Origin: Candidatus Omnitrophota bacterium
GTDB lineage: Bacteria; Omnitrophota; Gorgyraeia; Zapsychrales; JANLHA01
DNA length: 32,000 nucleotides
Reading direction: 5' to 3'
Assembly (NCBI GenBank): GCA_963662715.1
Contig: OY759724.1
Location: 630,001 to 662,000, forward strand
Shown here: positions 1-32,000 of the stretch, one piece after another
Layout: every line of letters begins with the position of its first letter
Position numbering within the stretch: the first letter of the stretch is position 1
Program-made: the position numbers and the translations under genes
The notes under the pieces: generated by a model
The model's database searches: none
Told to the model about the DNA's origin: nothing
The model's input: the letters and a program-made list of their open reading frames with translations, nothing else

Positions 1-323
1 TCATCGGTATCTTCGTATATCTCTTTCCCCCAGCGGCCGCCGCCGCCGACATTATTGACTAAAATATGTATCGTCCCCCACCTCCGGATCACCGCATCCA
101 TAACTTTGTAAACATCCGCTTCCGTTGTTACGTCGGCCTGCAGGGATAAAAAGTCGGCGCCCGTGTCCTGAAGTTCTTTCTTCATGGCAGACACCTTTTC
201 CTCTGTCCGTGAACAAACAGCGACCCGGCAACCTTCACGCGCCAAGGAAAAAGCGATCGCGCGTCCTATCCCGTGCGTCCCGCCGGATATAAAAGCTACC
301 TTATCTTTAAGCCCTAAGTCCAT
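1..323 (-). CDS. Short-chain dehydrogenase/reductase (classical SDR), N-terminal part only; the 3' end runs off the left window edge
   Basis: Not in the ORF track because it is truncated. My reverse-strand translation from ATG at 321-323 reads MDLGLKDKVAFISGGTHGIGRAIAFSLAREGCRVAVCSRTEEKVSAMKKELQ...ILVNNVGGGG. It has the GGxxGIG Rossmann motif and an NNVG motif. An AGGAA sequence sits 6 nt upstream of the ATG, and the upstream gene stops at 332. Confidence 0.8.
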   Translation of the reverse strand, partial: MDLGLKDKVAFISGGTHGIGRAIAFSLAREGCRVAVCSRTEEKVSAMKKELQDTGADFLSLQADVTTEADVYKVMDAVIRRWGTIHILVNNVGGGGRWGKEIYEDTD

Positions 324-331
324 GGAGATTC

Positions 332-1288
332 CTATGCTGTTTCCCTGTTGTTCCTGACCCAGTTCAAAACCCGTTCAGCCACATGATCCGCATCCAACCG
401 GTAATGACGATGAATGCTGTCCCTGCTGCTGGGTATTGTGCAATGGCTGTCCGGGCAGGCCAGTCTTTTCATCGGGACACCGCATCCCGCATCTGCCCTT
501 ATTTCAGCTAAAGCTGTTCCCAGCCCGCCGATCAAAGAATTTTCTTCCAGGGTCACGATCCTTTCGGCCCGCAACATCATATCAATCAAATCCGGTTCAT
601 TCAACGGTTTCACTTTGAAAACGTCGATAACCCTGACCGAAAGCCCTTCCCGGGCTAAAGATTCAGCCGCTTTAAGCGCTGTATGCACCATAAATCCGGT
701 CGAAAAGATAACGACATCCTGCCCCTCACGGACTTCGGACCAGCCTTTCTGAAGGTCATGGTTCCGGTCGTCGTAAAGCAGCGGCAGCTTCCCTTTTTCT
801 AACCGGATATACACCGGCCCGGGATGGTTGTACGCCCAGCGGACACTCGCCTCTGTTAAAACAGAATCCGTGGGATTAATGATTGTCATCCCGGGGAGCG
901 TCCGCATGACGGCGATATCATGCAGGGCATGATGGGTCGGCCCGTCGCCCCCGTACATAACGCCGGCACCTATGCCTATAATTGTCACCGGAAGGTTCAT
1001 CCCGGATAAATCCACTTTGATCTGTTCGTAACATCTTAGGGTGACAAAAGGCACAATACTGTAAATAAAAACATTCTTTCCGCCCAAGGCTAAACCGGCC
1101 GCCACACTCACCATATTCTGTTCGGCCACGCCGACATTGATATACTGCTCCGGAAGATTCTGTTTAAACCGTTCCAGACTAAAAGCGCCCATATCCGCGG
1201 TCATAAAAATAACATTCCTGTCCACCCGGGCCATCCGGAACAATTCGTCAAAGAAAGCGTCCCGGGTGTCTACGTCGGATATTTTCAT
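332..1288 (-). CDS. Transketolase-family ThDP enzyme, C-terminal subunit (pyrimidine-binding plus C-terminal domain)
   Basis: The sequence FMTADMGAFSLERF...YINVGVAEQNMVSVAAGLALGGKNVFIYSIVPF...DGPTHHALHDIAVMR is typical of the Pyr domain of split transketolases. The track ORF begins at a GTG (1306) that overlaps the upstream gene. The ATG at 1288 (MKISDVDTRDAFF) lies 4 nt after the upstream stop and is preferred. Confidence 0.85.
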   Translation of the reverse strand: MKISDVDTRDAFFDELFRMARVDRNVIFMTADMGAFSLERFKQNLPEQYINVGVAEQNMVSVAAGLALGGKNVFIYSIVPFVTLRCYEQIKVDLSGMNLPVTIIGIGAGVMYGGDGPTHHALHDIAVMRTLPGMTIINPTDSVLTEASVRWAYNHPGPVYIRLEKGKLPLLYDDRNHDLQKGWSEVREGQDVVIFSTGFMVHTALKAAESLAREGLSVRVIDVFKVKPLNEPDLIDMMLRAERIVTLEENSLIGGLGTALAEIRADAGCGVPMKRLACPDSHCTIPSSRDSIHRHYRLDADHVAERVLNWVRNNRETA

Positions 1289-1292
1289 ACAT

Positions 1293-2138
1293 TCAGTTCC
1301 GTTCACAATTCAGCAGCTCCTCAAGCTCGGTTCTGGCCTGCTCCACCTGCGCTTCTTTCGGGACCCCGTGGTGCCACTCCAGCCGGCTTTCCATAAAAGA
1401 AACACCTTTTCCTTTGACCGTATGGGCCACGATCATTAACGGTTTCCGGGAAGAACGCTGACGCACATCTCCCAAAACAGACAAAAGCTGACAGAAATCA
1501 TGTCCGTCCGCCTCCCGGACCTCCCAGCCGAAAGCGGACCACTTTTCCGCCAGCGGTTCCATCGCCGCACAGTCTTCCAGTCTGTCTGTCACACACATTT
1601 TATTATGATCAACGACAGCGATCAGATGGCTGAGATGATGTTGGGCGGCAAACATGGCCGACTCCCATACCGCCCCCTCGCAGCACTCGCCGTCTCCCAA
1701 TAAAACAAAAGTCAAAAATCCTGCCCCGTCCATCCTGGCGCTTAACGCCAGCCCGGCCCCGATCCCCAATCCGTGCCCCAGAGAACCGGTATCCGCCTCT
1801 ATCCCGGGGATGGATCTGTCAGGATGGCCTCCTAATATACAGTCCGGCTGCTGGTAACGCGACAGCTCCTCTTCCGGGAAAAAACCGCAATCCGCCAAGA
1901 TGGCATACAACGCTTCACACGAATGACCTTTACTGAGGATGAAACGGTCCCGGTCCGGCCAGGCAGGCTTTTGCGGATCAAACTTAAGGATCCCGCCGTA
2001 ATAAAGAGCCACGAGAATGTCCGTGCAGGAAAAAGAGCCGCCGATATGGCCTTTTCTGGCACGGGCTATCATCTCAAGCGTCTTGATGCGGATATTCTGG
2101 GCTTTGCGGAATAGGGGATGATTGGTCTTCTCTGTCAT
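1293..2138 (-). CDS. Transketolase-family ThDP enzyme, N-terminal (diphosphate-binding) subunit
   Basis: It has GHIGGSFSCTDIL, the SKGH motif, and the ThDP fold motif GDGECCEGAVWESAMFAAQHHLSHLIAVVDHN (GDG-X-N). At 281 aa it has the typical size of the N-terminal half of a split transketolase. Confidence 0.85.
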   Translation of the reverse strand: MTEKTNHPLFRKAQNIRIKTLEMIARARKGHIGGSFSCTDILVALYYGGILKFDPQKPAWPDRDRFILSKGHSCEALYAILADCGFFPEEELSRYQQPDCILGGHPDRSIPGIEADTGSLGHGLGIGAGLALSARMDGAGFLTFVLLGDGECCEGAVWESAMFAAQHHLSHLIAVVDHNKMCVTDRLEDCAAMEPLAEKWSAFGWEVREADGHDFCQLLSVLGDVRQRSSRKPLMIVAHTVKGKGVSFMESRLEWHHGVPKEAQVEQARTELEELLNCERN

Positions 2139-3656
2139 TCAATGAGCTCTTCTAAAAAAGGAAATCCGGACGTTTTTAATGACCCGCTGAACCACTCCTT
2201 CCAATTTTGTTGTGGTTCTCCCCTGGAAAGCATTGCGGACCATCTGCAGTATTCGCCGGGGATGGGTCAGAAGCATTAAAGCATAAAAATGACTTAAAAG
2301 CAAAAATCTCAAACTGCTGAGGGTCCGCGGGCCGAAGCGTTCAGACCAGGAGACCGCTTTACTCAAGTCGGCATACCCGAACAAGTTTAAAAAGTAATCG
2401 TCGGAAAGCGTCAGTTTCTTTTGCCGTAAGAAAGAGTCAAAAAGCTCTGATCCCGGATAAGGGATAAAAGGGAAAACATTGACTTCCTGCAACCCTTTCA
2501 CGGCTAAACGGGTCAACAGCCGATATGTTTTTAAGAAATCCTTCCACCCTTCCTCGGGCAGGCCGATGACGATATTCGTACTAAGATTCATGCCCACAGC
2601 CAATCCGTCTTCGATCAGCCGGAATATCTTCTGCGGGTCGTTCTTCTTCTTGACGCTTTTCAGGACGTTGAGCGACCCGGACTCGATCGCGAAATCCAAA
2701 TCCCGGCACCCGGCCTGATGCATCAGCCGCAGGACATCATAATCCACGGCCTCTGTCCTTAATGTCGGCAGCTGCCACGTCACATTGATTTTACGCTCTA
2801 TCAACTCCTCACACAAGCTTATTATGTTATCTTTTCTCATCACCGCCGTCAAATCCGAAAAGACAAAATTATCCGCCCCGTATTCACGGATATACGTCTC
2901 CATTTCATCAACCACGTCTTTGGCTTCCCGGGGGATCCAGGGCCGGCCCCACATATTCTTGTTTGAACAAAAGGTACATTGATAGGGGCACCCGCGGGTG
3001 GCCAGGATAGGGATTGTACGTCCGCGCCGGATATGATAGTTATAGCCGCGCGACAGATAGTGGTCCAGCGGAAGCAGGTCCCAGGCCGGCCAGGGGATGG
3101 CTCCGATATCCCTGATTCTCGGAGCCCGGGGAGTGCGCATATATCCCTCCTGTTCCGGTTTCCGGATCATCAAACTCGGCACGTCGGCAAAGTCTGCCTG
3201 CTGATCTATCGCATCCAGAAGCCGCACAATAACATCCTCTCCTTCCCCCAGGACGCAGATATCCAGTTCCGGGCAATCGTTCAAGCTGTATTCCGGCAAA
3301 GCTGTTATGTGTTCCCCCCCGGCGAAAAAAACGCTCCCCGGGAATAACCGGCGGACATGCTGAATCAAATCACGGTGAAAAGGCCAGTCCTGGGAAAACA
3401 TGCACGTAAAGCCGAAAACTTTTGAAGGGGAAAGACGGTCCTTCAGGCCCGCGAAGCTCATGCCGTATTGTATAAATCTGCCGTGGACAATCTCCGTACG
3501 GCTGATGTCTTCCCCGCACATATCGACAATATCCACGTCATGCCCCGCGGCCCGCAAAGCAGCCCCGACATAGGCGATACCGAGGTAGGGGACTAACTGG
3601 GCGCCCATAAAACCCCTGCTGCTGTAAGCAGGAGGACGGATAAGAGTCACTTTCAT
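2139..3656 (-). CDS. Radical SAM enzyme with an N-terminal B12-binding-type domain (class B rSAM, methyltransferase-like)
   Basis: The N terminus MKVTLIRPP...LGIAYVGAALRAAGHDVDIVD has the Rossmann-like pattern of a B12-binding domain. The CxxxCxxC cluster is ATRGCPYQCTFCS at aa 223-230. The gene abuts the downstream gene with no gap. Confidence 0.8.
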   Translation of the reverse strand: MKVTLIRPPAYSSRGFMGAQLVPYLGIAYVGAALRAAGHDVDIVDMCGEDISRTEIVHGRFIQYGMSFAGLKDRLSPSKVFGFTCMFSQDWPFHRDLIQHVRRLFPGSVFFAGGEHITALPEYSLNDCPELDICVLGEGEDVIVRLLDAIDQQADFADVPSLMIRKPEQEGYMRTPRAPRIRDIGAIPWPAWDLLPLDHYLSRGYNYHIRRGRTIPILATRGCPYQCTFCSNKNMWGRPWIPREAKDVVDEMETYIREYGADNFVFSDLTAVMRKDNIISLCEELIERKINVTWQLPTLRTEAVDYDVLRLMHQAGCRDLDFAIESGSLNVLKSVKKKNDPQKIFRLIEDGLAVGMNLSTNIVIGLPEEGWKDFLKTYRLLTRLAVKGLQEVNVFPFIPYPGSELFDSFLRQKKLTLSDDYFLNLFGYADLSKAVSWSERFGPRTLSSLRFLLLSHFYALMLLTHPRRILQMVRNAFQGRTTTKLEGVVQRVIKNVRISFFRRAH

Positions 3657-3663
3657 GATGAGC

Positions 3664-4704
3664 TTATACTTTCAAATCTTCCGTACTGCAACAACTAGAT
3701 CCTCTGTTTTTTCTATAGATCGGATGGCCCCACATCTGGTGGATCAGATTTTTAAGGCCGTTGTCTTTGACATTTCCGAATGTATGCGGGAAGGCCACAC
3801 AAAGCTGAATATCTCCGTAAGGGGAAATATTCAGTATGCGCCCGCTTAACGCCTGGCAGACCTTTGTCTTTCCTTTTACGGAATAGGCGCCCTCAATAAA
3901 GGCAAAAGACGGGTCCATATGTTCGATCACAAATTTTTTTTCCTGTTCCGACAACTCGATTTCTTTCTTTTTAACCCATTCTCCGGCGATGATCGGGAAA
4001 AGGATCCGGATCCCGGTAGCTTTCAGTGCCTTGGCCAAAGAGATGATCGCACTAAGCGGGCTGTCGTCATGCAAAGCGGCAAAATTTTTTATTCTGCGGC
4101 GGGTCGCATAGGTTGAAGCAATGCACGGGATCCCTTCTTCATGACACATGCGGATGCCCTCAATCGCTTTCAGATACACGCCCGGCAACCCGCGGAGGCG
4201 GTCATGCTCTTCTTCGTCCACACTGTCCAAGCTCACATTAATACAGCTGATCCCCGCCTGTTTCAAATCCAGAATCATCTGGCGGTTGAGCATCCAGGCG
4301 TTTGTGGTCAAAGAGATATACAAACCCAGTTCTTCTCCGTAACGCACCAACTCAACAATATCTTTCCGCAGAAGAGGTTCTCCTCCGAAATAATCGACCT
4401 TAGGGATACCCATAGCCACGGCCTGATCGAGAATGTGTTTAATCTCTTCTGTTTTTAACTCCCTGTGCAGATCCGCGTCACTGAAATAATTGGAAACCGA
4501 ACAGTGCTTGCACCGGCAATTACAGCGGTATGTCACGGAAAGTTCAATAAGCCAGGGGACCTTTTTCCTGAAAATATTCGTCAATACCCAGTACCGGGCC
4601 ATGATATAAGCTTTCTTCGGTGTCATGCGGCTTAAGCCGACCCGGGCATAAAGGCGTATCATCCCCAGAAAACGTTTAAAATTTCTTCCATAACTGCTCA
4701 TCAT
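3664..4704 (-). CDS. Radical SAM enzyme with a C-terminal twitch/SPASM-like Cys motif
   Basis: It has the SVTYRCNCRCKHCS cluster, a GGEPLL SAM-binding motif, and the C-terminal CQALSGRILNISPYGDIQLC, which fits CX13GX4C. A strong SD (AAGGAG) lies 3-6 nt before the ATGATG start. Confidence 0.8.
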   Translation of the reverse strand: MMSSYGRNFKRFLGMIRLYARVGLSRMTPKKAYIMARYWVLTNIFRKKVPWLIELSVTYRCNCRCKHCSVSNYFSDADLHRELKTEEIKHILDQAVAMGIPKVDYFGGEPLLRKDIVELVRYGEELGLYISLTTNAWMLNRQMILDLKQAGISCINVSLDSVDEEEHDRLRGLPGVYLKAIEGIRMCHEEGIPCIASTYATRRRIKNFAALHDDSPLSAIISLAKALKATGIRILFPIIAGEWVKKKEIELSEQEKKFVIEHMDPSFAFIEGAYSVKGKTKVCQALSGRILNISPYGDIQLCVAFPHTFGNVKDNGLKNLIHQMWGHPIYRKNRGSSCCSTEDLKV

Positions 4705-4861
4705 TTACTCCTTCTTCTGTGACCGATATTGAACTCGGATATTAAAATAAAGAGGCACCCCTCCAGAGAAACGGGCTGAGGGTTTGACGGATATTTCTTC
4801 CATCATATATAATCTCATATAAAATACAACCTTTATAGCGAAAAAGTAACTTAAAACAGGC

Positions 4862-4898
4862 AAGAAAAACCGGCAGCCCCTTTCCATGAAGTGGCTGC
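4862..4898 (-). terminator. Weak terminator-like hairpin just after the stop of the 4905-5942 gene
   Basis: On the minus strand, GCAGCC (4873-4878) pairs with GGCTGC (4893-4898) around a 14-nt loop. It is followed by CGG TTTTT CTTG. The stem is only 6 bp and the loop is large, so at best this is a partial terminator or attenuator. Confidence 0.3.
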
Positions 4899-4904
4899 GG
4901 CGCA

Positions 4905-5942
4905 TCATTTCAACTTTTTCTTAAAACGTTCAAGGACAATCCGGGTCGCATTATAAATGGATCCGACTCTTAAGCCGAATATCAAGTTCAGATCATTGCA
5001 GCAGACATTCTGACATGCCTGGCAGGGGTTCCGGCTCAAATGCTCCCAGCTCTTCTTAAATCCCACCTCCAAAAAATTACAGGGCTTATATTTATTGACA
5101 AGCACAACACACGGATAAACATCCCCGTTCGCCTCTATATGACAGCCGAAACGTTTAATATAACACGGAAAAGGCCGGTATCCTTCCGGCAACCGGTCCC
5201 AGATGATCTGCTGTTTGCTTTCCAAAGGCCAGCGCAGGTAATGACTGTATGACTCTTTGGAAAAAAAGACCGGCTCCCCTTTTTCTTTTAAAGCAATGAT
5301 TTTCTTCACAAGGCTTTTCAACTCATCATCCGGGATGCTGACGGATTTATCCGGGGAATCCTCTTCCCTTAACAGGCTGAACTGCACACGCGTCCCGAAC
5401 CTCCCGGCCAGCGATAAAAGCTCTTCAATGGATTCCGTATTGTTTTTGGTTAAAACCGTATGCAGGTGGAATTTGATGTTCTCTCTTTTAAGACATTCCA
5501 ACCCCTGCATAATCCGCTGATAAGTCCCCTGCCCCCTGTTCAGATCGTTCCTCTCTCCGATGCCGTCCAGGCTCACGGCAATGGAATCAATTTTTCTCAA
5601 AACCGGGATACGGGACGGGATCAAAAGGCCGTTTGTGCTGAGATGACACAGCAAGCCTTTGGATTTGATTTTATCAACGATCTCCGCGATATCCGTCCGT
5701 AAAAGAGCTTCTCCGCCGTTAAGGGAAATATACTTTGTGCCTAACCGGTGAAGTTCATCAATCAGCTCAAAAATTCTTTCTTTGGGTATCTCCTGGGTGT
5801 TCCGGTCGTAATATTCGGCATAACAATAAACACAGCGGATATTACAGCGGTTTGTGACGCACAGCGTGACAAAGATAGGGACTCTTCGACGCAAGAACCG
5901 CGCTTTGCCGATAGCCCACAAATAAGCGACATATTTTTTCAT
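4905..5942 (-). CDS. Radical SAM enzyme with a full SPASM-type C-terminal domain
   Basis: It has the CVTNRCNIRCVYCY cluster and NGGEALL. The C terminus carries CYIKRFGCHIEANGDVYPC (CX12GX4C) followed by CQACQNVCC. Its N-terminal region is paralogous to 3664-4704: ...RRRVPIFVTLCVTNRC against ...RKKVPWLIELSVTYRC. Confidence 0.8.
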   Translation of the reverse strand: MKKYVAYLWAIGKARFLRRRVPIFVTLCVTNRCNIRCVYCYAEYYDRNTQEIPKERIFELIDELHRLGTKYISLNGGEALLRTDIAEIVDKIKSKGLLCHLSTNGLLIPSRIPVLRKIDSIAVSLDGIGERNDLNRGQGTYQRIMQGLECLKRENIKFHLHTVLTKNNTESIEELLSLAGRFGTRVQFSLLREEDSPDKSVSIPDDELKSLVKKIIALKEKGEPVFFSKESYSHYLRWPLESKQQIIWDRLPEGYRPFPCYIKRFGCHIEANGDVYPCVVLVNKYKPCNFLEVGFKKSWEHLSRNPCQACQNVCCNDLNLIFGLRVGSIYNATRIVLERFKKKLK

Positions 5943-5955
5943 AACGGTGCAACCA

Positions 5956-7422
5956 TCATTGTTTTAAACGGCATTTCAGCATGCCGAAAAATTTTCCTAT
6001 CATATCCCCGTTCACCACGCCATCCGGGGACACCCATTCTTTTATGAGTGTCGGCCAGTGGTAACGGATAAAACCGAGGTACAATTCTTTTTGCCAGCGC
6101 GCCAAATCGTCCGGGGTGAAATCCGGGGTTCTTAAAAGCGATGAAAACAGCTCAACCCGGTTTTCATCCTCGGCCGAAGATTCGACCAGCCAGCCTTTCT
6201 CTTTGCATTCATCATAAAGTTCGGTTTTGGGATAAGGCGTAAATATCCCGACCGTAATAAGGCTCAAAGGCAGACGCGCCATAAGAGCTTTGCTTTCTTC
6301 AAAATCAGCGCGCGTTTCCCCCGGGGCCCCAACCAGGAAATAACCGATCGTCGGGATCCCGGCGTCACGGAACCAGTGAAAAACCTGTTCGATTTTTTCC
6401 ATGCTCAGCCCCTTGCGGTACACCTGGTTTCGGATGCGCTCACTGCCGGACTCAATCGCCAGGCACACGCTGGTGCACCCGGAGGCTTTCATCAGACGCA
6501 CCAATTCTTCATCGATACTTTTTATGCTGAGGCCGTTATGAAAATTATATTTCACCGGCCATTTCTGATCGATAATGCCCTGGCAGACGGCTTTGGCCCT
6601 TTTTAAATCCAGGCTGAAATTATCATCAATAAAATAAAAATGATAAACGTCAAAACGCTCCATCAGATATTTCAATTCGCTTAACACGTTCTGCGCCGAG
6701 CGCGGCCGCCATCTCCGGCCGTGGGTCAGGTACATATTACAAAAACGGCACCGGTTCGGGCAACTGCGGGAGGACAAGACCGGCAGACAGGGTGTCGGCA
6801 ATTCAAATATGCGTCTCTGGTATTTAAAGTACTCTTTCAGGTCTGCAAGATGCCAGGCCGGGAAAGGGATATCATCCAGTCTTTCATTATAAGCCTGCTT
6901 TTCTATGATGATATTCCGCTGATCCTGCCGGAAGGCGATCCCGTCGACCCGCCGGCAGGATTCCGTTAAACTTAACCCGGAGGCAAGACCGTCAATGACA
7001 TGGAGAAACGTAAGTTCGGCTTCCCCCAGGATAATGATATCAACCGCCTGGCATTGTTCAAGACAGTATTCCCATTCACTGGTGGGAAACAATCCCCCGA
7101 CAGCGACCGGAACTTCCGGCCGGGCCTGTTTGACCTGAGAGGCAATCCGGGCCACAAACCGCCAGCGCGCCGTAAAAGAACAGGTGATCCCCACAAAATC
7201 ATAGTCCTCATGTTTTAAAAAATCTTCCACATCCGCGTCCCCGAGGCCGTAACGGTAGACCCGGCCGCTTGAACGGACCGGCCCTAAAGACGCGTCATAA
7301 ACTTTGACCGTATGCCCCCCTTTTTCCAGCATGGCCGCCAGATAAAATAACGCCATGGACGGGGCCCGGGAATCAAATTCATTGCTGTGGGTATACTGGG
7401 GATAGATCAGCAGAATTTTCAA
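5956..7422 (-). CDS. Radical SAM enzyme with an N-terminal B12-binding-type domain (second class B rSAM)
   Basis: It has (M)KILLIYPQ...FYLAAMLEKGGHTVKVYD and the cluster SSRSCPNRCRFCN. The start codon is TTG at 7420-7422, preceded by a perfect AGGAGG (7430-7435) at 7-nt spacing. The next in-frame Met would delete the conserved first beta-strand. Confidence 0.8.
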   Translation of the reverse strand: MKILLIYPQYTHSNEFDSRAPSMALFYLAAMLEKGGHTVKVYDASLGPVRSSGRVYRYGLGDADVEDFLKHEDYDFVGITCSFTARWRFVARIASQVKQARPEVPVAVGGLFPTSEWEYCLEQCQAVDIIILGEAELTFLHVIDGLASGLSLTESCRRVDGIAFRQDQRNIIIEKQAYNERLDDIPFPAWHLADLKEYFKYQRRIFELPTPCLPVLSSRSCPNRCRFCNMYLTHGRRWRPRSAQNVLSELKYLMERFDVYHFYFIDDNFSLDLKRAKAVCQGIIDQKWPVKYNFHNGLSIKSIDEELVRLMKASGCTSVCLAIESGSERIRNQVYRKGLSMEKIEQVFHWFRDAGIPTIGYFLVGAPGETRADFEESKALMARLPLSLITVGIFTPYPKTELYDECKEKGWLVESSAEDENRVELFSSLLRTPDFTPDDLARWQKELYLGFIRYHWPTLIKEWVSPDGVVNGDMIGKFFGMLKCRLKQ

Positions 7423-8291
7423 AGGGCGGCCTCCTGCCGAAAAATTCCATTTTCTTCAGCATAACGGGTCATGTCGTCCCGGAGATGCAGGCGTTTGGTC
7501 GAACAATCCCAGCAGAAATAATGCCCGTTACAGCACGCCACACGGGCTTTTTCATATTTACCGCAGTCCAGACATTGAAAAGTCTCTTTCAGCAGCCGGA
7601 CACTCATGGACTTTCCGCAGGCCAGACAAAGCGTGGCATGCAAAGGACACGGTTCCAAATCCCGGTATTTCAAAAAATTCTTCACGATGAATTTCAAAGG
7701 CAGAGGCAAAGGCTGTCCGACAACTCGGGTTTTCCCCTGCCGGATTGTCTCGAGGATCAAATCACGCCGGTCCGTCAGGACCTCCGTATAAGCCTGTCCG
7801 ATAAACCGCGTATCTGTCGTATCGCTCCCTCCCACCTGCCCTAACCGGGTCTGCCGGGCCAGGCGTTTAGCCAGATAATTATAAAAATAAACGCTCCCGA
7901 TGGACGCGTTATAGACTTCGACGGCATCAAAGGGCAGCTTCCGCACTCTCCGCCCCAGTCCCAGGTGAAGGTACGGGTGGACCGCAACGGCCACGCCGCC
8001 CTGTTCATGAATCTGCTTTAATGTTTCTTCCGCACTCATAAAATCCGCGATCTTGTTTTTCAGACCCAAAGCAATGACATGCCCCGCAGATGTCCATATC
8101 TCCTGCCCCACAATGATCACAAAATCAGGAAGTCTTTCCTGCAACCACCGGGCATGCGTCAGGTTGAAAAAATTCGTTACCGCGATCCCGTCTATATTCC
8201 TGCGGGTCAATGACTCCCTTAAAAGGAATTCATTCATAAAAGTCTGCCCAAAGGACTGGGTATGAATATGTAAATCCAGCGTAAAAGACAT
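7419..8291 (-). CDS. PHP-family metal-dependent phosphoesterase fused to a C-terminal Cys-rich zinc-ribbon region
   Basis: The N terminus LDLHIHTQSF is the HxH metal motif of PHP domains, with further His/Asp positions (AVHPY, GGSDT). The C-terminal ~60 aa read CPLHATLCLACGK...CLDCGK...CCNGHYFCWDCS. An AAGGAG SD sits 5 nt upstream of the ATG. Confidence 0.7.
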   Translation of the reverse strand: MSFTLDLHIHTQSFGQTFMNEFLLRESLTRRNIDGIAVTNFFNLTHARWLQERLPDFVIIVGQEIWTSAGHVIALGLKNKIADFMSAEETLKQIHEQGGVAVAVHPYLHLGLGRRVRKLPFDAVEVYNASIGSVYFYNYLAKRLARQTRLGQVGGSDTTDTRFIGQAYTEVLTDRRDLILETIRQGKTRVVGQPLPLPLKFIVKNFLKYRDLEPCPLHATLCLACGKSMSVRLLKETFQCLDCGKYEKARVACCNGHYFCWDCSTKRLHLRDDMTRYAEENGIFRQEAAL

Positions 8292-8300
8292 ATCGTCTCC

Positions 8301-9395
8301 TTATCCGGAAGCTGCCCGCCGGCTGCGCCAGGCGATGCGGGCCATCTCGAAAACAATGCCCGGATAGTAACGGGGCGTTAACATAATCGTATTGGACATA
8401 GGCAGGCCCCAGTGACACGTACATTTTGAATCCTTCATCTTCTGCTGAAACTGCCTCATCTCTTCCGAATGAAGAACCTTTCCCAGGTCATAACCGTTCG
8501 ATCTCAACTGCCCCACAGGCTGCCATAAAGGTTCACAGGGGAAAACGGCCCCGGTCTCTCCGATAACAATCACCGATTGGCCGGCCCGGCAGGTTTTATA
8601 CATGTCTTTCGTATTTAAAACCTGTTTCAAGAAATCATTTTTAACGATCCGCAAAGCCATCGTAAAGATCGAATGAAAATCAAACACGGTTTTGGCCCGG
8701 GCCTGTGCGCGGAACCGGTCGCAGAACTGGAAATATCTTTCCCAGTTAAAAGACATGGCCTCGGCATTGGAGACGCTGCCATGCGCGACGGAAAAAACGA
8801 CCCGGTCAAATTCGCTGAAATCGTTATCCAGGATACGGAACAGATCATCCATATGATCCTGATTATAATGCGAATAAACGACACAGGCTTTTAGGCGGAG
8901 ATTCCTGTACTTTTGCTTCAAGGGGATCAAGCGCTGATATGTCTGCCGGGCCCGTTTAAAGCCGTCTTTCAGTCCGCGGATATGGTCATGGACCTCGGGC
9001 GGACCGTCCAGGGACAATTGCAAGTCAACAACCATGTTCGGGCATGCCCGGGCTGTTTTCTCCACCTGGGAAACAATGTCGTCCGGGAAATAACCGTTTG
9101 TAGGAAGGTCCACGACAACAGGGGCGCAATGGCGGTAAAGGATTTCAATAATATGATGCAGGTCCTTGCGGAGGAATGGTTCTCCCCCGGAAATCCCCAA
9201 AACATTAATAAAGGGGATACGGCCGGCGATACGCTCATATTCATCAACGGTCAGCTCATCCTTGGCCGCATTGCTGTCCATGTTCTCTTTATAAAAACAC
9301 ATTTTACACGTCGCATTACAGCGGGCCGTGACAAAAAATATCACGTAAGAAGGGAAACTTCCGGTTTTGAAAAAACGGAGGATTTTATGTGTCAC
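8301..9395 (-). CDS. Radical SAM enzyme with a SPASM/twitch-like motif
   Basis: It has the VTARCNATCKMCF cluster, SGGEPFL, and CRAGQSVIVIGETGAVFPC (CX12GX4C). The track ORF starts at a GTG at 9419. I prefer the GTG at 9393-9395 because AGGAGA (9402-9407) lies 6-7 nt upstream. Either start overlaps the end of the upstream SDR gene, by 11 or 35 nt. Confidence 0.75.
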   Translation of the reverse strand: MTHKILRFFKTGSFPSYVIFFVTARCNATCKMCFYKENMDSNAAKDELTVDEYERIAGRIPFINVLGISGGEPFLRKDLHHIIEILYRHCAPVVVDLPTNGYFPDDIVSQVEKTARACPNMVVDLQLSLDGPPEVHDHIRGLKDGFKRARQTYQRLIPLKQKYRNLRLKACVVYSHYNQDHMDDLFRILDNDFSEFDRVVFSVAHGSVSNAEAMSFNWERYFQFCDRFRAQARAKTVFDFHSIFTMALRIVKNDFLKQVLNTKDMYKTCRAGQSVIVIGETGAVFPCEPLWQPVGQLRSNGYDLGKVLHSEEMRQFQQKMKDSKCTCHWGLPMSNTIMLTPRYYPGIVFEMARIAWRSRRAASG

Positions 9396-10215
9396 GCTGA
9401 GTCTCCTGAGGGACAACACGGTAGGCGTCGGCCTTTTTAAGAAACATTTTTATCGGCAGCAGCCTGGCTAAAAACACTTTCGCGACATTCTGCCAGTCGG
9501 TCAAAACCCGGACTTTATTCTCTTTCAGCCCCTTCAATCCGATGAAGGCGACATCCTCCGGTTCATCGGCCTTGGACCATCTTTTCTGCAAGCCGTCCGT
9601 CGCCCGGAGTAAAAATTCGCTCTGCGTTCGGCCGGGATAAACGCCTGTCACATGCACGCCATACGGGGCCATTTCCTGATGCAGGGCATCGGTCAAACCA
9701 AGGATAAAATGCTTTGTCCCCGAGTAGAGAGCCGAGCCGGGAACCGTGTAAAAAGAAACCACGGACCCCACGTTAAGAACCCCACAACCCGGGCGGGTTT
9801 TCATCAGCGGCAGAAAACTCCGGCACAAATAGACGACCGCATCAATATTGACCTTAAGCATGGCTAGGGCTTTGTCTTCCGGGATCAAGGAAAAATCCCC
9901 CATATGCCCAAAAGCCGCATTGTTAATAAGGATATCCACCTGATAATGATTCTGAACACACTGACACAGTTCTTTAACTTTACCGATATCTTTCAGATCA
10001 AACAGGTATGCGTCCAGGATCGCCTTGCCTTCCTCTTTCAGTTCCGCCTTTAAAGACTCCAAAGCCTCTTCGTTCCGTCCGCAGACGATCACCCGGCTTT
10101 CCCAGCGCGCCAGAATCTTTGCCATTTCCCGTCCGATCCCGGCCGTCGCTCCGGTCATTAATACGGTTTTGCCTTGATACCATTGCTTCAAATCATCAGA
10201 AGGATTCTGATTCAT
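9385..10215 (-). CDS. Classical SDR-family oxidoreductase
   Basis: It has TGATAGIGREMA (TGxxxGIG), NNAA, and YSGTKHF (YxxxK). An AGGAGG SD sits 6 nt upstream of the ATG. Confidence 0.85.
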   Translation of the reverse strand: MNQNPSDDLKQWYQGKTVLMTGATAGIGREMAKILARWESRVIVCGRNEEALESLKAELKEEGKAILDAYLFDLKDIGKVKELCQCVQNHYQVDILINNAAFGHMGDFSLIPEDKALAMLKVNIDAVVYLCRSFLPLMKTRPGCGVLNVGSVVSFYTVPGSALYSGTKHFILGLTDALHQEMAPYGVHVTGVYPGRTQSEFLLRATDGLQKRWSKADEPEDVAFIGLKGLKENKVRVLTDWQNVAKVFLARLLPIKMFLKKADAYRVVPQETQRDT

Positions 10216-10260
10216 AATGGGCCTCCTTTAATCACTCGTCTTCCCGCCCCGGCCGCAGGC

Positions 10261-11871
10261 CTACCATTTCGTCCTGAAAACAACAGGCTGTCCCTGGTTC
10301 CGCTGGTCAGGGGTAAAAACATAACGCGGTGTCTGATTATCATAATAGTCCAGATAAAGCAATTCAATAAAACTGTACAGTTTATAAGGAGGGTCCTCCC
10401 GCCTTAAGCTGTACGGATAAAGGAAATTCCCCGGGAAATCCGGATGCACAAAGAAAGAAAAACCCGGCTCCTGCCCGTATTCTTCTATCAGGGACTCCAG
10501 GGCGATAATGAGCCTCCGGGCAGGTTCGTGCTGTTGCCGCAGATGCCGGTTCATCCGGTAAACCAGCGAACCGTTCACGGCCATTAACGCGACCAGCAGC
10601 CCCCCTGTCACCCAGCGGCCAATTTTGATAAAACGGATATTCCGCAATGCCTTAAAATCAATAAGCGCATAAAGCATAATACAAAAAAAAAGCCAAAACG
10701 TATACAGATAATAAAGCGTGCCTCCTAAGGCGAAATCCACGCCCCGGTTCTGCACTCTGTAGATGACAATGGCAAAGGTCCAGCTGATGATTAAGCTCAA
10801 GATTAAACCGGCCAGCATACCCCGTTTTTTAAGAAACCTTAAAGAGCAGGACCGGCAGAAAAAGAATGCGTAGGCGCCCGCCGCCGCCAGGCCCAGCAGG
10901 ACAGGGATATTCATAAAATCCAAGGGTTTGAAAAGCTGCTGCGGATTTTCAATGCCGGCCCGTCCGAGGGTATGCACAACAGAAAATACCCCGGGGAATA
11001 TTCCGGCATAAATCCACCACAGGATCGCTTTCAGCATAAAATATATTTTGTCGGCAAAACTGTTTCCGCTCCAGAACACATTATAATCAACCGCCTGCTG
11101 TCCCAGGGCCTGATGATTGATATAGCTGGCCAAAGCATAAAACGCCGGGGCCAGCAACACAGGAAACGCATGCCATAAACGCCGTTTATGCTTCAGGTTA
11201 CCGGCTAATAAAAACATAAAAAGACATACACTGTAAAAGCAGTTGATTTCATAAGTAAAACAGGCCAGTGTCATGCATAAAGTCATCAGCCCGATCCGCC
11301 AGAGAGCTTTCTTTTCCGAAGATGTATACCGGACCCATTGATATAGTGAAGCCAGGAGCAGCGAAAGAGACAGCATAACACTCGTGATATGATGCCAGGA
11401 AACCAGTTCATAATTCATAAACATCAGGGAAAAAAAGGCCGTGATCCAGAAGGCCCAGATGCCCGGGTGAATAAAAAACAATAAGCGGTAAAGACAGGCC
11501 GCAACAAGCAGGTGAAACAACAGGCCGGTCATCTGCCACCAGAAAAAATCATAGCCGAACCAAGCCTTTTCTGTCCCGAGAAGAAACATGGCTCCGGGCC
11601 TGAAAATGAGCCCGTCCCCCGGGGCGAAACTTCTCGACCGGGAGAAATCAAAGGACCTGATCGCCAAAGACATCCAGTCATTCTTTCCGGCCATATCCGC
11701 CAGATAAAACATATGGTCAGCCCTGGGGACATGATAAAAAGCCGGGGAATAAACCAGAAGATTACCGAGGATAATAAGGCTAAAAAGCAACACAGGGAAA
11801 GCCCCCGGAGGAATGAATTCCAGGGAAAAAGATTTCCTTTTGTCTAAAGCCCGTTGGGGTAAAAACGCCAT
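10261..11871 (-). CDS. Polytopic membrane protein, GT-C-like (PMT/ArnT/TMTC-type membrane domain) with a ~100-aa C-terminal soluble domain
   Basis: I count roughly 12 or more hydrophobic segments. The first loop and helix, ...APGDGLIFRPGAMFLLGTEKAWFGYDFFWWQMTGLLFHLLVAACLYRLL, resembles the RP...fG...H..n.llH pattern of PMT_2/DUF1736-type glycosyltransferases. This is a by-eye match only. Confidence 0.5.
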   Translation of the reverse strand: MAFLPQRALDKRKSFSLEFIPPGAFPVLLFSLIILGNLLVYSPAFYHVPRADHMFYLADMAGKNDWMSLAIRSFDFSRSRSFAPGDGLIFRPGAMFLLGTEKAWFGYDFFWWQMTGLLFHLLVAACLYRLLFFIHPGIWAFWITAFFSLMFMNYELVSWHHITSVMLSLSLLLASLYQWVRYTSSEKKALWRIGLMTLCMTLACFTYEINCFYSVCLFMFLLAGNLKHKRRLWHAFPVLLAPAFYALASYINHQALGQQAVDYNVFWSGNSFADKIYFMLKAILWWIYAGIFPGVFSVVHTLGRAGIENPQQLFKPLDFMNIPVLLGLAAAGAYAFFFCRSCSLRFLKKRGMLAGLILSLIISWTFAIVIYRVQNRGVDFALGGTLYYLYTFWLFFCIMLYALIDFKALRNIRFIKIGRWVTGGLLVALMAVNGSLVYRMNRHLRQQHEPARRLIIALESLIEEYGQEPGFSFFVHPDFPGNFLYPYSLRREDPPYKLYSFIELLYLDYYDNQTPRYVFTPDQRNQGQPVVFRTKW

Positions 11872-11902
11872 GAATTGAGCGCACCTTTCTTACATCAACA
11901 TC

Positions 11903-12883
11903 TCAGGAAGGGTTTTCTTGCCTGCGATAAGTCATGAGGAAAATCATAATATCCTGGTTTAAATGTAACCGCAGTTCTTCATCATAATACTTTTTAGGCT
12001 CCAGTCCGCCGGAGCGCATCGCCCCGGCCTGGGCATGGTCCTGCAGATAACGTGCCGTGTCGCCGAGTTCCTTCCAGCAGAGCCCCCGGTAATAATACGT
12101 ATTAATGTCGTCTGATTCAACGGCTAAAATCCTGTTAAAACAATCCACGGCCTGCTGAAAATCCCTGTTCAAAAAATGAGCCACCCCGCAGTAATACAGC
12201 AGGCCTGTACTGCGGGGGTAATTCTCCAGCCCGACCATGGCAACTCTCCGCACAACAGCATACTGTTCAAGCTGATAATAACTTTTGACCAAAGCGTAAA
12301 AAAGCCGTTCTTCGTCATACTGGGCCCGCGAAATAACTCTTTGCAGCAAATGATACGTTGTCCCGTCCCCGTTGGCCCGGAAAGTTTCCGCTGCCGTCAT
12401 GAACCTGGGGATCAGTTCATTCATGTACCCGATACTTCTGTTTAAAAACGTCACGGCTAACTGATACTGCTGAAGCTGATAATGGATCATGCCCAAGTCC
12501 CAGTATAAAGCGTAAACCGTCGGTTTTTGGGAAACGGCCCGGTTATACGCCAGAATGGCCTTATCGTATTCTTTAAGGTAATAATGGGCAAACCCCAGAG
12601 CTCCGTGGAATAACGTGTTGTCGGGAGAAATCTCAATCAACTGGGAATAATATGTGACGCCTGCGCGGAAAATCTCTTCGTCATACGGCGTCTGTTTAGC
12701 CTCAAATTTCATAAAATAAGGCTCGACGATATTCTTTTCATAATTAATGCAATTGATAAGCACCTGTTCCTTGTTTATAAAAAGGGCTGCAACAAGAAGG
12801 ACAAGACAATACGGAACGATCATGGGGACACGGGCAAACGTGTCAGATTTGAGGGCTTTTGAGATGATAAGGTTTTTTACCAT
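11903..12883 (-). CDS. Membrane-anchored tetratricopeptide-repeat (TPR) protein
   Basis: There is one N-terminal hydrophobic helix (VPMIVPYCLVLLVAALFI). It is followed by repeated ~34-aa A-x-Y/F-x-x-A units, for example ALGFAHYYLKEYDKAILAYNRAV, DLGMIHYQLQQYQLAVTFLNRSI and YYCGVAHFLNRDFQQAVDCFNRIL. Confidence 0.8.
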   Translation of the reverse strand: MVKNLIISKALKSDTFARVPMIVPYCLVLLVAALFINKEQVLINCINYEKNIVEPYFMKFEAKQTPYDEEIFRAGVTYYSQLIEISPDNTLFHGALGFAHYYLKEYDKAILAYNRAVSQKPTVYALYWDLGMIHYQLQQYQLAVTFLNRSIGYMNELIPRFMTAAETFRANGDGTTYHLLQRVISRAQYDEERLFYALVKSYYQLEQYAVVRRVAMVGLENYPRSTGLLYYCGVAHFLNRDFQQAVDCFNRILAVESDDINTYYYRGLCWKELGDTARYLQDHAQAGAMRSGGLEPKKYYDEELRLHLNQDIMIFLMTYRRQENPS

Positions 12884-13010
12884 ACATTTACCCGTTAGCG
12901 GGGGTTGAGTTGATTATCGATAAACCGTTAAATAATAATTCCTACCCCCTTCCCGACAACGTTATCCTGGGAAGGCGGTCTTGCGTTCAGCTGAAAGATT
13001 AAGTCTGCCT

Positions 13011-14084
13011 TCAAATAAAATTAATATGATGCTCGTCTAAGTCCAGGAAATCATTGATCAGAATGTTCCGCTGGTCAAAAACACAATGATGGCGGCACTC
13101 TTGTCTCGCATCAAACTCCTGAAATTTTTCACGAACATCATCCGAGAACCAGATATCTTTAAACCTCATTTTCTGCAGGTCTCCGAGCTCGCCGCTGGGG
13201 ACGTAGGCCTTATCGTGGCATAAATAGACTTTGGCATCTGCCCCTATTACCGTGACGATCTGCTGAATGGGGCAGCGTTTATAGGACCGCTGAAAAACGG
13301 TATTCAATTCAAAATCAAACTCATATTTATTAATAACTTTAAAGGAAGCGTCCTCCAAGTCCTGTTTCGCCCGCTGGATATCCCGGATCACCGATGCTTT
13401 AAACGGGGCGTGCAAGGCCTCCAGGTTCCTGTCCACCATGGCGGTCAATTTAATATGGTTCGCGCCCAAATTCTTGACAAACTGCGCCATAGGATAAACT
13501 TCAGAGATATTGTCCGGGGTGATGACAAAGTTAACGCCGAGCTCACAATCCTCCGATTTGCTGCGGGAAAAATTTTTAATATTATCACAAATCTCGAAGA
13601 ACCAGGCTTCCGGGACGCCCCGGATACGGGCATACTGCTTAGCATGACAGCTGTCCATGGATATCCGCACCCATTTTGCCCGGCTTAGCACCTCCGCATT
13701 TTTATCTTTTAATAACTGCCCGTTAGTGATCATAGACAAATCAACACCCGCTTCCAAAAGACGCCGCATGATCTCATCGATATGCTTGTACAGTAAAGGC
13801 TCCCCACCGCCGCTGAAGGTCACGGCTTTGACACCCATGGCGATAATATCGTCCGCCAGATCATTCATAACCGGACAGGACAGCTGGTCCTGAAAATTAA
13901 AACGCGTACGCAGCCCCAATTTTTTGTTGTGATAATTGCAGTAGTAGCAGTGGTGATTACAAATATTGGTGGGTTTGATGCGAATATAAACCGGCGGGGT
14001 CACTTCATTCTTACGAATAGATTCTAGTTTATCTGAATGACGAAAAATTTTCAAATAACTGTACGGATTCTGTTTTTCTGACAT
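13011..14084 (-). CDS. Radical SAM enzyme
   Basis: It has the KPTNICNHHCYYCN cluster near the N terminus and FSGGGEPLL. The C-terminal Cys residues (CPIQQ...YLC, ECRHHC) do not fit the strict SPASM spacing. Confidence 0.75.
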   Translation of the reverse strand: MSEKQNPYSYLKIFRHSDKLESIRKNEVTPPVYIRIKPTNICNHHCYYCNYHNKKLGLRTRFNFQDQLSCPVMNDLADDIIAMGVKAVTFSGGGEPLLYKHIDEIMRRLLEAGVDLSMITNGQLLKDKNAEVLSRAKWVRISMDSCHAKQYARIRGVPEAWFFEICDNIKNFSRSKSEDCELGVNFVITPDNISEVYPMAQFVKNLGANHIKLTAMVDRNLEALHAPFKASVIRDIQRAKQDLEDASFKVINKYEFDFELNTVFQRSYKRCPIQQIVTVIGADAKVYLCHDKAYVPSGELGDLQKMRFKDIWFSDDVREKFQEFDARQECRHHCVFDQRNILINDFLDLDEHHINFI

Positions 14085-14103
14085 AACAAATACGCCCTTC
14101 TTT

Positions 14104-16227
14104 TCATTTTCTCTTCAGCGCCAGCAAATATTTTCCTTTCGTGACCGGAGTGTAATGCTGACGCAGGTACTGCACAATCTGGAATAAATCCTGGTAATGA
14201 GCATAATATACAGACGGGATCTCTGCCGCAAACAATTTTTTCTCAATAAAAACAAGGCCGGGTTTTTCCGTATCCAGCTGGCGGATTGTCTTGTCCAGCC
14301 GTTCCTGAGTAATGAGGTCCGTCCCACCAAAATCCAGGCCGTCCATCGTGCGCGGGGTCACAAAGCGGAAATAATAAAAAAACGGCCGGCGGTCTGCCGC
14401 AACTAAAGTCGCTGTGTCCCAGGAGCTGATCAAACACACTTTCTCCCGGGGATCTGTCATGCTCCGTATCATCGCAATGTCTTCCGGAGATATATAATGC
14501 TGCGCACGGTATTCAGCAAACTTCTGCAATCTCTCCTGATAGGAAGTCCCGGAAAGGTTCACCACGCGGGGATACCGGATAAAACTGGCATCCGTCATCA
14601 TCAGCATGCCCCAGACAAACAGCATCCCGCATAAAAGAACCTTCTGCCTGCCCGGGTCCATCCTTTTAAGACAAAGATGAAGCCAGTAACACAATATCAG
14701 AACAAAAGGGATAGAGACAGCATAAAAACTTGTCGGCCCGGAGCGGCAGATAAAATAATGGTAAAGGCCCAGGCCGTAAATGCTCCATATCACGGCATAA
14801 ATATTCCTGGGATTTATCTGGCGGAGGGCAACGAGGGTGGTCACAAGAACCGTCGAAATAACATAGGTTAAAGGGATGATCAAGCTGAGGAAAAAATTAA
14901 AAAACTGTTTATCCTGCAGTCCCGTATAGATAGGCAGCGGACCGAATCCGTGAAGAAACAGCGTCATCATTTCTCCGGTATTCGTCCAGAAATCCGGCTG
15001 GAACAGGGCCCGCCCCACAAGAAGCATCATGCCGCATCCGTAACACAGCAACGGGACAAAAAATAAACAAAGGGCTACAAATAAATCCTTCCGGGAAGGA
15101 TAAAGCATGTCCCGGCAGCCGGGGATAAGCATGGATAACAGCATGTAGACATACAAAGCCATTAAAAGATAAAGCCCGGTATCCGTTAAATAGCATAACG
15201 CAAGCCCCACACAAAAACCCGCGGCCCATTGATACCGCCGTTTTCCTGTCTGAAGATGCTTAAGAAGAAAGGTGAAAAATACCACATCCCAAAAATAACG
15301 GATCAGGGTCGCGCTGGGCGTCTGCCAGATAAAATGTTCCGGGCCGTGCGAGAACATATGCATCTTGATCATGATCAAAACACCCAGTAAAGCCAACAAA
15401 AGGTTCTTTAACCAGGAGTTTATAAGCAGATACATCAAAATAAAATAAAGAATAGCAAGGCACATGAATTCCAATAATACCGTTTCATAACTCAACCCTC
15501 CTAATAACGGACTGAGCCGGGCCAGCAAGGTCGGCATACCCACCCCGTAAGCGCTGATCGTATCGACATTCAAAACATGCCCTTTGAAAGACGCCCACGC
15601 CGGAGACAAGGCAAAGGCGTCAATGTGAATATAATTATCCGTGAAACATGTCAGGGCGATGTCAGGCGGAACGTATATCACAAGGACAATGCCTAAAAAA
15701 ACAAGCCCGTAACATAACCGGCGGGCGGACAGAGACAGTGTTTTACAGCAAAATTTTTTGTAAAGCCGGGATAATCCCCGTTCAATCAACAGCCAGAAGA
15801 TTTTCAAAATCACGGCCAAACATAAAGCGGCAAGGAACAACAGGCGCAGGTATGGCGTAGGACCGGACAACGCCATCTTGAAAGACACCAGCAAAAGGGT
15901 GAAAACCGCAAAGGTCTCCGCAAAAACGTAACACTGTAAACGCCGGGATAAGACCGGATCAGCCAGACGTTTCCGGAAAACCCATGCGGACAGAGCCTGA
16001 AGAAGAATCGCACTGAAAACAAAAATACGGTAAAGGTGTATCTCCTGCTCCGGGCGAAAAAGGTTCTTATAGGCGTTCAGGACGGTAAAAGGCACTTCCT
16101 GCTCCTGGGGAAAATACGACATAAACCACGCGGCAACGGCTAAAACCTGGACCGAAAGCAGAACGGACAAGCCCGTCAGCCAAAAGACGTTTAAAATAAC
16201 CGGGGGCATGTTTTTTATAGCCTTCAT
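14104..16227 (-). CDS. Large polytopic membrane protein of unknown family (about 14 or more TM segments) with a ~150-aa C-terminal soluble domain
   Basis: The hydrophobicity pattern runs throughout the protein, and I recognise no catalytic motif. The track ORF begins at a GTG (16254). I prefer the ATG at 16225-16227 (MKAIKNMPPV) because GAGGAG lies 10 nt upstream. Confidence 0.6.
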   Translation of the reverse strand: MKAIKNMPPVILNVFWLTGLSVLLSVQVLAVAAWFMSYFPQEQEVPFTVLNAYKNLFRPEQEIHLYRIFVFSAILLQALSAWVFRKRLADPVLSRRLQCYVFAETFAVFTLLLVSFKMALSGPTPYLRLLFLAALCLAVILKIFWLLIERGLSRLYKKFCCKTLSLSARRLCYGLVFLGIVLVIYVPPDIALTCFTDNYIHIDAFALSPAWASFKGHVLNVDTISAYGVGMPTLLARLSPLLGGLSYETVLLEFMCLAILYFILMYLLINSWLKNLLLALLGVLIMIKMHMFSHGPEHFIWQTPSATLIRYFWDVVFFTFLLKHLQTGKRRYQWAAGFCVGLALCYLTDTGLYLLMALYVYMLLSMLIPGCRDMLYPSRKDLFVALCLFFVPLLCYGCGMMLLVGRALFQPDFWTNTGEMMTLFLHGFGPLPIYTGLQDKQFFNFFLSLIIPLTYVISTVLVTTLVALRQINPRNIYAVIWSIYGLGLYHYFICRSGPTSFYAVSIPFVLILCYWLHLCLKRMDPGRQKVLLCGMLFVWGMLMMTDASFIRYPRVVNLSGTSYQERLQKFAEYRAQHYISPEDIAMIRSMTDPREKVCLISSWDTATLVAADRRPFFYYFRFVTPRTMDGLDFGGTDLITQERLDKTIRQLDTEKPGLVFIEKKLFAAEIPSVYYAHYQDLFQIVQYLRQHYTPVTKGKYLLALKRK

Positions 16228-16366
16228 ATCAAAGTTTCTCCTCAAGCTGAACACCTGATTCGCATTTCATGAATAATGACTCCCTTAGTCTGGGCAGCAA
16301 ACCTTACCCGTTTGCGCACTAATTGTTCCTGAAGGGCTGCGCATAATCTTCCTCATACTTAAAAGG

Positions 16367-18640
16367 TCATTTTCCCGGATCAGGGATTCTCTGTTTATAG
16401 TCCCTAAACAAAAACCACAAAAAGACGCCTCCCAATCCCGTACAAACGCTTAAAACAATAAAAAAGCCGGCCTGCCCCAGAGGCGGAGAAAATTGAAAAC
16501 GGACCACGTTCTCCCCGGCCGGCAGCCACACGCCTTTAAAAGCATAATTGCTGCGGTAAAGCCGGACGCGCTCTTGATTAATATAGGCCCGCCACCAGGG
16601 ATGAAAACTGTCGTTATAAACAAGGAACTTTTCCCCCGGGAACTTCGTTCTGATTACGATCTGGTCCGAATCAAAAACAAGGACGTCAAACCCCTCCTGA
16701 CCGGCATGAATCATCTGCGCCCGCGGTTCCGCGGTGTTCAGGGGAACAGAACCCGGGCGGGTTTCTCCGGACTCCGGATTTATGACCGTGGCGGTATTCT
16801 GTAACAACGTTAACCGTTCAGCCAACCGCTGAAAGTCAACATCCGGCTCACTCACCTCTTCAACGGAGTCGTAAACAATAAACTTGTTCCTGATATAGGG
16901 GCGGAGGCGCTCCCCCATTTTCCTGTACAAAACCCTGGTCCAGAGGGTGGGGTACCCGTAAACGGATGAGAAATAACCGGGGGAATCTTTCTGTTCAATC
17001 AGATAACGGTAAAACTGCTGGTAGATTTCGTGTTCGTTCAGGACCTGATAGTTCTCTTTTCTAAAGGCCGGTCTTTGGTAGGAAAAGACCGGTCTGGCCC
17101 TGTTCACCCGGCTGCTCTCCTGAACGATATCCGACTGCACAAGACTTGCTCTTTTCATATAACGGGAAAAAACTCCTGATGCCTGCAGTATGATCAAAAA
17201 ACTCCCCAGAACACAAAGAACCGTTTTGCGTTGTCTAAAGGCTCCCATCCCGTAAAGGACAAATAAAACCAGGCTCCCGAGGACTGTTAACCCCTCTGCG
17301 CCGAAAAGCGCACCTTTGATCCAGAGAAACGCAAAATAAAGCATATGGATACTCAGAACCCATAGAGATATTCCCCGCTTTCTGCGCAAAGCCCCTTCAT
17401 ACGATGAAAAGAGGTCCTTCAACTGAAGTAACGCCCACAAGATATATACGGAAATCAGAAACGGCAAGAAGTAAAAAATGTTACGGAACAGCTTGAAAAA
17501 AAACACATACCTGAAAAAGAAGGCATACAGCGGGAAGGTGTTCGCAATGCTGAAAAAGAATATAAAAAGCGTATAGCCAAGAAATAATAATGTCCTCTTT
17601 TTTATTCTTTGAAAAAACGAGACAAACAAAAAGATATGCGCCAGGGCAGCGAGGAAGAAAATACGCTGATTATAATAATCAAAATTATCAAAAGCCGAGA
17701 AGTCCCGGATGGAGGACAGGACCTCCGGGGTCGAGACATAAAAAAAGAGGCTGAACACAGAAAAATCCCTGAGGAATTCCATGACCGGGATACCCGAATC
17801 CTTGACATCGGTAAACGTAAGAGAGGTGTCCCTGACCTGGGCCGTGACCCCGTTCTGAAAAAAAAGGTAGGTCGTCACCGGTATCCACAGGGACAGCAAA
17901 AAGACACAAAGGCAGGCAAAAACAAAAATCTTGTTCCTCTGAAAAAACCGGCACATCCCTTTCCAGAGAGGCGGCATTTCACGGGCATAAAGCATCATCC
18001 CGCCGGCCACAAATATCAGGAAGACAGCCAGAAAATAAAAAGGGATATAGGTTGTCACAATGATGATAAGCGTAAATATCCATCCCAGGAAAGATGACCT
18101 TTTCCATGTTTGCAGCCAGTGCACAAGGAAAAAACAGGACCAGACAGCGGGGACGAAAATCAGGATAAACGTCAACTGAACAAACAGCGTCATGCCCAGG
18201 GAAGAGAACATTAATAATAAAAAAGCCCAGTAAGCCAGGCAGGAATCCCGGAGGATCAGTCTTGCCAGAAGGTAAAAACCGATTAATCCGGCAAACAAAT
18301 AAAGACTGATGGTCCAGAGAAAAGCGTGATAATAATCGCAGCCTAAACCGTTTAACAGGGGGATCAGAAACCAGAACGGATTGCATTCCCCGATCTGATG
18401 AACGTGCCCCATGCCCCAGAGCGAATAAGGGTTCCAGGAAGCAAAGACGCCGTTTAACAGATTATCAAGATAATACTTCACGACCGCATAAATCCCGAAA
18501 GTGTCTTCTACGATCACCGCCTTCTTTTGAAAAACATCCCGAAGGAGGACGGCCCAAAGGAAGAAAGGAAAAACAAATTTAAAAATGTGAGCAAAAATGG
18601 AAGGCTTGAATGTTAGGGGATCTTTCAGACTCGTTTTCAT
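16367..18640 (-). CDS. YfhO-like polytopic membrane glycosyltransferase (GT-C type)
   Basis: It is 757 aa and highly hydrophobic. The C-terminal soluble part FLVYNDSFHPWWRAYINQERVRLYRSNYAFKGVWLPAGENVVRFQFSPP closely matches the characteristic YfhO-family C-terminal pattern (GW.A.vdG....y..n.af.gv.lp.G.h.v.f.y.P). Confidence 0.6.
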   Translation of the reverse strand: MKTSLKDPLTFKPSIFAHIFKFVFPFFLWAVLLRDVFQKKAVIVEDTFGIYAVVKYYLDNLLNGVFASWNPYSLWGMGHVHQIGECNPFWFLIPLLNGLGCDYYHAFLWTISLYLFAGLIGFYLLARLILRDSCLAYWAFLLLMFSSLGMTLFVQLTFILIFVPAVWSCFFLVHWLQTWKRSSFLGWIFTLIIIVTTYIPFYFLAVFLIFVAGGMMLYAREMPPLWKGMCRFFQRNKIFVFACLCVFLLSLWIPVTTYLFFQNGVTAQVRDTSLTFTDVKDSGIPVMEFLRDFSVFSLFFYVSTPEVLSSIRDFSAFDNFDYYNQRIFFLAALAHIFLFVSFFQRIKKRTLLFLGYTLFIFFFSIANTFPLYAFFFRYVFFFKLFRNIFYFLPFLISVYILWALLQLKDLFSSYEGALRRKRGISLWVLSIHMLYFAFLWIKGALFGAEGLTVLGSLVLFVLYGMGAFRQRKTVLCVLGSFLIILQASGVFSRYMKRASLVQSDIVQESSRVNRARPVFSYQRPAFRKENYQVLNEHEIYQQFYRYLIEQKDSPGYFSSVYGYPTLWTRVLYRKMGERLRPYIRNKFIVYDSVEEVSEPDVDFQRLAERLTLLQNTATVINPESGETRPGSVPLNTAEPRAQMIHAGQEGFDVLVFDSDQIVIRTKFPGEKFLVYNDSFHPWWRAYINQERVRLYRSNYAFKGVWLPAGENVVRFQFSPPLGQAGFFIVLSVCTGLGGVFLWFLFRDYKQRIPDPGK

Positions 18641-18644
18641 AAAT

Positions 18645-19178
18645 TTAAGACTTTTTAATGCAACGTTCTATCATTCCGGCCAGGACTTCGGCTAAAAGGA
18701 AAAAACTCGGTTTTTGCGCAATCCGGTATTTCTCGTCGTTTAAAACAATACTTCTGGCGTGAAGTAACCGCGCGATCCGGCGTTTAAGGATGATCTTGCT
18801 ATTATAGTTCTTATATAAATGCTCCAAGCTGATGCCGGCAGGGTGATATCTGTAAATCTCCCGGATCAACCTTAAACGGATGGAGGATTCATAGGGGCCG
18901 AAGACGCATAAAATGTAAAGGAAACTCAGCAAGCCGTAAACAGCCCAGGCGACCAAAAGGTAGCCGACATCATCCATGCTGACCCGGCTCAGAATGATAT
19001 CCCGTCCCTCCCGAATAAATAAACCAACCGGGACCAGACTTACGAGAAAAAAAATACGCATCGTCCATTTAAGAACGCCGCCTTCGCCGACAAAACGGAA
19101 GGAGATAAAATGGATCAGGATAAAAATCACAAAACTGACAGCCGCTGTCATGAGAGTTGTCAGGTCCGCACTCATCAT
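18645..19178 (-). CDS. Small membrane protein with 3 N-terminal TM helices and a ~85-aa soluble, winged-helix-like tail; paralogue of 19179-19685
   Basis: The TM segments are LMTAAVSFVIFILIHFISF, MRIFFLVSLVPVGLFI and VGYLLVAWAVYGLLSFLYILCVFG. They are followed by PYESSIRLRLIREIY...GISLEHL...RRIARLL. The ATG directly abuts the upstream TAA. Confidence 0.7.
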   Translation of the reverse strand: MMSADLTTLMTAAVSFVIFILIHFISFRFVGEGGVLKWTMRIFFLVSLVPVGLFIREGRDIILSRVSMDDVGYLLVAWAVYGLLSFLYILCVFGPYESSIRLRLIREIYRYHPAGISLEHLYKNYNSKIILKRRIARLLHARSIVLNDEKYRIAQKPSFFLLAEVLAGMIERCIKKS

Positions 19179-19685
19179 TTATCCGCCCCATCCCCGGCCG
19201 CTCAATTTCTGGTAGAGTTCAAGCCACTGCGCGACACGCACTCCCGGGGCCGTTAACCAGATAAGGCCTCCCTCCTCACGGATATATTCCGTCAAGAACA
19301 AGTCGTCCAGCCTCGGGCGGATGAGCCTGTCATTATCGATGACCGCGGTTATTTCTTCAAACGTCATCCCGTCCTTTTCTTTAAGAGACATCATCAGCAG
19401 GCGGGACGGGCTTTCAACCTTGGTTCCGAAATAAAAAATGAGATAAACCGGAACAAGCAAAACATATAGGAGCAGAGCACATCCCCACAAAGGCGTTGAC
19501 CAGAAACTCTTTCCGTCCGGACCGGCTTCAACCTGAATGAACAAAAGCAGGAACAACAGCCCGCCGGCAGCAATCGCAAAGAATGATCTGATATGCAGCC
19601 GGTCTTCCTTTTGAAAGCGGCACCATATTAAATGGACAAAGATATCTGTCATAAAAACCAATGACATCGTCACAAGAGAATACAT
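19179..19685 (-). CDS. Small membrane protein with 3 N-terminal TM helices and a ~85-aa soluble tail; paralogue of 18645-19178
   Basis: It has the same architecture as its neighbour. The junction motif FGTKVESPSRLLMMSL...GMTFEEI...RPRLDDLF aligns with FGPYESSIRLRLIREI...GISLEHL...RRIARLL. A GGAG SD sits 7 nt upstream of the ATG. Confidence 0.7.
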   Translation of the reverse strand: MYSLVTMSLVFMTDIFVHLIWCRFQKEDRLHIRSFFAIAAGGLLFLLLFIQVEAGPDGKSFWSTPLWGCALLLYVLLVPVYLIFYFGTKVESPSRLLMMSLKEKDGMTFEEITAVIDNDRLIRPRLDDLFLTEYIREEGGLIWLTAPGVRVAQWLELYQKLSGRGWGG

Positions 19686-19845
19686 TGTTTATCTCCGGTC
19701 ATGAGGGAGTGAAGCAAATCTGTGTCAGGATTTTCGCAAGCAGGTTTTATGGCTCTGTGGTTCATATTCTAAGAGTTTTAACATCCGGACTTTGAGAATG
19801 AGAGGTTCGTCGGGCTCCCGGCCGGAGCCGTCCATCAAGGCCCCC

Positions 19846-20502
19846 TTAAGGAATAAACCAGTAATAGTCCCCGGAATACCCGGCTTCAGCAAAGAATTTT
19901 CTCCACTCATCAACATGCATATACGTCAGGGCCGTAAGATTCCACATATCCATGCGTTTTCTCTCTTCCTCGTTGCGGTAAGCATCCACGGTGATAAAGG
20001 CAAACCGGCGGGTCACCCGCTGAATTTCCTGCACAGCCTTCTGACAGGCTTCAGACGGGAGGTTATGAATCGTGTTGATCGATATCACTAAATCGAAAGA
20101 ACGGTCCGCAAACGGCAGCGCCTGAGCACCGCCTTTTTGCAGAAAAGGCTTCACCTCCTGTCGGGCATTCCGCAAGGCATAATCCGATACGTCAATACCC
20201 GCGATCTCGACCCCGGGGATCAGCTGCATGAAATCGTACAGCATAAAACCTTTCCCGCATCCGACATCGAGAATCCGGCTGCCGGCTTTCAGGCCGTAAT
20301 GTTTTTGAAAATCAGGGATAACAGGCTGCCAGAAACGGGGCTGATAGGAATAGCCTCCGTAGCCATACCGGCGGTCACCGTCAAAAAAATCCCTGCCGAA
20401 CCGGCGGGCGACGGCCCGTTCCTCATCTGTCTTGCTCTGCTGCCGTTCTTCAAGATTCCGCGGTGTCTGCGGATACTTCGCTAATAAATTAATCTCTCCC
20501 AT
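19846..20502 (-). CDS. Class I SAM-dependent methyltransferase
   Basis: Motif I is ILDVGCGKGFML, with a downstream acidic loop (IAGIDVSDYAL). The N-terminal region ...RFGRDFFDGDRRYGYGGYSYQPRFW is seen in methyltransferases of polysaccharide loci. The track ORF starts at TTG 20508, and I prefer the ATG at 20502. The start is uncertain because there is no clear SD. Confidence 0.75.
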   Translation of the reverse strand: MGEINLLAKYPQTPRNLEERQQSKTDEERAVARRFGRDFFDGDRRYGYGGYSYQPRFWQPVIPDFQKHYGLKAGSRILDVGCGKGFMLYDFMQLIPGVEIAGIDVSDYALRNARQEVKPFLQKGGAQALPFADRSFDLVISINTIHNLPSEACQKAVQEIQRVTRRFAFITVDAYRNEEERKRMDMWNLTALTYMHVDEWRKFFAEAGYSGDYYWFIP

Positions 20503-20544
20503 AGCCAAAGGGTCAATCTTTCGTTCAGGTTAAAGGGACATAAT

Positions 20545-21270
20545 TTAAAAAATACGGACAGGCCTTTTGTTAAAATGCAAATTATGACTTAATTTGATTT
20601 CCCGTATCAGCTTCAGAAATGTCGCAACAACTTCAAAAAAACTTTTTAATTTCAAAGCGCAGCTCCCCTCCACTCCGGTTTGCATATATCCGGGGATTTC
20701 ATGATACGAACAGCCTGAACGCAAACACTTGATTGTCAACTCAGCGATCACGCTGAACCTTTTCGAATTGAGCTTAAAAGACCGGATTCTTTCGGTGGGA
20801 TAAATACAGGGGCTGTTGATATACTGAACGTACACATTAAACACGCACATATACAGCAGGCCGTATAAAGCCGAAATAACGTTACGGAACCGGCCCCGGT
20901 CCTCCTTATTAATAAAATAAGCAAGAATCAAATCCGCCTTATCACAATTTTCAAAAAGTTTTTTTATCAGTTCCGGCGCCATATCATTATCACCCGGCAC
21001 AATCATGAACTTCCCGTACCTGGCCTGCGCAAGAGCATCCTTGATGCAGATACCCAGCCCGGAATTTTCCGCATGCTGAATGCTTCTGACACAGGAATAT
21101 TCCTTTTCTAATTCCTGAATCACATCTCCCGTACGGTCACGGCTTCCGTCATTAACAATGATAATTTCTATTTCGAGAGGGCCGGTGTCCTGCGCCGACC
21201 GAACAACATTGCTGACCGTTGCCCGAAGCATCTCCTCCTCGTTATAGGCCGGGATGACAACTGATACCAT
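20545..21270 (-). CDS. Family 2 glycosyltransferase (GT-A fold), DPM1/GtrB/ArnC-like polyprenyl-phosphate sugar synthase candidate
   Basis: It has VSVVIPAYNEEEML, IIVNDGSRD and an acidic PGDND motif. At 241 aa it shows no obvious C-terminal TM pair. A GAGGG SD sits 7 nt upstream. The gene overlaps the upstream gene by 29 nt. Confidence 0.75.
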   Translation of the reverse strand: MVSVVIPAYNEEEMLRATVSNVVRSAQDTGPLEIEIIIVNDGSRDRTGDVIQELEKEYSCVRSIQHAENSGLGICIKDALAQARYGKFMIVPGDNDMAPELIKKLFENCDKADLILAYFINKEDRGRFRNVISALYGLLYMCVFNVYVQYINSPCIYPTERIRSFKLNSKRFSVIAELTIKCLRSGCSYHEIPGYMQTGVEGSCALKLKSFFEVVATFLKLIREIKLSHNLHFNKRPVRIF

Positions 21271-23026
21271 CGGATACCCTCATAATGCGTTTAAGCTGTT
21301 CTTCCGGCAGCCTGGGATCAAGGTCTTCCAGGCCACCGCCGAATTTCAACATAGGGACGATTTTCTGATCTTTCACAATGTCGACAACACAGAGCACCGG
21401 TCCGGCTGCGGCCAGGACCTGCTGCAGGCCAGGACCTATCCCGGCATGGTTTTTTATATGCGTATAAGGGAGACGGAATCCCTCAGCGATCAATCTGAAA
21501 TCCGGGAAAAACAGCCCGCTCTCCTGGTCAACGGCTGTATAACGGGAATCAAGCCAGGTATCCATCGTCTGCCGCTGAATCCCGTGCCCCTGATTGAACA
21601 TAATAAAAATCTTCACCGGCAGATCATAGCGACGCACCGTTCCCAGCTCCTCAAGGCTCATCATGATCCCGCCGTCGCCGGTTATACAAACAACCGACCG
21701 GCGGCTTGCACAGGCCGCCCCTACGCTGGCCGGCAAAGCATATCCCATCGGGGTATGGTTCCAGGCAGAAAAAATCTTTTGCCGCGGTTTCACCTGAAAT
21801 GTCTGCATGGTCCAGGCCAGGTTGGCCCCGGTATCGGCAACGACCGAAATATTCTCTTCCAGCCGGGCAGAAAGCTCTTTGATAAAAACCACACCGTCCA
21901 CACGGTCTTCCCTGGCATACCGCTCCGGGGGGCAGACCGGGAACATTTCTTTCCATTCTCCGATTTGCGCCCGCCATTCAGCAAAAGGGTCTTCGGGAGA
22001 TGTCTCCGGAGCAGCCCGGAAGACCGTGTCAAAAAAACACGGCAAAGAAACTTTGATCGCTAAATCTAGTTGAAATTCGTTTTCCGTGAATTTCGTCAAC
22101 TCCTCCGGATCAATATCAACCATAACTTTCCGGGCGCAAGGAGCAAAAAGAGCCGGTTTTCCACCGGTGATCATCTGGCATAACCGTGTTCCCAGCGCAA
22201 TGACCAAATCCGCGTTCTGCACGGCGAAATTGCCGGCCCGGGGACCGCAGACGCCGACCCCGCCCATATTCAATGGATGTTGCGCCGGCAGCAAATCTTT
22301 CCCCCCCCATGTCAAGACAACGGGGACATGAAATGTTTTCAAAAAGCGCTCCGCTTGTGCCTCTGTTTTACTTAAGGACACGCCGGCCCCCATGATAACG
22401 ACAGGCCGGCTGGCGTTTTGAATCAGAGAGATAAATTCCCGGACGGCATCTTGAATATCCGGGGCTTCGCTCAAAGGAGGAACGTACGCCTTTAGCTGAT
22501 CCGGATCAATGTCGGCCCGCTGAATATCATCCGGGATGTCAAGGAGAACCGGCCCCGGACGCCCTTCCCTGGCCATAAAAACGGCTTTTTGCAGTTCATA
22601 CTTTATCTCCCGGGGGTCTCCCACCTGTTTAGCGTATTTCGTAATAGACTGAAAAACAGACACCACATCCGTTTCCTGGAATCCCTTCTGCCGCAGGGCC
22701 CGGCTCCGTTTGATACGAAACGTCGCGACCTGTCCGCAAATAAAAATAACCGGGATAGAATCAAAGAAGGCATTGGACACGCTGGTCACAAGGTTGGTCG
22801 CCCCGGGCCCGCTTGTCACCATCACCGCGCCGAGTCCGCCGGAAACGCGTGCATAGCCGTCTGCGGCGGCCCCGGCGCCCTGCTCGTGCTGCGTACACAT
22901 CACCTGAACATCCGGGTGACGCGCCGCTGAGTCAACCGAATGAATAATAGCCCCCCCGGAGACCAGAAAAACATGTCTTATCCCCTGCCGGGCCAGAAAA
23001 TCAACGAGGTAATCTGACAGTTTCAT
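21242..23026 (-). CDS. ThDP-dependent enzyme of the acetolactate-synthase large-subunit / YerE-like family
   Basis: The Pyr domain reads HVFLVSGGAIIHSVD...CTQHEQGAGAAADGYARVSG..GAVMVTSGPGATNLV, with the catalytic Glu in HEQ. The PP-domain motif is ITGDGGIMMSLEELGTVRRYDLPVKIFIMFNQGHG (GDG-X24-N). It is 594 aa, with an ATGA overlap to the upstream gene. Confidence 0.85.
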   Translation of the reverse strand: MKLSDYLVDFLARQGIRHVFLVSGGAIIHSVDSAARHPDVQVMCTQHEQGAGAAADGYARVSGGLGAVMVTSGPGATNLVTSVSNAFFDSIPVIFICGQVATFRIKRSRALRQKGFQETDVVSVFQSITKYAKQVGDPREIKYELQKAVFMAREGRPGPVLLDIPDDIQRADIDPDQLKAYVPPLSEAPDIQDAVREFISLIQNASRPVVIMGAGVSLSKTEAQAERFLKTFHVPVVLTWGGKDLLPAQHPLNMGGVGVCGPRAGNFAVQNADLVIALGTRLCQMITGGKPALFAPCARKVMVDIDPEELTKFTENEFQLDLAIKVSLPCFFDTVFRAAPETSPEDPFAEWRAQIGEWKEMFPVCPPERYAREDRVDGVVFIKELSARLEENISVVADTGANLAWTMQTFQVKPRQKIFSAWNHTPMGYALPASVGAACASRRSVVCITGDGGIMMSLEELGTVRRYDLPVKIFIMFNQGHGIQRQTMDTWLDSRYTAVDQESGLFFPDFRLIAEGFRLPYTHIKNHAGIGPGLQQVLAAAGPVLCVVDIVKDQKIVPMLKFGGGLEDLDPRLPEEQLKRIMRVSDGISCHPGL

Positions 23027-23718
23027 AGACCCTTCTTATCCTTGATGCCGACGCCCATTCCGAAAATATAATGGGCCATCGGCGCATATCCGGTATGCAG
23101 AATTTCATCATTCATCGAAAACATAAACACGTTCTTAAAATACTTTTCCATAAGGCCGCGGAGAGTTTTCTGGCTCTTCAGGTTAATATGCTGCACTTTA
23201 CTGCGGTAGGTGGCGTACCTGTTGGCGGTGATATTGGGGGTCCCGACAATACAGACGCCGTCTCTGTTTAAACAGCGGACCTGATTCTCCATAAAAACTC
23301 TGTTGAGCTTGGGGTCGAGATGTTCTATCACATCTATGGAGAAGATACCGTCAAATATTTCATCCGGGACGGACCGGCAAATGTCCATGTTCTTAAAGAC
23401 AACATTTTTAATCTTTTTCAGCCTTTGCCGGTTTCCTCTAATCAGCCGGTCAACCGGGTCGATCGCCAGGACAGACTGCGCGTGCTGCGCCACCACCGGC
23501 ACGCCGAAACCGTCCCCGCATCCGACCTCCAGCACTTTGGCTTTTCCGTCGAGCATTTTGGCGCAGAATTTATACCGGGCCAAGACAAACCCCAAATGCT
23601 TGGGGTCGTGCAACAGGCTGTAGGATGACCACGGCCCCAGGTTCAATGATGAAATGAACTGATGGTCCGTTCCTAAACGGAGCGCTTCTTGTTGGGATAT
23701 TTTTTTTCTTTTTTTCAT
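23023..23718 (-). CDS. Class I SAM-dependent methyltransferase
   Basis: Motif I is VLEVGCGDGFGVPV, and FSIDVIEHL is the post-II/III motif typical of Methyltransf_11/23-type enzymes. Confidence 0.8.
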   Translation of the reverse strand: MKKRKKISQQEALRLGTDHQFISSLNLGPWSSYSLLHDPKHLGFVLARYKFCAKMLDGKAKVLEVGCGDGFGVPVVAQHAQSVLAIDPVDRLIRGNRQRLKKIKNVVFKNMDICRSVPDEIFDGIFSIDVIEHLDPKLNRVFMENQVRCLNRDGVCIVGTPNITANRYATYRSKVQHINLKSQKTLRGLMEKYFKNVFMFSMNDEILHTGYAPMAHYIFGMGVGIKDKKGL

Positions 23719-23764
23719 AAAACCTGTCTTTCCTGGTTTAACGGTCTCCCCGTATCCGGGGGGA

Positions 23765-24631
23765 TTAATCCATGCTGCCGTGACGCCGGAGCTTATACAT
23801 ATGCGGGTCCTTTTTCAGTTGCCGGATAAGACTGTCAGCCGGCCGGCCTCTCCAGGGGTCGTGGACAACAGAAAAATTCCTTCCCGAGGCAACAGCCTTC
23901 CCCTGACGCACAAGACCATTGATGCAGTCGAATATATCCTGATAGGACGTTCCCTGTTCATGGGTTAAAAACTCTTGCGTCAACCGGTATTTATCAGCAG
24001 AGACATGCGGATCATTAAGAATCAGCTGGTGAATCTTTGTTTTTGTCCACCCCGGTCCCACGATAAAAATATTGAGGTCCTTGTTTTCTTCGTCTAAATA
24101 TTCACACATTTTTATAAGCAAGATCTTGCCAACCGTATAAGCGGAAAAATTCCTGACCGGTTTGTTTACCCCTCCCCCGGCAAAAAAAACAGCATGATGC
24201 TTTTTCCCCTTTTTTCTTAATGGATATAAGAGGTGCAAGACACGCAACTGGGCAAAAGAATTAACGGTCACAGAATCAAGCCAGGCATCAAAATCCGCAT
24301 CAAAAAAAGCCTGTACAGGCCGCGGCTCCCCGACACAGGAAATAAAAATATCCCAAGGAGTTTTTAACGCGGCATACCTGTCATACAAAGTCTGCAGGCT
24401 GCGGCCTTTGGAGATATCACAGCGGATCAGAACACAGCCTTTTTGAGCTTCCAGGGTTTGCAAGGCCCTGGCCTTTGTCCGGTACGTCCCGATAACCCGG
24501 TCGCCGTTCTTCAAGTATTCCCGGGCGAGAAACAGGCCGATATCACTGCTCACGGAAAGGATAAAAACCGTCCTGGGAACTTTCTTTTTTCTCCGTGGCT
24601 GAGCCATACATTCCTTTTCTTCATCCCCCAT
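23765..24631 (-). CDS. SDR-like NAD(P)-binding oxidoreductase with an atypical glycine motif
   Basis: FILSVSSDIGLFLAREY sits in place of TGxxxGIG, and there is a SAYTVGK (YxxxK) catalytic motif. An alternative ATG at 24607 has AAGGAA 3-4 nt upstream. Confidence 0.65.
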   Translation of the reverse strand: MGDEEKECMAQPRRKKKVPRTVFILSVSSDIGLFLAREYLKNGDRVIGTYRTKARALQTLEAQKGCVLIRCDISKGRSLQTLYDRYAALKTPWDIFISCVGEPRPVQAFFDADFDAWLDSVTVNSFAQLRVLHLLYPLRKKGKKHHAVFFAGGGVNKPVRNFSAYTVGKILLIKMCEYLDEENKDLNIFIVGPGWTKTKIHQLILNDPHVSADKYRLTQEFLTHEQGTSYQDIFDCINGLVRQGKAVASGRNFSVVHDPWRGRPADSLIRQLKKDPHMYKLRRHGSMD

Positions 24632-24666
24632 GCCGTATCAGAACCGTCCGACAATATAGCTCCCGC

Positions 24667-25701
24667 CTAGTAAGGACCTAAGAAAGTGTCGGTCGTCAGC
24701 GCGCATTCTTTATTGTAAGGGACGTCCCTGTCCAGTAAATGCAAGACTGTTTCAATAATATTCTGGCAGGAAGGGTAGAACCTGTCTTCCAACGTTTTTG
24801 AAACCGGGCAGGGACTGAAAGCCCACCCGATCCGTTTAACCGGTTTCTTGAGCGAGCCAAAAGCCTGGTCCGCGACAACCGCCGCCACTTCAGCCGAAAA
24901 ACCGCAGCGCAGCCAGTCATTATCAACACATATCAGATGTCCGGTCTTTTTGACGGACTCAATAATCGTCCTTTCGTCCATGGGCTGCAAACTGACCGGG
25001 TCGATGATTTCCAGGTCAATACCGTGCGCCTCTAATATCCCGGCCGCTTTTAAAGCTTCCGGGACCATAAGCGATGTCGCTACGACCGTAACATCTTTTC
25101 CCCGGCGGCAGACATGGGCTTTACCAAAATCAAAGGTGTACATCTCCTCAGAGACAGGACCCACCGTATCATAAAGGGCCCGGGATTCCAGAATAACCAC
25201 CGGCCCGTCTGTCTGCAGGGCCTGCAGTATAAGGCCTTTGGCAAGATACGGCGAACTGGGGACCGCGACATGTAACCCAGGGACGTGCGCGCAAACGGCC
25301 TGAATGTTCTGGGAATGGGTCACCCCCTGCCCCCACCCTTTGCCGACAATGCCACGCACAAGGCAAGGCACCGAAGTCTTGCCCGCGTAAACATATTTCC
25401 ACTTGGCGGCGTTGTTGAGAAGCTGGTCCAGCGCGAGAAACATAAAGTCATTGCGGGCATGCACCATAACAGGTCTTTTTCCATTGACCGCAGCCCCCAA
25501 AGTTATGCCCATAAGGGCTCCTTCGCTCGCAGGCGTGTCAAAAACTCGTTCCGGGCCGAAACGCCGGTAAGCTTCCCTCGTGGTGCCAAAGATCCCCTTA
25601 TAATCATCCACGCCGAGGCCAAAGATGAAGATATCCGGGTCATTGTCCATCGCCTGAACCAAGGCTTCGCTAATCGCATCTTTATAAGACAATGTTCTCA
25701 T
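24667..25701 (-). CDS. 2-oxoacid dehydrogenase E1 component beta-subunit-like (transketolase-like Pyr plus C-terminal domains)
   Basis: MRTLSYKDAISEALVQAMDNDPDIFIFGLGVDD...RVFDTPASEGALMGITLGAA is the canonical E1-beta N terminus. I chose the ATG at 25701 rather than the track start at 25749 because E1-beta proteins begin with this motif. Confidence 0.85.
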   Translation of the reverse strand: MRTLSYKDAISEALVQAMDNDPDIFIFGLGVDDYKGIFGTTREAYRRFGPERVFDTPASEGALMGITLGAAVNGKRPVMVHARNDFMFLALDQLLNNAAKWKYVYAGKTSVPCLVRGIVGKGWGQGVTHSQNIQAVCAHVPGLHVAVPSSPYLAKGLILQALQTDGPVVILESRALYDTVGPVSEEMYTFDFGKAHVCRRGKDVTVVATSLMVPEALKAAGILEAHGIDLEIIDPVSLQPMDERTIIESVKKTGHLICVDNDWLRCGFSAEVAAVVADQAFGSLKKPVKRIGWAFSPCPVSKTLEDRFYPSCQNIIETVLHLLDRDVPYNKECALTTDTFLGPY

Positions 25702-25761
25702 GCGTCTATCTCGTTTCCCAGAAGACCGGAAAATTTGCCCTCCAGGCATTCGGCATTAAAA

Positions 25762-26718
25762 TCAATACACATTTTCCAATAAAGTGTTTCCCTCAGGCCA
25801 GGGGCTCTTCAGGGCTTTCTGATAAGAGGCCTCGGCCTGCCCGCTCCATTCTTTCCGTTTTTCTTCAATTTCGTCTTGCGTCATAATACCCTGCCCCGTG
25901 ATAAACTCCTGCAGCCGCTGAATAGGGCAGCGCTCCATCCAGGACTCCACTTCCTCCTGGCTGCGGTAACCCCGATCATAATCGAATAAAGGGCCGACAT
26001 GTTCGCGTATCCGGTACGTGAGACATTCTAAAAACGCCGGGCCGTCCCCCTGCCGCACCCGCGGGATCAAATCCGAAACGGTTTGATAAAGCCTGACCGC
26101 GTCATTCCCGTCTGTCTGCCGGGACAAGAGTTCCGGGACTCTGATCCTTTCATAAATAGGAGACGGAGGCTGCCGGACACTTAAAGGCGAATGCGTAGAA
26201 TACAAATTGTTTTCACAGACAAAAAGGACCGGCAATTTCTTAAGAACGGCAAAGTTCAGGCTTTCCGAAAAGACGCCTTCTTCAACCGCGGCATCCCCGA
26301 AAAACACAACAGCAATTTTAGGGAGCCTGTCCATGAAGAATGAAAGGGCAGCGCCAACCGCAACCGGAATCATCGCCCCGAGAATCGGGGAAGCAAAAAC
26401 ATGTTTTTCGACACTGGACAAATGCGCTGACCCGGCCCGCCCCCGGCTGGAACCCGTCACCCGGCCGCACAGTTCAGCGAAAAAAGCGTCCAGACAGCCA
26501 CCCCTGGCCAGATAAGCGGCATGGCAGCGGTGAGACACAAAAACCTGGTCCTGCGGTTCGAGAGCCTGGCAGACAGCGGCCGCCACGGCTTCCTGCCCTA
26601 TCGATAGATGCGTCGGCGTCCGCATATTCTGTTCGGCATAAACGCTGACGATTTTTTCTTCCGTCTGCCGGATGCGCAACATCGTCAAAAAAATATTTTT
26701 ATAAGCATCTTCATTCAT
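25762..26718 (-). CDS. ThDP-dependent 2-oxoacid dehydrogenase E1 component alpha-subunit-like
   Basis: It has TPTHLSIGQEAVAAAV and the ThDP motif FFGDAAVEEGVFSESLNFAVLKKLPVLFVCENNLYS (GDA-X-ENN). No E2 or E3 gene is nearby. Confidence 0.85.
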   Translation of the reverse strand: MNEDAYKNIFLTMLRIRQTEEKIVSVYAEQNMRTPTHLSIGQEAVAAAVCQALEPQDQVFVSHRCHAAYLARGGCLDAFFAELCGRVTGSSRGRAGSAHLSSVEKHVFASPILGAMIPVAVGAALSFFMDRLPKIAVVFFGDAAVEEGVFSESLNFAVLKKLPVLFVCENNLYSTHSPLSVRQPPSPIYERIRVPELLSRQTDGNDAVRLYQTVSDLIPRVRQGDGPAFLECLTYRIREHVGPLFDYDRGYRSQEEVESWMERCPIQRLQEFITGQGIMTQDEIEEKRKEWSGQAEASYQKALKSPWPEGNTLLENVY

Positions 26719-26745
26719 GATTCGAGGATGGCCTCTTTCCCAAAT

Positions 26746-27738
26746 TTATTTCAGCTCCAAAGCCTGCATCATGCGGATATTGTAATAACGGTTATCTTCC
26801 ATCGGCGCAGGGATTTTCCCGTCCGCAAATGCTCTTTTCAGATCAGAGCAGGCCTCTTCAATGCTGTGTCTCGGGGCAAATCCTAATTCTGTTAATATCT
26901 TCCGCGAAGAAATTTTGTACGACCGGTTGTCATCGGTAGGAACATGTTCGATATCAACCTGATCATTCCCGACGGCCTTCTTGACAATATCGGCAATCTC
27001 GTCAACCGAATAATTCTGATACCCGACATTATAGATCTTTCCGGCAATCTTTTCTTTCGGGAATTGCAGCGTCTGAACGTATAGATCCGTAATATCTTCA
27101 ATATGGATATTCGGCCTTTTTTGCCGCCCGCCAAAGACTTTAATACGCCCGTTGTTCACGGCATGATTCGTTAAGATGTTAACCGTCAGGTCCAGCCGCA
27201 GACGGGGAGAGAAGCCGCACACCGTAGCCGGCCTTAAAATCAGGATGGTAAAATCGTCATCCTGCCGGGTTAAAAGATACTCTTCACACAAAGCCTTGTA
27301 TTTGGAATAATCCGTTAAAGGTTCCAGAGCTAGGTCTTCCGTGACCTCCGGCTCCTTTTTAATACCGTAAACGCTTGAACTCGACGCAAATATAAAACGC
27401 TGCACCCCGGCTTTCTTAGCGATATCCACCAGACTCAGAAAAGCGTCATAATTGACGGATTTCCCTAAATCAGGGTTCAGTTCATAACTCGGGTCGTTGG
27501 AAATGCAGGCCAGATGAATGACGGCGTCAGAGCCGGGGATTTCCCGTGCCAGCAAATTCTGGTCACGGATATCCCCCTTAATCTGCGTTAACCCGGGATG
27601 ATCCTTAACGCTGTCGAGGACATGCTCCCCATAAATAAACCAGTCCAGAACTTTAACCTGGTACCCCTGGGAAAGAAGCTTGGGGATTAGAACCGAACCG
27701 ACGTAACCGGCCCCGCCTGTAACAAAAATATTCTTCAT
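26746..27738 (-). CDS. Extended-SDR NAD-dependent sugar epimerase/dehydratase
   Basis: It has IFVTGGAGYVGS (GxxGxxG) at the N terminus and YSKYK (YxxxK). It is 330 aa, with an ATGA start/stop overlap to the upstream GT9 gene. Confidence 0.85.
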   Translation of the reverse strand: MKNIFVTGGAGYVGSVLIPKLLSQGYQVKVLDWFIYGEHVLDSVKDHPGLTQIKGDIRDQNLLAREIPGSDAVIHLACISNDPSYELNPDLGKSVNYDAFLSLVDIAKKAGVQRFIFASSSSVYGIKKEPEVTEDLALEPLTDYSKYKALCEEYLLTRQDDDFTILILRPATVCGFSPRLRLDLTVNILTNHAVNNGRIKVFGGRQKRPNIHIEDITDLYVQTLQFPKEKIAGKIYNVGYQNYSVDEIADIVKKAVGNDQVDIEHVPTDDNRSYKISSRKILTELGFAPRHSIEEACSDLKRAFADGKIPAPMEDNRYYNIRMMQALELK

Positions 27739-28664
27739 GACAACAGTCTCTCACAAGTAGATGCGACAACCGCAGGCGAAATTTCATCCATACAAAAATC
27801 CTTATGTTTGCAGTACGGCAGATAACAGGGGCGGAAGGGACATTTCAGCGGAGAAGGGATCACGGTGACATTATGAATCTTTCGCATACGGTGATCATTC
27901 GTCGGGCCGAATAACGACACAACGTTTTTGCCCAAAGCCTGTCCGATGGCCTGCCCCAGAGAATCCGACGTCACCAGAATACGGCACTGCCCGATCCATT
28001 CCGTATAGCGTCTTAAATCCCTATGCCCTTTCTGCCAGGAGATCCGGTACTTCTTTCCCAACAGTTTCTCCAGCTTCTGCCAATGCTTTTTCGGCCATGC
28101 TTTTGTGGGCCATTTGGACCCCACAGCATAGTTAAAACCGACATCGTATCTTTCCCGCACCTTTCCGTTGGGCGGCAGAATCGGCCCCTGGCCCTCCCAG
28201 TTCTGTTCTACGGTCTCGGCCAGAATTTCAAGAAAAGATTTATTAATATGCCGGTGGTTCTCCTGCCCGGCCAGCAAATATTGATCGATCTTCCTGCGCG
28301 TTGAGATGGAGTAGGAACGTTCGTTAAAATAAAACCCGTATTTTTTTTTCGCTTTAACGTTGCTTAAGAACGTGCATATCCCGATATCCTTCTCCAGATT
28401 GACCATTATATCATACGATGATCCGCTTACTTGGTTTAAAGTCCTGGGGCCGAAAAAAAGCAGTTCGTGAATCATGGGATTGCCCTGCAACAGCCAGCGG
28501 GCTTCCCAGGAGGTCACCCACGTCACCCGGTCGTCCTGGAAATAATGCAAAAGCGCCGTACACATCAAAACGTCCCCCAGGCTCACGGTGATGGAAATGC
28601 CGCGGTCGAGAAGCTCGGAAAAACCGGTCTTTATGACAAGAATATTTCTTTTATTCCTTTTCAT
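27735..28664 (-). CDS. Family 9 glycosyltransferase (heptosyltransferase-like, GT-B fold)
   Basis: The N terminus is NILVIKTGFSELLDRGISITVSLGDVLMCTALL. The C-terminal donor-binding motif ILVTSDSLGQAIGQALGKNVVSLFGPTND matches the GT9 pattern (..nDsGp.HlA.AlG.p.v.lFGpT.p). The track ORF starts at TTG 28691, and I prefer the ATG at 28664. The start is uncertain. Confidence 0.7.
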   Translation of the reverse strand: MKRNKRNILVIKTGFSELLDRGISITVSLGDVLMCTALLHYFQDDRVTWVTSWEARWLLQGNPMIHELLFFGPRTLNQVSGSSYDIMVNLEKDIGICTFLSNVKAKKKYGFYFNERSYSISTRRKIDQYLLAGQENHRHINKSFLEILAETVEQNWEGQGPILPPNGKVRERYDVGFNYAVGSKWPTKAWPKKHWQKLEKLLGKKYRISWQKGHRDLRRYTEWIGQCRILVTSDSLGQAIGQALGKNVVSLFGPTNDHRMRKIHNVTVIPSPLKCPFRPCYLPYCKHKDFCMDEISPAVVASTCERLLS

Positions 28665-29553
28665 ATCGAATATCAACAGACGTGTAGCCAAAATTCTGCA
28701 GGTGATTCGTTTTGACTTTTATATCACACGGGCTGCAGAGGCCGAAGAAAGAACAGGGCCTGTGTTTATGTTCCAGGCAAAGATCTTCGTCCAGGATGTG
28801 CCCCAAAGCCAGGGAGGTCCGGCCCGCGTATAAATCCGAATGGCATTTGTAAATATGCCCGCCAGGCCCAAAAGGAAAAACCGTATTCCTGCACCACACT
28901 TTCCTGTGTTCTGCCGGGGATCCCTGGCAAGCCTCAGGATATTTATACTGTCCATACAGATGTCCGTCATATTCACCCAGGAATGCCTTAGTACGGAACT
29001 CCACGCCTTCTTTCCGGGCCAAGTTCCGGATCTCTTCGATTAAAGATGAATAAGCCGGGTGATCGATATGATAAAGACCGATGCTAAGGCCGCACTCTTC
29101 CTGCAGTTCTTTAATACGCCGGATCAGGCAACGGAAATCATTCTGGCCCTGATGAAAACTGACCCGTATTGTCGGATACGGAGCCGGCCTTTTGTTCCAA
29201 TTCAGATGAGTCAGCTTTTTAAATTGCTCCACCGTCAGAGACGGCGGCAAGGCGGTCAGGATATCCACCTTATGCTGCAGCTGTTCCAGCAATTCCCAAA
29301 TACCCTTGTAAAGAAAAGGTTCGCCTCCTTGCAGGGTCAACGGGACACCGGCCGGGAGTTTCAGACGGTTCAATCCCTGAATCCATAATTGCGGGGATAA
29401 TTCAGAAAAAGAACTGTCATTAATAAACGGCTGATTTAAATTTGTTATGCAATAGGAACACCTAAGGAAACAGCGGTTCGTGAGATAAATCCCGATATAA
29501 TCCGTATCCTGAGGGAGACAGATGGCAGATAAAACTTTTTCAGCTATTGGCAT
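28651..29553 (-). CDS. Radical SAM enzyme with a SPASM-like C-terminal Cys cluster; first gene of the operon
   Basis: It has the LTNRCFLRCSYCI cluster, LQGGEPFL, and the C-terminal CRNTVFPFGPGGHIYKC (CX10GX4C) followed by CLEHKHRPCSFFGLCSPC. There is no SD before the ATG. Confidence 0.75.
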   Translation of the reverse strand: MPIAEKVLSAICLPQDTDYIGIYLTNRCFLRCSYCITNLNQPFINDSSFSELSPQLWIQGLNRLKLPAGVPLTLQGGEPFLYKGIWELLEQLQHKVDILTALPPSLTVEQFKKLTHLNWNKRPAPYPTIRVSFHQGQNDFRCLIRRIKELQEECGLSIGLYHIDHPAYSSLIEEIRNLARKEGVEFRTKAFLGEYDGHLYGQYKYPEACQGSPAEHRKVWCRNTVFPFGPGGHIYKCHSDLYAGRTSLALGHILDEDLCLEHKHRPCSFFGLCSPCDIKVKTNHLQNFGYTSVDIRYEKE

Positions 29554-29784
29554 AGTACGAATATCAGCTTGACTGTTTATATATTAAATATTATTTTTCA
29601 CTTGGTTCATGAAAGAAGCATGCCGGACAGGGCATATCTTTATCACAAGGGAAGATGATGCCTCCTGAATCACGCAACCCCGGACTCTCCCCCCTCAGGA
29701 GTCGGACAGCCCCCGACAAAAGCCTGGACGGCGCACCGATGGACGCCTTGACAAATCCTCTAAATATTTCTTTATAATATGTGT

Positions 29785-29813
29785 ATTATATAAAATAAAA
29801 ATAACGAAAGCAA
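29785..29813 (-). promoter_or_regulatory. Sigma70-type promoter candidate for the 27-gene operon
   Basis: On the minus strand, TTGCTT (29808-29813) is followed by a 17-nt spacer and then TATAAT (29785-29790). This predicts a TSS near 29778 and a ~225-nt leader. The local context is AT-rich, so a chance match is possible. Confidence 0.4.
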
Positions 29814-29914
29814 TAAAAGGAAGGATATTTTACCGCAAAGAATCCGCCTCTCAGGAGACGGCTGGTTTGGCCCAAAAACGCCCGGCCGCCAGCCGGGAGA
29901 AACATTTTTTCATT

Positions 29915-29959
29915 CACACAAAAAACAGCCGGGAAGACAGGAAGGGAGTCTTTCCGGCT
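29915..29959 (-). terminator. Rho-independent terminator of the coiled-coil gene
   Basis: It lies 29 nt after the stop codon at 29988. On the minus strand, a 12-bp stem (29948-29959 pairing with 29927-29938, one C/A mismatch) encloses a 9-nt loop. It is followed by G TTTTT GTGTG (29915-29926). Confidence 0.7.
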
Positions 29960-29987
29960 GATGACGGTCCTAAGGACATTTAAAAAA

Positions 29988-31937
29988 TTAACGCCGTTCT
30001 TTAATAAGCTGTTTAAGTTCTGTCTGCCGTTTCTGATACTCTTCAATACGTTTATTCAAAATTTCTTCTTCCTGCTTATAGAAGTCCAACAAACGTTTAC
30101 CGAAATCTGCCTTCTCTTTTTCAAGCTGTTCCTGGAGCTTCCGGTTTTCTCTCTCTTGTTCGTTCGTCAATGATTCCAGGGTGGACTGCTCTTTTTGCAG
30201 CGCAGAGAATTCTTCTTTAAGATTATTGCTCAACGCTTTCAATTCCGCCATCCGGTCCTCTCTCGCTTCTTTCTCTTGTTCTAAGTCATTCAATTCTTGC
30301 GTAATACGCCTGTTTTCGGCCTGCTGATGTTTATACAACTCCTCCAAATCATCGTATTCCGCTTTGGCCTCATCAAATTCCTTGATCAATTTCTGCAGTT
30401 TCTTATTTTCTTCCTCCTGGTCTTTGGCCAGGGTTTCCAGTTCGACCTTCTCTTTCTGCAAAGAGCCGTATTCCTCTTTCAACATCTTATTAAGGTCCTT
30501 CAATTGATCTGTGCGGGACTGTTTTTCTTCTTTCTCCTTCTCCAACGACGCCAATTCCGTCCTGATACGTTTATTCTCCGCCTGCTGCTCAATAAACAAT
30601 TTTTCCAGACCATCATATTCGGCTTTGGCCTGCTCAAACTCTTTTATGACCTTTTGCAGCTTTTTATTCTCTTCCTCCTGATCTTTCGCCATCGTTTCCA
30701 GTTCGACCTTTTCTTTCTTCAAGGAAACATACTCCTCTTTCATCATCTTATTCAAATCCTTAAGTTCATCCATACGCTGCTGTTTTTCGCTCTTCTCTTC
30801 CTCCAGCCCCGCCAGCTGATCCTTGATACGCTTGTTATCCTGTTGCTGTTGCTCAAACAACACTTCCAGTTCCTCGTACTTCACCTGGGCCTTTTCAAAT
30901 TCTTTTATCAACTTTTTAAGTTTCTTGCTTTCCTCTTCCTGAGCCTTGGTCAAAGACTCCAGCTCGACATTCTCCTTTTGCAAAGATGAATATTCCTCTT
31001 TTAAGGCCTTATTAACTTCCGTGATCTCATCCATCCGCGACTGCTTTTCTTTCTTTTCGGTCTCCATCTTGTTCAGCTTTTCCGACAACTTATCATTATC
31101 TTTCTGCTGTTCCTGAAACAGGGCTTCCATTTCATTATAATCCGCCTGCACCTTTTCAAATTCAGCGATCAGCCTTTCATATTTCTCCTTTTCGCTTTCC
31201 TTCTTCTTGGCTAAAGCTTCAATCTCCATATTTTCACTCCGCAGGCCTTCATATTCTTCCTTCAACCGGGTATTAATCGTCGTTAATTCACTGACACGTT
31301 CCTGCTTTTTGCTTGTCTCCGACTCCAGATCTTCCATCTTCGTCTGCAAGGCTTCGTTCTCAGACTGCTGTTTCTCAAAGGACGACTCCAGGTCTTTATA
31401 ATCCTTTTCCGCCTGTTCATACTGCTTCACGAGTTCCAGGTTGGTCTCCTCCAGCTGAGTATTCTTCTCCTCCTGCAGCCGGATCTCCTCCTCCTGCTGG
31501 ACAATCCTGTCCCGCAAAAGATTATTCTCCTCCTGCTGCCGGACAAACATATCCTGGAGCTCATCATATTCATTTTGCCGTTTTTGAAAATCAGCCAGAA
31601 CCTGTTTATTCAGATGTTTCAACTCCAGAATTTTTTCCTTAAGATCATCGTTCAACTGCTCCTGGGACTTCATTTTATTTTTCAAGACTTTGTATTCTTC
31701 TTTCAAATACTGCTTGTTCTTTTTAAGTTTCATATTCTCTATGGCCTGCTTTTCATTTTCTTCAACACGCTTTTCATTATATTCTTTATGGACGTGGCTG
31801 TAGGGGCGCAACTGCCATTCATACAAATCCTTCTCTGCTGCCTGAACCGAAGGGCTGTACGCGCACCAAGTTATCAAGAATAAAAACACCCATGAGGCCA
31901 ATAACCTTCTTAATTGCCGTTCTGTTGCTTTAGTCAT
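29988..31937 (-). CDS. Secreted or periplasmic E/K/Q-rich coiled-coil protein made of tandem 87-aa repeats; function unknown
   Basis: The preferred start is the ATG at 31935-31937, because GAGGAG lies 6 nt upstream. The track start at 31991 has no SD. The N terminus MTKATERQLRRLLASWVFLFLITWCAYSPSVQA/AEKD looks like a Sec signal peptide with an AxA site. The rest is heptad-like and charge-rich, with about 5 well-conserved repeats plus degenerate ones. Confidence 0.85.
   Translation of the reverse strand: MTKATERQLRRLLASWVFLFLITWCAYSPSVQAAEKDLYEWQLRPYSHVHKEYNEKRVEENEKQAIENMKLKKNKQYLKEEYKVLKNKMKSQEQLNDDLKEKILELKHLNKQVLADFQKRQNEYDELQDMFVRQQEENNLLRDRIVQQEEEIRLQEEKNTQLEETNLELVKQYEQAEKDYKDLESSFEKQQSENEALQTKMEDLESETSKKQERVSELTTINTRLKEEYEGLRSENMEIEALAKKKESEKEKYERLIAEFEKVQADYNEMEALFQEQQKDNDKLSEKLNKMETEKKEKQSRMDEITEVNKALKEEYSSLQKENVELESLTKAQEEESKKLKKLIKEFEKAQVKYEELEVLFEQQQQDNKRIKDQLAGLEEEKSEKQQRMDELKDLNKMMKEEYVSLKKEKVELETMAKDQEEENKKLQKVIKEFEQAKAEYDGLEKLFIEQQAENKRIRTELASLEKEKEEKQSRTDQLKDLNKMLKEEYGSLQKEKVELETLAKDQEEENKKLQKLIKEFDEAKAEYDDLEELYKHQQAENRRITQELNDLEQEKEAREDRMAELKALSNNLKEEFSALQKEQSTLESLTNEQERENRKLQEQLEKEKADFGKRLLDFYKQEEEILNKRIEEYQKRQTELKQLIKERR
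30075..31425. repeat. In-frame tandem DNA repeat with a 261-bp period (5 clear copies plus degenerate flanking copies) inside the coiled-coil gene
   Basis: The related strings gattccagggtggac, gtttccagttcgacc, gtttccagttcgacc, gactccagctcgaca and gcttcaatctccata start at 30172, 30433, 30694, 30955 and 31216. That is exactly 261 bp apart each time. The protein units follow the pattern LKEEY.SLQKE.VELE.LAK.QEEE.KKL.K.IKEFE.A.A.Y..LE.LF..QQ..N.RI...L..LE.EK.EKQ.R.D.L..LN. Confidence 0.9.
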
Positions 31938-32000
31938 ACGATTCTCCTCAATTAACGTTTTAGTTAGGAAAGACATATTAATAGTATTCAATAAAACAAA

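Follow-up and report, generated by a model that had tools for sequence, protein, structure and literature searches.

Most of a conserved locus, at least 30 kb in length, probably lies within the window, the whole 32,000-nt stretch of DNA analysed here; its genes would make an unusual sugar with many modifications and link this sugar to the cell envelope. This reading is built on the observed genes, on cofactor motifs that are intact, on sequence conservation and synteny, and on the GT-C fold of a 757-aa membrane protein. No curated family, structure or paper assigning a product to this cluster was found, and no NCBIfam model reaches its cut-off on the cluster proteins. The view of the first-pass annotation that the locus matches none that is characterised thus holds as far as tested.

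Architecture of the gene cluster

From position 29553 to the left edge of the window, the ORF listing and junction arithmetic give 27 co-directional, tightly packed minus-strand genes (Table 1), in agreement with the first-pass annotation. Junctions range from a 41-nt overlap (rS7 with the GT9 gene) to a 46-bp gap, except for four larger spacers of 200, 127, 112 and 160 bp, and the spacer 5′ of the first gene, rS7, measures 434 bp. The 27th gene starts at 323 and encodes a partial SDR that is 73% identical to a 261-aa SDR located after the transketolase (TK) in locus L019. Pfam backs the initial inventory of seven radical SAM (rSAM) proteins, three ThDP enzymes, three SDRs, an extended SDR, two methyltransferases and PHP, GT2, GT9 and TPR proteins. 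The spacer of 200 bp 5′ of rS2 contains a promoter-like motif whose exact form is found nowhere else in the window; degenerate forms are present in L017/L101 and L018, and this conservation argues for at least one internal transcription start. At the 5′ boundary, the terminator-like hairpin (29897-29881) and the promoter-like AT-rich stretch are putative elements resting on consensus matches only.

Table 1 Features of the window, in the order of the minus strand
Feature	Position	Strand	Basis
5′ boundary: upstream gene's terminator-like hairpin, then AT-rich promoter-like stretch	29554..29900	-	consensus matches only
rS7, 300-aa rSAM, first gene of cluster	28651..29553	-	PF04055 31.3 bits
GT9-family glycosyltransferase (heptosyltransferase-type, GT-B)	27735..28691	-	PF01075 35.5 bits vs cut-off 22
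Epi, extended-SDR NDP-sugar epimerase/dehydratase	26746..27738	-	PF01370 E 6e-39
E1α-type ThDP subunit	25762..26718	-	PF00676 E 2e-52; GDA...ENN motif
E1β-type subunit	24667..25749	-	Transket_pyr + Transketolase_C
SDR, candidate side-chain ketoreductase (role inferred)	23765..24631	-	PF00106/PF13561
MT2, SAM-dependent methyltransferase	23023..23718	-	Methyltransf_11/23/25
AHAS-superfamily ThDP enzyme, YerE-like candidate	21242..23026	-	TPP_enzyme N/M/C; GDG...N + HEQ motifs
GT2 (GT-A) glycosyltransferase	20545..21270	-	PF00535 E 7e-23
MT1, SAM-dependent methyltransferase	19846..20508	-	Methyltransf_25/11/31
168-aa membrane protein, 3 TM + soluble C-terminal domain	19179..19685	-	hydropathy scan
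177-aa membrane protein, 3 TM + soluble C-terminal domain	18645..19178	-	kept in L017/L019
757-aa GT-C-fold glycosyltransferase (predicted), divergent YfhO family	16367..18640	-	AF2 + Foldseek
716-aa (annotated 707-aa) polytopic membrane protein	14104..16254	-	Foldseek GT-C; no Pfam match
rS6, rSAM-SPASM	13011..14084	-	PF04055 + PF13186
TPR protein, one N-terminal TM or signal anchor	11903..12883	-	TPR_1/2; hydropathy scan
M536, 536-aa membrane protein	10261..11871	-	no family match
Classical SDR	9385..10215	-	PF00106 E 1e-44
rS5, rSAM-SPASM	8301..9419	-	PF04055 + PF13186
PHP-type metal phosphoesterase, Cys-rich C-terminal tail	7419..8291	-	PHP_C + CehA/McbA domain
B12b, cobalamin-binding-domain rSAM	5956..7422	-	PF02310 + PF04055
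rS3, rSAM with Cys-rich C-terminus	4905..5942	-	PF04055, Cys map
Conserved promoter-like motif, in 200-bp spacer upstream of rS2	4800..4831	-	spacer alignment
rS2, rSAM	3664..4704	-	PF04055 E 1e-25
B12a, cobalamin-binding-domain rSAM	2139..3656	-	PF02310 + PF04055
Split TK, ThDP-binding (N) half	1293..2138	-	PF00456 E 6e-44; GDG...DHN motif
Split TK, Pyr/C half	332..1306	-	PF02779 + PF02780
5′ part of SDR gene running off window	1..323	-	translation

Conservation in related loci

The gene arrangement is not due to chance, as its order recurs in other genomes. The cluster is collinear in at least three further genomes from uncultured organisms (L017/L101, L018/L102 and L019) at 48-83% amino-acid identity, and its named homologues are from Omnitrophota. 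The parts that come and go among relatives are the B12b–rS3 pair (accessory, absent in L017/L019), M536 (absent in L019/L020, 59-62% identical in L017/L018) and a seven-gene block. A compact, Planctomycetales-labelled version combines genes of both window ends with sugar aminotransferase, GNAT and cupin genes. In compact L004, rS7–GT9–Epi from the 5′ end of the window directly adjoins rS6 and the split TK from its 3′ end, and GNAT, DegT, cupin, MT1, GT2 and YfhO-like genes are also present, the last followed by the TPR gene. Because L004 joins the two window ends with these genes, we take the ends to be functionally linked and their chemistry to be sugar chemistry.

A core set of rS6, the split TK and a methyltransferase is found in Lachnospiraceae flagellar loci, adjoining a glycosyltransferase. 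Its most widely conserved member, rS6, has 2474 homologues at E ≤ 1e-10 and is 53-57% identical in Lachnospiraceae, Acetivibrio, Fretibacterium and Riflebacteria; the TK N half is 43-49% identical in the flagellar loci, and for MT1, which also belongs to this widely shared core, identity to Lachnospiraceae and Planctomycetales-labelled loci is 46-51%. Among the flagellar loci already in databases are some with four SPASM-type rSAMs and a B12-rSAM, so that the single occurrence of rSAM and ThDP sugar enzymes, as initially stated, was an understatement.

Genes for a nucleotidyltransferase, a priming transferase, Wzx/Wzy, an ABC exporter or a recognisable flippase are absent from the window. Synteny in relatives, the only place where sugar activation genes were observed, supports the earlier guess that the pathway extends to the left beyond position 1. 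In L028, synteny with the left half runs on into a Dol-P-hexose-transferase-like GT2, a GDP-fucose-synthase-like SDR and an HddA-like kinase, and further into RfbH/DegT, NUDIX and HddC-like nucleotidyltransferase genes; L019 has the SDR and then the Dol-P-hexose-transferase-like GT2, as in L028 (72% identity). A kinase and/or nucleotidyltransferase is present in half of the metagenome loci with a split-TK relative (21 of 42), and L038 carries the entire GmhA/HddA/GmhB/HddC set.

Radical SAM proteins

PF04055 lies above its Pfam gathering threshold in all seven proposed rSAMs, and a motif scan finds CxxxCxxC in each; two (B12a and B12b) contain the B12-binding domain and two (rS5 and rS6) a SPASM domain. 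The rSAM assignments and CxxxCxxC motifs proposed in the first pass therefore stand, whereas the N-proximal placement and the GGEP-type motif do not apply throughout. Both B12-rSAMs have the cluster motif at residues about 221-230, not N-terminal, and are missing the GGEP-type motif, which in one further rSAM is replaced by GGEA. In rS5, CxxxCxxC occupies residues 34-41. In rS7, which passes the PF04055 threshold by a thin margin (31.3 vs 29.5 bits), it occupies residues 28-35, with GGEP at 76 and Cys-rich C-terminal residues; this protein is 61-62% identical to that of the first gene of compact loci L004/L005. Relatives of rS2 are 80-83% identical to it.

None of the seven reaches the cut-off of a curated NCBIfam model, including HpnJ and Sden_1168 for B12b and AhbD/NirJ-like models for rS2, and the reactions proposed for them are for this reason guesses. 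The best PDB matches are SkfB for rS7, BlsE for rS6 and the AprD4 diol dehydratase for B12b (E 4e-20), while B12a matches 9ccb, AprD4, TokK and TsrM. Both AprD4 and BlsE, the nearest solved rSAMs to B12b and rS6, are sugar-modifying.

ThDP enzymes and other tailoring enzymes

Pfam domains and ThDP-binding motifs (GDG/GDA...N), intact in all three systems, bear out the claim that five ORFs encode three separate ThDP enzymes. YerE-like enzymes, orphan E1αβ pairs and split-gene TKs are the classes known or proposed to C-branch keto-sugars (PMC12247030), and the cluster's ThDP enzymes match all three. On the AHAS-superfamily protein, all AHAS equivalog models of NCBIfam score below their cut-offs, and its best PDB match is JanthE (8rph, 310 bits vs 289 bits for true AHAS), a YerE-like enzyme (PMC12188165). 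The E1α subunit matches PDH/BCKDH E1α in the PDB, with E2 and E3 not found in the cluster, and in 18 of 42 metagenome loci an E1α–E1β pair is located immediately 5′ of a split-TK relative. The Pyr/C half of the split TK has 80 metagenome relatives; instead of branching a sugar, the enzyme could just serve to provide sedoheptulose-7-P.

The extended SDR falls below the cut-offs of the GalE, dTDP-glucose dehydratase and heptose epimerase models and has relatives with identities of 70-72% (L004/L005), 68% (L084/85) and 52% (an archaeal locus). MT2 is 81-83% identical in L017/L019 and 37-44% in compact loci, and the candidate ketoreductase is kept in L101/L102.

Glycosyltransferases and membrane proteins

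The GT9 protein, 57% identical in L004/L005, has another GT9 (3tov) as its best PDB match. The GT2 protein has no TM segment predicted by hydropathy scan, and its weak matches include PgfS, ArnC and AglJ, a weak resemblance to polyprenyl-phosphate transferases. The AF2 model (pLDDT 91.9) identifies the 757-aa protein as a YfhO-type transferase with a GT-C fold: its best 20 Foldseek PDB matches are all GT-C (ArnT, Emb, AglB, STT3, AftD, ALG12 and Pmt4), at weak E-values of 2e-3 or worse. Its Pfam YfhO match is sub-threshold (20 vs 28.5 bits); many of its 53 homologues carry PF09586, some are named YfhO, and the named ones are nearly all from Omnitrophota.

The 716-aa protein, whose family lacks a Pfam model (matches in 0 of 51 members examined), is probably another GT-C-fold transferase. 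The top 25 Foldseek matches of its low-confidence AF2 model (pLDDT 60) are all GT-C, and an hhalign comparison of its family with the YfhO-like one yields a probability of 51% (E 1.5e-4). A word-indexed search returned 7 homologues and a profile search 856 cluster representatives. M536 matches no Pfam or NCBIfam family and is unrelated to the other two large membrane families. The two proteins first described as small membrane proteins do have three TM segments each, but each also bears a soluble domain of about 80 aa. The 168-aa protein (56-61% identical in L017/L019) has no Pfam or NCBIfam match, and the 177-aa protein neither matches a family nor resembles it. No evidence supports the flippase role implied for them earlier.

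Proposed pathway and alternative readings

In the scheme that we propose for an uncultured diderm host, most likely a member of the Omnitrophota, substrate, reaction order, carrier and acceptor are those that we infer. The sugar would become a nucleotide sugar through the HddA-like anomeric kinase and HddC-like nucleotidyltransferase that relatives carry beyond the left edge. Such activation would imply a higher sugar, perhaps of heptose type, and makes the PHP enzyme a candidate sugar-phosphate phosphatase; the heptose idea is not general, because Lachnospiraceae loci with the core cassette have no HddA/HddC-like genes within 10 kb. The extended SDR would make a keto-sugar, the three ThDP systems would lengthen the chain or introduce C2 branches (acetyl or hydroxyacetyl), and SDRs would reduce the new ketones. 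The two B12-domain and five other rSAMs may then carry out C-methylation, deoxygenation, epimerisation or oxidation, and the two SAM methyltransferases may provide O- or N-methyl groups. GT9 and GT2 would load the product onto an acceptor and/or polyprenyl phosphate, and the two GT-C-fold enzymes and the TPR protein would effect periplasmic-side transfer to an envelope acceptor. The suggestion from the start had been a heavily tailored sugar that might carry C-branches or C-methyl groups or be deoxygenated, with synthesis in the cytoplasm and a lipid-linked step joining it to the envelope. This is supported by the sugar aminotransferase, GNAT and cupin genes of the compact relative, by the HddA/HddC-like activation genes and Dol-P-hexose-transferase-like GT2 downstream in relatives, by the core cassette beside a glycosyltransferase in flagellar loci, and by JanthE, AprD4 and BlsE as nearest solved structures. 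For the lipid-linked attachment, support comes from the Foldseek GT-C folds of the 757-aa and 716-aa proteins and from homologues annotated YfhO.

It is unlikely that the window instead holds two or three adjacent independent units (heptose-type nucleotide-sugar, branched-sugar and generic YfhO-type glycosylation) and not one pathway or operon. The promoter-like motif before rS2, the modular content that varies among relatives and the many metagenome loci carrying E1αβ–TK cassettes without the rSAMs would fit such units, but four genomes preserve the complete gene order, L004 interleaves genes of all three putative modules, and junctions are mostly overlaps or below 50 bp; one pathway is also compatible with internal promoters. 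A secreted specialised metabolite, with the tailored sugar in a diffusible aminoglycoside-like, nucleoside or oligosaccharide antibiotic, is distinctly improbable. Although sugar-branching orphan E1αβ and split-gene TK enzymes have so far been described in antibiotic clusters (PMC12247030), AprD4 and BlsE belong to antibiotic pathways and Wzx/Wzy and an ABC exporter are missing, the two GT-C-fold transferases and the TPR protein with its membrane anchor count among the conserved core or near-core parts. Furthermore, the Dol-P-hexose-transferase-like GT2 comes next in relatives, the core cassette occurs within flagellar loci, and neither the window nor relatives yielded aglycone, NRPS/PKS, resistance or efflux genes.

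Two alternatives raised in the first pass gained no support. Modification of a membrane lipid (hopanoid, polyprenol or ether lipid), with rSAMs acting on lipid tails or a lipid-linked polyol, is very improbable: the B12-rSAMs match HpnJ, HpnR and "lipid biosynthesis B12/rSAM" models and rS7 faintly matches Tes/GDGT-MAS, yet the model scores are far under family cut-offs (HpnJ, 165 bits vs 578). Lipid-synthesis genes (cyclase, prenyltransferase, acyltransferase) were found neither in the window nor in relatives; what relatives have instead are genes for a sugar aminotransferase, an RmlC-like protein, a GHMP kinase and a nucleotidyltransferase. We give hardly any credence to a RiPP pathway, with a peptide as the substrate that the SPASM rSAMs would mature. 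The many NCBIfam matches to peptide maturases, such as MftC, PqqE, WgkB and StsB, all stay below cut-off, and SkfB as top PDB match of rS7 stands against a sugar-enzyme context throughout; no conserved small ORF, protease or exporter was found. A 42-aa Cys-containing ORF at 29591-29719 is without counterpart in L004, since only about 130 bp precede rS7 there.

We regard the cluster as a variant, so far uncharacterised and of unusual elaboration, of the surface-glycan pathways that depend on a lipid carrier. It unites all three kinds of vitamin-B1 enzyme known or proposed for sugar branching with seven radical enzymes.

Architecture of the cluster and its boundaries

The ORF list and junction arithmetic give 27 consecutive minus-strand genes that run from rS7, a radical SAM gene, to the left edge, where only the 5′ part of the last one, an SDR gene, is included. 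Neighbouring genes overlap by up to 41 nt or are separated by up to 46 bp, apart from four larger gaps of 200 bp (between the radical SAM genes rS2 and rS3), 127 bp (between the TPR gene and the radical SAM gene rS6), 112 bp and 160 bp. The domain calls of the first-pass annotation are all backed by Pfam, which finds seven PF04055 proteins (two with PF02310, two with PF13186), a split transketolase (TKn/TKc), an E1α/E1β pair, an AHAS-type ThDP enzyme, three SDRs, one extended SDR (Epi), two methyltransferases (MT1, MT2), and PHP, GT2, GT9 and TPR proteins. Pfam at E ≤ 10 adds nothing further, and all 27 proteins stay below the cut-offs of every NCBIfam model. Nested completely in the AHAS-like gene, where the G+C content of the cluster peaks, is a 269-aa plus-strand ORF, probably a shadow ORF.

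Features of the window, in order of the minus strand
Feature	Position	Strand	Description
Coiled-coil gene	29988-31991	-	667 aa, 5′ of the cluster
Tandem repeats	30343-31049		261-bp (87-aa) units
Hairpin and T-run	29897-29881		G+C-rich, in the 5′ spacer
rS7	28651-29553	-	radical SAM
Epi	26746-27738	-	extended SDR
E1α	25762-26718	-	ThDP enzyme subunit
E1β	24667-25749	-	ThDP enzyme subunit
MT2	23023-23718	-	methyltransferase
AHAS-like	21242-23026	-	ThDP enzyme
Plus-strand ORF	21254-22063	+	269 aa
MT1	19846-20508	-	methyltransferase
Two small proteins	18645-19685	-	177 and 168 aa
757-aa protein	16367-18640	-	membrane protein
716-aa protein	14104-16254	-	membrane protein
rS6	13011-14084	-	radical SAM
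536-aa protein	10261-11871	-	membrane protein
rS5	8301-9419	-	radical SAM
PHP	7419-8291	-	phosphoesterase
B12b	5956-7422	-	radical SAM with B12-binding domain
rS3	4905-5942	-	radical SAM
Promoter-like motif	4800-4831	-	spacer before rS2
rS2	3664-4704	-	radical SAM
B12a	2139-3656	-	radical SAM with B12-binding domain
TKn	1293-2138	-	transketolase, N part
TKc	332-1306	-	transketolase, Pyr/C part
Partial SDR	start 323	-	last gene of the cluster

A 434-bp spacer lies 5′ of the cluster. It opens with the hairpin and T-run, directly after the stop of the unrelated coiled-coil gene, and an AT-rich promoter-like stretch comes after the hairpin. Scans for σ70 promoters and terminators, overall no better than on shuffles, were relied on for this 5′ boundary only, and an Rfam scan at gathering thresholds detected no riboswitch or other RNA element. 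The coiled-coil gene encodes a signal or anchor sequence and then about 600 Glu/Lys/Gln-rich residues in tandem repeats, which account for the pronounced GC and AT skew near the window's right end; its protein matches SMC-like coiled coils only.

Relatives, a compact version and a widespread core

The same cluster occurs in the same order, at 48-83% amino-acid identity, in three other assemblies (L017/L101, L018/L102 and L019/L020). The B12b–rS3 pair (4905-7422) is absent from two of the three and the 536-aa membrane protein from one. One (L102, 12226-21477) carries seven additional genes between the two large, GT-C-like membrane protein genes: a 912-aa YfhO, an FAD oxidoreductase, an SDR, an asparagine-synthase-like gene, two small ORFs and a GMC oxidoreductase. 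FAD/GMC oxidoreductases together with an SDR are reminiscent of DprE1/DprE2-type epimerisation of lipid-linked sugars, and such coming and going of modules is typical for surface-glycan loci. In a public collection the window's proteins lie together on one 3.36-Mb contig. Named homologues of rS6 and of the 757-aa and 716-aa proteins are almost all 'Candidatus Omnitrophota'.

A compact version is present on two contigs labelled 'uncultured Planctomycetales' (L004 and L005), in the order rS7–GT9–Epi–rS6–TKn–TKc–GNAT–MT2–DegT aminotransferase–cupin–MT1–GT2–YfhO-like–TPR, with 57-72% identity to the window over the first four genes. Genes that lie 15-28 kb apart in the window are neighbours here, interleaved with classical nucleotide-sugar tailoring enzymes, and this arrangement provides the strongest argument that the window genes would serve one sugar pathway. 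Set beside it, the window reads as a putative compact core with added modules, namely E1αβ–SDR, the AHAS-like enzyme, the two small proteins, the 716-aa and 536-aa proteins, and the block SDR–rSAM–PHP–(B12b–rS3)–rS2–B12a.

An even smaller core occurs widely. A search with rS6 returns 2474 homologues at E ≤ 1e-10, many of them 53-57% identical and found in Lachnospiraceae, Acetivibrio, Fretibacterium, Riflebacteria and an archaeon. In the Lachnospiraceae loci, that of Eubacterium plexicaudatum ASF492 (L013) among them, the rS6 homologue is accompanied by a second SPASM radical SAM enzyme, a split transketolase (43-49%), MT1 (46-50%), one or more epimerases, two more SPASM radical SAM enzymes (four in all), a B12-radical SAM enzyme, a formyltransferase and a DegT aminotransferase. 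This sugar cassette sits directly downstream of fliW-csrA-flaG-fliD-fliS and a gene for a 692-aa glycosyltransferase; loci of the flagellar type are L001-L003, L006-L014 and L016 (Lachnospiraceae, Acetivibrio and E. plexicaudatum ASF492). Its position suggests flagellin glycosylation, and the loci look like an uncharacterised flagellin glycan pathway of gut bacteria. As predicted sugar loci dense in radical SAM genes, they show that such density is not unique to the window.

Three classes of ThDP enzyme

Three ThDP classes make C-branched sugars according to a 2025 review: YerE-like enzymes of the decarboxylase superfamily, a class known from LPS sugars; orphan E1αβ 'αKADH2' enzymes, which form C2 branches on antibiotic sugars; and split-gene transketolases, proposed only, for hydroxyacetyl branching in miharamycin and amipurimycin, with 13 candidates, all from Streptomycetes and none characterised (PMC12247030). 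The window holds one candidate for each class, with cofactor motifs intact in all three systems, and we infer that they act on keto-sugars.

The AHAS-like protein carries the ThDP motif and the catalytic Glu motif, reaches no AHAS equivalog cut-off, and has its best solved-structure match in the YerE-like JanthE (8rph; PMC12188165), with 310 bits against 289 for the best true acetolactate synthase, so that JanthE leads by only ~20 bits. It resembles the YerE/YerF pathway (yersiniose A of the Yersinia pseudotuberculosis O-antigen; ErwE, MygE, JanthE) in that an AHAS-superfamily ThDP enzyme stands with an adjoining reductase and sugar genes, and by analogy the SDRs adjoining the ThDP genes would fit a YerF-type reduction step (PMC9306805). 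Unlike that pathway, the window is without the CDP-3,6-dideoxyhexose (Ddh/Asc) genes, and its enzyme is joined by two further ThDP systems and seven radical SAM enzymes. For the E1 pair, Pfam finds no E2/lipoyl or E3 domain in any of the 27 proteins; E1α and E1β thus occur without E2/E3 in a sugar-tailoring cluster, the pattern that marks αKADH2, with branching activity only predicted. The same arrangement of a two-subunit E1 amid sugar-tailoring genes is seen for aldgamycin, avilamycin (AviB1/B2) and kibdelomycin (KbDH-α/β) (PMC12247030). These known examples belong to actinomycete antibiotic clusters, whereas the window comes from an uncultured bacterium of the PVC group and its locus is of the envelope type, and the likeness is one of gene arrangement.

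The transketolase, like those of miharamycin and amipurimycin, is divided into N and Pyr/C genes inside a sugar-tailoring cluster (PMC12247030). The published split transketolases are all from Streptomycetes, whereas relatives of the window enzyme occur widely, in Lachnospiraceae, Acetivibrio and an archaeon as well as on many metagenome contigs, and often adjoin GmhA/HddA/GmhB/HddC-type genes. With such neighbours, supply of sedoheptulose-7-P is an equally open role for the split transketolase, and this reading is as valid as sugar branching.

Probable continuation beyond the left edge

In relative L019, next after the transketolase come an SDR of 261 aa, which shares 73% identity with the partial gene of the window, and then a GT2. 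Metagenome contig L028, which shares the synteny of the left half, can be read further: SDR, GT2, a GDP-fucose-synthase-like SDR, an HddA-like GHMP kinase, an RfbH/DegT-type PLP enzyme, a NUDIX protein, an HddC-like nucleotidyltransferase and a 749-aa membrane protein. Its GT2 is 72% identical to that of L019 and has AglJ and dolichyl-phosphate hexose transferase as best models. Of 42 metagenome loci with a split-transketolase relative and a length of 9 kb or more, E1α–E1β lies directly upstream of the split transketolase in 18, an HddA-like kinase and/or HddC-like nucleotidyltransferase beside it in 21, and a radical SAM gene beside it in 12. That the pathway continues left of position 1, one of two options in the first-pass annotation, is therefore well supported by the synteny in L019 and L028. 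E1α–E1β–TKn–TKc forms a recurring four-gene block on environmental contigs (L022-L098, e.g. L026, L030, L054, L058, L038), often with genes for an HddA-like kinase, an HddC-like nucleotidyltransferase, an RmlC-like protein, an aldo-keto reductase and B12-radical SAM enzymes.

The best available guess at the substrate, from gene content, is a heptose-type or higher sugar. One locus (L038) has a complete GmhA/HddA/GmhB/HddC-type set adjoining the split transketolase; none of these four is inside the window, and the HddA- and HddC-like genes of L028 score below the equivalog cut-offs (155 versus 600 bits and 197 versus 300 bits), as does the L038 set. Likeness to the GDP-D-glycero-α-D-manno-heptose pathway lies in the HddA-like and HddC-like genes that follow the cluster in relatives and in the GT9 (heptosyltransferase family) and phosphoesterase of the window, although this phosphatase is of the PHP type and not the HAD type. 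The Lachnospiraceae loci have no HddA/HddC-like activation genes within 10 kb, and the heptose-type link is therefore no general rule. The PHP phosphoesterase ends in a Cys-rich, zinc-ribbon-like tail (residues ~221-268; CPLH...CLAC...CLDC...CCNGHYFCWDC) with a weak match to a metal-binding selenoprotein model.

Radical SAM enzymes

All seven radical SAM proteins have a CxxxCxxC motif and score above the PF04055 gathering threshold, rS7 barely so (31.3 versus 29.5 bits). Each had been described as combining an N-proximal cluster with a GGEP-type motif; the seven clusters stand, and in the B12 pair the cluster is at about residue 221 and GGEP is absent. With PF02310 scores of 52.5 bits (B12a) and 76 bits (B12b) against a cut-off of 32.1, these two belong by domain content to class B, the radical SAM enzymes with a cobalamin-binding domain, cobalamin binding itself being only predicted. 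SPASM (PF13186) is found in rS5 (24.1 bits) and rS6 (31.8 bits; cut-off 21.5), and as regards an auxiliary-cluster domain the C-termini of rS2, rS3 and rS7 are Cys-rich only.

No radical SAM protein reaches any NCBIfam cut-off. B12b is nearest to AprD4, the aminoglycoside C3-deoxygenating diol dehydratase (E 4e-20), which is not known to use cobalamin as a methyl carrier, and rS6 to BlsE, the cytosylglucuronate decarboxylase (E 1e-8). B12a is nearest to an unnamed radical SAM protein and then to AprD4, TokK and TsrM; rS7 is nearest to SkfB, PqqE and GDGT-MAS, over the cluster-binding region only. The antibiotic-pathway group of AprD4, GenK, BlsE and BtrN thus supplies the nearest solved or curated relatives of B12b and rS6, but the similarity is remote and all under family cut-offs, and known antibiotic pathways have one or two radical SAM enzymes where the window has seven. 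C-methylation, deoxygenation, epimerisation and oxidation are guesses at their roles by analogy. In L028 (4283-5431) a DUF362 protein with two 4Fe-4S ferredoxin domains and an extra SDR are inserted among the radical SAM genes; the ferredoxin-domain protein may be a dedicated electron donor for these enzymes.

Membrane and transfer proteins

For the 757-aa protein the YfhO match in Pfam is under threshold (PF09586, 20 versus 28.5 bits) and covers no more than the C-terminal 46 residues. Among its 53 homologues, about half have a precomputed PF09586 and some are named YfhO. Its AlphaFold2 model (pLDDT 91.9) has Foldseek matches whose best 20 in the PDB are all GT-C (ArnT, EmbA/B/C, AglB, STT3, AftD, ALG12 and Pmt4), enzymes that use polyprenyl-phosphate-linked donors. 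The match to ArnT has a TM-score of 0.47, probability 1.00 and E 2e-3; the E-values are weak (2e-3 or worse) and the matches uniform. The modelled protein accordingly has a predicted GT-C architecture, in which a polytopic N-terminal TM module is joined to an extracytoplasmic domain.

An initial impression that the 716-aa protein was an orphan, with seven homologues, was dropped when a profile search gave 856 representatives (clusters at 50% identity), of which 339 reach E ≤ 1e-30. A Pfam domain is absent from all 51 members sampled, and for none of the three large membrane proteins did the PDB yield a match by sequence or profile search. The 716-aa model has a pLDDT of 60, its best 25 Foldseek matches are all GT-C (STT3, DPY19, ArnT, PglB), and hhalign links it weakly to the YfhO-like family of the 757-aa protein (51% probability, with deeper profiles only). 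On this low-confidence model it probably represents an unannotated GT-C family. The 536-aa protein has no family match and no relation to the other two large membrane families; shallow alignments detected no paralogy among the three.

The GT2 of the window has no TM segment. Each of the two small proteins, noted before as membrane proteins, does have three N-terminal TM helices, and also a soluble C-terminal domain of ~80 aa. Both are kept in all full-length relatives; a paralogous ArnE/F-like flippase pair was considered and rejected, as they show no mutual similarity and no family match. Pfam and NCBIfam recognise no flippase in the window. With a single TM helix at its N-terminus, and with its gene placed after the YfhO-like one in the compact locus, the TPR protein would suit the role of an extracytoplasmic partner.

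CsbB/GtcA/YfhO, GtrB/GtrA/GtrV, ArnC/ArnEF/ArnT and PgfS/PgfM1/PgfM2 are three-component polyprenyl-phosphate glycosylation systems. The window resembles them in having a GT2 gene near a YfhO-family GT-C enzyme, with a second, Dol-P-hexose-transferase-like GT2 in relatives. It differs in that no flippase of the GtrA/GtcA or ArnE/F type is recognised, in its two or three large membrane proteins and TPR partner, and in a sugar that would come from a very large dedicated pathway and not from the common UDP-sugar pool.

Alternative explanations

The first-pass annotation treated the cluster as one operon. The 27-gene array and its tight junctions hold, and co-transcription would fit the spacing and synteny of the genes. 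The spacer before rS2, however, contains a promoter-like motif, GGTTGTATnTTnT-N6-TTnTATAnnAT, that is kept in two other assemblies (L017 16610-16639 and L018 19164-19193) while the rest of this ~200-bp spacer is divergent, and it may serve as an internal promoter for the rS2–B12a–TK–SDR part. Together with the modular gene content, which would also suit several independent units, this motif leaves a single operon unproven. Against several units, the compact locus and the preserved gene order argue for one putative pathway.

Among other products, a secreted antibiotic is possible in principle, as the nearest characterised enzymes come from antibiotic pathways, but conservation of the GT-C/TPR module speaks for a product at the cell surface, as do the flagellar context and the Dol-P-type GT2. 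Modification of a lipid would draw on matches to HpnJ, HpnR and Tes that are far under threshold, and lipid genes are absent. A RiPP pathway finds no counterpart in the cluster, which has no conserved small ORF, no protease, exporter or transporter domain and no maturase model at cut-off; a precursor upstream of rS7 was considered and dropped because the small ORFs there are not conserved.

Overall reading and significance

In outline the locus works like polyprenyl-phosphate/GT-C surface glycosylation fed by a dedicated nucleotide-sugar pathway. It differs from known systems in combining candidates for all three ThDP branching classes with as many as seven radical SAM enzymes, in its unannotated GT-C-like family and host lineage, and in the absence of Wzx/Wzy, ABC or priming enzymes: Pfam and NCBIfam find no domain of a Wzx, Wzy, ABC exporter, priming phosphoglycosyltransferase or chain-length regulator in the window or the annotated flanks of its relatives. 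Curated families, solved structures and the literature searched gave no product assignment, no description of the cassette (radical SAM plus transketolase and context) was found in the literature, and the locus goes unmentioned in the Omnitrophota genome preprint.

We tentatively propose, giving the whole somewhat less than an even chance, that the locus makes an undescribed higher-carbon or multiply C-branched, C-methylated sugar by three ThDP carboligations and up to seven radical steps, that this sugar is delivered through the unrecognised 716-aa GT-C family, and that rS6, the split transketolase and a methyltransferase carry out a widespread, as yet uncharacterised sugar-building reaction used also in flagellin glycosylation by gut Lachnospiraceae. 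If true, this would be the first physiological role of split-gene transketolases in glycan biosynthesis outside Streptomyces. Earlier taken to be restricted to that genus (PMC12247030), split transketolases prove, from the relatives of the locus, to be widespread in surface-glycan loci of uncultured bacteria and gut Lachnospiraceae.

For new radical SAM and ThDP reactions on sugars, and for new bacterial sugars, the locus supplies concrete candidates, and it also gives a means to define an unannotated GT-C-like membrane family; its value for enzymologists and glycobiologists is moderate to high, and no principle is overturned. Omnitrophota are abundant, uncultured and partly epibiotic or predatory, and we know of no account of their surface chemistry. 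For these bacteria, the locus points to a dedicated, costly decoration of the envelope.

Follow-up and report, generated by a model that had tools for sequence, protein, structure and literature searches.

Three ThDP enzyme classes known or proposed to branch sugars lie in one putative cell-surface glycan locus of an uncultivated Omnitrophota bacterium

The window analysed here is a 32,000-nucleotide stretch of contig OY759724.1 (positions 630,001–662,000; coordinates below are relative to its first nucleotide) from a Candidatus Omnitrophota bacterium. All of its 28 genes are encoded on the minus strand and form one co-directional array. The initial annotation placed three ThDP systems in one operon; the co-directional array stands, but a single operon is unproven, with internal gaps of 112–200 bp (4705–4904, 12884–13010, 16255–16366 and 19686–19845). 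A terminator-like hairpin (29897–29881) separates the first radical SAM gene from the coiled-coil gene upstream of it. The features, in the direction of transcription, are as follows.

28651–29553, minus strand: radical SAM protein, 300 aa (Pfam Radical_SAM), first gene of the cassette in its Omnitrophota form
27735–28691, minus strand: GT9-like (heptosyltransferase family) glycosyltransferase (Pfam Glyco_transf_9, a partial match of 35.5 bits against a cut-off of 22)
26746–27738, minus strand: Epim_330, extended SDR, Cj1427-like NDP-sugar C4-dehydrogenase (PDB search, AF2/Foldseek)
25762–26718, minus strand: E1 alpha-like ThDP subunit, 318 aa (Pfam E1_dh, 2e-52)
24667–25749, minus strand: E1 beta-like subunit (Pfam Transket_pyr and Transketolase_C)
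23765–24631, minus strand: classical SDR, 288 aa (Pfam adh_short), conserved partner of the YerE-like enzyme
23023–23718, minus strand: class I SAM methyltransferase, 231 aa (Pfam), overlapping the ALS-like gene by 4 nt
21242–23026, minus strand: YerE-like ThDP carboligase of the decarboxylase (ALS/AHAS) superfamily, 594 aa (Pfam TPP_enzyme_N/M/C)
20545–21270, minus strand: small GT2, polyprenyl-phosphate sugar transferase-like (Pfam Glycos_transf_2)
19846–20508, minus strand: class I SAM methyltransferase MT_220, 220 aa (Pfam)
10261–19685, minus strand: export/transfer block encoding membrane proteins (two small, three large and GT-C-like) plus one SPASM radical SAM and one TPR protein (Pfam weak YfhO, Radical_SAM/SPASM, TPR)
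2139–10215, minus strand: upstream half of the transketolase (TK) module, comprising an SDR, a SPASM radical SAM protein, a PHP hydrolase, a B12 radical SAM protein, two radical SAM proteins and a B12 radical SAM protein (Pfam)
1293–2138, minus strand: split TK N (PP) subunit, accessory clade I (Pfam Transketolase_N, 5.9e-44)
332–1306, minus strand: split TK C (Pyr) subunit (Pfam Transket_pyr and Transketolase_C)
3–323, minus strand: classical SDR, beginning only, the gene leaving the window (Pfam)

Pfam matches and a motif check bear out the initial claim of three ThDP systems with intact motifs: the split TK (GDG148...N in the N subunit), the ALS-like enzyme (HEQ at 47–49; GDG450-X25-N478, instead of the X24 spacing first given) and the E1 pair (GDA141...ENN169–171 in the alpha subunit). 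PDB alignments of E1 beta start at residue 20–23, and its true start is probably 25701, as originally proposed, since the resulting 344 aa is the length of the orthologues; the start at 1288 given for the TK C subunit is an alternative to 1306. A Pfam scan of the 28 window genes and 10 downstream ORFs found no E2, lipoyl or E3 domain, in agreement with the description of the E1 pair as lacking these partners.

The ALS-like enzyme is best assigned to the YerE-like class, which is supported by JanthE and PpYerE being its top solved relatives and by a 6-aa insertion common to all three proteins. Both were the top PDB matches in a single-sequence search, and a family profile scored JanthE at 428, PpYerE at 375 and the best AHAS at 364 bits, the lead of PpYerE over AHAS being marginal in both searches. 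JanthE residues Y268, P293 and Y297 are not conserved. The SDR and methyltransferase encoded between this gene and the E1 pair, singled out in the initial annotation as possible processing enzymes, are indeed conserved partners that stay adjacent to the ALS-like gene across phyla. The SDR, a proposed YerF-like ketoreductase, is found in 27 of 35 cassette loci, mostly adjoining the ALS-like gene, and the methyltransferase has orthologues in 15. MT_220, ∼60% identical between phyla, is present in 27 of them and often adjoins the E1 pair.

These genes define a conserved cassette (Cj1427-like C4-dehydrogenase, E1 alpha/beta, SDR, methyltransferase, YerE-like enzyme, methyltransferase) that recurs in Omnitrophota, Chlamydiota, Woesearchaeota, CPR, Nitrospirales, Verrucomicrobiota and cultured Sneathiella, mostly beside NDP-heptose genes. 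Its synteny is kept in at least 6 Omnitrophota families and at least 8 phyla. We compared 35 cassette loci with 15 loci of more distant ALS-like genes: the E1 pair occurs in 26 of the former, from at least 8 phyla, and is absent within 10 kb in the other 9, while the E1 pair, SDR, MT_220 and a C4-dehydrogenase-like gene are found in none of the latter. Contrary to the initial annotation, these two systems are not independent of each other but co-inherited parts of one cassette. A set of three ThDP systems in one locus is unusual with respect to the literature, as initially remarked, but the combination of YerE-like enzyme and E1 pair is common in uncultivated lineages. The full ThDP triple is seen only in the window's own genus, and in G243 and L091 with another TK clade. 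With three ALS-like genes, two split TKs and three E1 pairs in the whole genome, the chance of finding one of each inside the observed 26.4 kb is p∼0.003; the synteny in relatives is stronger evidence than this estimate.

The extended SDR links the cassette to heptose. The best PDB sequence match of Epim_330 is 6VO6 (165 bits; the next is 104), and the top six Foldseek hits of its AF2 model (pLDDT 85.7) are Cj1427 with GDP-D-glycero-D-manno-heptose (TM 0.83–0.91). Orthologues with at least 40% identity are present in 22 of the 35 cassette loci, and we propose that Epim_330 makes the 4-keto acceptor. HldE-like genes accompany 22 of the 35 cassette loci and none of the 15 distant loci; for GmhA-like genes the counts are 16 and 1. 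A GT9-like gene in the cassette adds to this heptose context. The window itself contains no nucleotidyltransferase or heptose-synthesis gene, and the GmhA-like and RfaE-like genes of this genome lie 1.2 Mb away.

The surroundings of the cassette are also conserved. The GT9-like gene has syntenic counterparts in relatives (55–74% identity) and adjoins the radical SAM gene in six other genomes (G205, G336, G129, G243, G141 and G261). In many loci the genes next after the cassette encode the small GT2, the small membrane pair and GT-C-like proteins, and the whole export/transfer block is syntenic in G205, G336, G129 and G141.

The TK is located 19 kb downstream in a separate, radical-SAM-rich module, which is found without the cassette in G258. 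Its N subunit is 47% identical to the housekeeping copy and has orthologues (at least 57% identity) in ∼10 of 401 Omnitrophota genomes. The C subunit, 33% identical to its housekeeping counterpart, retains the catalytic GDGPTHH, but the phosphate-binding His motif is gone (SHAG to GIGAG, with a 1-aa deletion). The order SDR_276, rSAM, PHP, rSAM_346, B12rSAM_505, TK is conserved in five genomes (G258, G305, G241, G069 and G365). The SDR at the window edge stands in every case before or after the accessory TK; beyond it are a GT2, an extended SDR, two B12 radical SAM proteins and a carbamoyltransferase (Pfam), and the run TKN, TKC, SDR, GT2, Epim is conserved in seven relatives.

We therefore read the window as a composite glycan-tailoring locus of at least two conserved modules (probability about 0.6), module A extending from 29553 to 19846 and module C from 10215 to past the window start. 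Its most likely function would be to branch or extend a 4-keto heptose nucleotide in successive C–C bond-forming steps and then to reduce, methylate and export the product; the cassette probably builds an undescribed branched sugar from heptose. We infer the substrates, the order of steps and C–C bond formation itself as follows. In module A, the Cj1427-like dehydrogenase would oxidize a nucleotide sugar, most likely NDP-heptose, at C4. The E1 pair and the YerE-like enzyme would each decarboxylate an α-keto acid on ThDP and put the acyl anion equivalent onto the carbonyl of a sugar, which would gain a C-branch or a longer chain. The C2 branch initially predicted is one option only, since the keto acids that YerE-like enzymes can take range from C2 to C8 (PMC12247030). 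The new ketone would then be reduced by the SDR in the manner of YerF, and both methyltransferases would methylate the product, which the GT9-like enzyme or the small GT2 may hand to polyprenyl phosphate, with the GT-C-like proteins flipping it and transferring it outside the membrane. In module C, the accessory split TK, with its own SDR, GT2, extended SDR and radical SAM enzymes, may transfer a C2 ketol unit onto a different sugar intermediate.

Alternatively, just one ThDP enzyme might act on the sugar, with the E1 pair and/or the TK building or trimming the α-keto acid or ketol donor for the YerE-like enzyme, a situation akin to that of erwiniose and caryophyllose, whose donors are made by aldolases. 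The YerE-like enzymes ErwE and MMAR_2332 do use tailor-made C4–C8 hydroxy-keto acids (PMC9306805, PMC12247030), a PanB-like keto-acid hydroxymethyltransferase gene directly follows the YerE-like gene in two loci of other phyla (L048 and L058), and TAL/FSA-like aldolases occur in 5 Chlamydiota loci. However, aldolase and PanB-like genes are both missing from the window. The E1 pair, moreover, mostly adjoins Cj1427-like or other extended SDRs and does so even without a YerE-like gene, in units of SDR, E1 alpha, E1 beta and SDR (L014 of the same genome, G069 and G374), which fits direct action on a keto sugar, so that we consider donor supply unlikely. It is less probable again that the E1 pair decarboxylates its substrate oxidatively, with a lipoyl or CoA carrier from elsewhere in the genome as acceptor, delivering acyl groups for O- or N-acylation of the glycan with no C–C bond formed. 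E1 beta retains the active-site His (THSQ motif) used for lipoamide acylation, and the genome's third E1 pair adjoins a stand-alone lipoyl-domain protein in a NeuB cluster, indicating that carrier-dependent E1 chemistry is present in this organism; yet neither the 45-kb locus nor the cassette as conserved in other phyla contains a lipoyl, E2, E3 or acyltransferase gene, and the single E2-like match in the entire genome is weak and 1.27 Mb from the locus.

A non-glycan product, such as a radical-SAM-tailored lipid or a small secondary metabolite whose skeleton the ThDP enzymes build and the glycosyltransferases only decorate, appears slightly less probable still. Such a product would suit the window's seven radical SAM genes (two B12-type), the two further B12-type genes downstream, and the B12 enzymes, whose best NCBIfam matches, every one below cut-off, include hopanoid and P-methyltransferase families. 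There are, however, no PKS, NRPS, terpene or cyclitol synthase genes, and the conserved neighborhood in all phyla consists mostly of sugar-nucleotide enzymes, heptose genes, GT2, GT9 and GT-C proteins. Very improbable, and already contradicted, is a chance proximity of housekeeping AHAS, PDH/acetoin dehydrogenase E1 and pentose-phosphate TK to a glycan locus. It draws on nothing but family-level Pfam and NCBIfam names, whereas none of the three systems reaches the curated equivalog cut-offs (E1 alpha, 255 bits against 394 for TIGR03182; E1 beta, 285 against 321 for NF006667; the ALS-like enzyme under every AHAS cut-off). A true AHAS with its small subunit (ilvN) and a TK beside transaldolase are encoded elsewhere in the genome, close ALS-like orthologues are patchily spread (8 of 401 genomes of the phylum), and synteny with sugar genes is tight. 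The systems are thus specialized, as the initial annotation proposed.

The preferred glycan-tailoring reading has several known counterparts. Like YerE/YerF of Yersinia pseudotuberculosis (yersiniose A), ErwE, MMAR_2332, PpYerE (5AHK) and JanthE (8RPH), the window enzyme is a three-domain ALS-superfamily ThDP enzyme with the catalytic Glu and GDG...N, lacks an AHAS small subunit, has an adjacent ketoreductase (predicted here) and is encoded in a surface-glycan locus next to an SDR predicted to form a keto sugar. However, it is just ∼35% identical to JanthE and PpYerE, and the JanthE residues not kept are studied active-site residues. The YerE acceptor is CDP-3,6-dideoxy-4-keto-glucose, whereas that of the window enzyme would likely be a heptose-derived 4-keto sugar. 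Unlike in the YerE systems, a second ThDP system and one or two methyltransferases are inherited along with it, in a cassette of Omnitrophota, Chlamydiota, DPANN archaea and CPR.

By gene content, the E1 pair resembles the sugar-branching α-keto acid dehydrogenase-2 pairs of actinomycete antibiotics, namely AlmDI/DII (aldgarose), KbDH-α/β (kibdelomycin) and AviB1/B2 (avilamycin), which are likewise stand-alone E1 alpha/beta proteins without E2/E3, adjoin NDP-sugar oxidoreductases and would be expected to transfer a C2 unit from pyruvate onto a keto sugar. Those pairs belong to actinomycete antibiotic clusters, whereas this one has a YerE-like partner and is part of a surface-glycan cassette carried by uncultivated Gram-negative-type bacteria and by archaea. 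The split TKs of miharamycin and amipurimycin (proposed hydroxyacetyl branch) share the split N/C architecture, the status of second genomic copy, the sugar-tailoring cluster and the adjacent reductase, the function being putative in both cases, but the C subunit here is without one phosphate-binding His motif. All 13 examples predicted in the literature come from Streptomyces (PMC12247030); here, two accessory clades occur in Omnitrophota and Chlamydiota, and one of them takes the place of the YerE-like gene in a cassette that is otherwise the same (SDR and split TK in G261 in the slot held by SDR and YerE-like gene in G141).

Many loci continue past the cassette with a small GT2, a pair of small membrane proteins and large GT-C-like proteins, an arrangement that recalls three-component extracytoplasmic glycosylation of the ArnC/ArnEF/ArnT or GtrA/B/C kind, although the small membrane proteins here match no Pfam family. 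In the capsular heptose modification of C. jejuni, Cj1427 (MlghA) is the closest relative of the cassette's extended SDR in sequence and fold (33% identity), and GmhA-, HldE- and GmhB-like heptose nucleotide genes flank the cassette in other phyla. The C. jejuni 4-keto-heptose is epimerized and reduced, whereas here it would serve as the acceptor for C–C bond formation. YerE-like enzymes, E1-type pairs (α-KADH2) and split TKs are the three ThDP classes known or proposed to branch sugars (PMC12247030, PMC9306805), and one cell-surface sugar cluster of an uncultivated Omnitrophota bacterium holds all three.

Pfam supports every element of the three ThDP systems recognized in the initial annotation, namely a split transketolase (TK), an acetolactate synthase-like (ALS-like) enzyme and an E1 alpha/beta pair, and the ThDP motifs are intact. 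The corresponding genes, together with the two that separate the ALS-like gene from the E1 pair, are listed below.

Genes of the three ThDP systems and the two genes between the ALS-like gene and the E1 pair (all assigned with Pfam)
332-1306, minus strand: split transketolase, C subunit (TK-C)
1293-2138, minus strand: split transketolase, N subunit (TK-N)
21242-23026, minus strand: ALS-superfamily enzyme, three-domain, 594 aa
23023-23718, minus strand: class I methyltransferase (231 aa), between the ALS-like gene and the E1 pair
23765-24631, minus strand: classical SDR (SDR_288), between the ALS-like gene and the E1 pair
24667-25749, minus strand: E1 beta (344 aa from the start at 25701 in the initial annotation)
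25762-26718, minus strand: E1 alpha

Counting the genes of 100 aa or more that were taken as real, the window has 28, all on the minus strand. The remaining ones encode seven radical SAM proteins (two of the B12 type), GT9-like and GT2 glycosyltransferases, an extended SDR, a second classical SDR, a second methyltransferase, a PHP hydrolase, a TPR protein and three large membrane proteins. The array is thus co-directional, but the single operon originally proposed is not established, as four gaps of 112-200 bp are present. Promoter and terminator scans of the locus gave matches not clearly above shuffled expectation.

A housekeeping role for the three systems is effectively excluded. The genome, a single contig of 3.36 Mb, contains three ALS-like genes, two split TKs and three E1 pairs. 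One ALS paralogue adjoins the gene of the AHAS small subunit (ilvN), while no AHAS small subunit is found beside the window ALS-like gene; against E. coli AHAS I, both ALS paralogues outside the window reach higher scores (462 and 604 bits) than against JanthE, a solved YerE-like enzyme (222 bits). The second split TK adjoins a transaldolase (C1:3307628), and the window TK is 47% (N) and 33% (C) identical to it. NCBIfam curated cut-offs were missed for AHAS (389 vs 538), E1 alpha (255 vs 394) and E1 beta (285 vs 321), and each transketolase subunit matches only as one half of the enzyme. With equivalog scores missed, canonical partner genes absent and paralogues elsewhere in the genome, identification as housekeeping AHAS, E1 of a PDH complex or pentose-phosphate TK was rejected. 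Since the three systems are neither housekeeping orthologues nor sole copies, the specialised reading of the initial annotation stands. The probability of finding one gene of each ThDP family within 26.4 kb by chance is ~0.003. An acetoin/butanediol pathway was also rejected, given that there is no decarboxylase and no E2/E3, and that the sugar context is constant. Elsewhere in the genome lies a second true AHAS large subunit (L012:5835-7538; C1:791835-793538; 604 bits against E. coli AHAS I), whose neighbours are a B12 radical SAM gene, a TPR protein and an APH-family kinase rather than an AHAS small subunit.

The window ALS-like enzyme is a predicted YerE-like carboligase, a class placement made by reciprocal PDB scoring. 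The protein contains the TPP_enzyme_N, TPP_enzyme_M and TPP_enzyme_C domains, with HEQ at residues 47-49 and GDG450-X25-N478. As a single sequence, it scores 310 bits to JanthE (8RPH), 289 to PpYerE (5AHK) and 277 to the best AHAS; a family profile of 18 orthologues gives 428, 375 and 364 bits, respectively, such that the margin of PpYerE over AHAS is small. JanthE and PpYerE are YerE-like, ketone-accepting carboligases (PMC12188165, PMC12247030). A 6-aa insertion (R..LRQKGFQETD) is common to these two enzymes and the ALS-like protein, and is missing in E. coli AHAS I. The putative FAD-binding middle domain, for which a check had been suggested, is intact at the sequence level (TPP_enzyme_M, 2e-31) and aligns without gaps to FAD-containing JanthE across residues 203-304, with the equivalents of Y268 and P293, reported to stabilise FAD in JanthE, replaced. 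The gene is surrounded by MT, SDR, GT2 and Cj1427-like SDR genes, a glycan cluster that offers a candidate YerF-like reductase (the SDR) and a predicted keto-sugar-forming enzyme (the Cj1427-like SDR).

The E1 pair consists of an E1_dh subunit, with the motif GDA141...ENN in E1 alpha, and a Transket_pyr/Transketolase_C subunit. The E1 beta start at 25701 agrees with orthologues and with the point where the PDB alignments begin. The best PDB matches of the pair reach 120 and 208 bits; sequence distance was measured to PDH, and the pair is a candidate member of the sugar-branching alpha-KADH2 type, to which AlmDI/DII, KbDH and AviB1/B2 belong. As initially noted, E2/E3 partners are lacking: no E2, lipoyl or E3 domain was found in 38 locus genes (28 in the window and, over the next 18 kb downstream, 10 scanned ORFs), and the whole genome contains one weak E2-like match, 1.27 Mb away. 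In most loci, the pair is located beside a Cj1427-like SDR and embedded among sugar-nucleotide enzymes.

Other E1 pairs of this genome occupy different surroundings. A third pair (L015:5849-8223; C1:2044849-2047223) precedes the gene of a stand-alone lipoyl-domain protein of 145 aa inside a nonulosonic acid cluster with NeuB, cytidylyltransferase and PglD-like genes, which suggests a carrier-dependent E1 reaction that either acts on a sialic-acid-like sugar or serves its synthesis. In another unit (L014:5346-10982; C1:1684345-1689981), E1 alpha and E1 beta are flanked on either side by an extended SDR, with a B12 radical SAM gene after the second of these SDRs. This four-gene unit recurs without a YerE-like gene, and similar units are found beside the TK module in two relatives (G069 and G374).

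The E1 pair and the YerE-like enzyme belong to a conserved cassette with the order radical SAM, GT9-like, extended SDR, E1 alpha, E1 beta, SDR, MT, ALS-like, MT. G205, a genome of the same genus that is syntenic over the full 45-kb locus, keeps this order, as do G336, G129, G243 and G141; G312 and G242 keep it with E1 genes of a paralogous type. A cross-phylum scan using one genome per species recovered ALS-like orthologues at 50-61% identity from Omnitrophota, Chlamydiota (Simkania, Parachlamydiales), Woesearchaeota, Gottesmanbacteria, Andersenbacteria, Nitrospirales, Neomarinimicrobiota and one gammaproteobacterium, and at 41-46% from Verrucomicrobiota, Thiotrichaceae and cultured Sneathiella. 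The cassette is spread over at least eight phyla, DPANN archaea and environmental chlamydiae included.

Genes found within 10 kb in cassette loci (35 loci spanning 15 kb or more, ALS-like identity at least 40%) and in distant loci (15 loci whose ALS-like gene is less closely related, identity <40%)
E1 pair: 26/35 cassette loci; 0/15 distant loci
SDR_288-like SDR: 27/35 cassette loci; 0/15 distant loci
220-aa methyltransferase: 27/35 cassette loci; 0/15 distant loci
Epim_330-like extended SDR: 22/35 cassette loci; 0/15 distant loci
231-aa methyltransferase: 15/35 cassette loci; 0/15 distant loci

These co-occurrence counts link the YerE-like enzyme functionally to the E1 pair within a single mobile pathway module, and the initial description of the systems as independent has to be abandoned for these two. 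The methyltransferase and SDR that had been flagged between them prove to be conserved cassette partners. The 220-aa methyltransferase returned only generic methyltransferase clusters from the ESM Atlas.

Several further genes accompany the cassette. A 670-aa coiled-coil (SMC-like) protein lies upstream (29988-32000) and is kept beside the cassette in G205; between its gene and the cassette lies a GC-rich hairpin with a trailing T run (29897-29881). Two tandem small membrane proteins of 168 and 177 aa (18645-19685), with no Pfam match, lie between a small GT2 and the GT-C-like proteins, an arrangement repeated in many cassette loci of other genomes, and a flippase-like role for them is plausible. 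A Zn-dependent alcohol dehydrogenase of the MDR family, absent from the window, occurs with the cassette in 22 of the 35 loci, all in other genomes (L030, L031, L033, L034 and others). A PanB-like ketopantoate hydroxymethyltransferase directly follows the YerE-like gene in one Nitrospirales and one Omnitrophota locus (L048:11751-12746 and L058), and TAL/FSA-like aldolases are present in five Chlamydiota loci (e.g. L032:7928-8662). Either enzyme might supply custom keto-acid or ketol donors.

The split TK belongs to a module of its own, with SDR, SPASM radical SAM, PHP, radical SAM, B12 radical SAM, TK-N, TK-C, SDR, GT2, extended SDR and B12 radical SAM genes in this order. The run from TK-N to the extended SDR is conserved in seven relatives, and a carbamoyltransferase comes next after the module in the window, G205 and G258. 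Because same-genus G258 has the TK module and no cassette that could be found with the queries used, the two are separable. Orthologues of this accessory TK clade (at least 57% identity) occur in ~10 of 401 sampled Omnitrophota genomes, and a housekeeping copy, at 45-51% identity, in almost every one. TK-N has the motif GDG148...N. In TK-C, the catalytic GDGPTHH is kept, the His of the phosphate-binding SHAG motif is lost and the other phosphate-binding loop has a one-residue deletion, changes that hint at a non-canonical substrate. DXS was rejected as the identity of TK-C (TK-N, 269 bits to TK vs 44 to DXS; TK-C, 204 vs 179).

A second accessory TK clade (II) is found directly beside YerE-like genes in four loci (L041, L056, L073 and L091). 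Two relatives, G141 and G261, share the radical SAM, GT9, Cj1427-like SDR, MT and E1 pair genes; an SDR and a YerE-like gene in G141 (L117, C11:81000-100900) are replaced by an SDR and a split TK of clade II in G261 (L118, C44:9000-28900). As the most telling case, this swap is comparative evidence for analogous, exchangeable roles of the YerE-like enzyme and the split TK.

The likely source of the keto sugar is indicated by the extended SDR of the cassette (Epim_330, 26746-27738), which is closest to Campylobacter jejuni Cj1427 (165 bits vs 104 for the next match). In a Foldseek search with its AF2 model (pLDDT 85.7), the six best hits were all Cj1427 (TM 0.83-0.91), an enzyme that acts on C4 of GDP-D-glycero-D-manno-heptose as an oxidising enzyme (PMC10680097). 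Around the cassette in other phyla lie GmhA-like, HldE-like, HAD-phosphatase, nucleotidyltransferase and 4,6-dehydratase-like genes, with HldE-like genes in 22/35 cassette loci vs 0/15 distant ALS-like loci; GmhA-like and RfaE-like genes are located elsewhere in the window's own genome. Together with the GT9 (heptosyltransferase-family) gene, these features point to a 4-keto sugar derived from NDP-heptose as the acceptor.

From these components, which are what the locus itself provides, we infer the following pathway. A sugar nucleotide would be oxidised at C4, and ThDP-dependent additions to sugar carbonyls would follow, of acyl units by the E1 pair and the YerE-like enzyme and of ketol units by the TK. 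Dedicated SDRs would then act as ketoreductases, before methylation and transfer, either through GT9 or by GT2 onto polyprenyl phosphate, followed by flipping and, through the GT-C-like proteins, extracytoplasmic transfer. The product could represent a so far undescribed sugar family, higher-carbon, methylated and either multiply C-branched or chain-extended, made from 4-keto-heptose by two or three successive ThDP carboligations. Many uncultivated bacteria and archaea (Omnitrophota, Chlamydiota, Woesearchaeota, CPR and Nitrospirales) would display these sugars at their surface, and the YerE-like enzyme and split TK would serve as interchangeable modules for installing branches, thereby diversifying the glycan. 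We give this full proposal a probability of about one in three (0.35). Rival readings assign a donor-supply role to one or two of the ThDP enzymes, place the E1 pair in carrier-dependent acyl transfer, or make the locus product a non-glycan.

Sugar-branching ThDP enzymes are valued as biocatalysts for chiral tertiary alcohols and are markers of unusual surface sugars. The natural exchange of a YerE-like enzyme for a split TK provides a direct comparative argument on the role of the transketolase. As the cassette is present in cultured Sneathiella strains, the predicted sugar and each enzymatic step are open to bench testing. A full-text literature search found no description of a cassette combining a YerE-like enzyme, an E1 pair and a Cj1427-like dehydrogenase. 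Krug et al. 2024, reportedly an in silico survey of branching ThDP enzymes, might list clusters of YerE-like and E1 genes.

A 2025 review (PMC12247030) distinguishes three classes of sugar-branching ThDP enzymes, YerE-like, E1-type (alpha-KADH2) and split TKs, and places them in different settings. All 13 predicted sugar-branching TKs in it are from Streptomyces and uncharacterised, with the keto-sugar acceptor unproven. YerE-like enzymes have been treated in the context of LPS, whereas here one shares a locus with an E1 pair and a split TK. The literature cases of E1 pairs and split TKs come from actinomycete antibiotics, in contrast to the sugar-tailoring locus of Omnitrophota described here, which brings together in one place all three classes that the literature handles apart.

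Follow-up and report, generated by a model that had tools for sequence, protein, structure and literature searches.

Gene content and predicted domains of the radical SAM block

The window, i.e., the whole stretch of 32,000 nucleotides that was analysed, carries a block of five radical SAM (rSAM) genes and a PHP phosphoesterase gene on the minus strand at 2139-9419. The coordinates and strand of all block open reading frames were confirmed, and the count of five in the earlier note was borne out by a Pfam Radical_SAM domain on each protein. To have rSAM genes at five of six successive positions goes far beyond what chance would give, and the order is also kept in other genomes; the window as a whole has seven rSAM genes. 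The features are listed here, with core and accessory genes as defined by the related loci described below.

1..318, minus strand: N-terminal part of an SDR; the gene runs past the left window edge and continues the tktC-SDR order
332..1306, minus strand: C-terminal half of a split transketolase (tktC), core; Pfam Transket_pyr and Transketolase_C
1293..2138, minus strand: N-terminal ThDP-binding half of the split transketolase (tktN), core; Pfam Transketolase_N, 151 bits
2139..3656, minus strand: B12a, class B-type rSAM, core; Pfam PF02310 and PF04055
3664..4704, minus strand: SPa, twitch-like rSAM, core; Pfam Radical_SAM and Fer4_12
4746..4870, minus strand: frameshifted 3' remnant of a ~1000-aa gene; blastn and tblastn
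4905..5942, minus strand: SPb, SPASM-like rSAM, accessory; Pfam Radical_SAM and Fer4_12
5956..7422, minus strand: B12b, class B-type rSAM, accessory; Pfam PF02310 (76 bits) and PF04055
7419..8291, minus strand: PHP-family metal-dependent phosphoesterase with a Cys-rich C-terminal extension, accessory; Pfam PHP_C
8301..9419, minus strand: SPc, SPASM-domain rSAM, core; Pfam Radical_SAM, Fer4_12 and SPASM
9385..10215, minus strand: classical SDR oxidoreductase at the upstream block end; Pfam adh_short, 152 bits
13011-14084: sixth rSAM, with a SPASM domain by Pfam
28651-29553: further rSAM

The minus-strand translation of the SDR at 1..318 begins MDLGLKDKVAFISGGTHGIGRAIA, and an SDR gene follows tktC in L004, L005, L087, L155, L156, L157 and L159. 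The tktC product comprises the pyrimidine-binding and C-terminal domains of the split transketolase, and the start of tktN directly adjoins the stop codon of B12a. PHP and B12b share 4 nt, where the stop codon of the former runs into the start of the latter, and the NCBIfam CehA/McbA domain scored 55 bits on the PHP protein, under its cut-off of 80. SPc has an alternative GTG start at 9395, and the SDR at 9385..10215 is kept upstream of SPc in L004, L007, L087, L088, L091, L156 and L159.

Both B12-binding and Radical_SAM domains were found above the Pfam gathering score in B12a and in B12b. The N-terminal strand (MKVTLIRPP in B12a, MKILLIYPQ in B12b) and the Fe-S cluster motif near residue 220 (CX3CX2C beginning at C223 and C221, respectively) were as the earlier note had described, and the lead-in peptides that it quoted for SPa and SPb were exact. 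Its class assignments, i.e., class B-type and SPASM/twitch-type rSAMs, hold, with the qualification that, while SPa, SPb and SPc all carry Radical_SAM, the Pfam SPASM domain is limited within the block to SPc, and in the window occurs also at 13011-14084. Six C-terminal cysteines of SPb (C260, C267, C278, C307, C310 and C314) are invariant in 26 orthologues. The invariant cysteines of the SPa family are C61/C65/C68 and C283/C302/C339, of which the C-terminal three form a twitch-like pattern.

The AF2 model of B12a (pLDDT 86) had its best fold matches in TsrM, QCMT (9ccb), AprD4, TokK, OxsB and CysS, and that of SPa (pLDDT 90) in SkfB (the top match), BlsE, PqqE, SuiB and MoaA; the SPa matches do not set sugar-modifying apart from peptide-modifying rSAMs. 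In sequence, the nearest PDB entries were rSAMs that modify sugars: SPa and SPb both matched BlsE best, and B12b matched AprD4 best. The NCBIfam matches of these proteins were all far under the curated cut-offs. AprD4 is not known to use cobalamin, though it has the same B12-binding fold. Because this fold is common to AprD4, it does not by itself prove cobalamin use and methyl transfer by B12a or B12b.

Variation of the cluster among related loci

The block is part of a widespread, uncharacterised, conserved modular gene cluster. Synteny was compared in a small sample of 13 related loci, including the window, that were recruited by similarity to B12a or B12b. The core of the cluster is SPc-SPa-B12a-split transketolase-SDR, while PHP, B12b and SPb are optional, gained or lost between lineages. 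In the loci compared, SPa is always immediately upstream of B12a, and, of the 11 loci with SPa-B12a, 10 have tktN followed downstream by tktC; the sequence of the eleventh, L007, breaks off no more than 150 bp from the B12a gene. SPc orthologues (49-75% identity) occupy the same position in all related loci long enough to cover it. Eight of the 13 loci, with the window included, have SPb, and L155 and L156 have it without B12b. Among these loci, B12b is limited to the window, L004, L005, L088 and L159 and is never found without SPb. PHP is present in eight of the 12 loci that cover its position (absent from L088, L090, L091 and L155), and its occurrence and that of B12b are mutually independent.

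The 200-bp gap noted between the two supposed pairs is present, at 4705-4904, and holds a frameshifted 3' remnant of a ~1000-aa gene. In blastn, positions 4746..4870 are 75-79% identical to the DNA upstream of SPa in L005 and L156; in tblastn, the remnant matches the C-terminus of the L005 protein at 20 of 37 residues, after which the frame changes. L005, L088, L156 and L159 retain the ~1000-aa gene intact, placed between SPb and SPa. Because the intervening gene still separates SPb from SPa in these four relatives, the mirror adjacency in the window is a deletion scar, i.e., the adjacency in this genome arose by loss of the ~1000-aa gene. The sole candidate ORF in the gap, of 67 aa, is not conserved as an ORF, and its DNA is that of the other gene's remnant, read in other frames.

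Proteins of ~850 aa in which a B12-binding rSAM is fused to an SPa-like rSAM were found in four mutually distant clusters (P0363, P0364, P0384 and P0410), with both CX3CX2C motifs intact. Because four independent protein clusters fuse them, B12-type and SPa-like rSAMs do function in a coupled manner; these fusions, together with the restriction of B12b to loci with SPb, uphold the proposal that a B12-type and a SPASM/twitch-type rSAM form one unit. One of the fusions lies in an Arn-like glycan locus with PMT_2, deacetylase, GT2 and epimerase genes. In P0220, a B12b-like rSAM is fused to an NDP-sugar epimerase/RmlD domain. A B12a orthologue fused to a Transketolase_N domain was also seen (P0057, 790 aa), on one short contig of 2.6 kb where an assembly artefact is possible.

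Divergence of the B12-type and SPASM/twitch-type proteins

The earlier note regarded SPa-B12a and B12b-SPb as copies of one ancestral two-enzyme module, in which the same two-step radical chemistry is applied twice, either to two sites or to a pair of related substrates. Within the window, the B12 proteins are indeed reciprocal best matches, as are SPa and SPb; an alignment of the SPa with the SPb family spans 285 columns and keeps the hairpin cysteines in register, fusions of B12-type with twitch-type rSAMs exist, and B12b is always accompanied by SPb. However, B12a and B12b are 27.5% identical and SPa and SPb 28%, whereas all four proteins have orthologues in other phyla at 45-80% identity (more than 110 clusters at 50-79% for B12a, across phyla, and ~55 clusters at 48-78% for B12b). 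The pairs are no closer to each other than to other family members: dozens to hundreds of relatives per protein are nearer than the supposed twin. In phmmer, B12a and B12b scored 145 bits, and, against B12a, 127 class B proteins from the sampled loci that are not its orthologues outscored B12b; for B12b, more than 60 proteins with 31-39% identity scored 246-333 bits. SPa and SPb scored 64 bits, the same as SPa against BlsE from the PDB, and at least 150 clusters matched SPa at 140 bits or more, above SPb. The N-terminal motifs offered as evidence of pairing are superfamily features, which also occur in SPc and SPd as well as in the 28651-29553 rSAM.

B12a and B12b fall into separate deep clades of a neighbour-joining tree, and the C-terminal cysteines differ, six being invariant in SPb and three in SPa. 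Of the six orders in which two plus two genes can stand, two are mirrored, which puts the prior by chance at 2 in 6, and B12-SP-SP-B12 on one strand is unlike the product of a tandem or inverted duplication and does not follow from a simple one. The presence of SPb without B12b in L155 and L156, and the origin of the adjacency as a deletion scar, also speak against a copied module, which we regard as very improbable. B12a, B12b, SPa and SPb are members of four distinct families that diverged anciently, and would therefore catalyse four different steps.

Sugar context and proposed role in envelope glycan synthesis

The flanks of related loci encode epimerase/dehydratases, a DegT aminotransferase, an RmlC-like isomerase, a GHMP kinase and GT2, while the window also encodes GT2, GT9, an epimerase, methyltransferases and a membrane protein that matches YfhO weakly. 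The ThDP enzymes of the window are the split transketolase, an acetolactate-synthase-like enzyme and an E1 alpha/beta pair. Three ThDP classes have been linked to C-branching of keto-sugars, i.e., split-gene transketolases, for which sugar branching is a proposal only, YerE-like enzymes and E1 alpha/beta (PMC12247030), and all three are represented in the window, with the acetolactate-synthase-like protein as the candidate YerE-like enzyme. The nucleotide- and polyprenyl-sugar enzymes, GT2, GT-C-like transferases and three ThDP classes therefore indicate a branched surface-glycan sugar. The block belongs to a conserved, modular, rSAM-rich operon that probably tailors a nucleotide- or polyprenyl phosphate-linked sugar for a cell-envelope glycan. 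The product is most likely a branched and methylated sugar for the cell surface; the bacteria concerned are uncultivated and anaerobic, with affinities to Omnitrophota, Desulfobacterales and Elusimicrobiota.

In the scheme that follows, the substrate, the sequence of steps and all of the reactions are inferred. SPa, as a twitch-type enzyme, would carry out a BtrN- or BlsE-like oxygen-free oxidation, or other activation, of a ring carbon to give a keto-sugar; the split transketolase would add a two-carbon hydroxyacetyl branch to its ketone, and the SDR would reduce the branch. B12a may then methylate or rearrange an unactivated carbon. In loci that have B12b and SPb, these two, alone or together with PHP, would add a further, different decoration and so may generate strain-level glycan variants. 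The GT2 and GT-C-like proteins encoded elsewhere in the window would pass the sugar onto a lipid carrier and then to the envelope.

Several known systems share parts of this logic. BlsE (blasticidin S) and AprD4 (apramycin) have the same superfamilies and domain layouts as the block rSAMs, and their systems likewise have NDP-sugar enzymes as neighbours; BtrN, NeoN and GenK are further sugar-tailoring rSAMs of antibiotic pathways. However, the block rSAMs match BlsE and AprD4 at only 51-75 bits and 17-19% structural identity, and the NCBIfam models of both score far under cut-off. Unlike those pathways, which are found in actinomycetes, the clusters described here occur in uncultivated anaerobes, with five to nine rSAM genes per cluster alongside GT2 and GT-C-like envelope machinery. 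TsrM, QCMT/MgmA (9ccb), TokK, CysS and OxsB share the predicted B12a fold, an N-terminal Rossmann domain plus rSAM barrel (Foldseek E-values of 1e-18 to 1e-22 for solved class B rSAMs, at 16-19% sequence identity), but none acts on a glycan precursor. OxsB partners the phosphohydrolase OxsA, an arrangement to which the PHP-B12b overlap can be likened, except that PHP and B12b vary independently. The ThDP C-branching systems resemble the window in its split transketolase directly downstream of B12a, its acetolactate-synthase-like enzyme and E1 alpha/beta pair, and its flanking deoxy-sugar enzymes. In those systems, split-gene transketolases have been proposed for miharamycin and amipurimycin, and E1 alpha/beta corresponds to alpha-KADH2, e.g., KbDH (PMC12247030). 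Unlike here, the split-gene enzymes reviewed are from Streptomyces only, none is characterised (PMC12247030), and no rSAM partner is described for them. The Arn pathway (GT2 ArnC, deacetylase ArnD, GT-C ArnT) resembles the window in its ~240-aa GT2, its small membrane proteins and its large polytopic ones, and the rSAM-fusion locus in its PMT_2, deacetylase, GT2 and epimerase. Unlike the Arn pathway, the window has no formyltransferase or aminotransferase; the ArnC model scored 38 bits against a cut-off of 529, and the Arn pathway itself has no rSAM step.

The same enzyme logic could instead make a diffusible secondary metabolite (aminoglycoside-, cyclitol- or nucleoside-like). The nearest solved relatives, BlsE, AprD4, TokK and CysS, come from antibiotic pathways, the only proposals to date of sugar branching by split-gene transketolases concern antibiotic clusters of Streptomyces (PMC12247030), and a carbamoyltransferase and an SxtJ-like gene lie downstream in L004. 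This reading is possible but unlikely, since GT2, GT9, TPR proteins and the weak-YfhO membrane protein, in the window and its relatives (whose membrane proteins match PMT_2 or YfhO), are typical of envelope glycan assembly, the presence and absence of accessory genes among close relatives resembles surface-glycan variation, and the window showed no resistance gene, exporter or regulator of the antibiotic-cluster type. Maturation of a RiPP (proteusin, sactipeptide or ApyD-type, which combine B12-type and SPASM rSAMs) is brought to mind by the top fold match of SPa, SkfB, and by weak NCBIfam matches to ApyD (137-144 bits), MftC, WgkB, StsB and PapB, yet the maturase scores are all far under cut-off, no conserved short ORF was found, the one in the gap included, the block has no protease, leader-recognition (RRE) domain or ABC exporter, and its neighbours are sugar enzymes; we consider a RiPP exceedingly improbable. 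Tailoring of a membrane lipid rather than a glycan (e.g., an ether or branched lipid, or the side chain of a hopanoid as with the hpn cluster) is likewise very improbable. HpnJ is the second-best NCBIfam match of B12b (165 bits), SPa matches HpnH (71 bits), the epimerase HpnA and the GT2 HpnB, and both SPa and SPb match the GDGT-MAS structure 7tol, but the scores for HpnJ, HpnH, HpnA and HpnB are far under their cut-offs (577, 225, 368 and 379 bits) and neither the window nor the flanks examined hold a squalene-hopene cyclase or lipid-synthesis gene. The neighbouring transketolase, DegT, RmlC-like and GHMP kinase genes point to sugar chemistry.

Gene content of the block and class of its radical SAM enzymes

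In the ORF calls for the window, the minus strand carries every gene in 1-29553, and the genes are tightly packed. Two further radical SAM (rSAM) genes lie upstream of the block, at 13011-14084 (with a SPASM domain) and at 28651-29553 (with a short Radical_SAM match only), giving a total of seven in the window by Pfam.

Genes of the block in transcription order, with their Pfam domains
9385-10215, minus strand: SDR, first in the transcription order of the block
8301-9419 (9395 with an alternative GTG start), minus strand: SPc, SPASM/twitch-like rSAM protein (Radical_SAM and SPASM)
7419-8291, minus strand: PHP phosphoesterase (PHP_C)
5956-7422, minus strand: B12b, rSAM protein with B12-binding domain (B12-binding and Radical_SAM, above threshold)
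4905-5942, minus strand: SPb, SPASM/twitch-like rSAM protein (Radical_SAM and Fer4_12)
Between SPb and SPa: 200-bp gap, with a remnant at ~4746-4870
3664-4704, minus strand: SPa, SPASM/twitch-like rSAM protein (Radical_SAM and Fer4_12)
2139-3656, minus strand: B12a, rSAM protein with B12-binding domain (B12-binding and Radical_SAM, above threshold)
1293-2138 and 332-1306, minus strand: tktN and tktC, the N-terminal ThDP-binding half and C-terminal half of a split transketolase, as separate adjacent genes
1-318, minus strand: start of a second SDR, which runs past the window edge

The ORFs and Pfam domains agree with the gene content that an earlier note had read from the DNA, and the peptides it quoted are exact. 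A promoter and terminator scan of 1-14500 returned counts equal to the shuffled expectation, and the hairpin 3' of SPb folded no better than shuffles (z-score -0.06), so no terminator is claimed there; Rfam and tRNA scans of the window gave no match, including none to a cobalamin or SAM riboswitch. The long plus-strand ORFs at 8913-9440, 21254-22063, 25285-25782 and 30297-30989 are antisense to well-supported minus-strand genes, and all four are most likely shadow ORFs, not genes. The PHP protein carries a Cys-rich extension in its C-terminal ~70 residues (CPLHATLCLACG...CLDCG...CCNGHYFCWDC) with a weak match to the model of the metal-binding selenoprotein MbdU (E 4.5e-6); this extension may be a zinc-ribbon or metal-binding module.

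B12a and B12b are assigned as class B-type rSAMs, by domains and motif for both and by fold for B12a, and their use of cobalamin is predicted. The Pfam B12-binding model PF02310 (gathering score 32.1) scored 52.5 bits for B12a and 76 bits for B12b, with Radical_SAM at 69.6 and 73.6 bits, respectively. The CX3CX2C motif for the SAM-binding [4Fe-4S] cluster begins at C223 in B12a (C223/C227/C230, invariant in 23 orthologues) and at C221 in B12b (C221/C225/C228). The cobalamin-binding fold expected of the N-terminal domain was found for B12a, the one protein of the two that was modelled (pLDDT 86, pTM 0.88): its predicted structure matched the solved class B enzymes TsrM, QCMT, TokK, OxsB and CysS at E 1e-18 to 1e-22, and AprD4 as well. 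To our knowledge, AprD4 works without cobalamin, and because it has the same fold, the fold alone is no proof of cobalamin use in B12a or B12b. Both proteins fell below the NCBIfam cut-offs of the named class B families BchE, Sden_1168 P-methyltransferase, HpnJ, ApyD, PhpK, BzaD and HpnR, the top scores being 153 bits for B12a (BchE, cut-off 481) and 173 bits for B12b (Sden_1168, cut-off 575); no family of the block reached any NCBIfam cut-off.

Relative to the Pfam SPASM model PF13186 (gathering score 21.5), SPc scored 24 bits; SPa and SPb had no match, and relatives of SPa do match it. We also sought the seven-Cys SPASM motif, i.e., CX9-15GX4C ... CX2CX5CX3C ... C. SPb has C260-x12-G273-x4-C278 followed by a shortened C307-x2-C310-x3-C314, and six cysteines, C267 and the five just named, are invariant in its orthologues. 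The SPa family has an invariant C283-x13-G297-x4-C302 and C339, with C338 adjoining, as putative auxiliary-cluster ligands. The label "SPASM" is applied to SPa and SPb because of these conserved C-terminal cysteines, not because of a Pfam match. The SPa and SPb families are homologous along their full length, yet their C-terminal Cys patterns differ. Twitch enzymes of the BtrN, MoaA, SkfB and BlsE type have a shortened C-terminal domain, in which a beta-hairpin and Cys ligands for one auxiliary cluster are expected. The predicted model of SPa has a hairpin region at the C-terminus, and its best fold matches are SkfB, BlsE and MoaA.

Relationship of the two pairs and origin of the mirrored order

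The arrangement of B12a/SPa and B12b/SPb had been proposed to be a pair of mirrored paralogous units, i.e., a two-enzyme module that was duplicated. As the criterion for duplication, we required that, its own orthologues aside, each copy have no relative closer than the other. Within the window, B12a and B12b (27.5% identity over 418 residues; phmmer 145 bits) and SPa and SPb (28% identity over 254 residues; phmmer 64 bits) are each other's best match, a relationship which, inside one window, does not demonstrate duplication. Orthologues of B12a at 50-79% identity form more than 110 clusters, from Omnitrophota, Elusimicrobiota, Desulfobacterales, Firestonebacteria and Brocadiales; Vicinamibacterales, Nitrospina and others carry a sister family at ~40% identity. 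Against B12a, B12b was outscored by 127 non-orthologous class B proteins of the sampled loci. Around B12b there are ~55 orthologue clusters at 48-78% identity and more than 60 further proteins at 31-39% identity, scoring 246-333 bits, well above B12a. For SPa, at least 150 representative clusters scored at least 140 bits (library clustered at 50% identity), and its score against BlsE in the PDB, 64.5 bits, is the same as that against SPb. Orthologues of SPb make up ~80 clusters, 16 clusters scored 123-247 bits, and the SPa family is absent among its best 120 matches. Relatives closer than the supposed twin thus number in the hundreds for SPa; for each of B12a, B12b and SPb, the count runs from dozens to over 100.

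We also placed 47 class B proteins in a neighbour-joining tree, which is distance-based and built without characterised reference sequences; B12a and B12b belong to different deep clades, and many families lie between the two. By bit-score rankings, and for B12a and B12b by tree, the pairs are no closer to each other than to other family members, and the N-terminal motifs that had been quoted as shared are superfamily features, common to SPc, SPd and the seventh rSAM. With such low pairwise identities, many closer relatives and separate clades, the duplicated module is not borne out, nor is the proposal that the two units are copies with the same chemistry; we regard this reading as very improbable.

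To follow the gene order, 13 related loci were compared, the window counted, a small sample that was recruited via B12a or B12b. A scan of a genome collection with the B12a alignment recovered mostly distant class B relatives, which served as outgroups but were of no use for gene order, with one true orthologue among the matches listed. Of the 13 loci, all have SPa-B12a apart from L001-L003 (Elusimicrobiota), in which B12a is found by itself inside a polysaccharide cluster. The tktN-tktC pair comes next in every SPa-B12a locus that reaches past B12a, and SPc is found in every locus whose contig extends to that position. The loci with B12b are the window, L004, L005, L088 and L159, and SPb accompanies it in each; SPb occurs without B12b in L155 and L156, and neither is present in L007, L087, L157, L090 and L091. 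PHP is present in eight loci and missing from four, independently of B12b. A pairing of B12b with PHP in the manner of OxsB/OxsA was set aside, since the two genes occur independently in relatives.

In four of these loci, SPb and SPa are separated by a gene of ~1000 aa (L005 5993-8901, split in two; L088 5979-8909; L156 5799-8825; L159 12510-15449), the product of which has no Pfam match. The 200-bp gap of the window shares 75-79% DNA identity with the 3' end of this gene, and its translation matches the C-terminus of the L005 protein at 20 of 37 residues, after which the frame changes. The closest relative, L004, has a 240-bp gap of its own, in which the DNA similarity is weaker. The remnant at ~4746-4870 therefore marks the gap as a deletion scar, and the contact of the two "pairs" as secondary. 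On these alignments the mirrored layout is the result of deletion of the intervening gene, an accident of gene order, and the same-strand B12-SP-SP-B12 order is not one that tandem or inverted duplication would produce. By our own count, chance alone gives two plus two genes a mirrored arrangement with a prior of 2 in 6.

Coupling of the enzymes and a proposed route of sugar tailoring

A further part of the earlier proposal, that a B12-type and a twitch-type rSAM act as a coupled unit, is supported by gene fusion and adjacency in the sequences compared. Ranked second and third among the relatives of SPa in the representative library are ~860-aa proteins that join a B12-binding rSAM to an SPa-like rSAM. 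The fusion was seen in four mutually distant clusters (P0363, P0364, P0384 and P0410), with two intact CX3CX2C motifs each, and its B12 half is slightly nearer to B12b than to B12a. The locus of one fusion encodes PMT_2, a polysaccharide deacetylase, GT2, an epimerase and further rSAM genes. In the loci sampled, an SPa-like gene also lies directly beside a class B rSAM outside the orthologous loci (L048, L085 and L158). In other relatives of SPa, the fusion partner is a class I SAM methyltransferase (P0401 and P0405). At L158 8001-10592, a fusion is followed by another SPa-like and another B12-type rSAM, in a B12-SP-SP-B12 order made of unrelated family members.

The context of the core points to sugars. 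In related loci it is flanked by epimerase/dehydratases, a DegT aminotransferase, an RmlC-like isomerase, a GHMP kinase and a ~240-aa GT2, and the window also encodes GT2, GT9, an epimerase, two methyltransferases, TPR proteins and large polytopic membrane proteins, one with a weak YfhO match. The best PDB sequence matches are sugar-modifying rSAMs, i.e., BlsE for SPa and SPb and AprD4 for B12b, and P0220 is a B12b-like enzyme fused to an NDP-sugar epimerase/RmlD domain. We therefore consider a modular, non-duplicated sugar-tailoring cluster to be the probable reading. A secondary metabolite built by the same enzyme logic is unlikely. A RiPP cluster is the least credible of the readings: the fold search with SPa does not tell peptide from sugar substrates, but no conserved precursor-peptide short ORF lies beside the maturases, and a 67-aa ORF in the gap, considered as a precursor, is not conserved and falls in the gene remnant. 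Lipid tailoring is scarcely more probable; for its hopanoid (hpn) form, HpnH, HpnJ, HpnA and HpnB all scored far below cut-offs and the window has no squalene-hopene cyclase. The hopanoid and RiPP readings were rejected.

For the sugar-tailoring cluster, a sequence of steps can be proposed. BtrN and BlsE provide a model for the SPa step, the activation of a sugar carbon by H-atom abstraction, which here would yield a keto-sugar. The split transketolase would place a hydroxyacetyl unit onto that ketone, the SDR would reduce the new branch, B12a would methylate or rearrange an unactivated carbon, and SPc would perform one further radical step. Where present, B12b, SPb and PHP would add a different decoration; GT2 would load the product on a lipid carrier, from which GT-C-like proteins would transfer it. 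The observed part of this model is the domain content, orthology, modular synteny, fusions and deletion scar, and the order of the steps is much less certain. Tentatively, the invariant set of SPa, B12a and the split transketolase could form an undescribed anaerobic route to C-branched, C-methylated sugars, in which the twitch rSAM makes the keto acceptor, the transketolase adds the hydroxyacetyl branch, and the B12-type rSAM, in physical association with its twitch partner (as a single fusion protein in some lineages), alkylates the product; B12b-SPb-PHP might then be a plug-in that diversifies a surface glycan between strains. If true, this would be the first physiological case of transketolase hydroxyacetyl branching outside Streptomyces.

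The ThDP classes tied to C-branching of keto-sugars are YerE-like enzymes, E1 alpha/beta and split-gene transketolases, with the role of the last being proposed only (2025 review, PMC12247030). The window has one of each: the split transketolase (332-2138), an acetolactate-synthase-like (ALS-like) enzyme that is possibly YerE-like (21242-23026), and E1 alpha/beta (24667-26718), which points either to several branches or to more than a single branched sugar. Membership of the split transketolase in its class follows from separate ThDP-binding and pyrimidine/C-terminal genes in a sugar-gene context.

The enzymes come from known superfamilies, and every family here is without a characterised member. 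Our search of the literature on class B rSAM, transketolase, glycan and Omnitrophota found no description of the cluster, nor of an envelope-glycan locus that combines a split transketolase with three to nine rSAM genes, with natural B12-type/twitch-type fusions besides. If the function holds, the block would define several new rSAM enzyme families, with glycan precursors as substrates, in phyla for which metagenomes are almost the sole source of knowledge, and would give the sugar-branching role proposed for split-gene transketolases a physiological setting; the natural fusions would offer a handle on the cooperation of two radical enzymes.

Modules around the block

A second conserved module is shared between the window at 14104-24631 and L160 at 4350-20902. 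Its genes encode two large polytopic membrane proteins (weak YfhO match), two small ones of ~170 aa, GT2, the ALS-like ThDP enzyme, a methyltransferase and SDR, and in L160 it adjoins a lone B12b-like rSAM (48% identity). Downstream of the orthologous cluster in L004, at 19034-21519, are a carbamoyltransferase, an SxtJ-like protein and a DUF5989 protein, which suggests that the product is carbamoylated in that lineage. At 29988-31991, the window encodes a 667-aa Glu/Lys-rich protein, coiled-coil in appearance, with no Pfam match and ~2.6 copies of a 261-bp (87-aa) repeat. Its region shows a sharp change in composition (GC 0.42, GC skew -0.3, AT skew -0.26 to -0.37), and an ORF starting at 1832 in L159 scores 192 bits against it.
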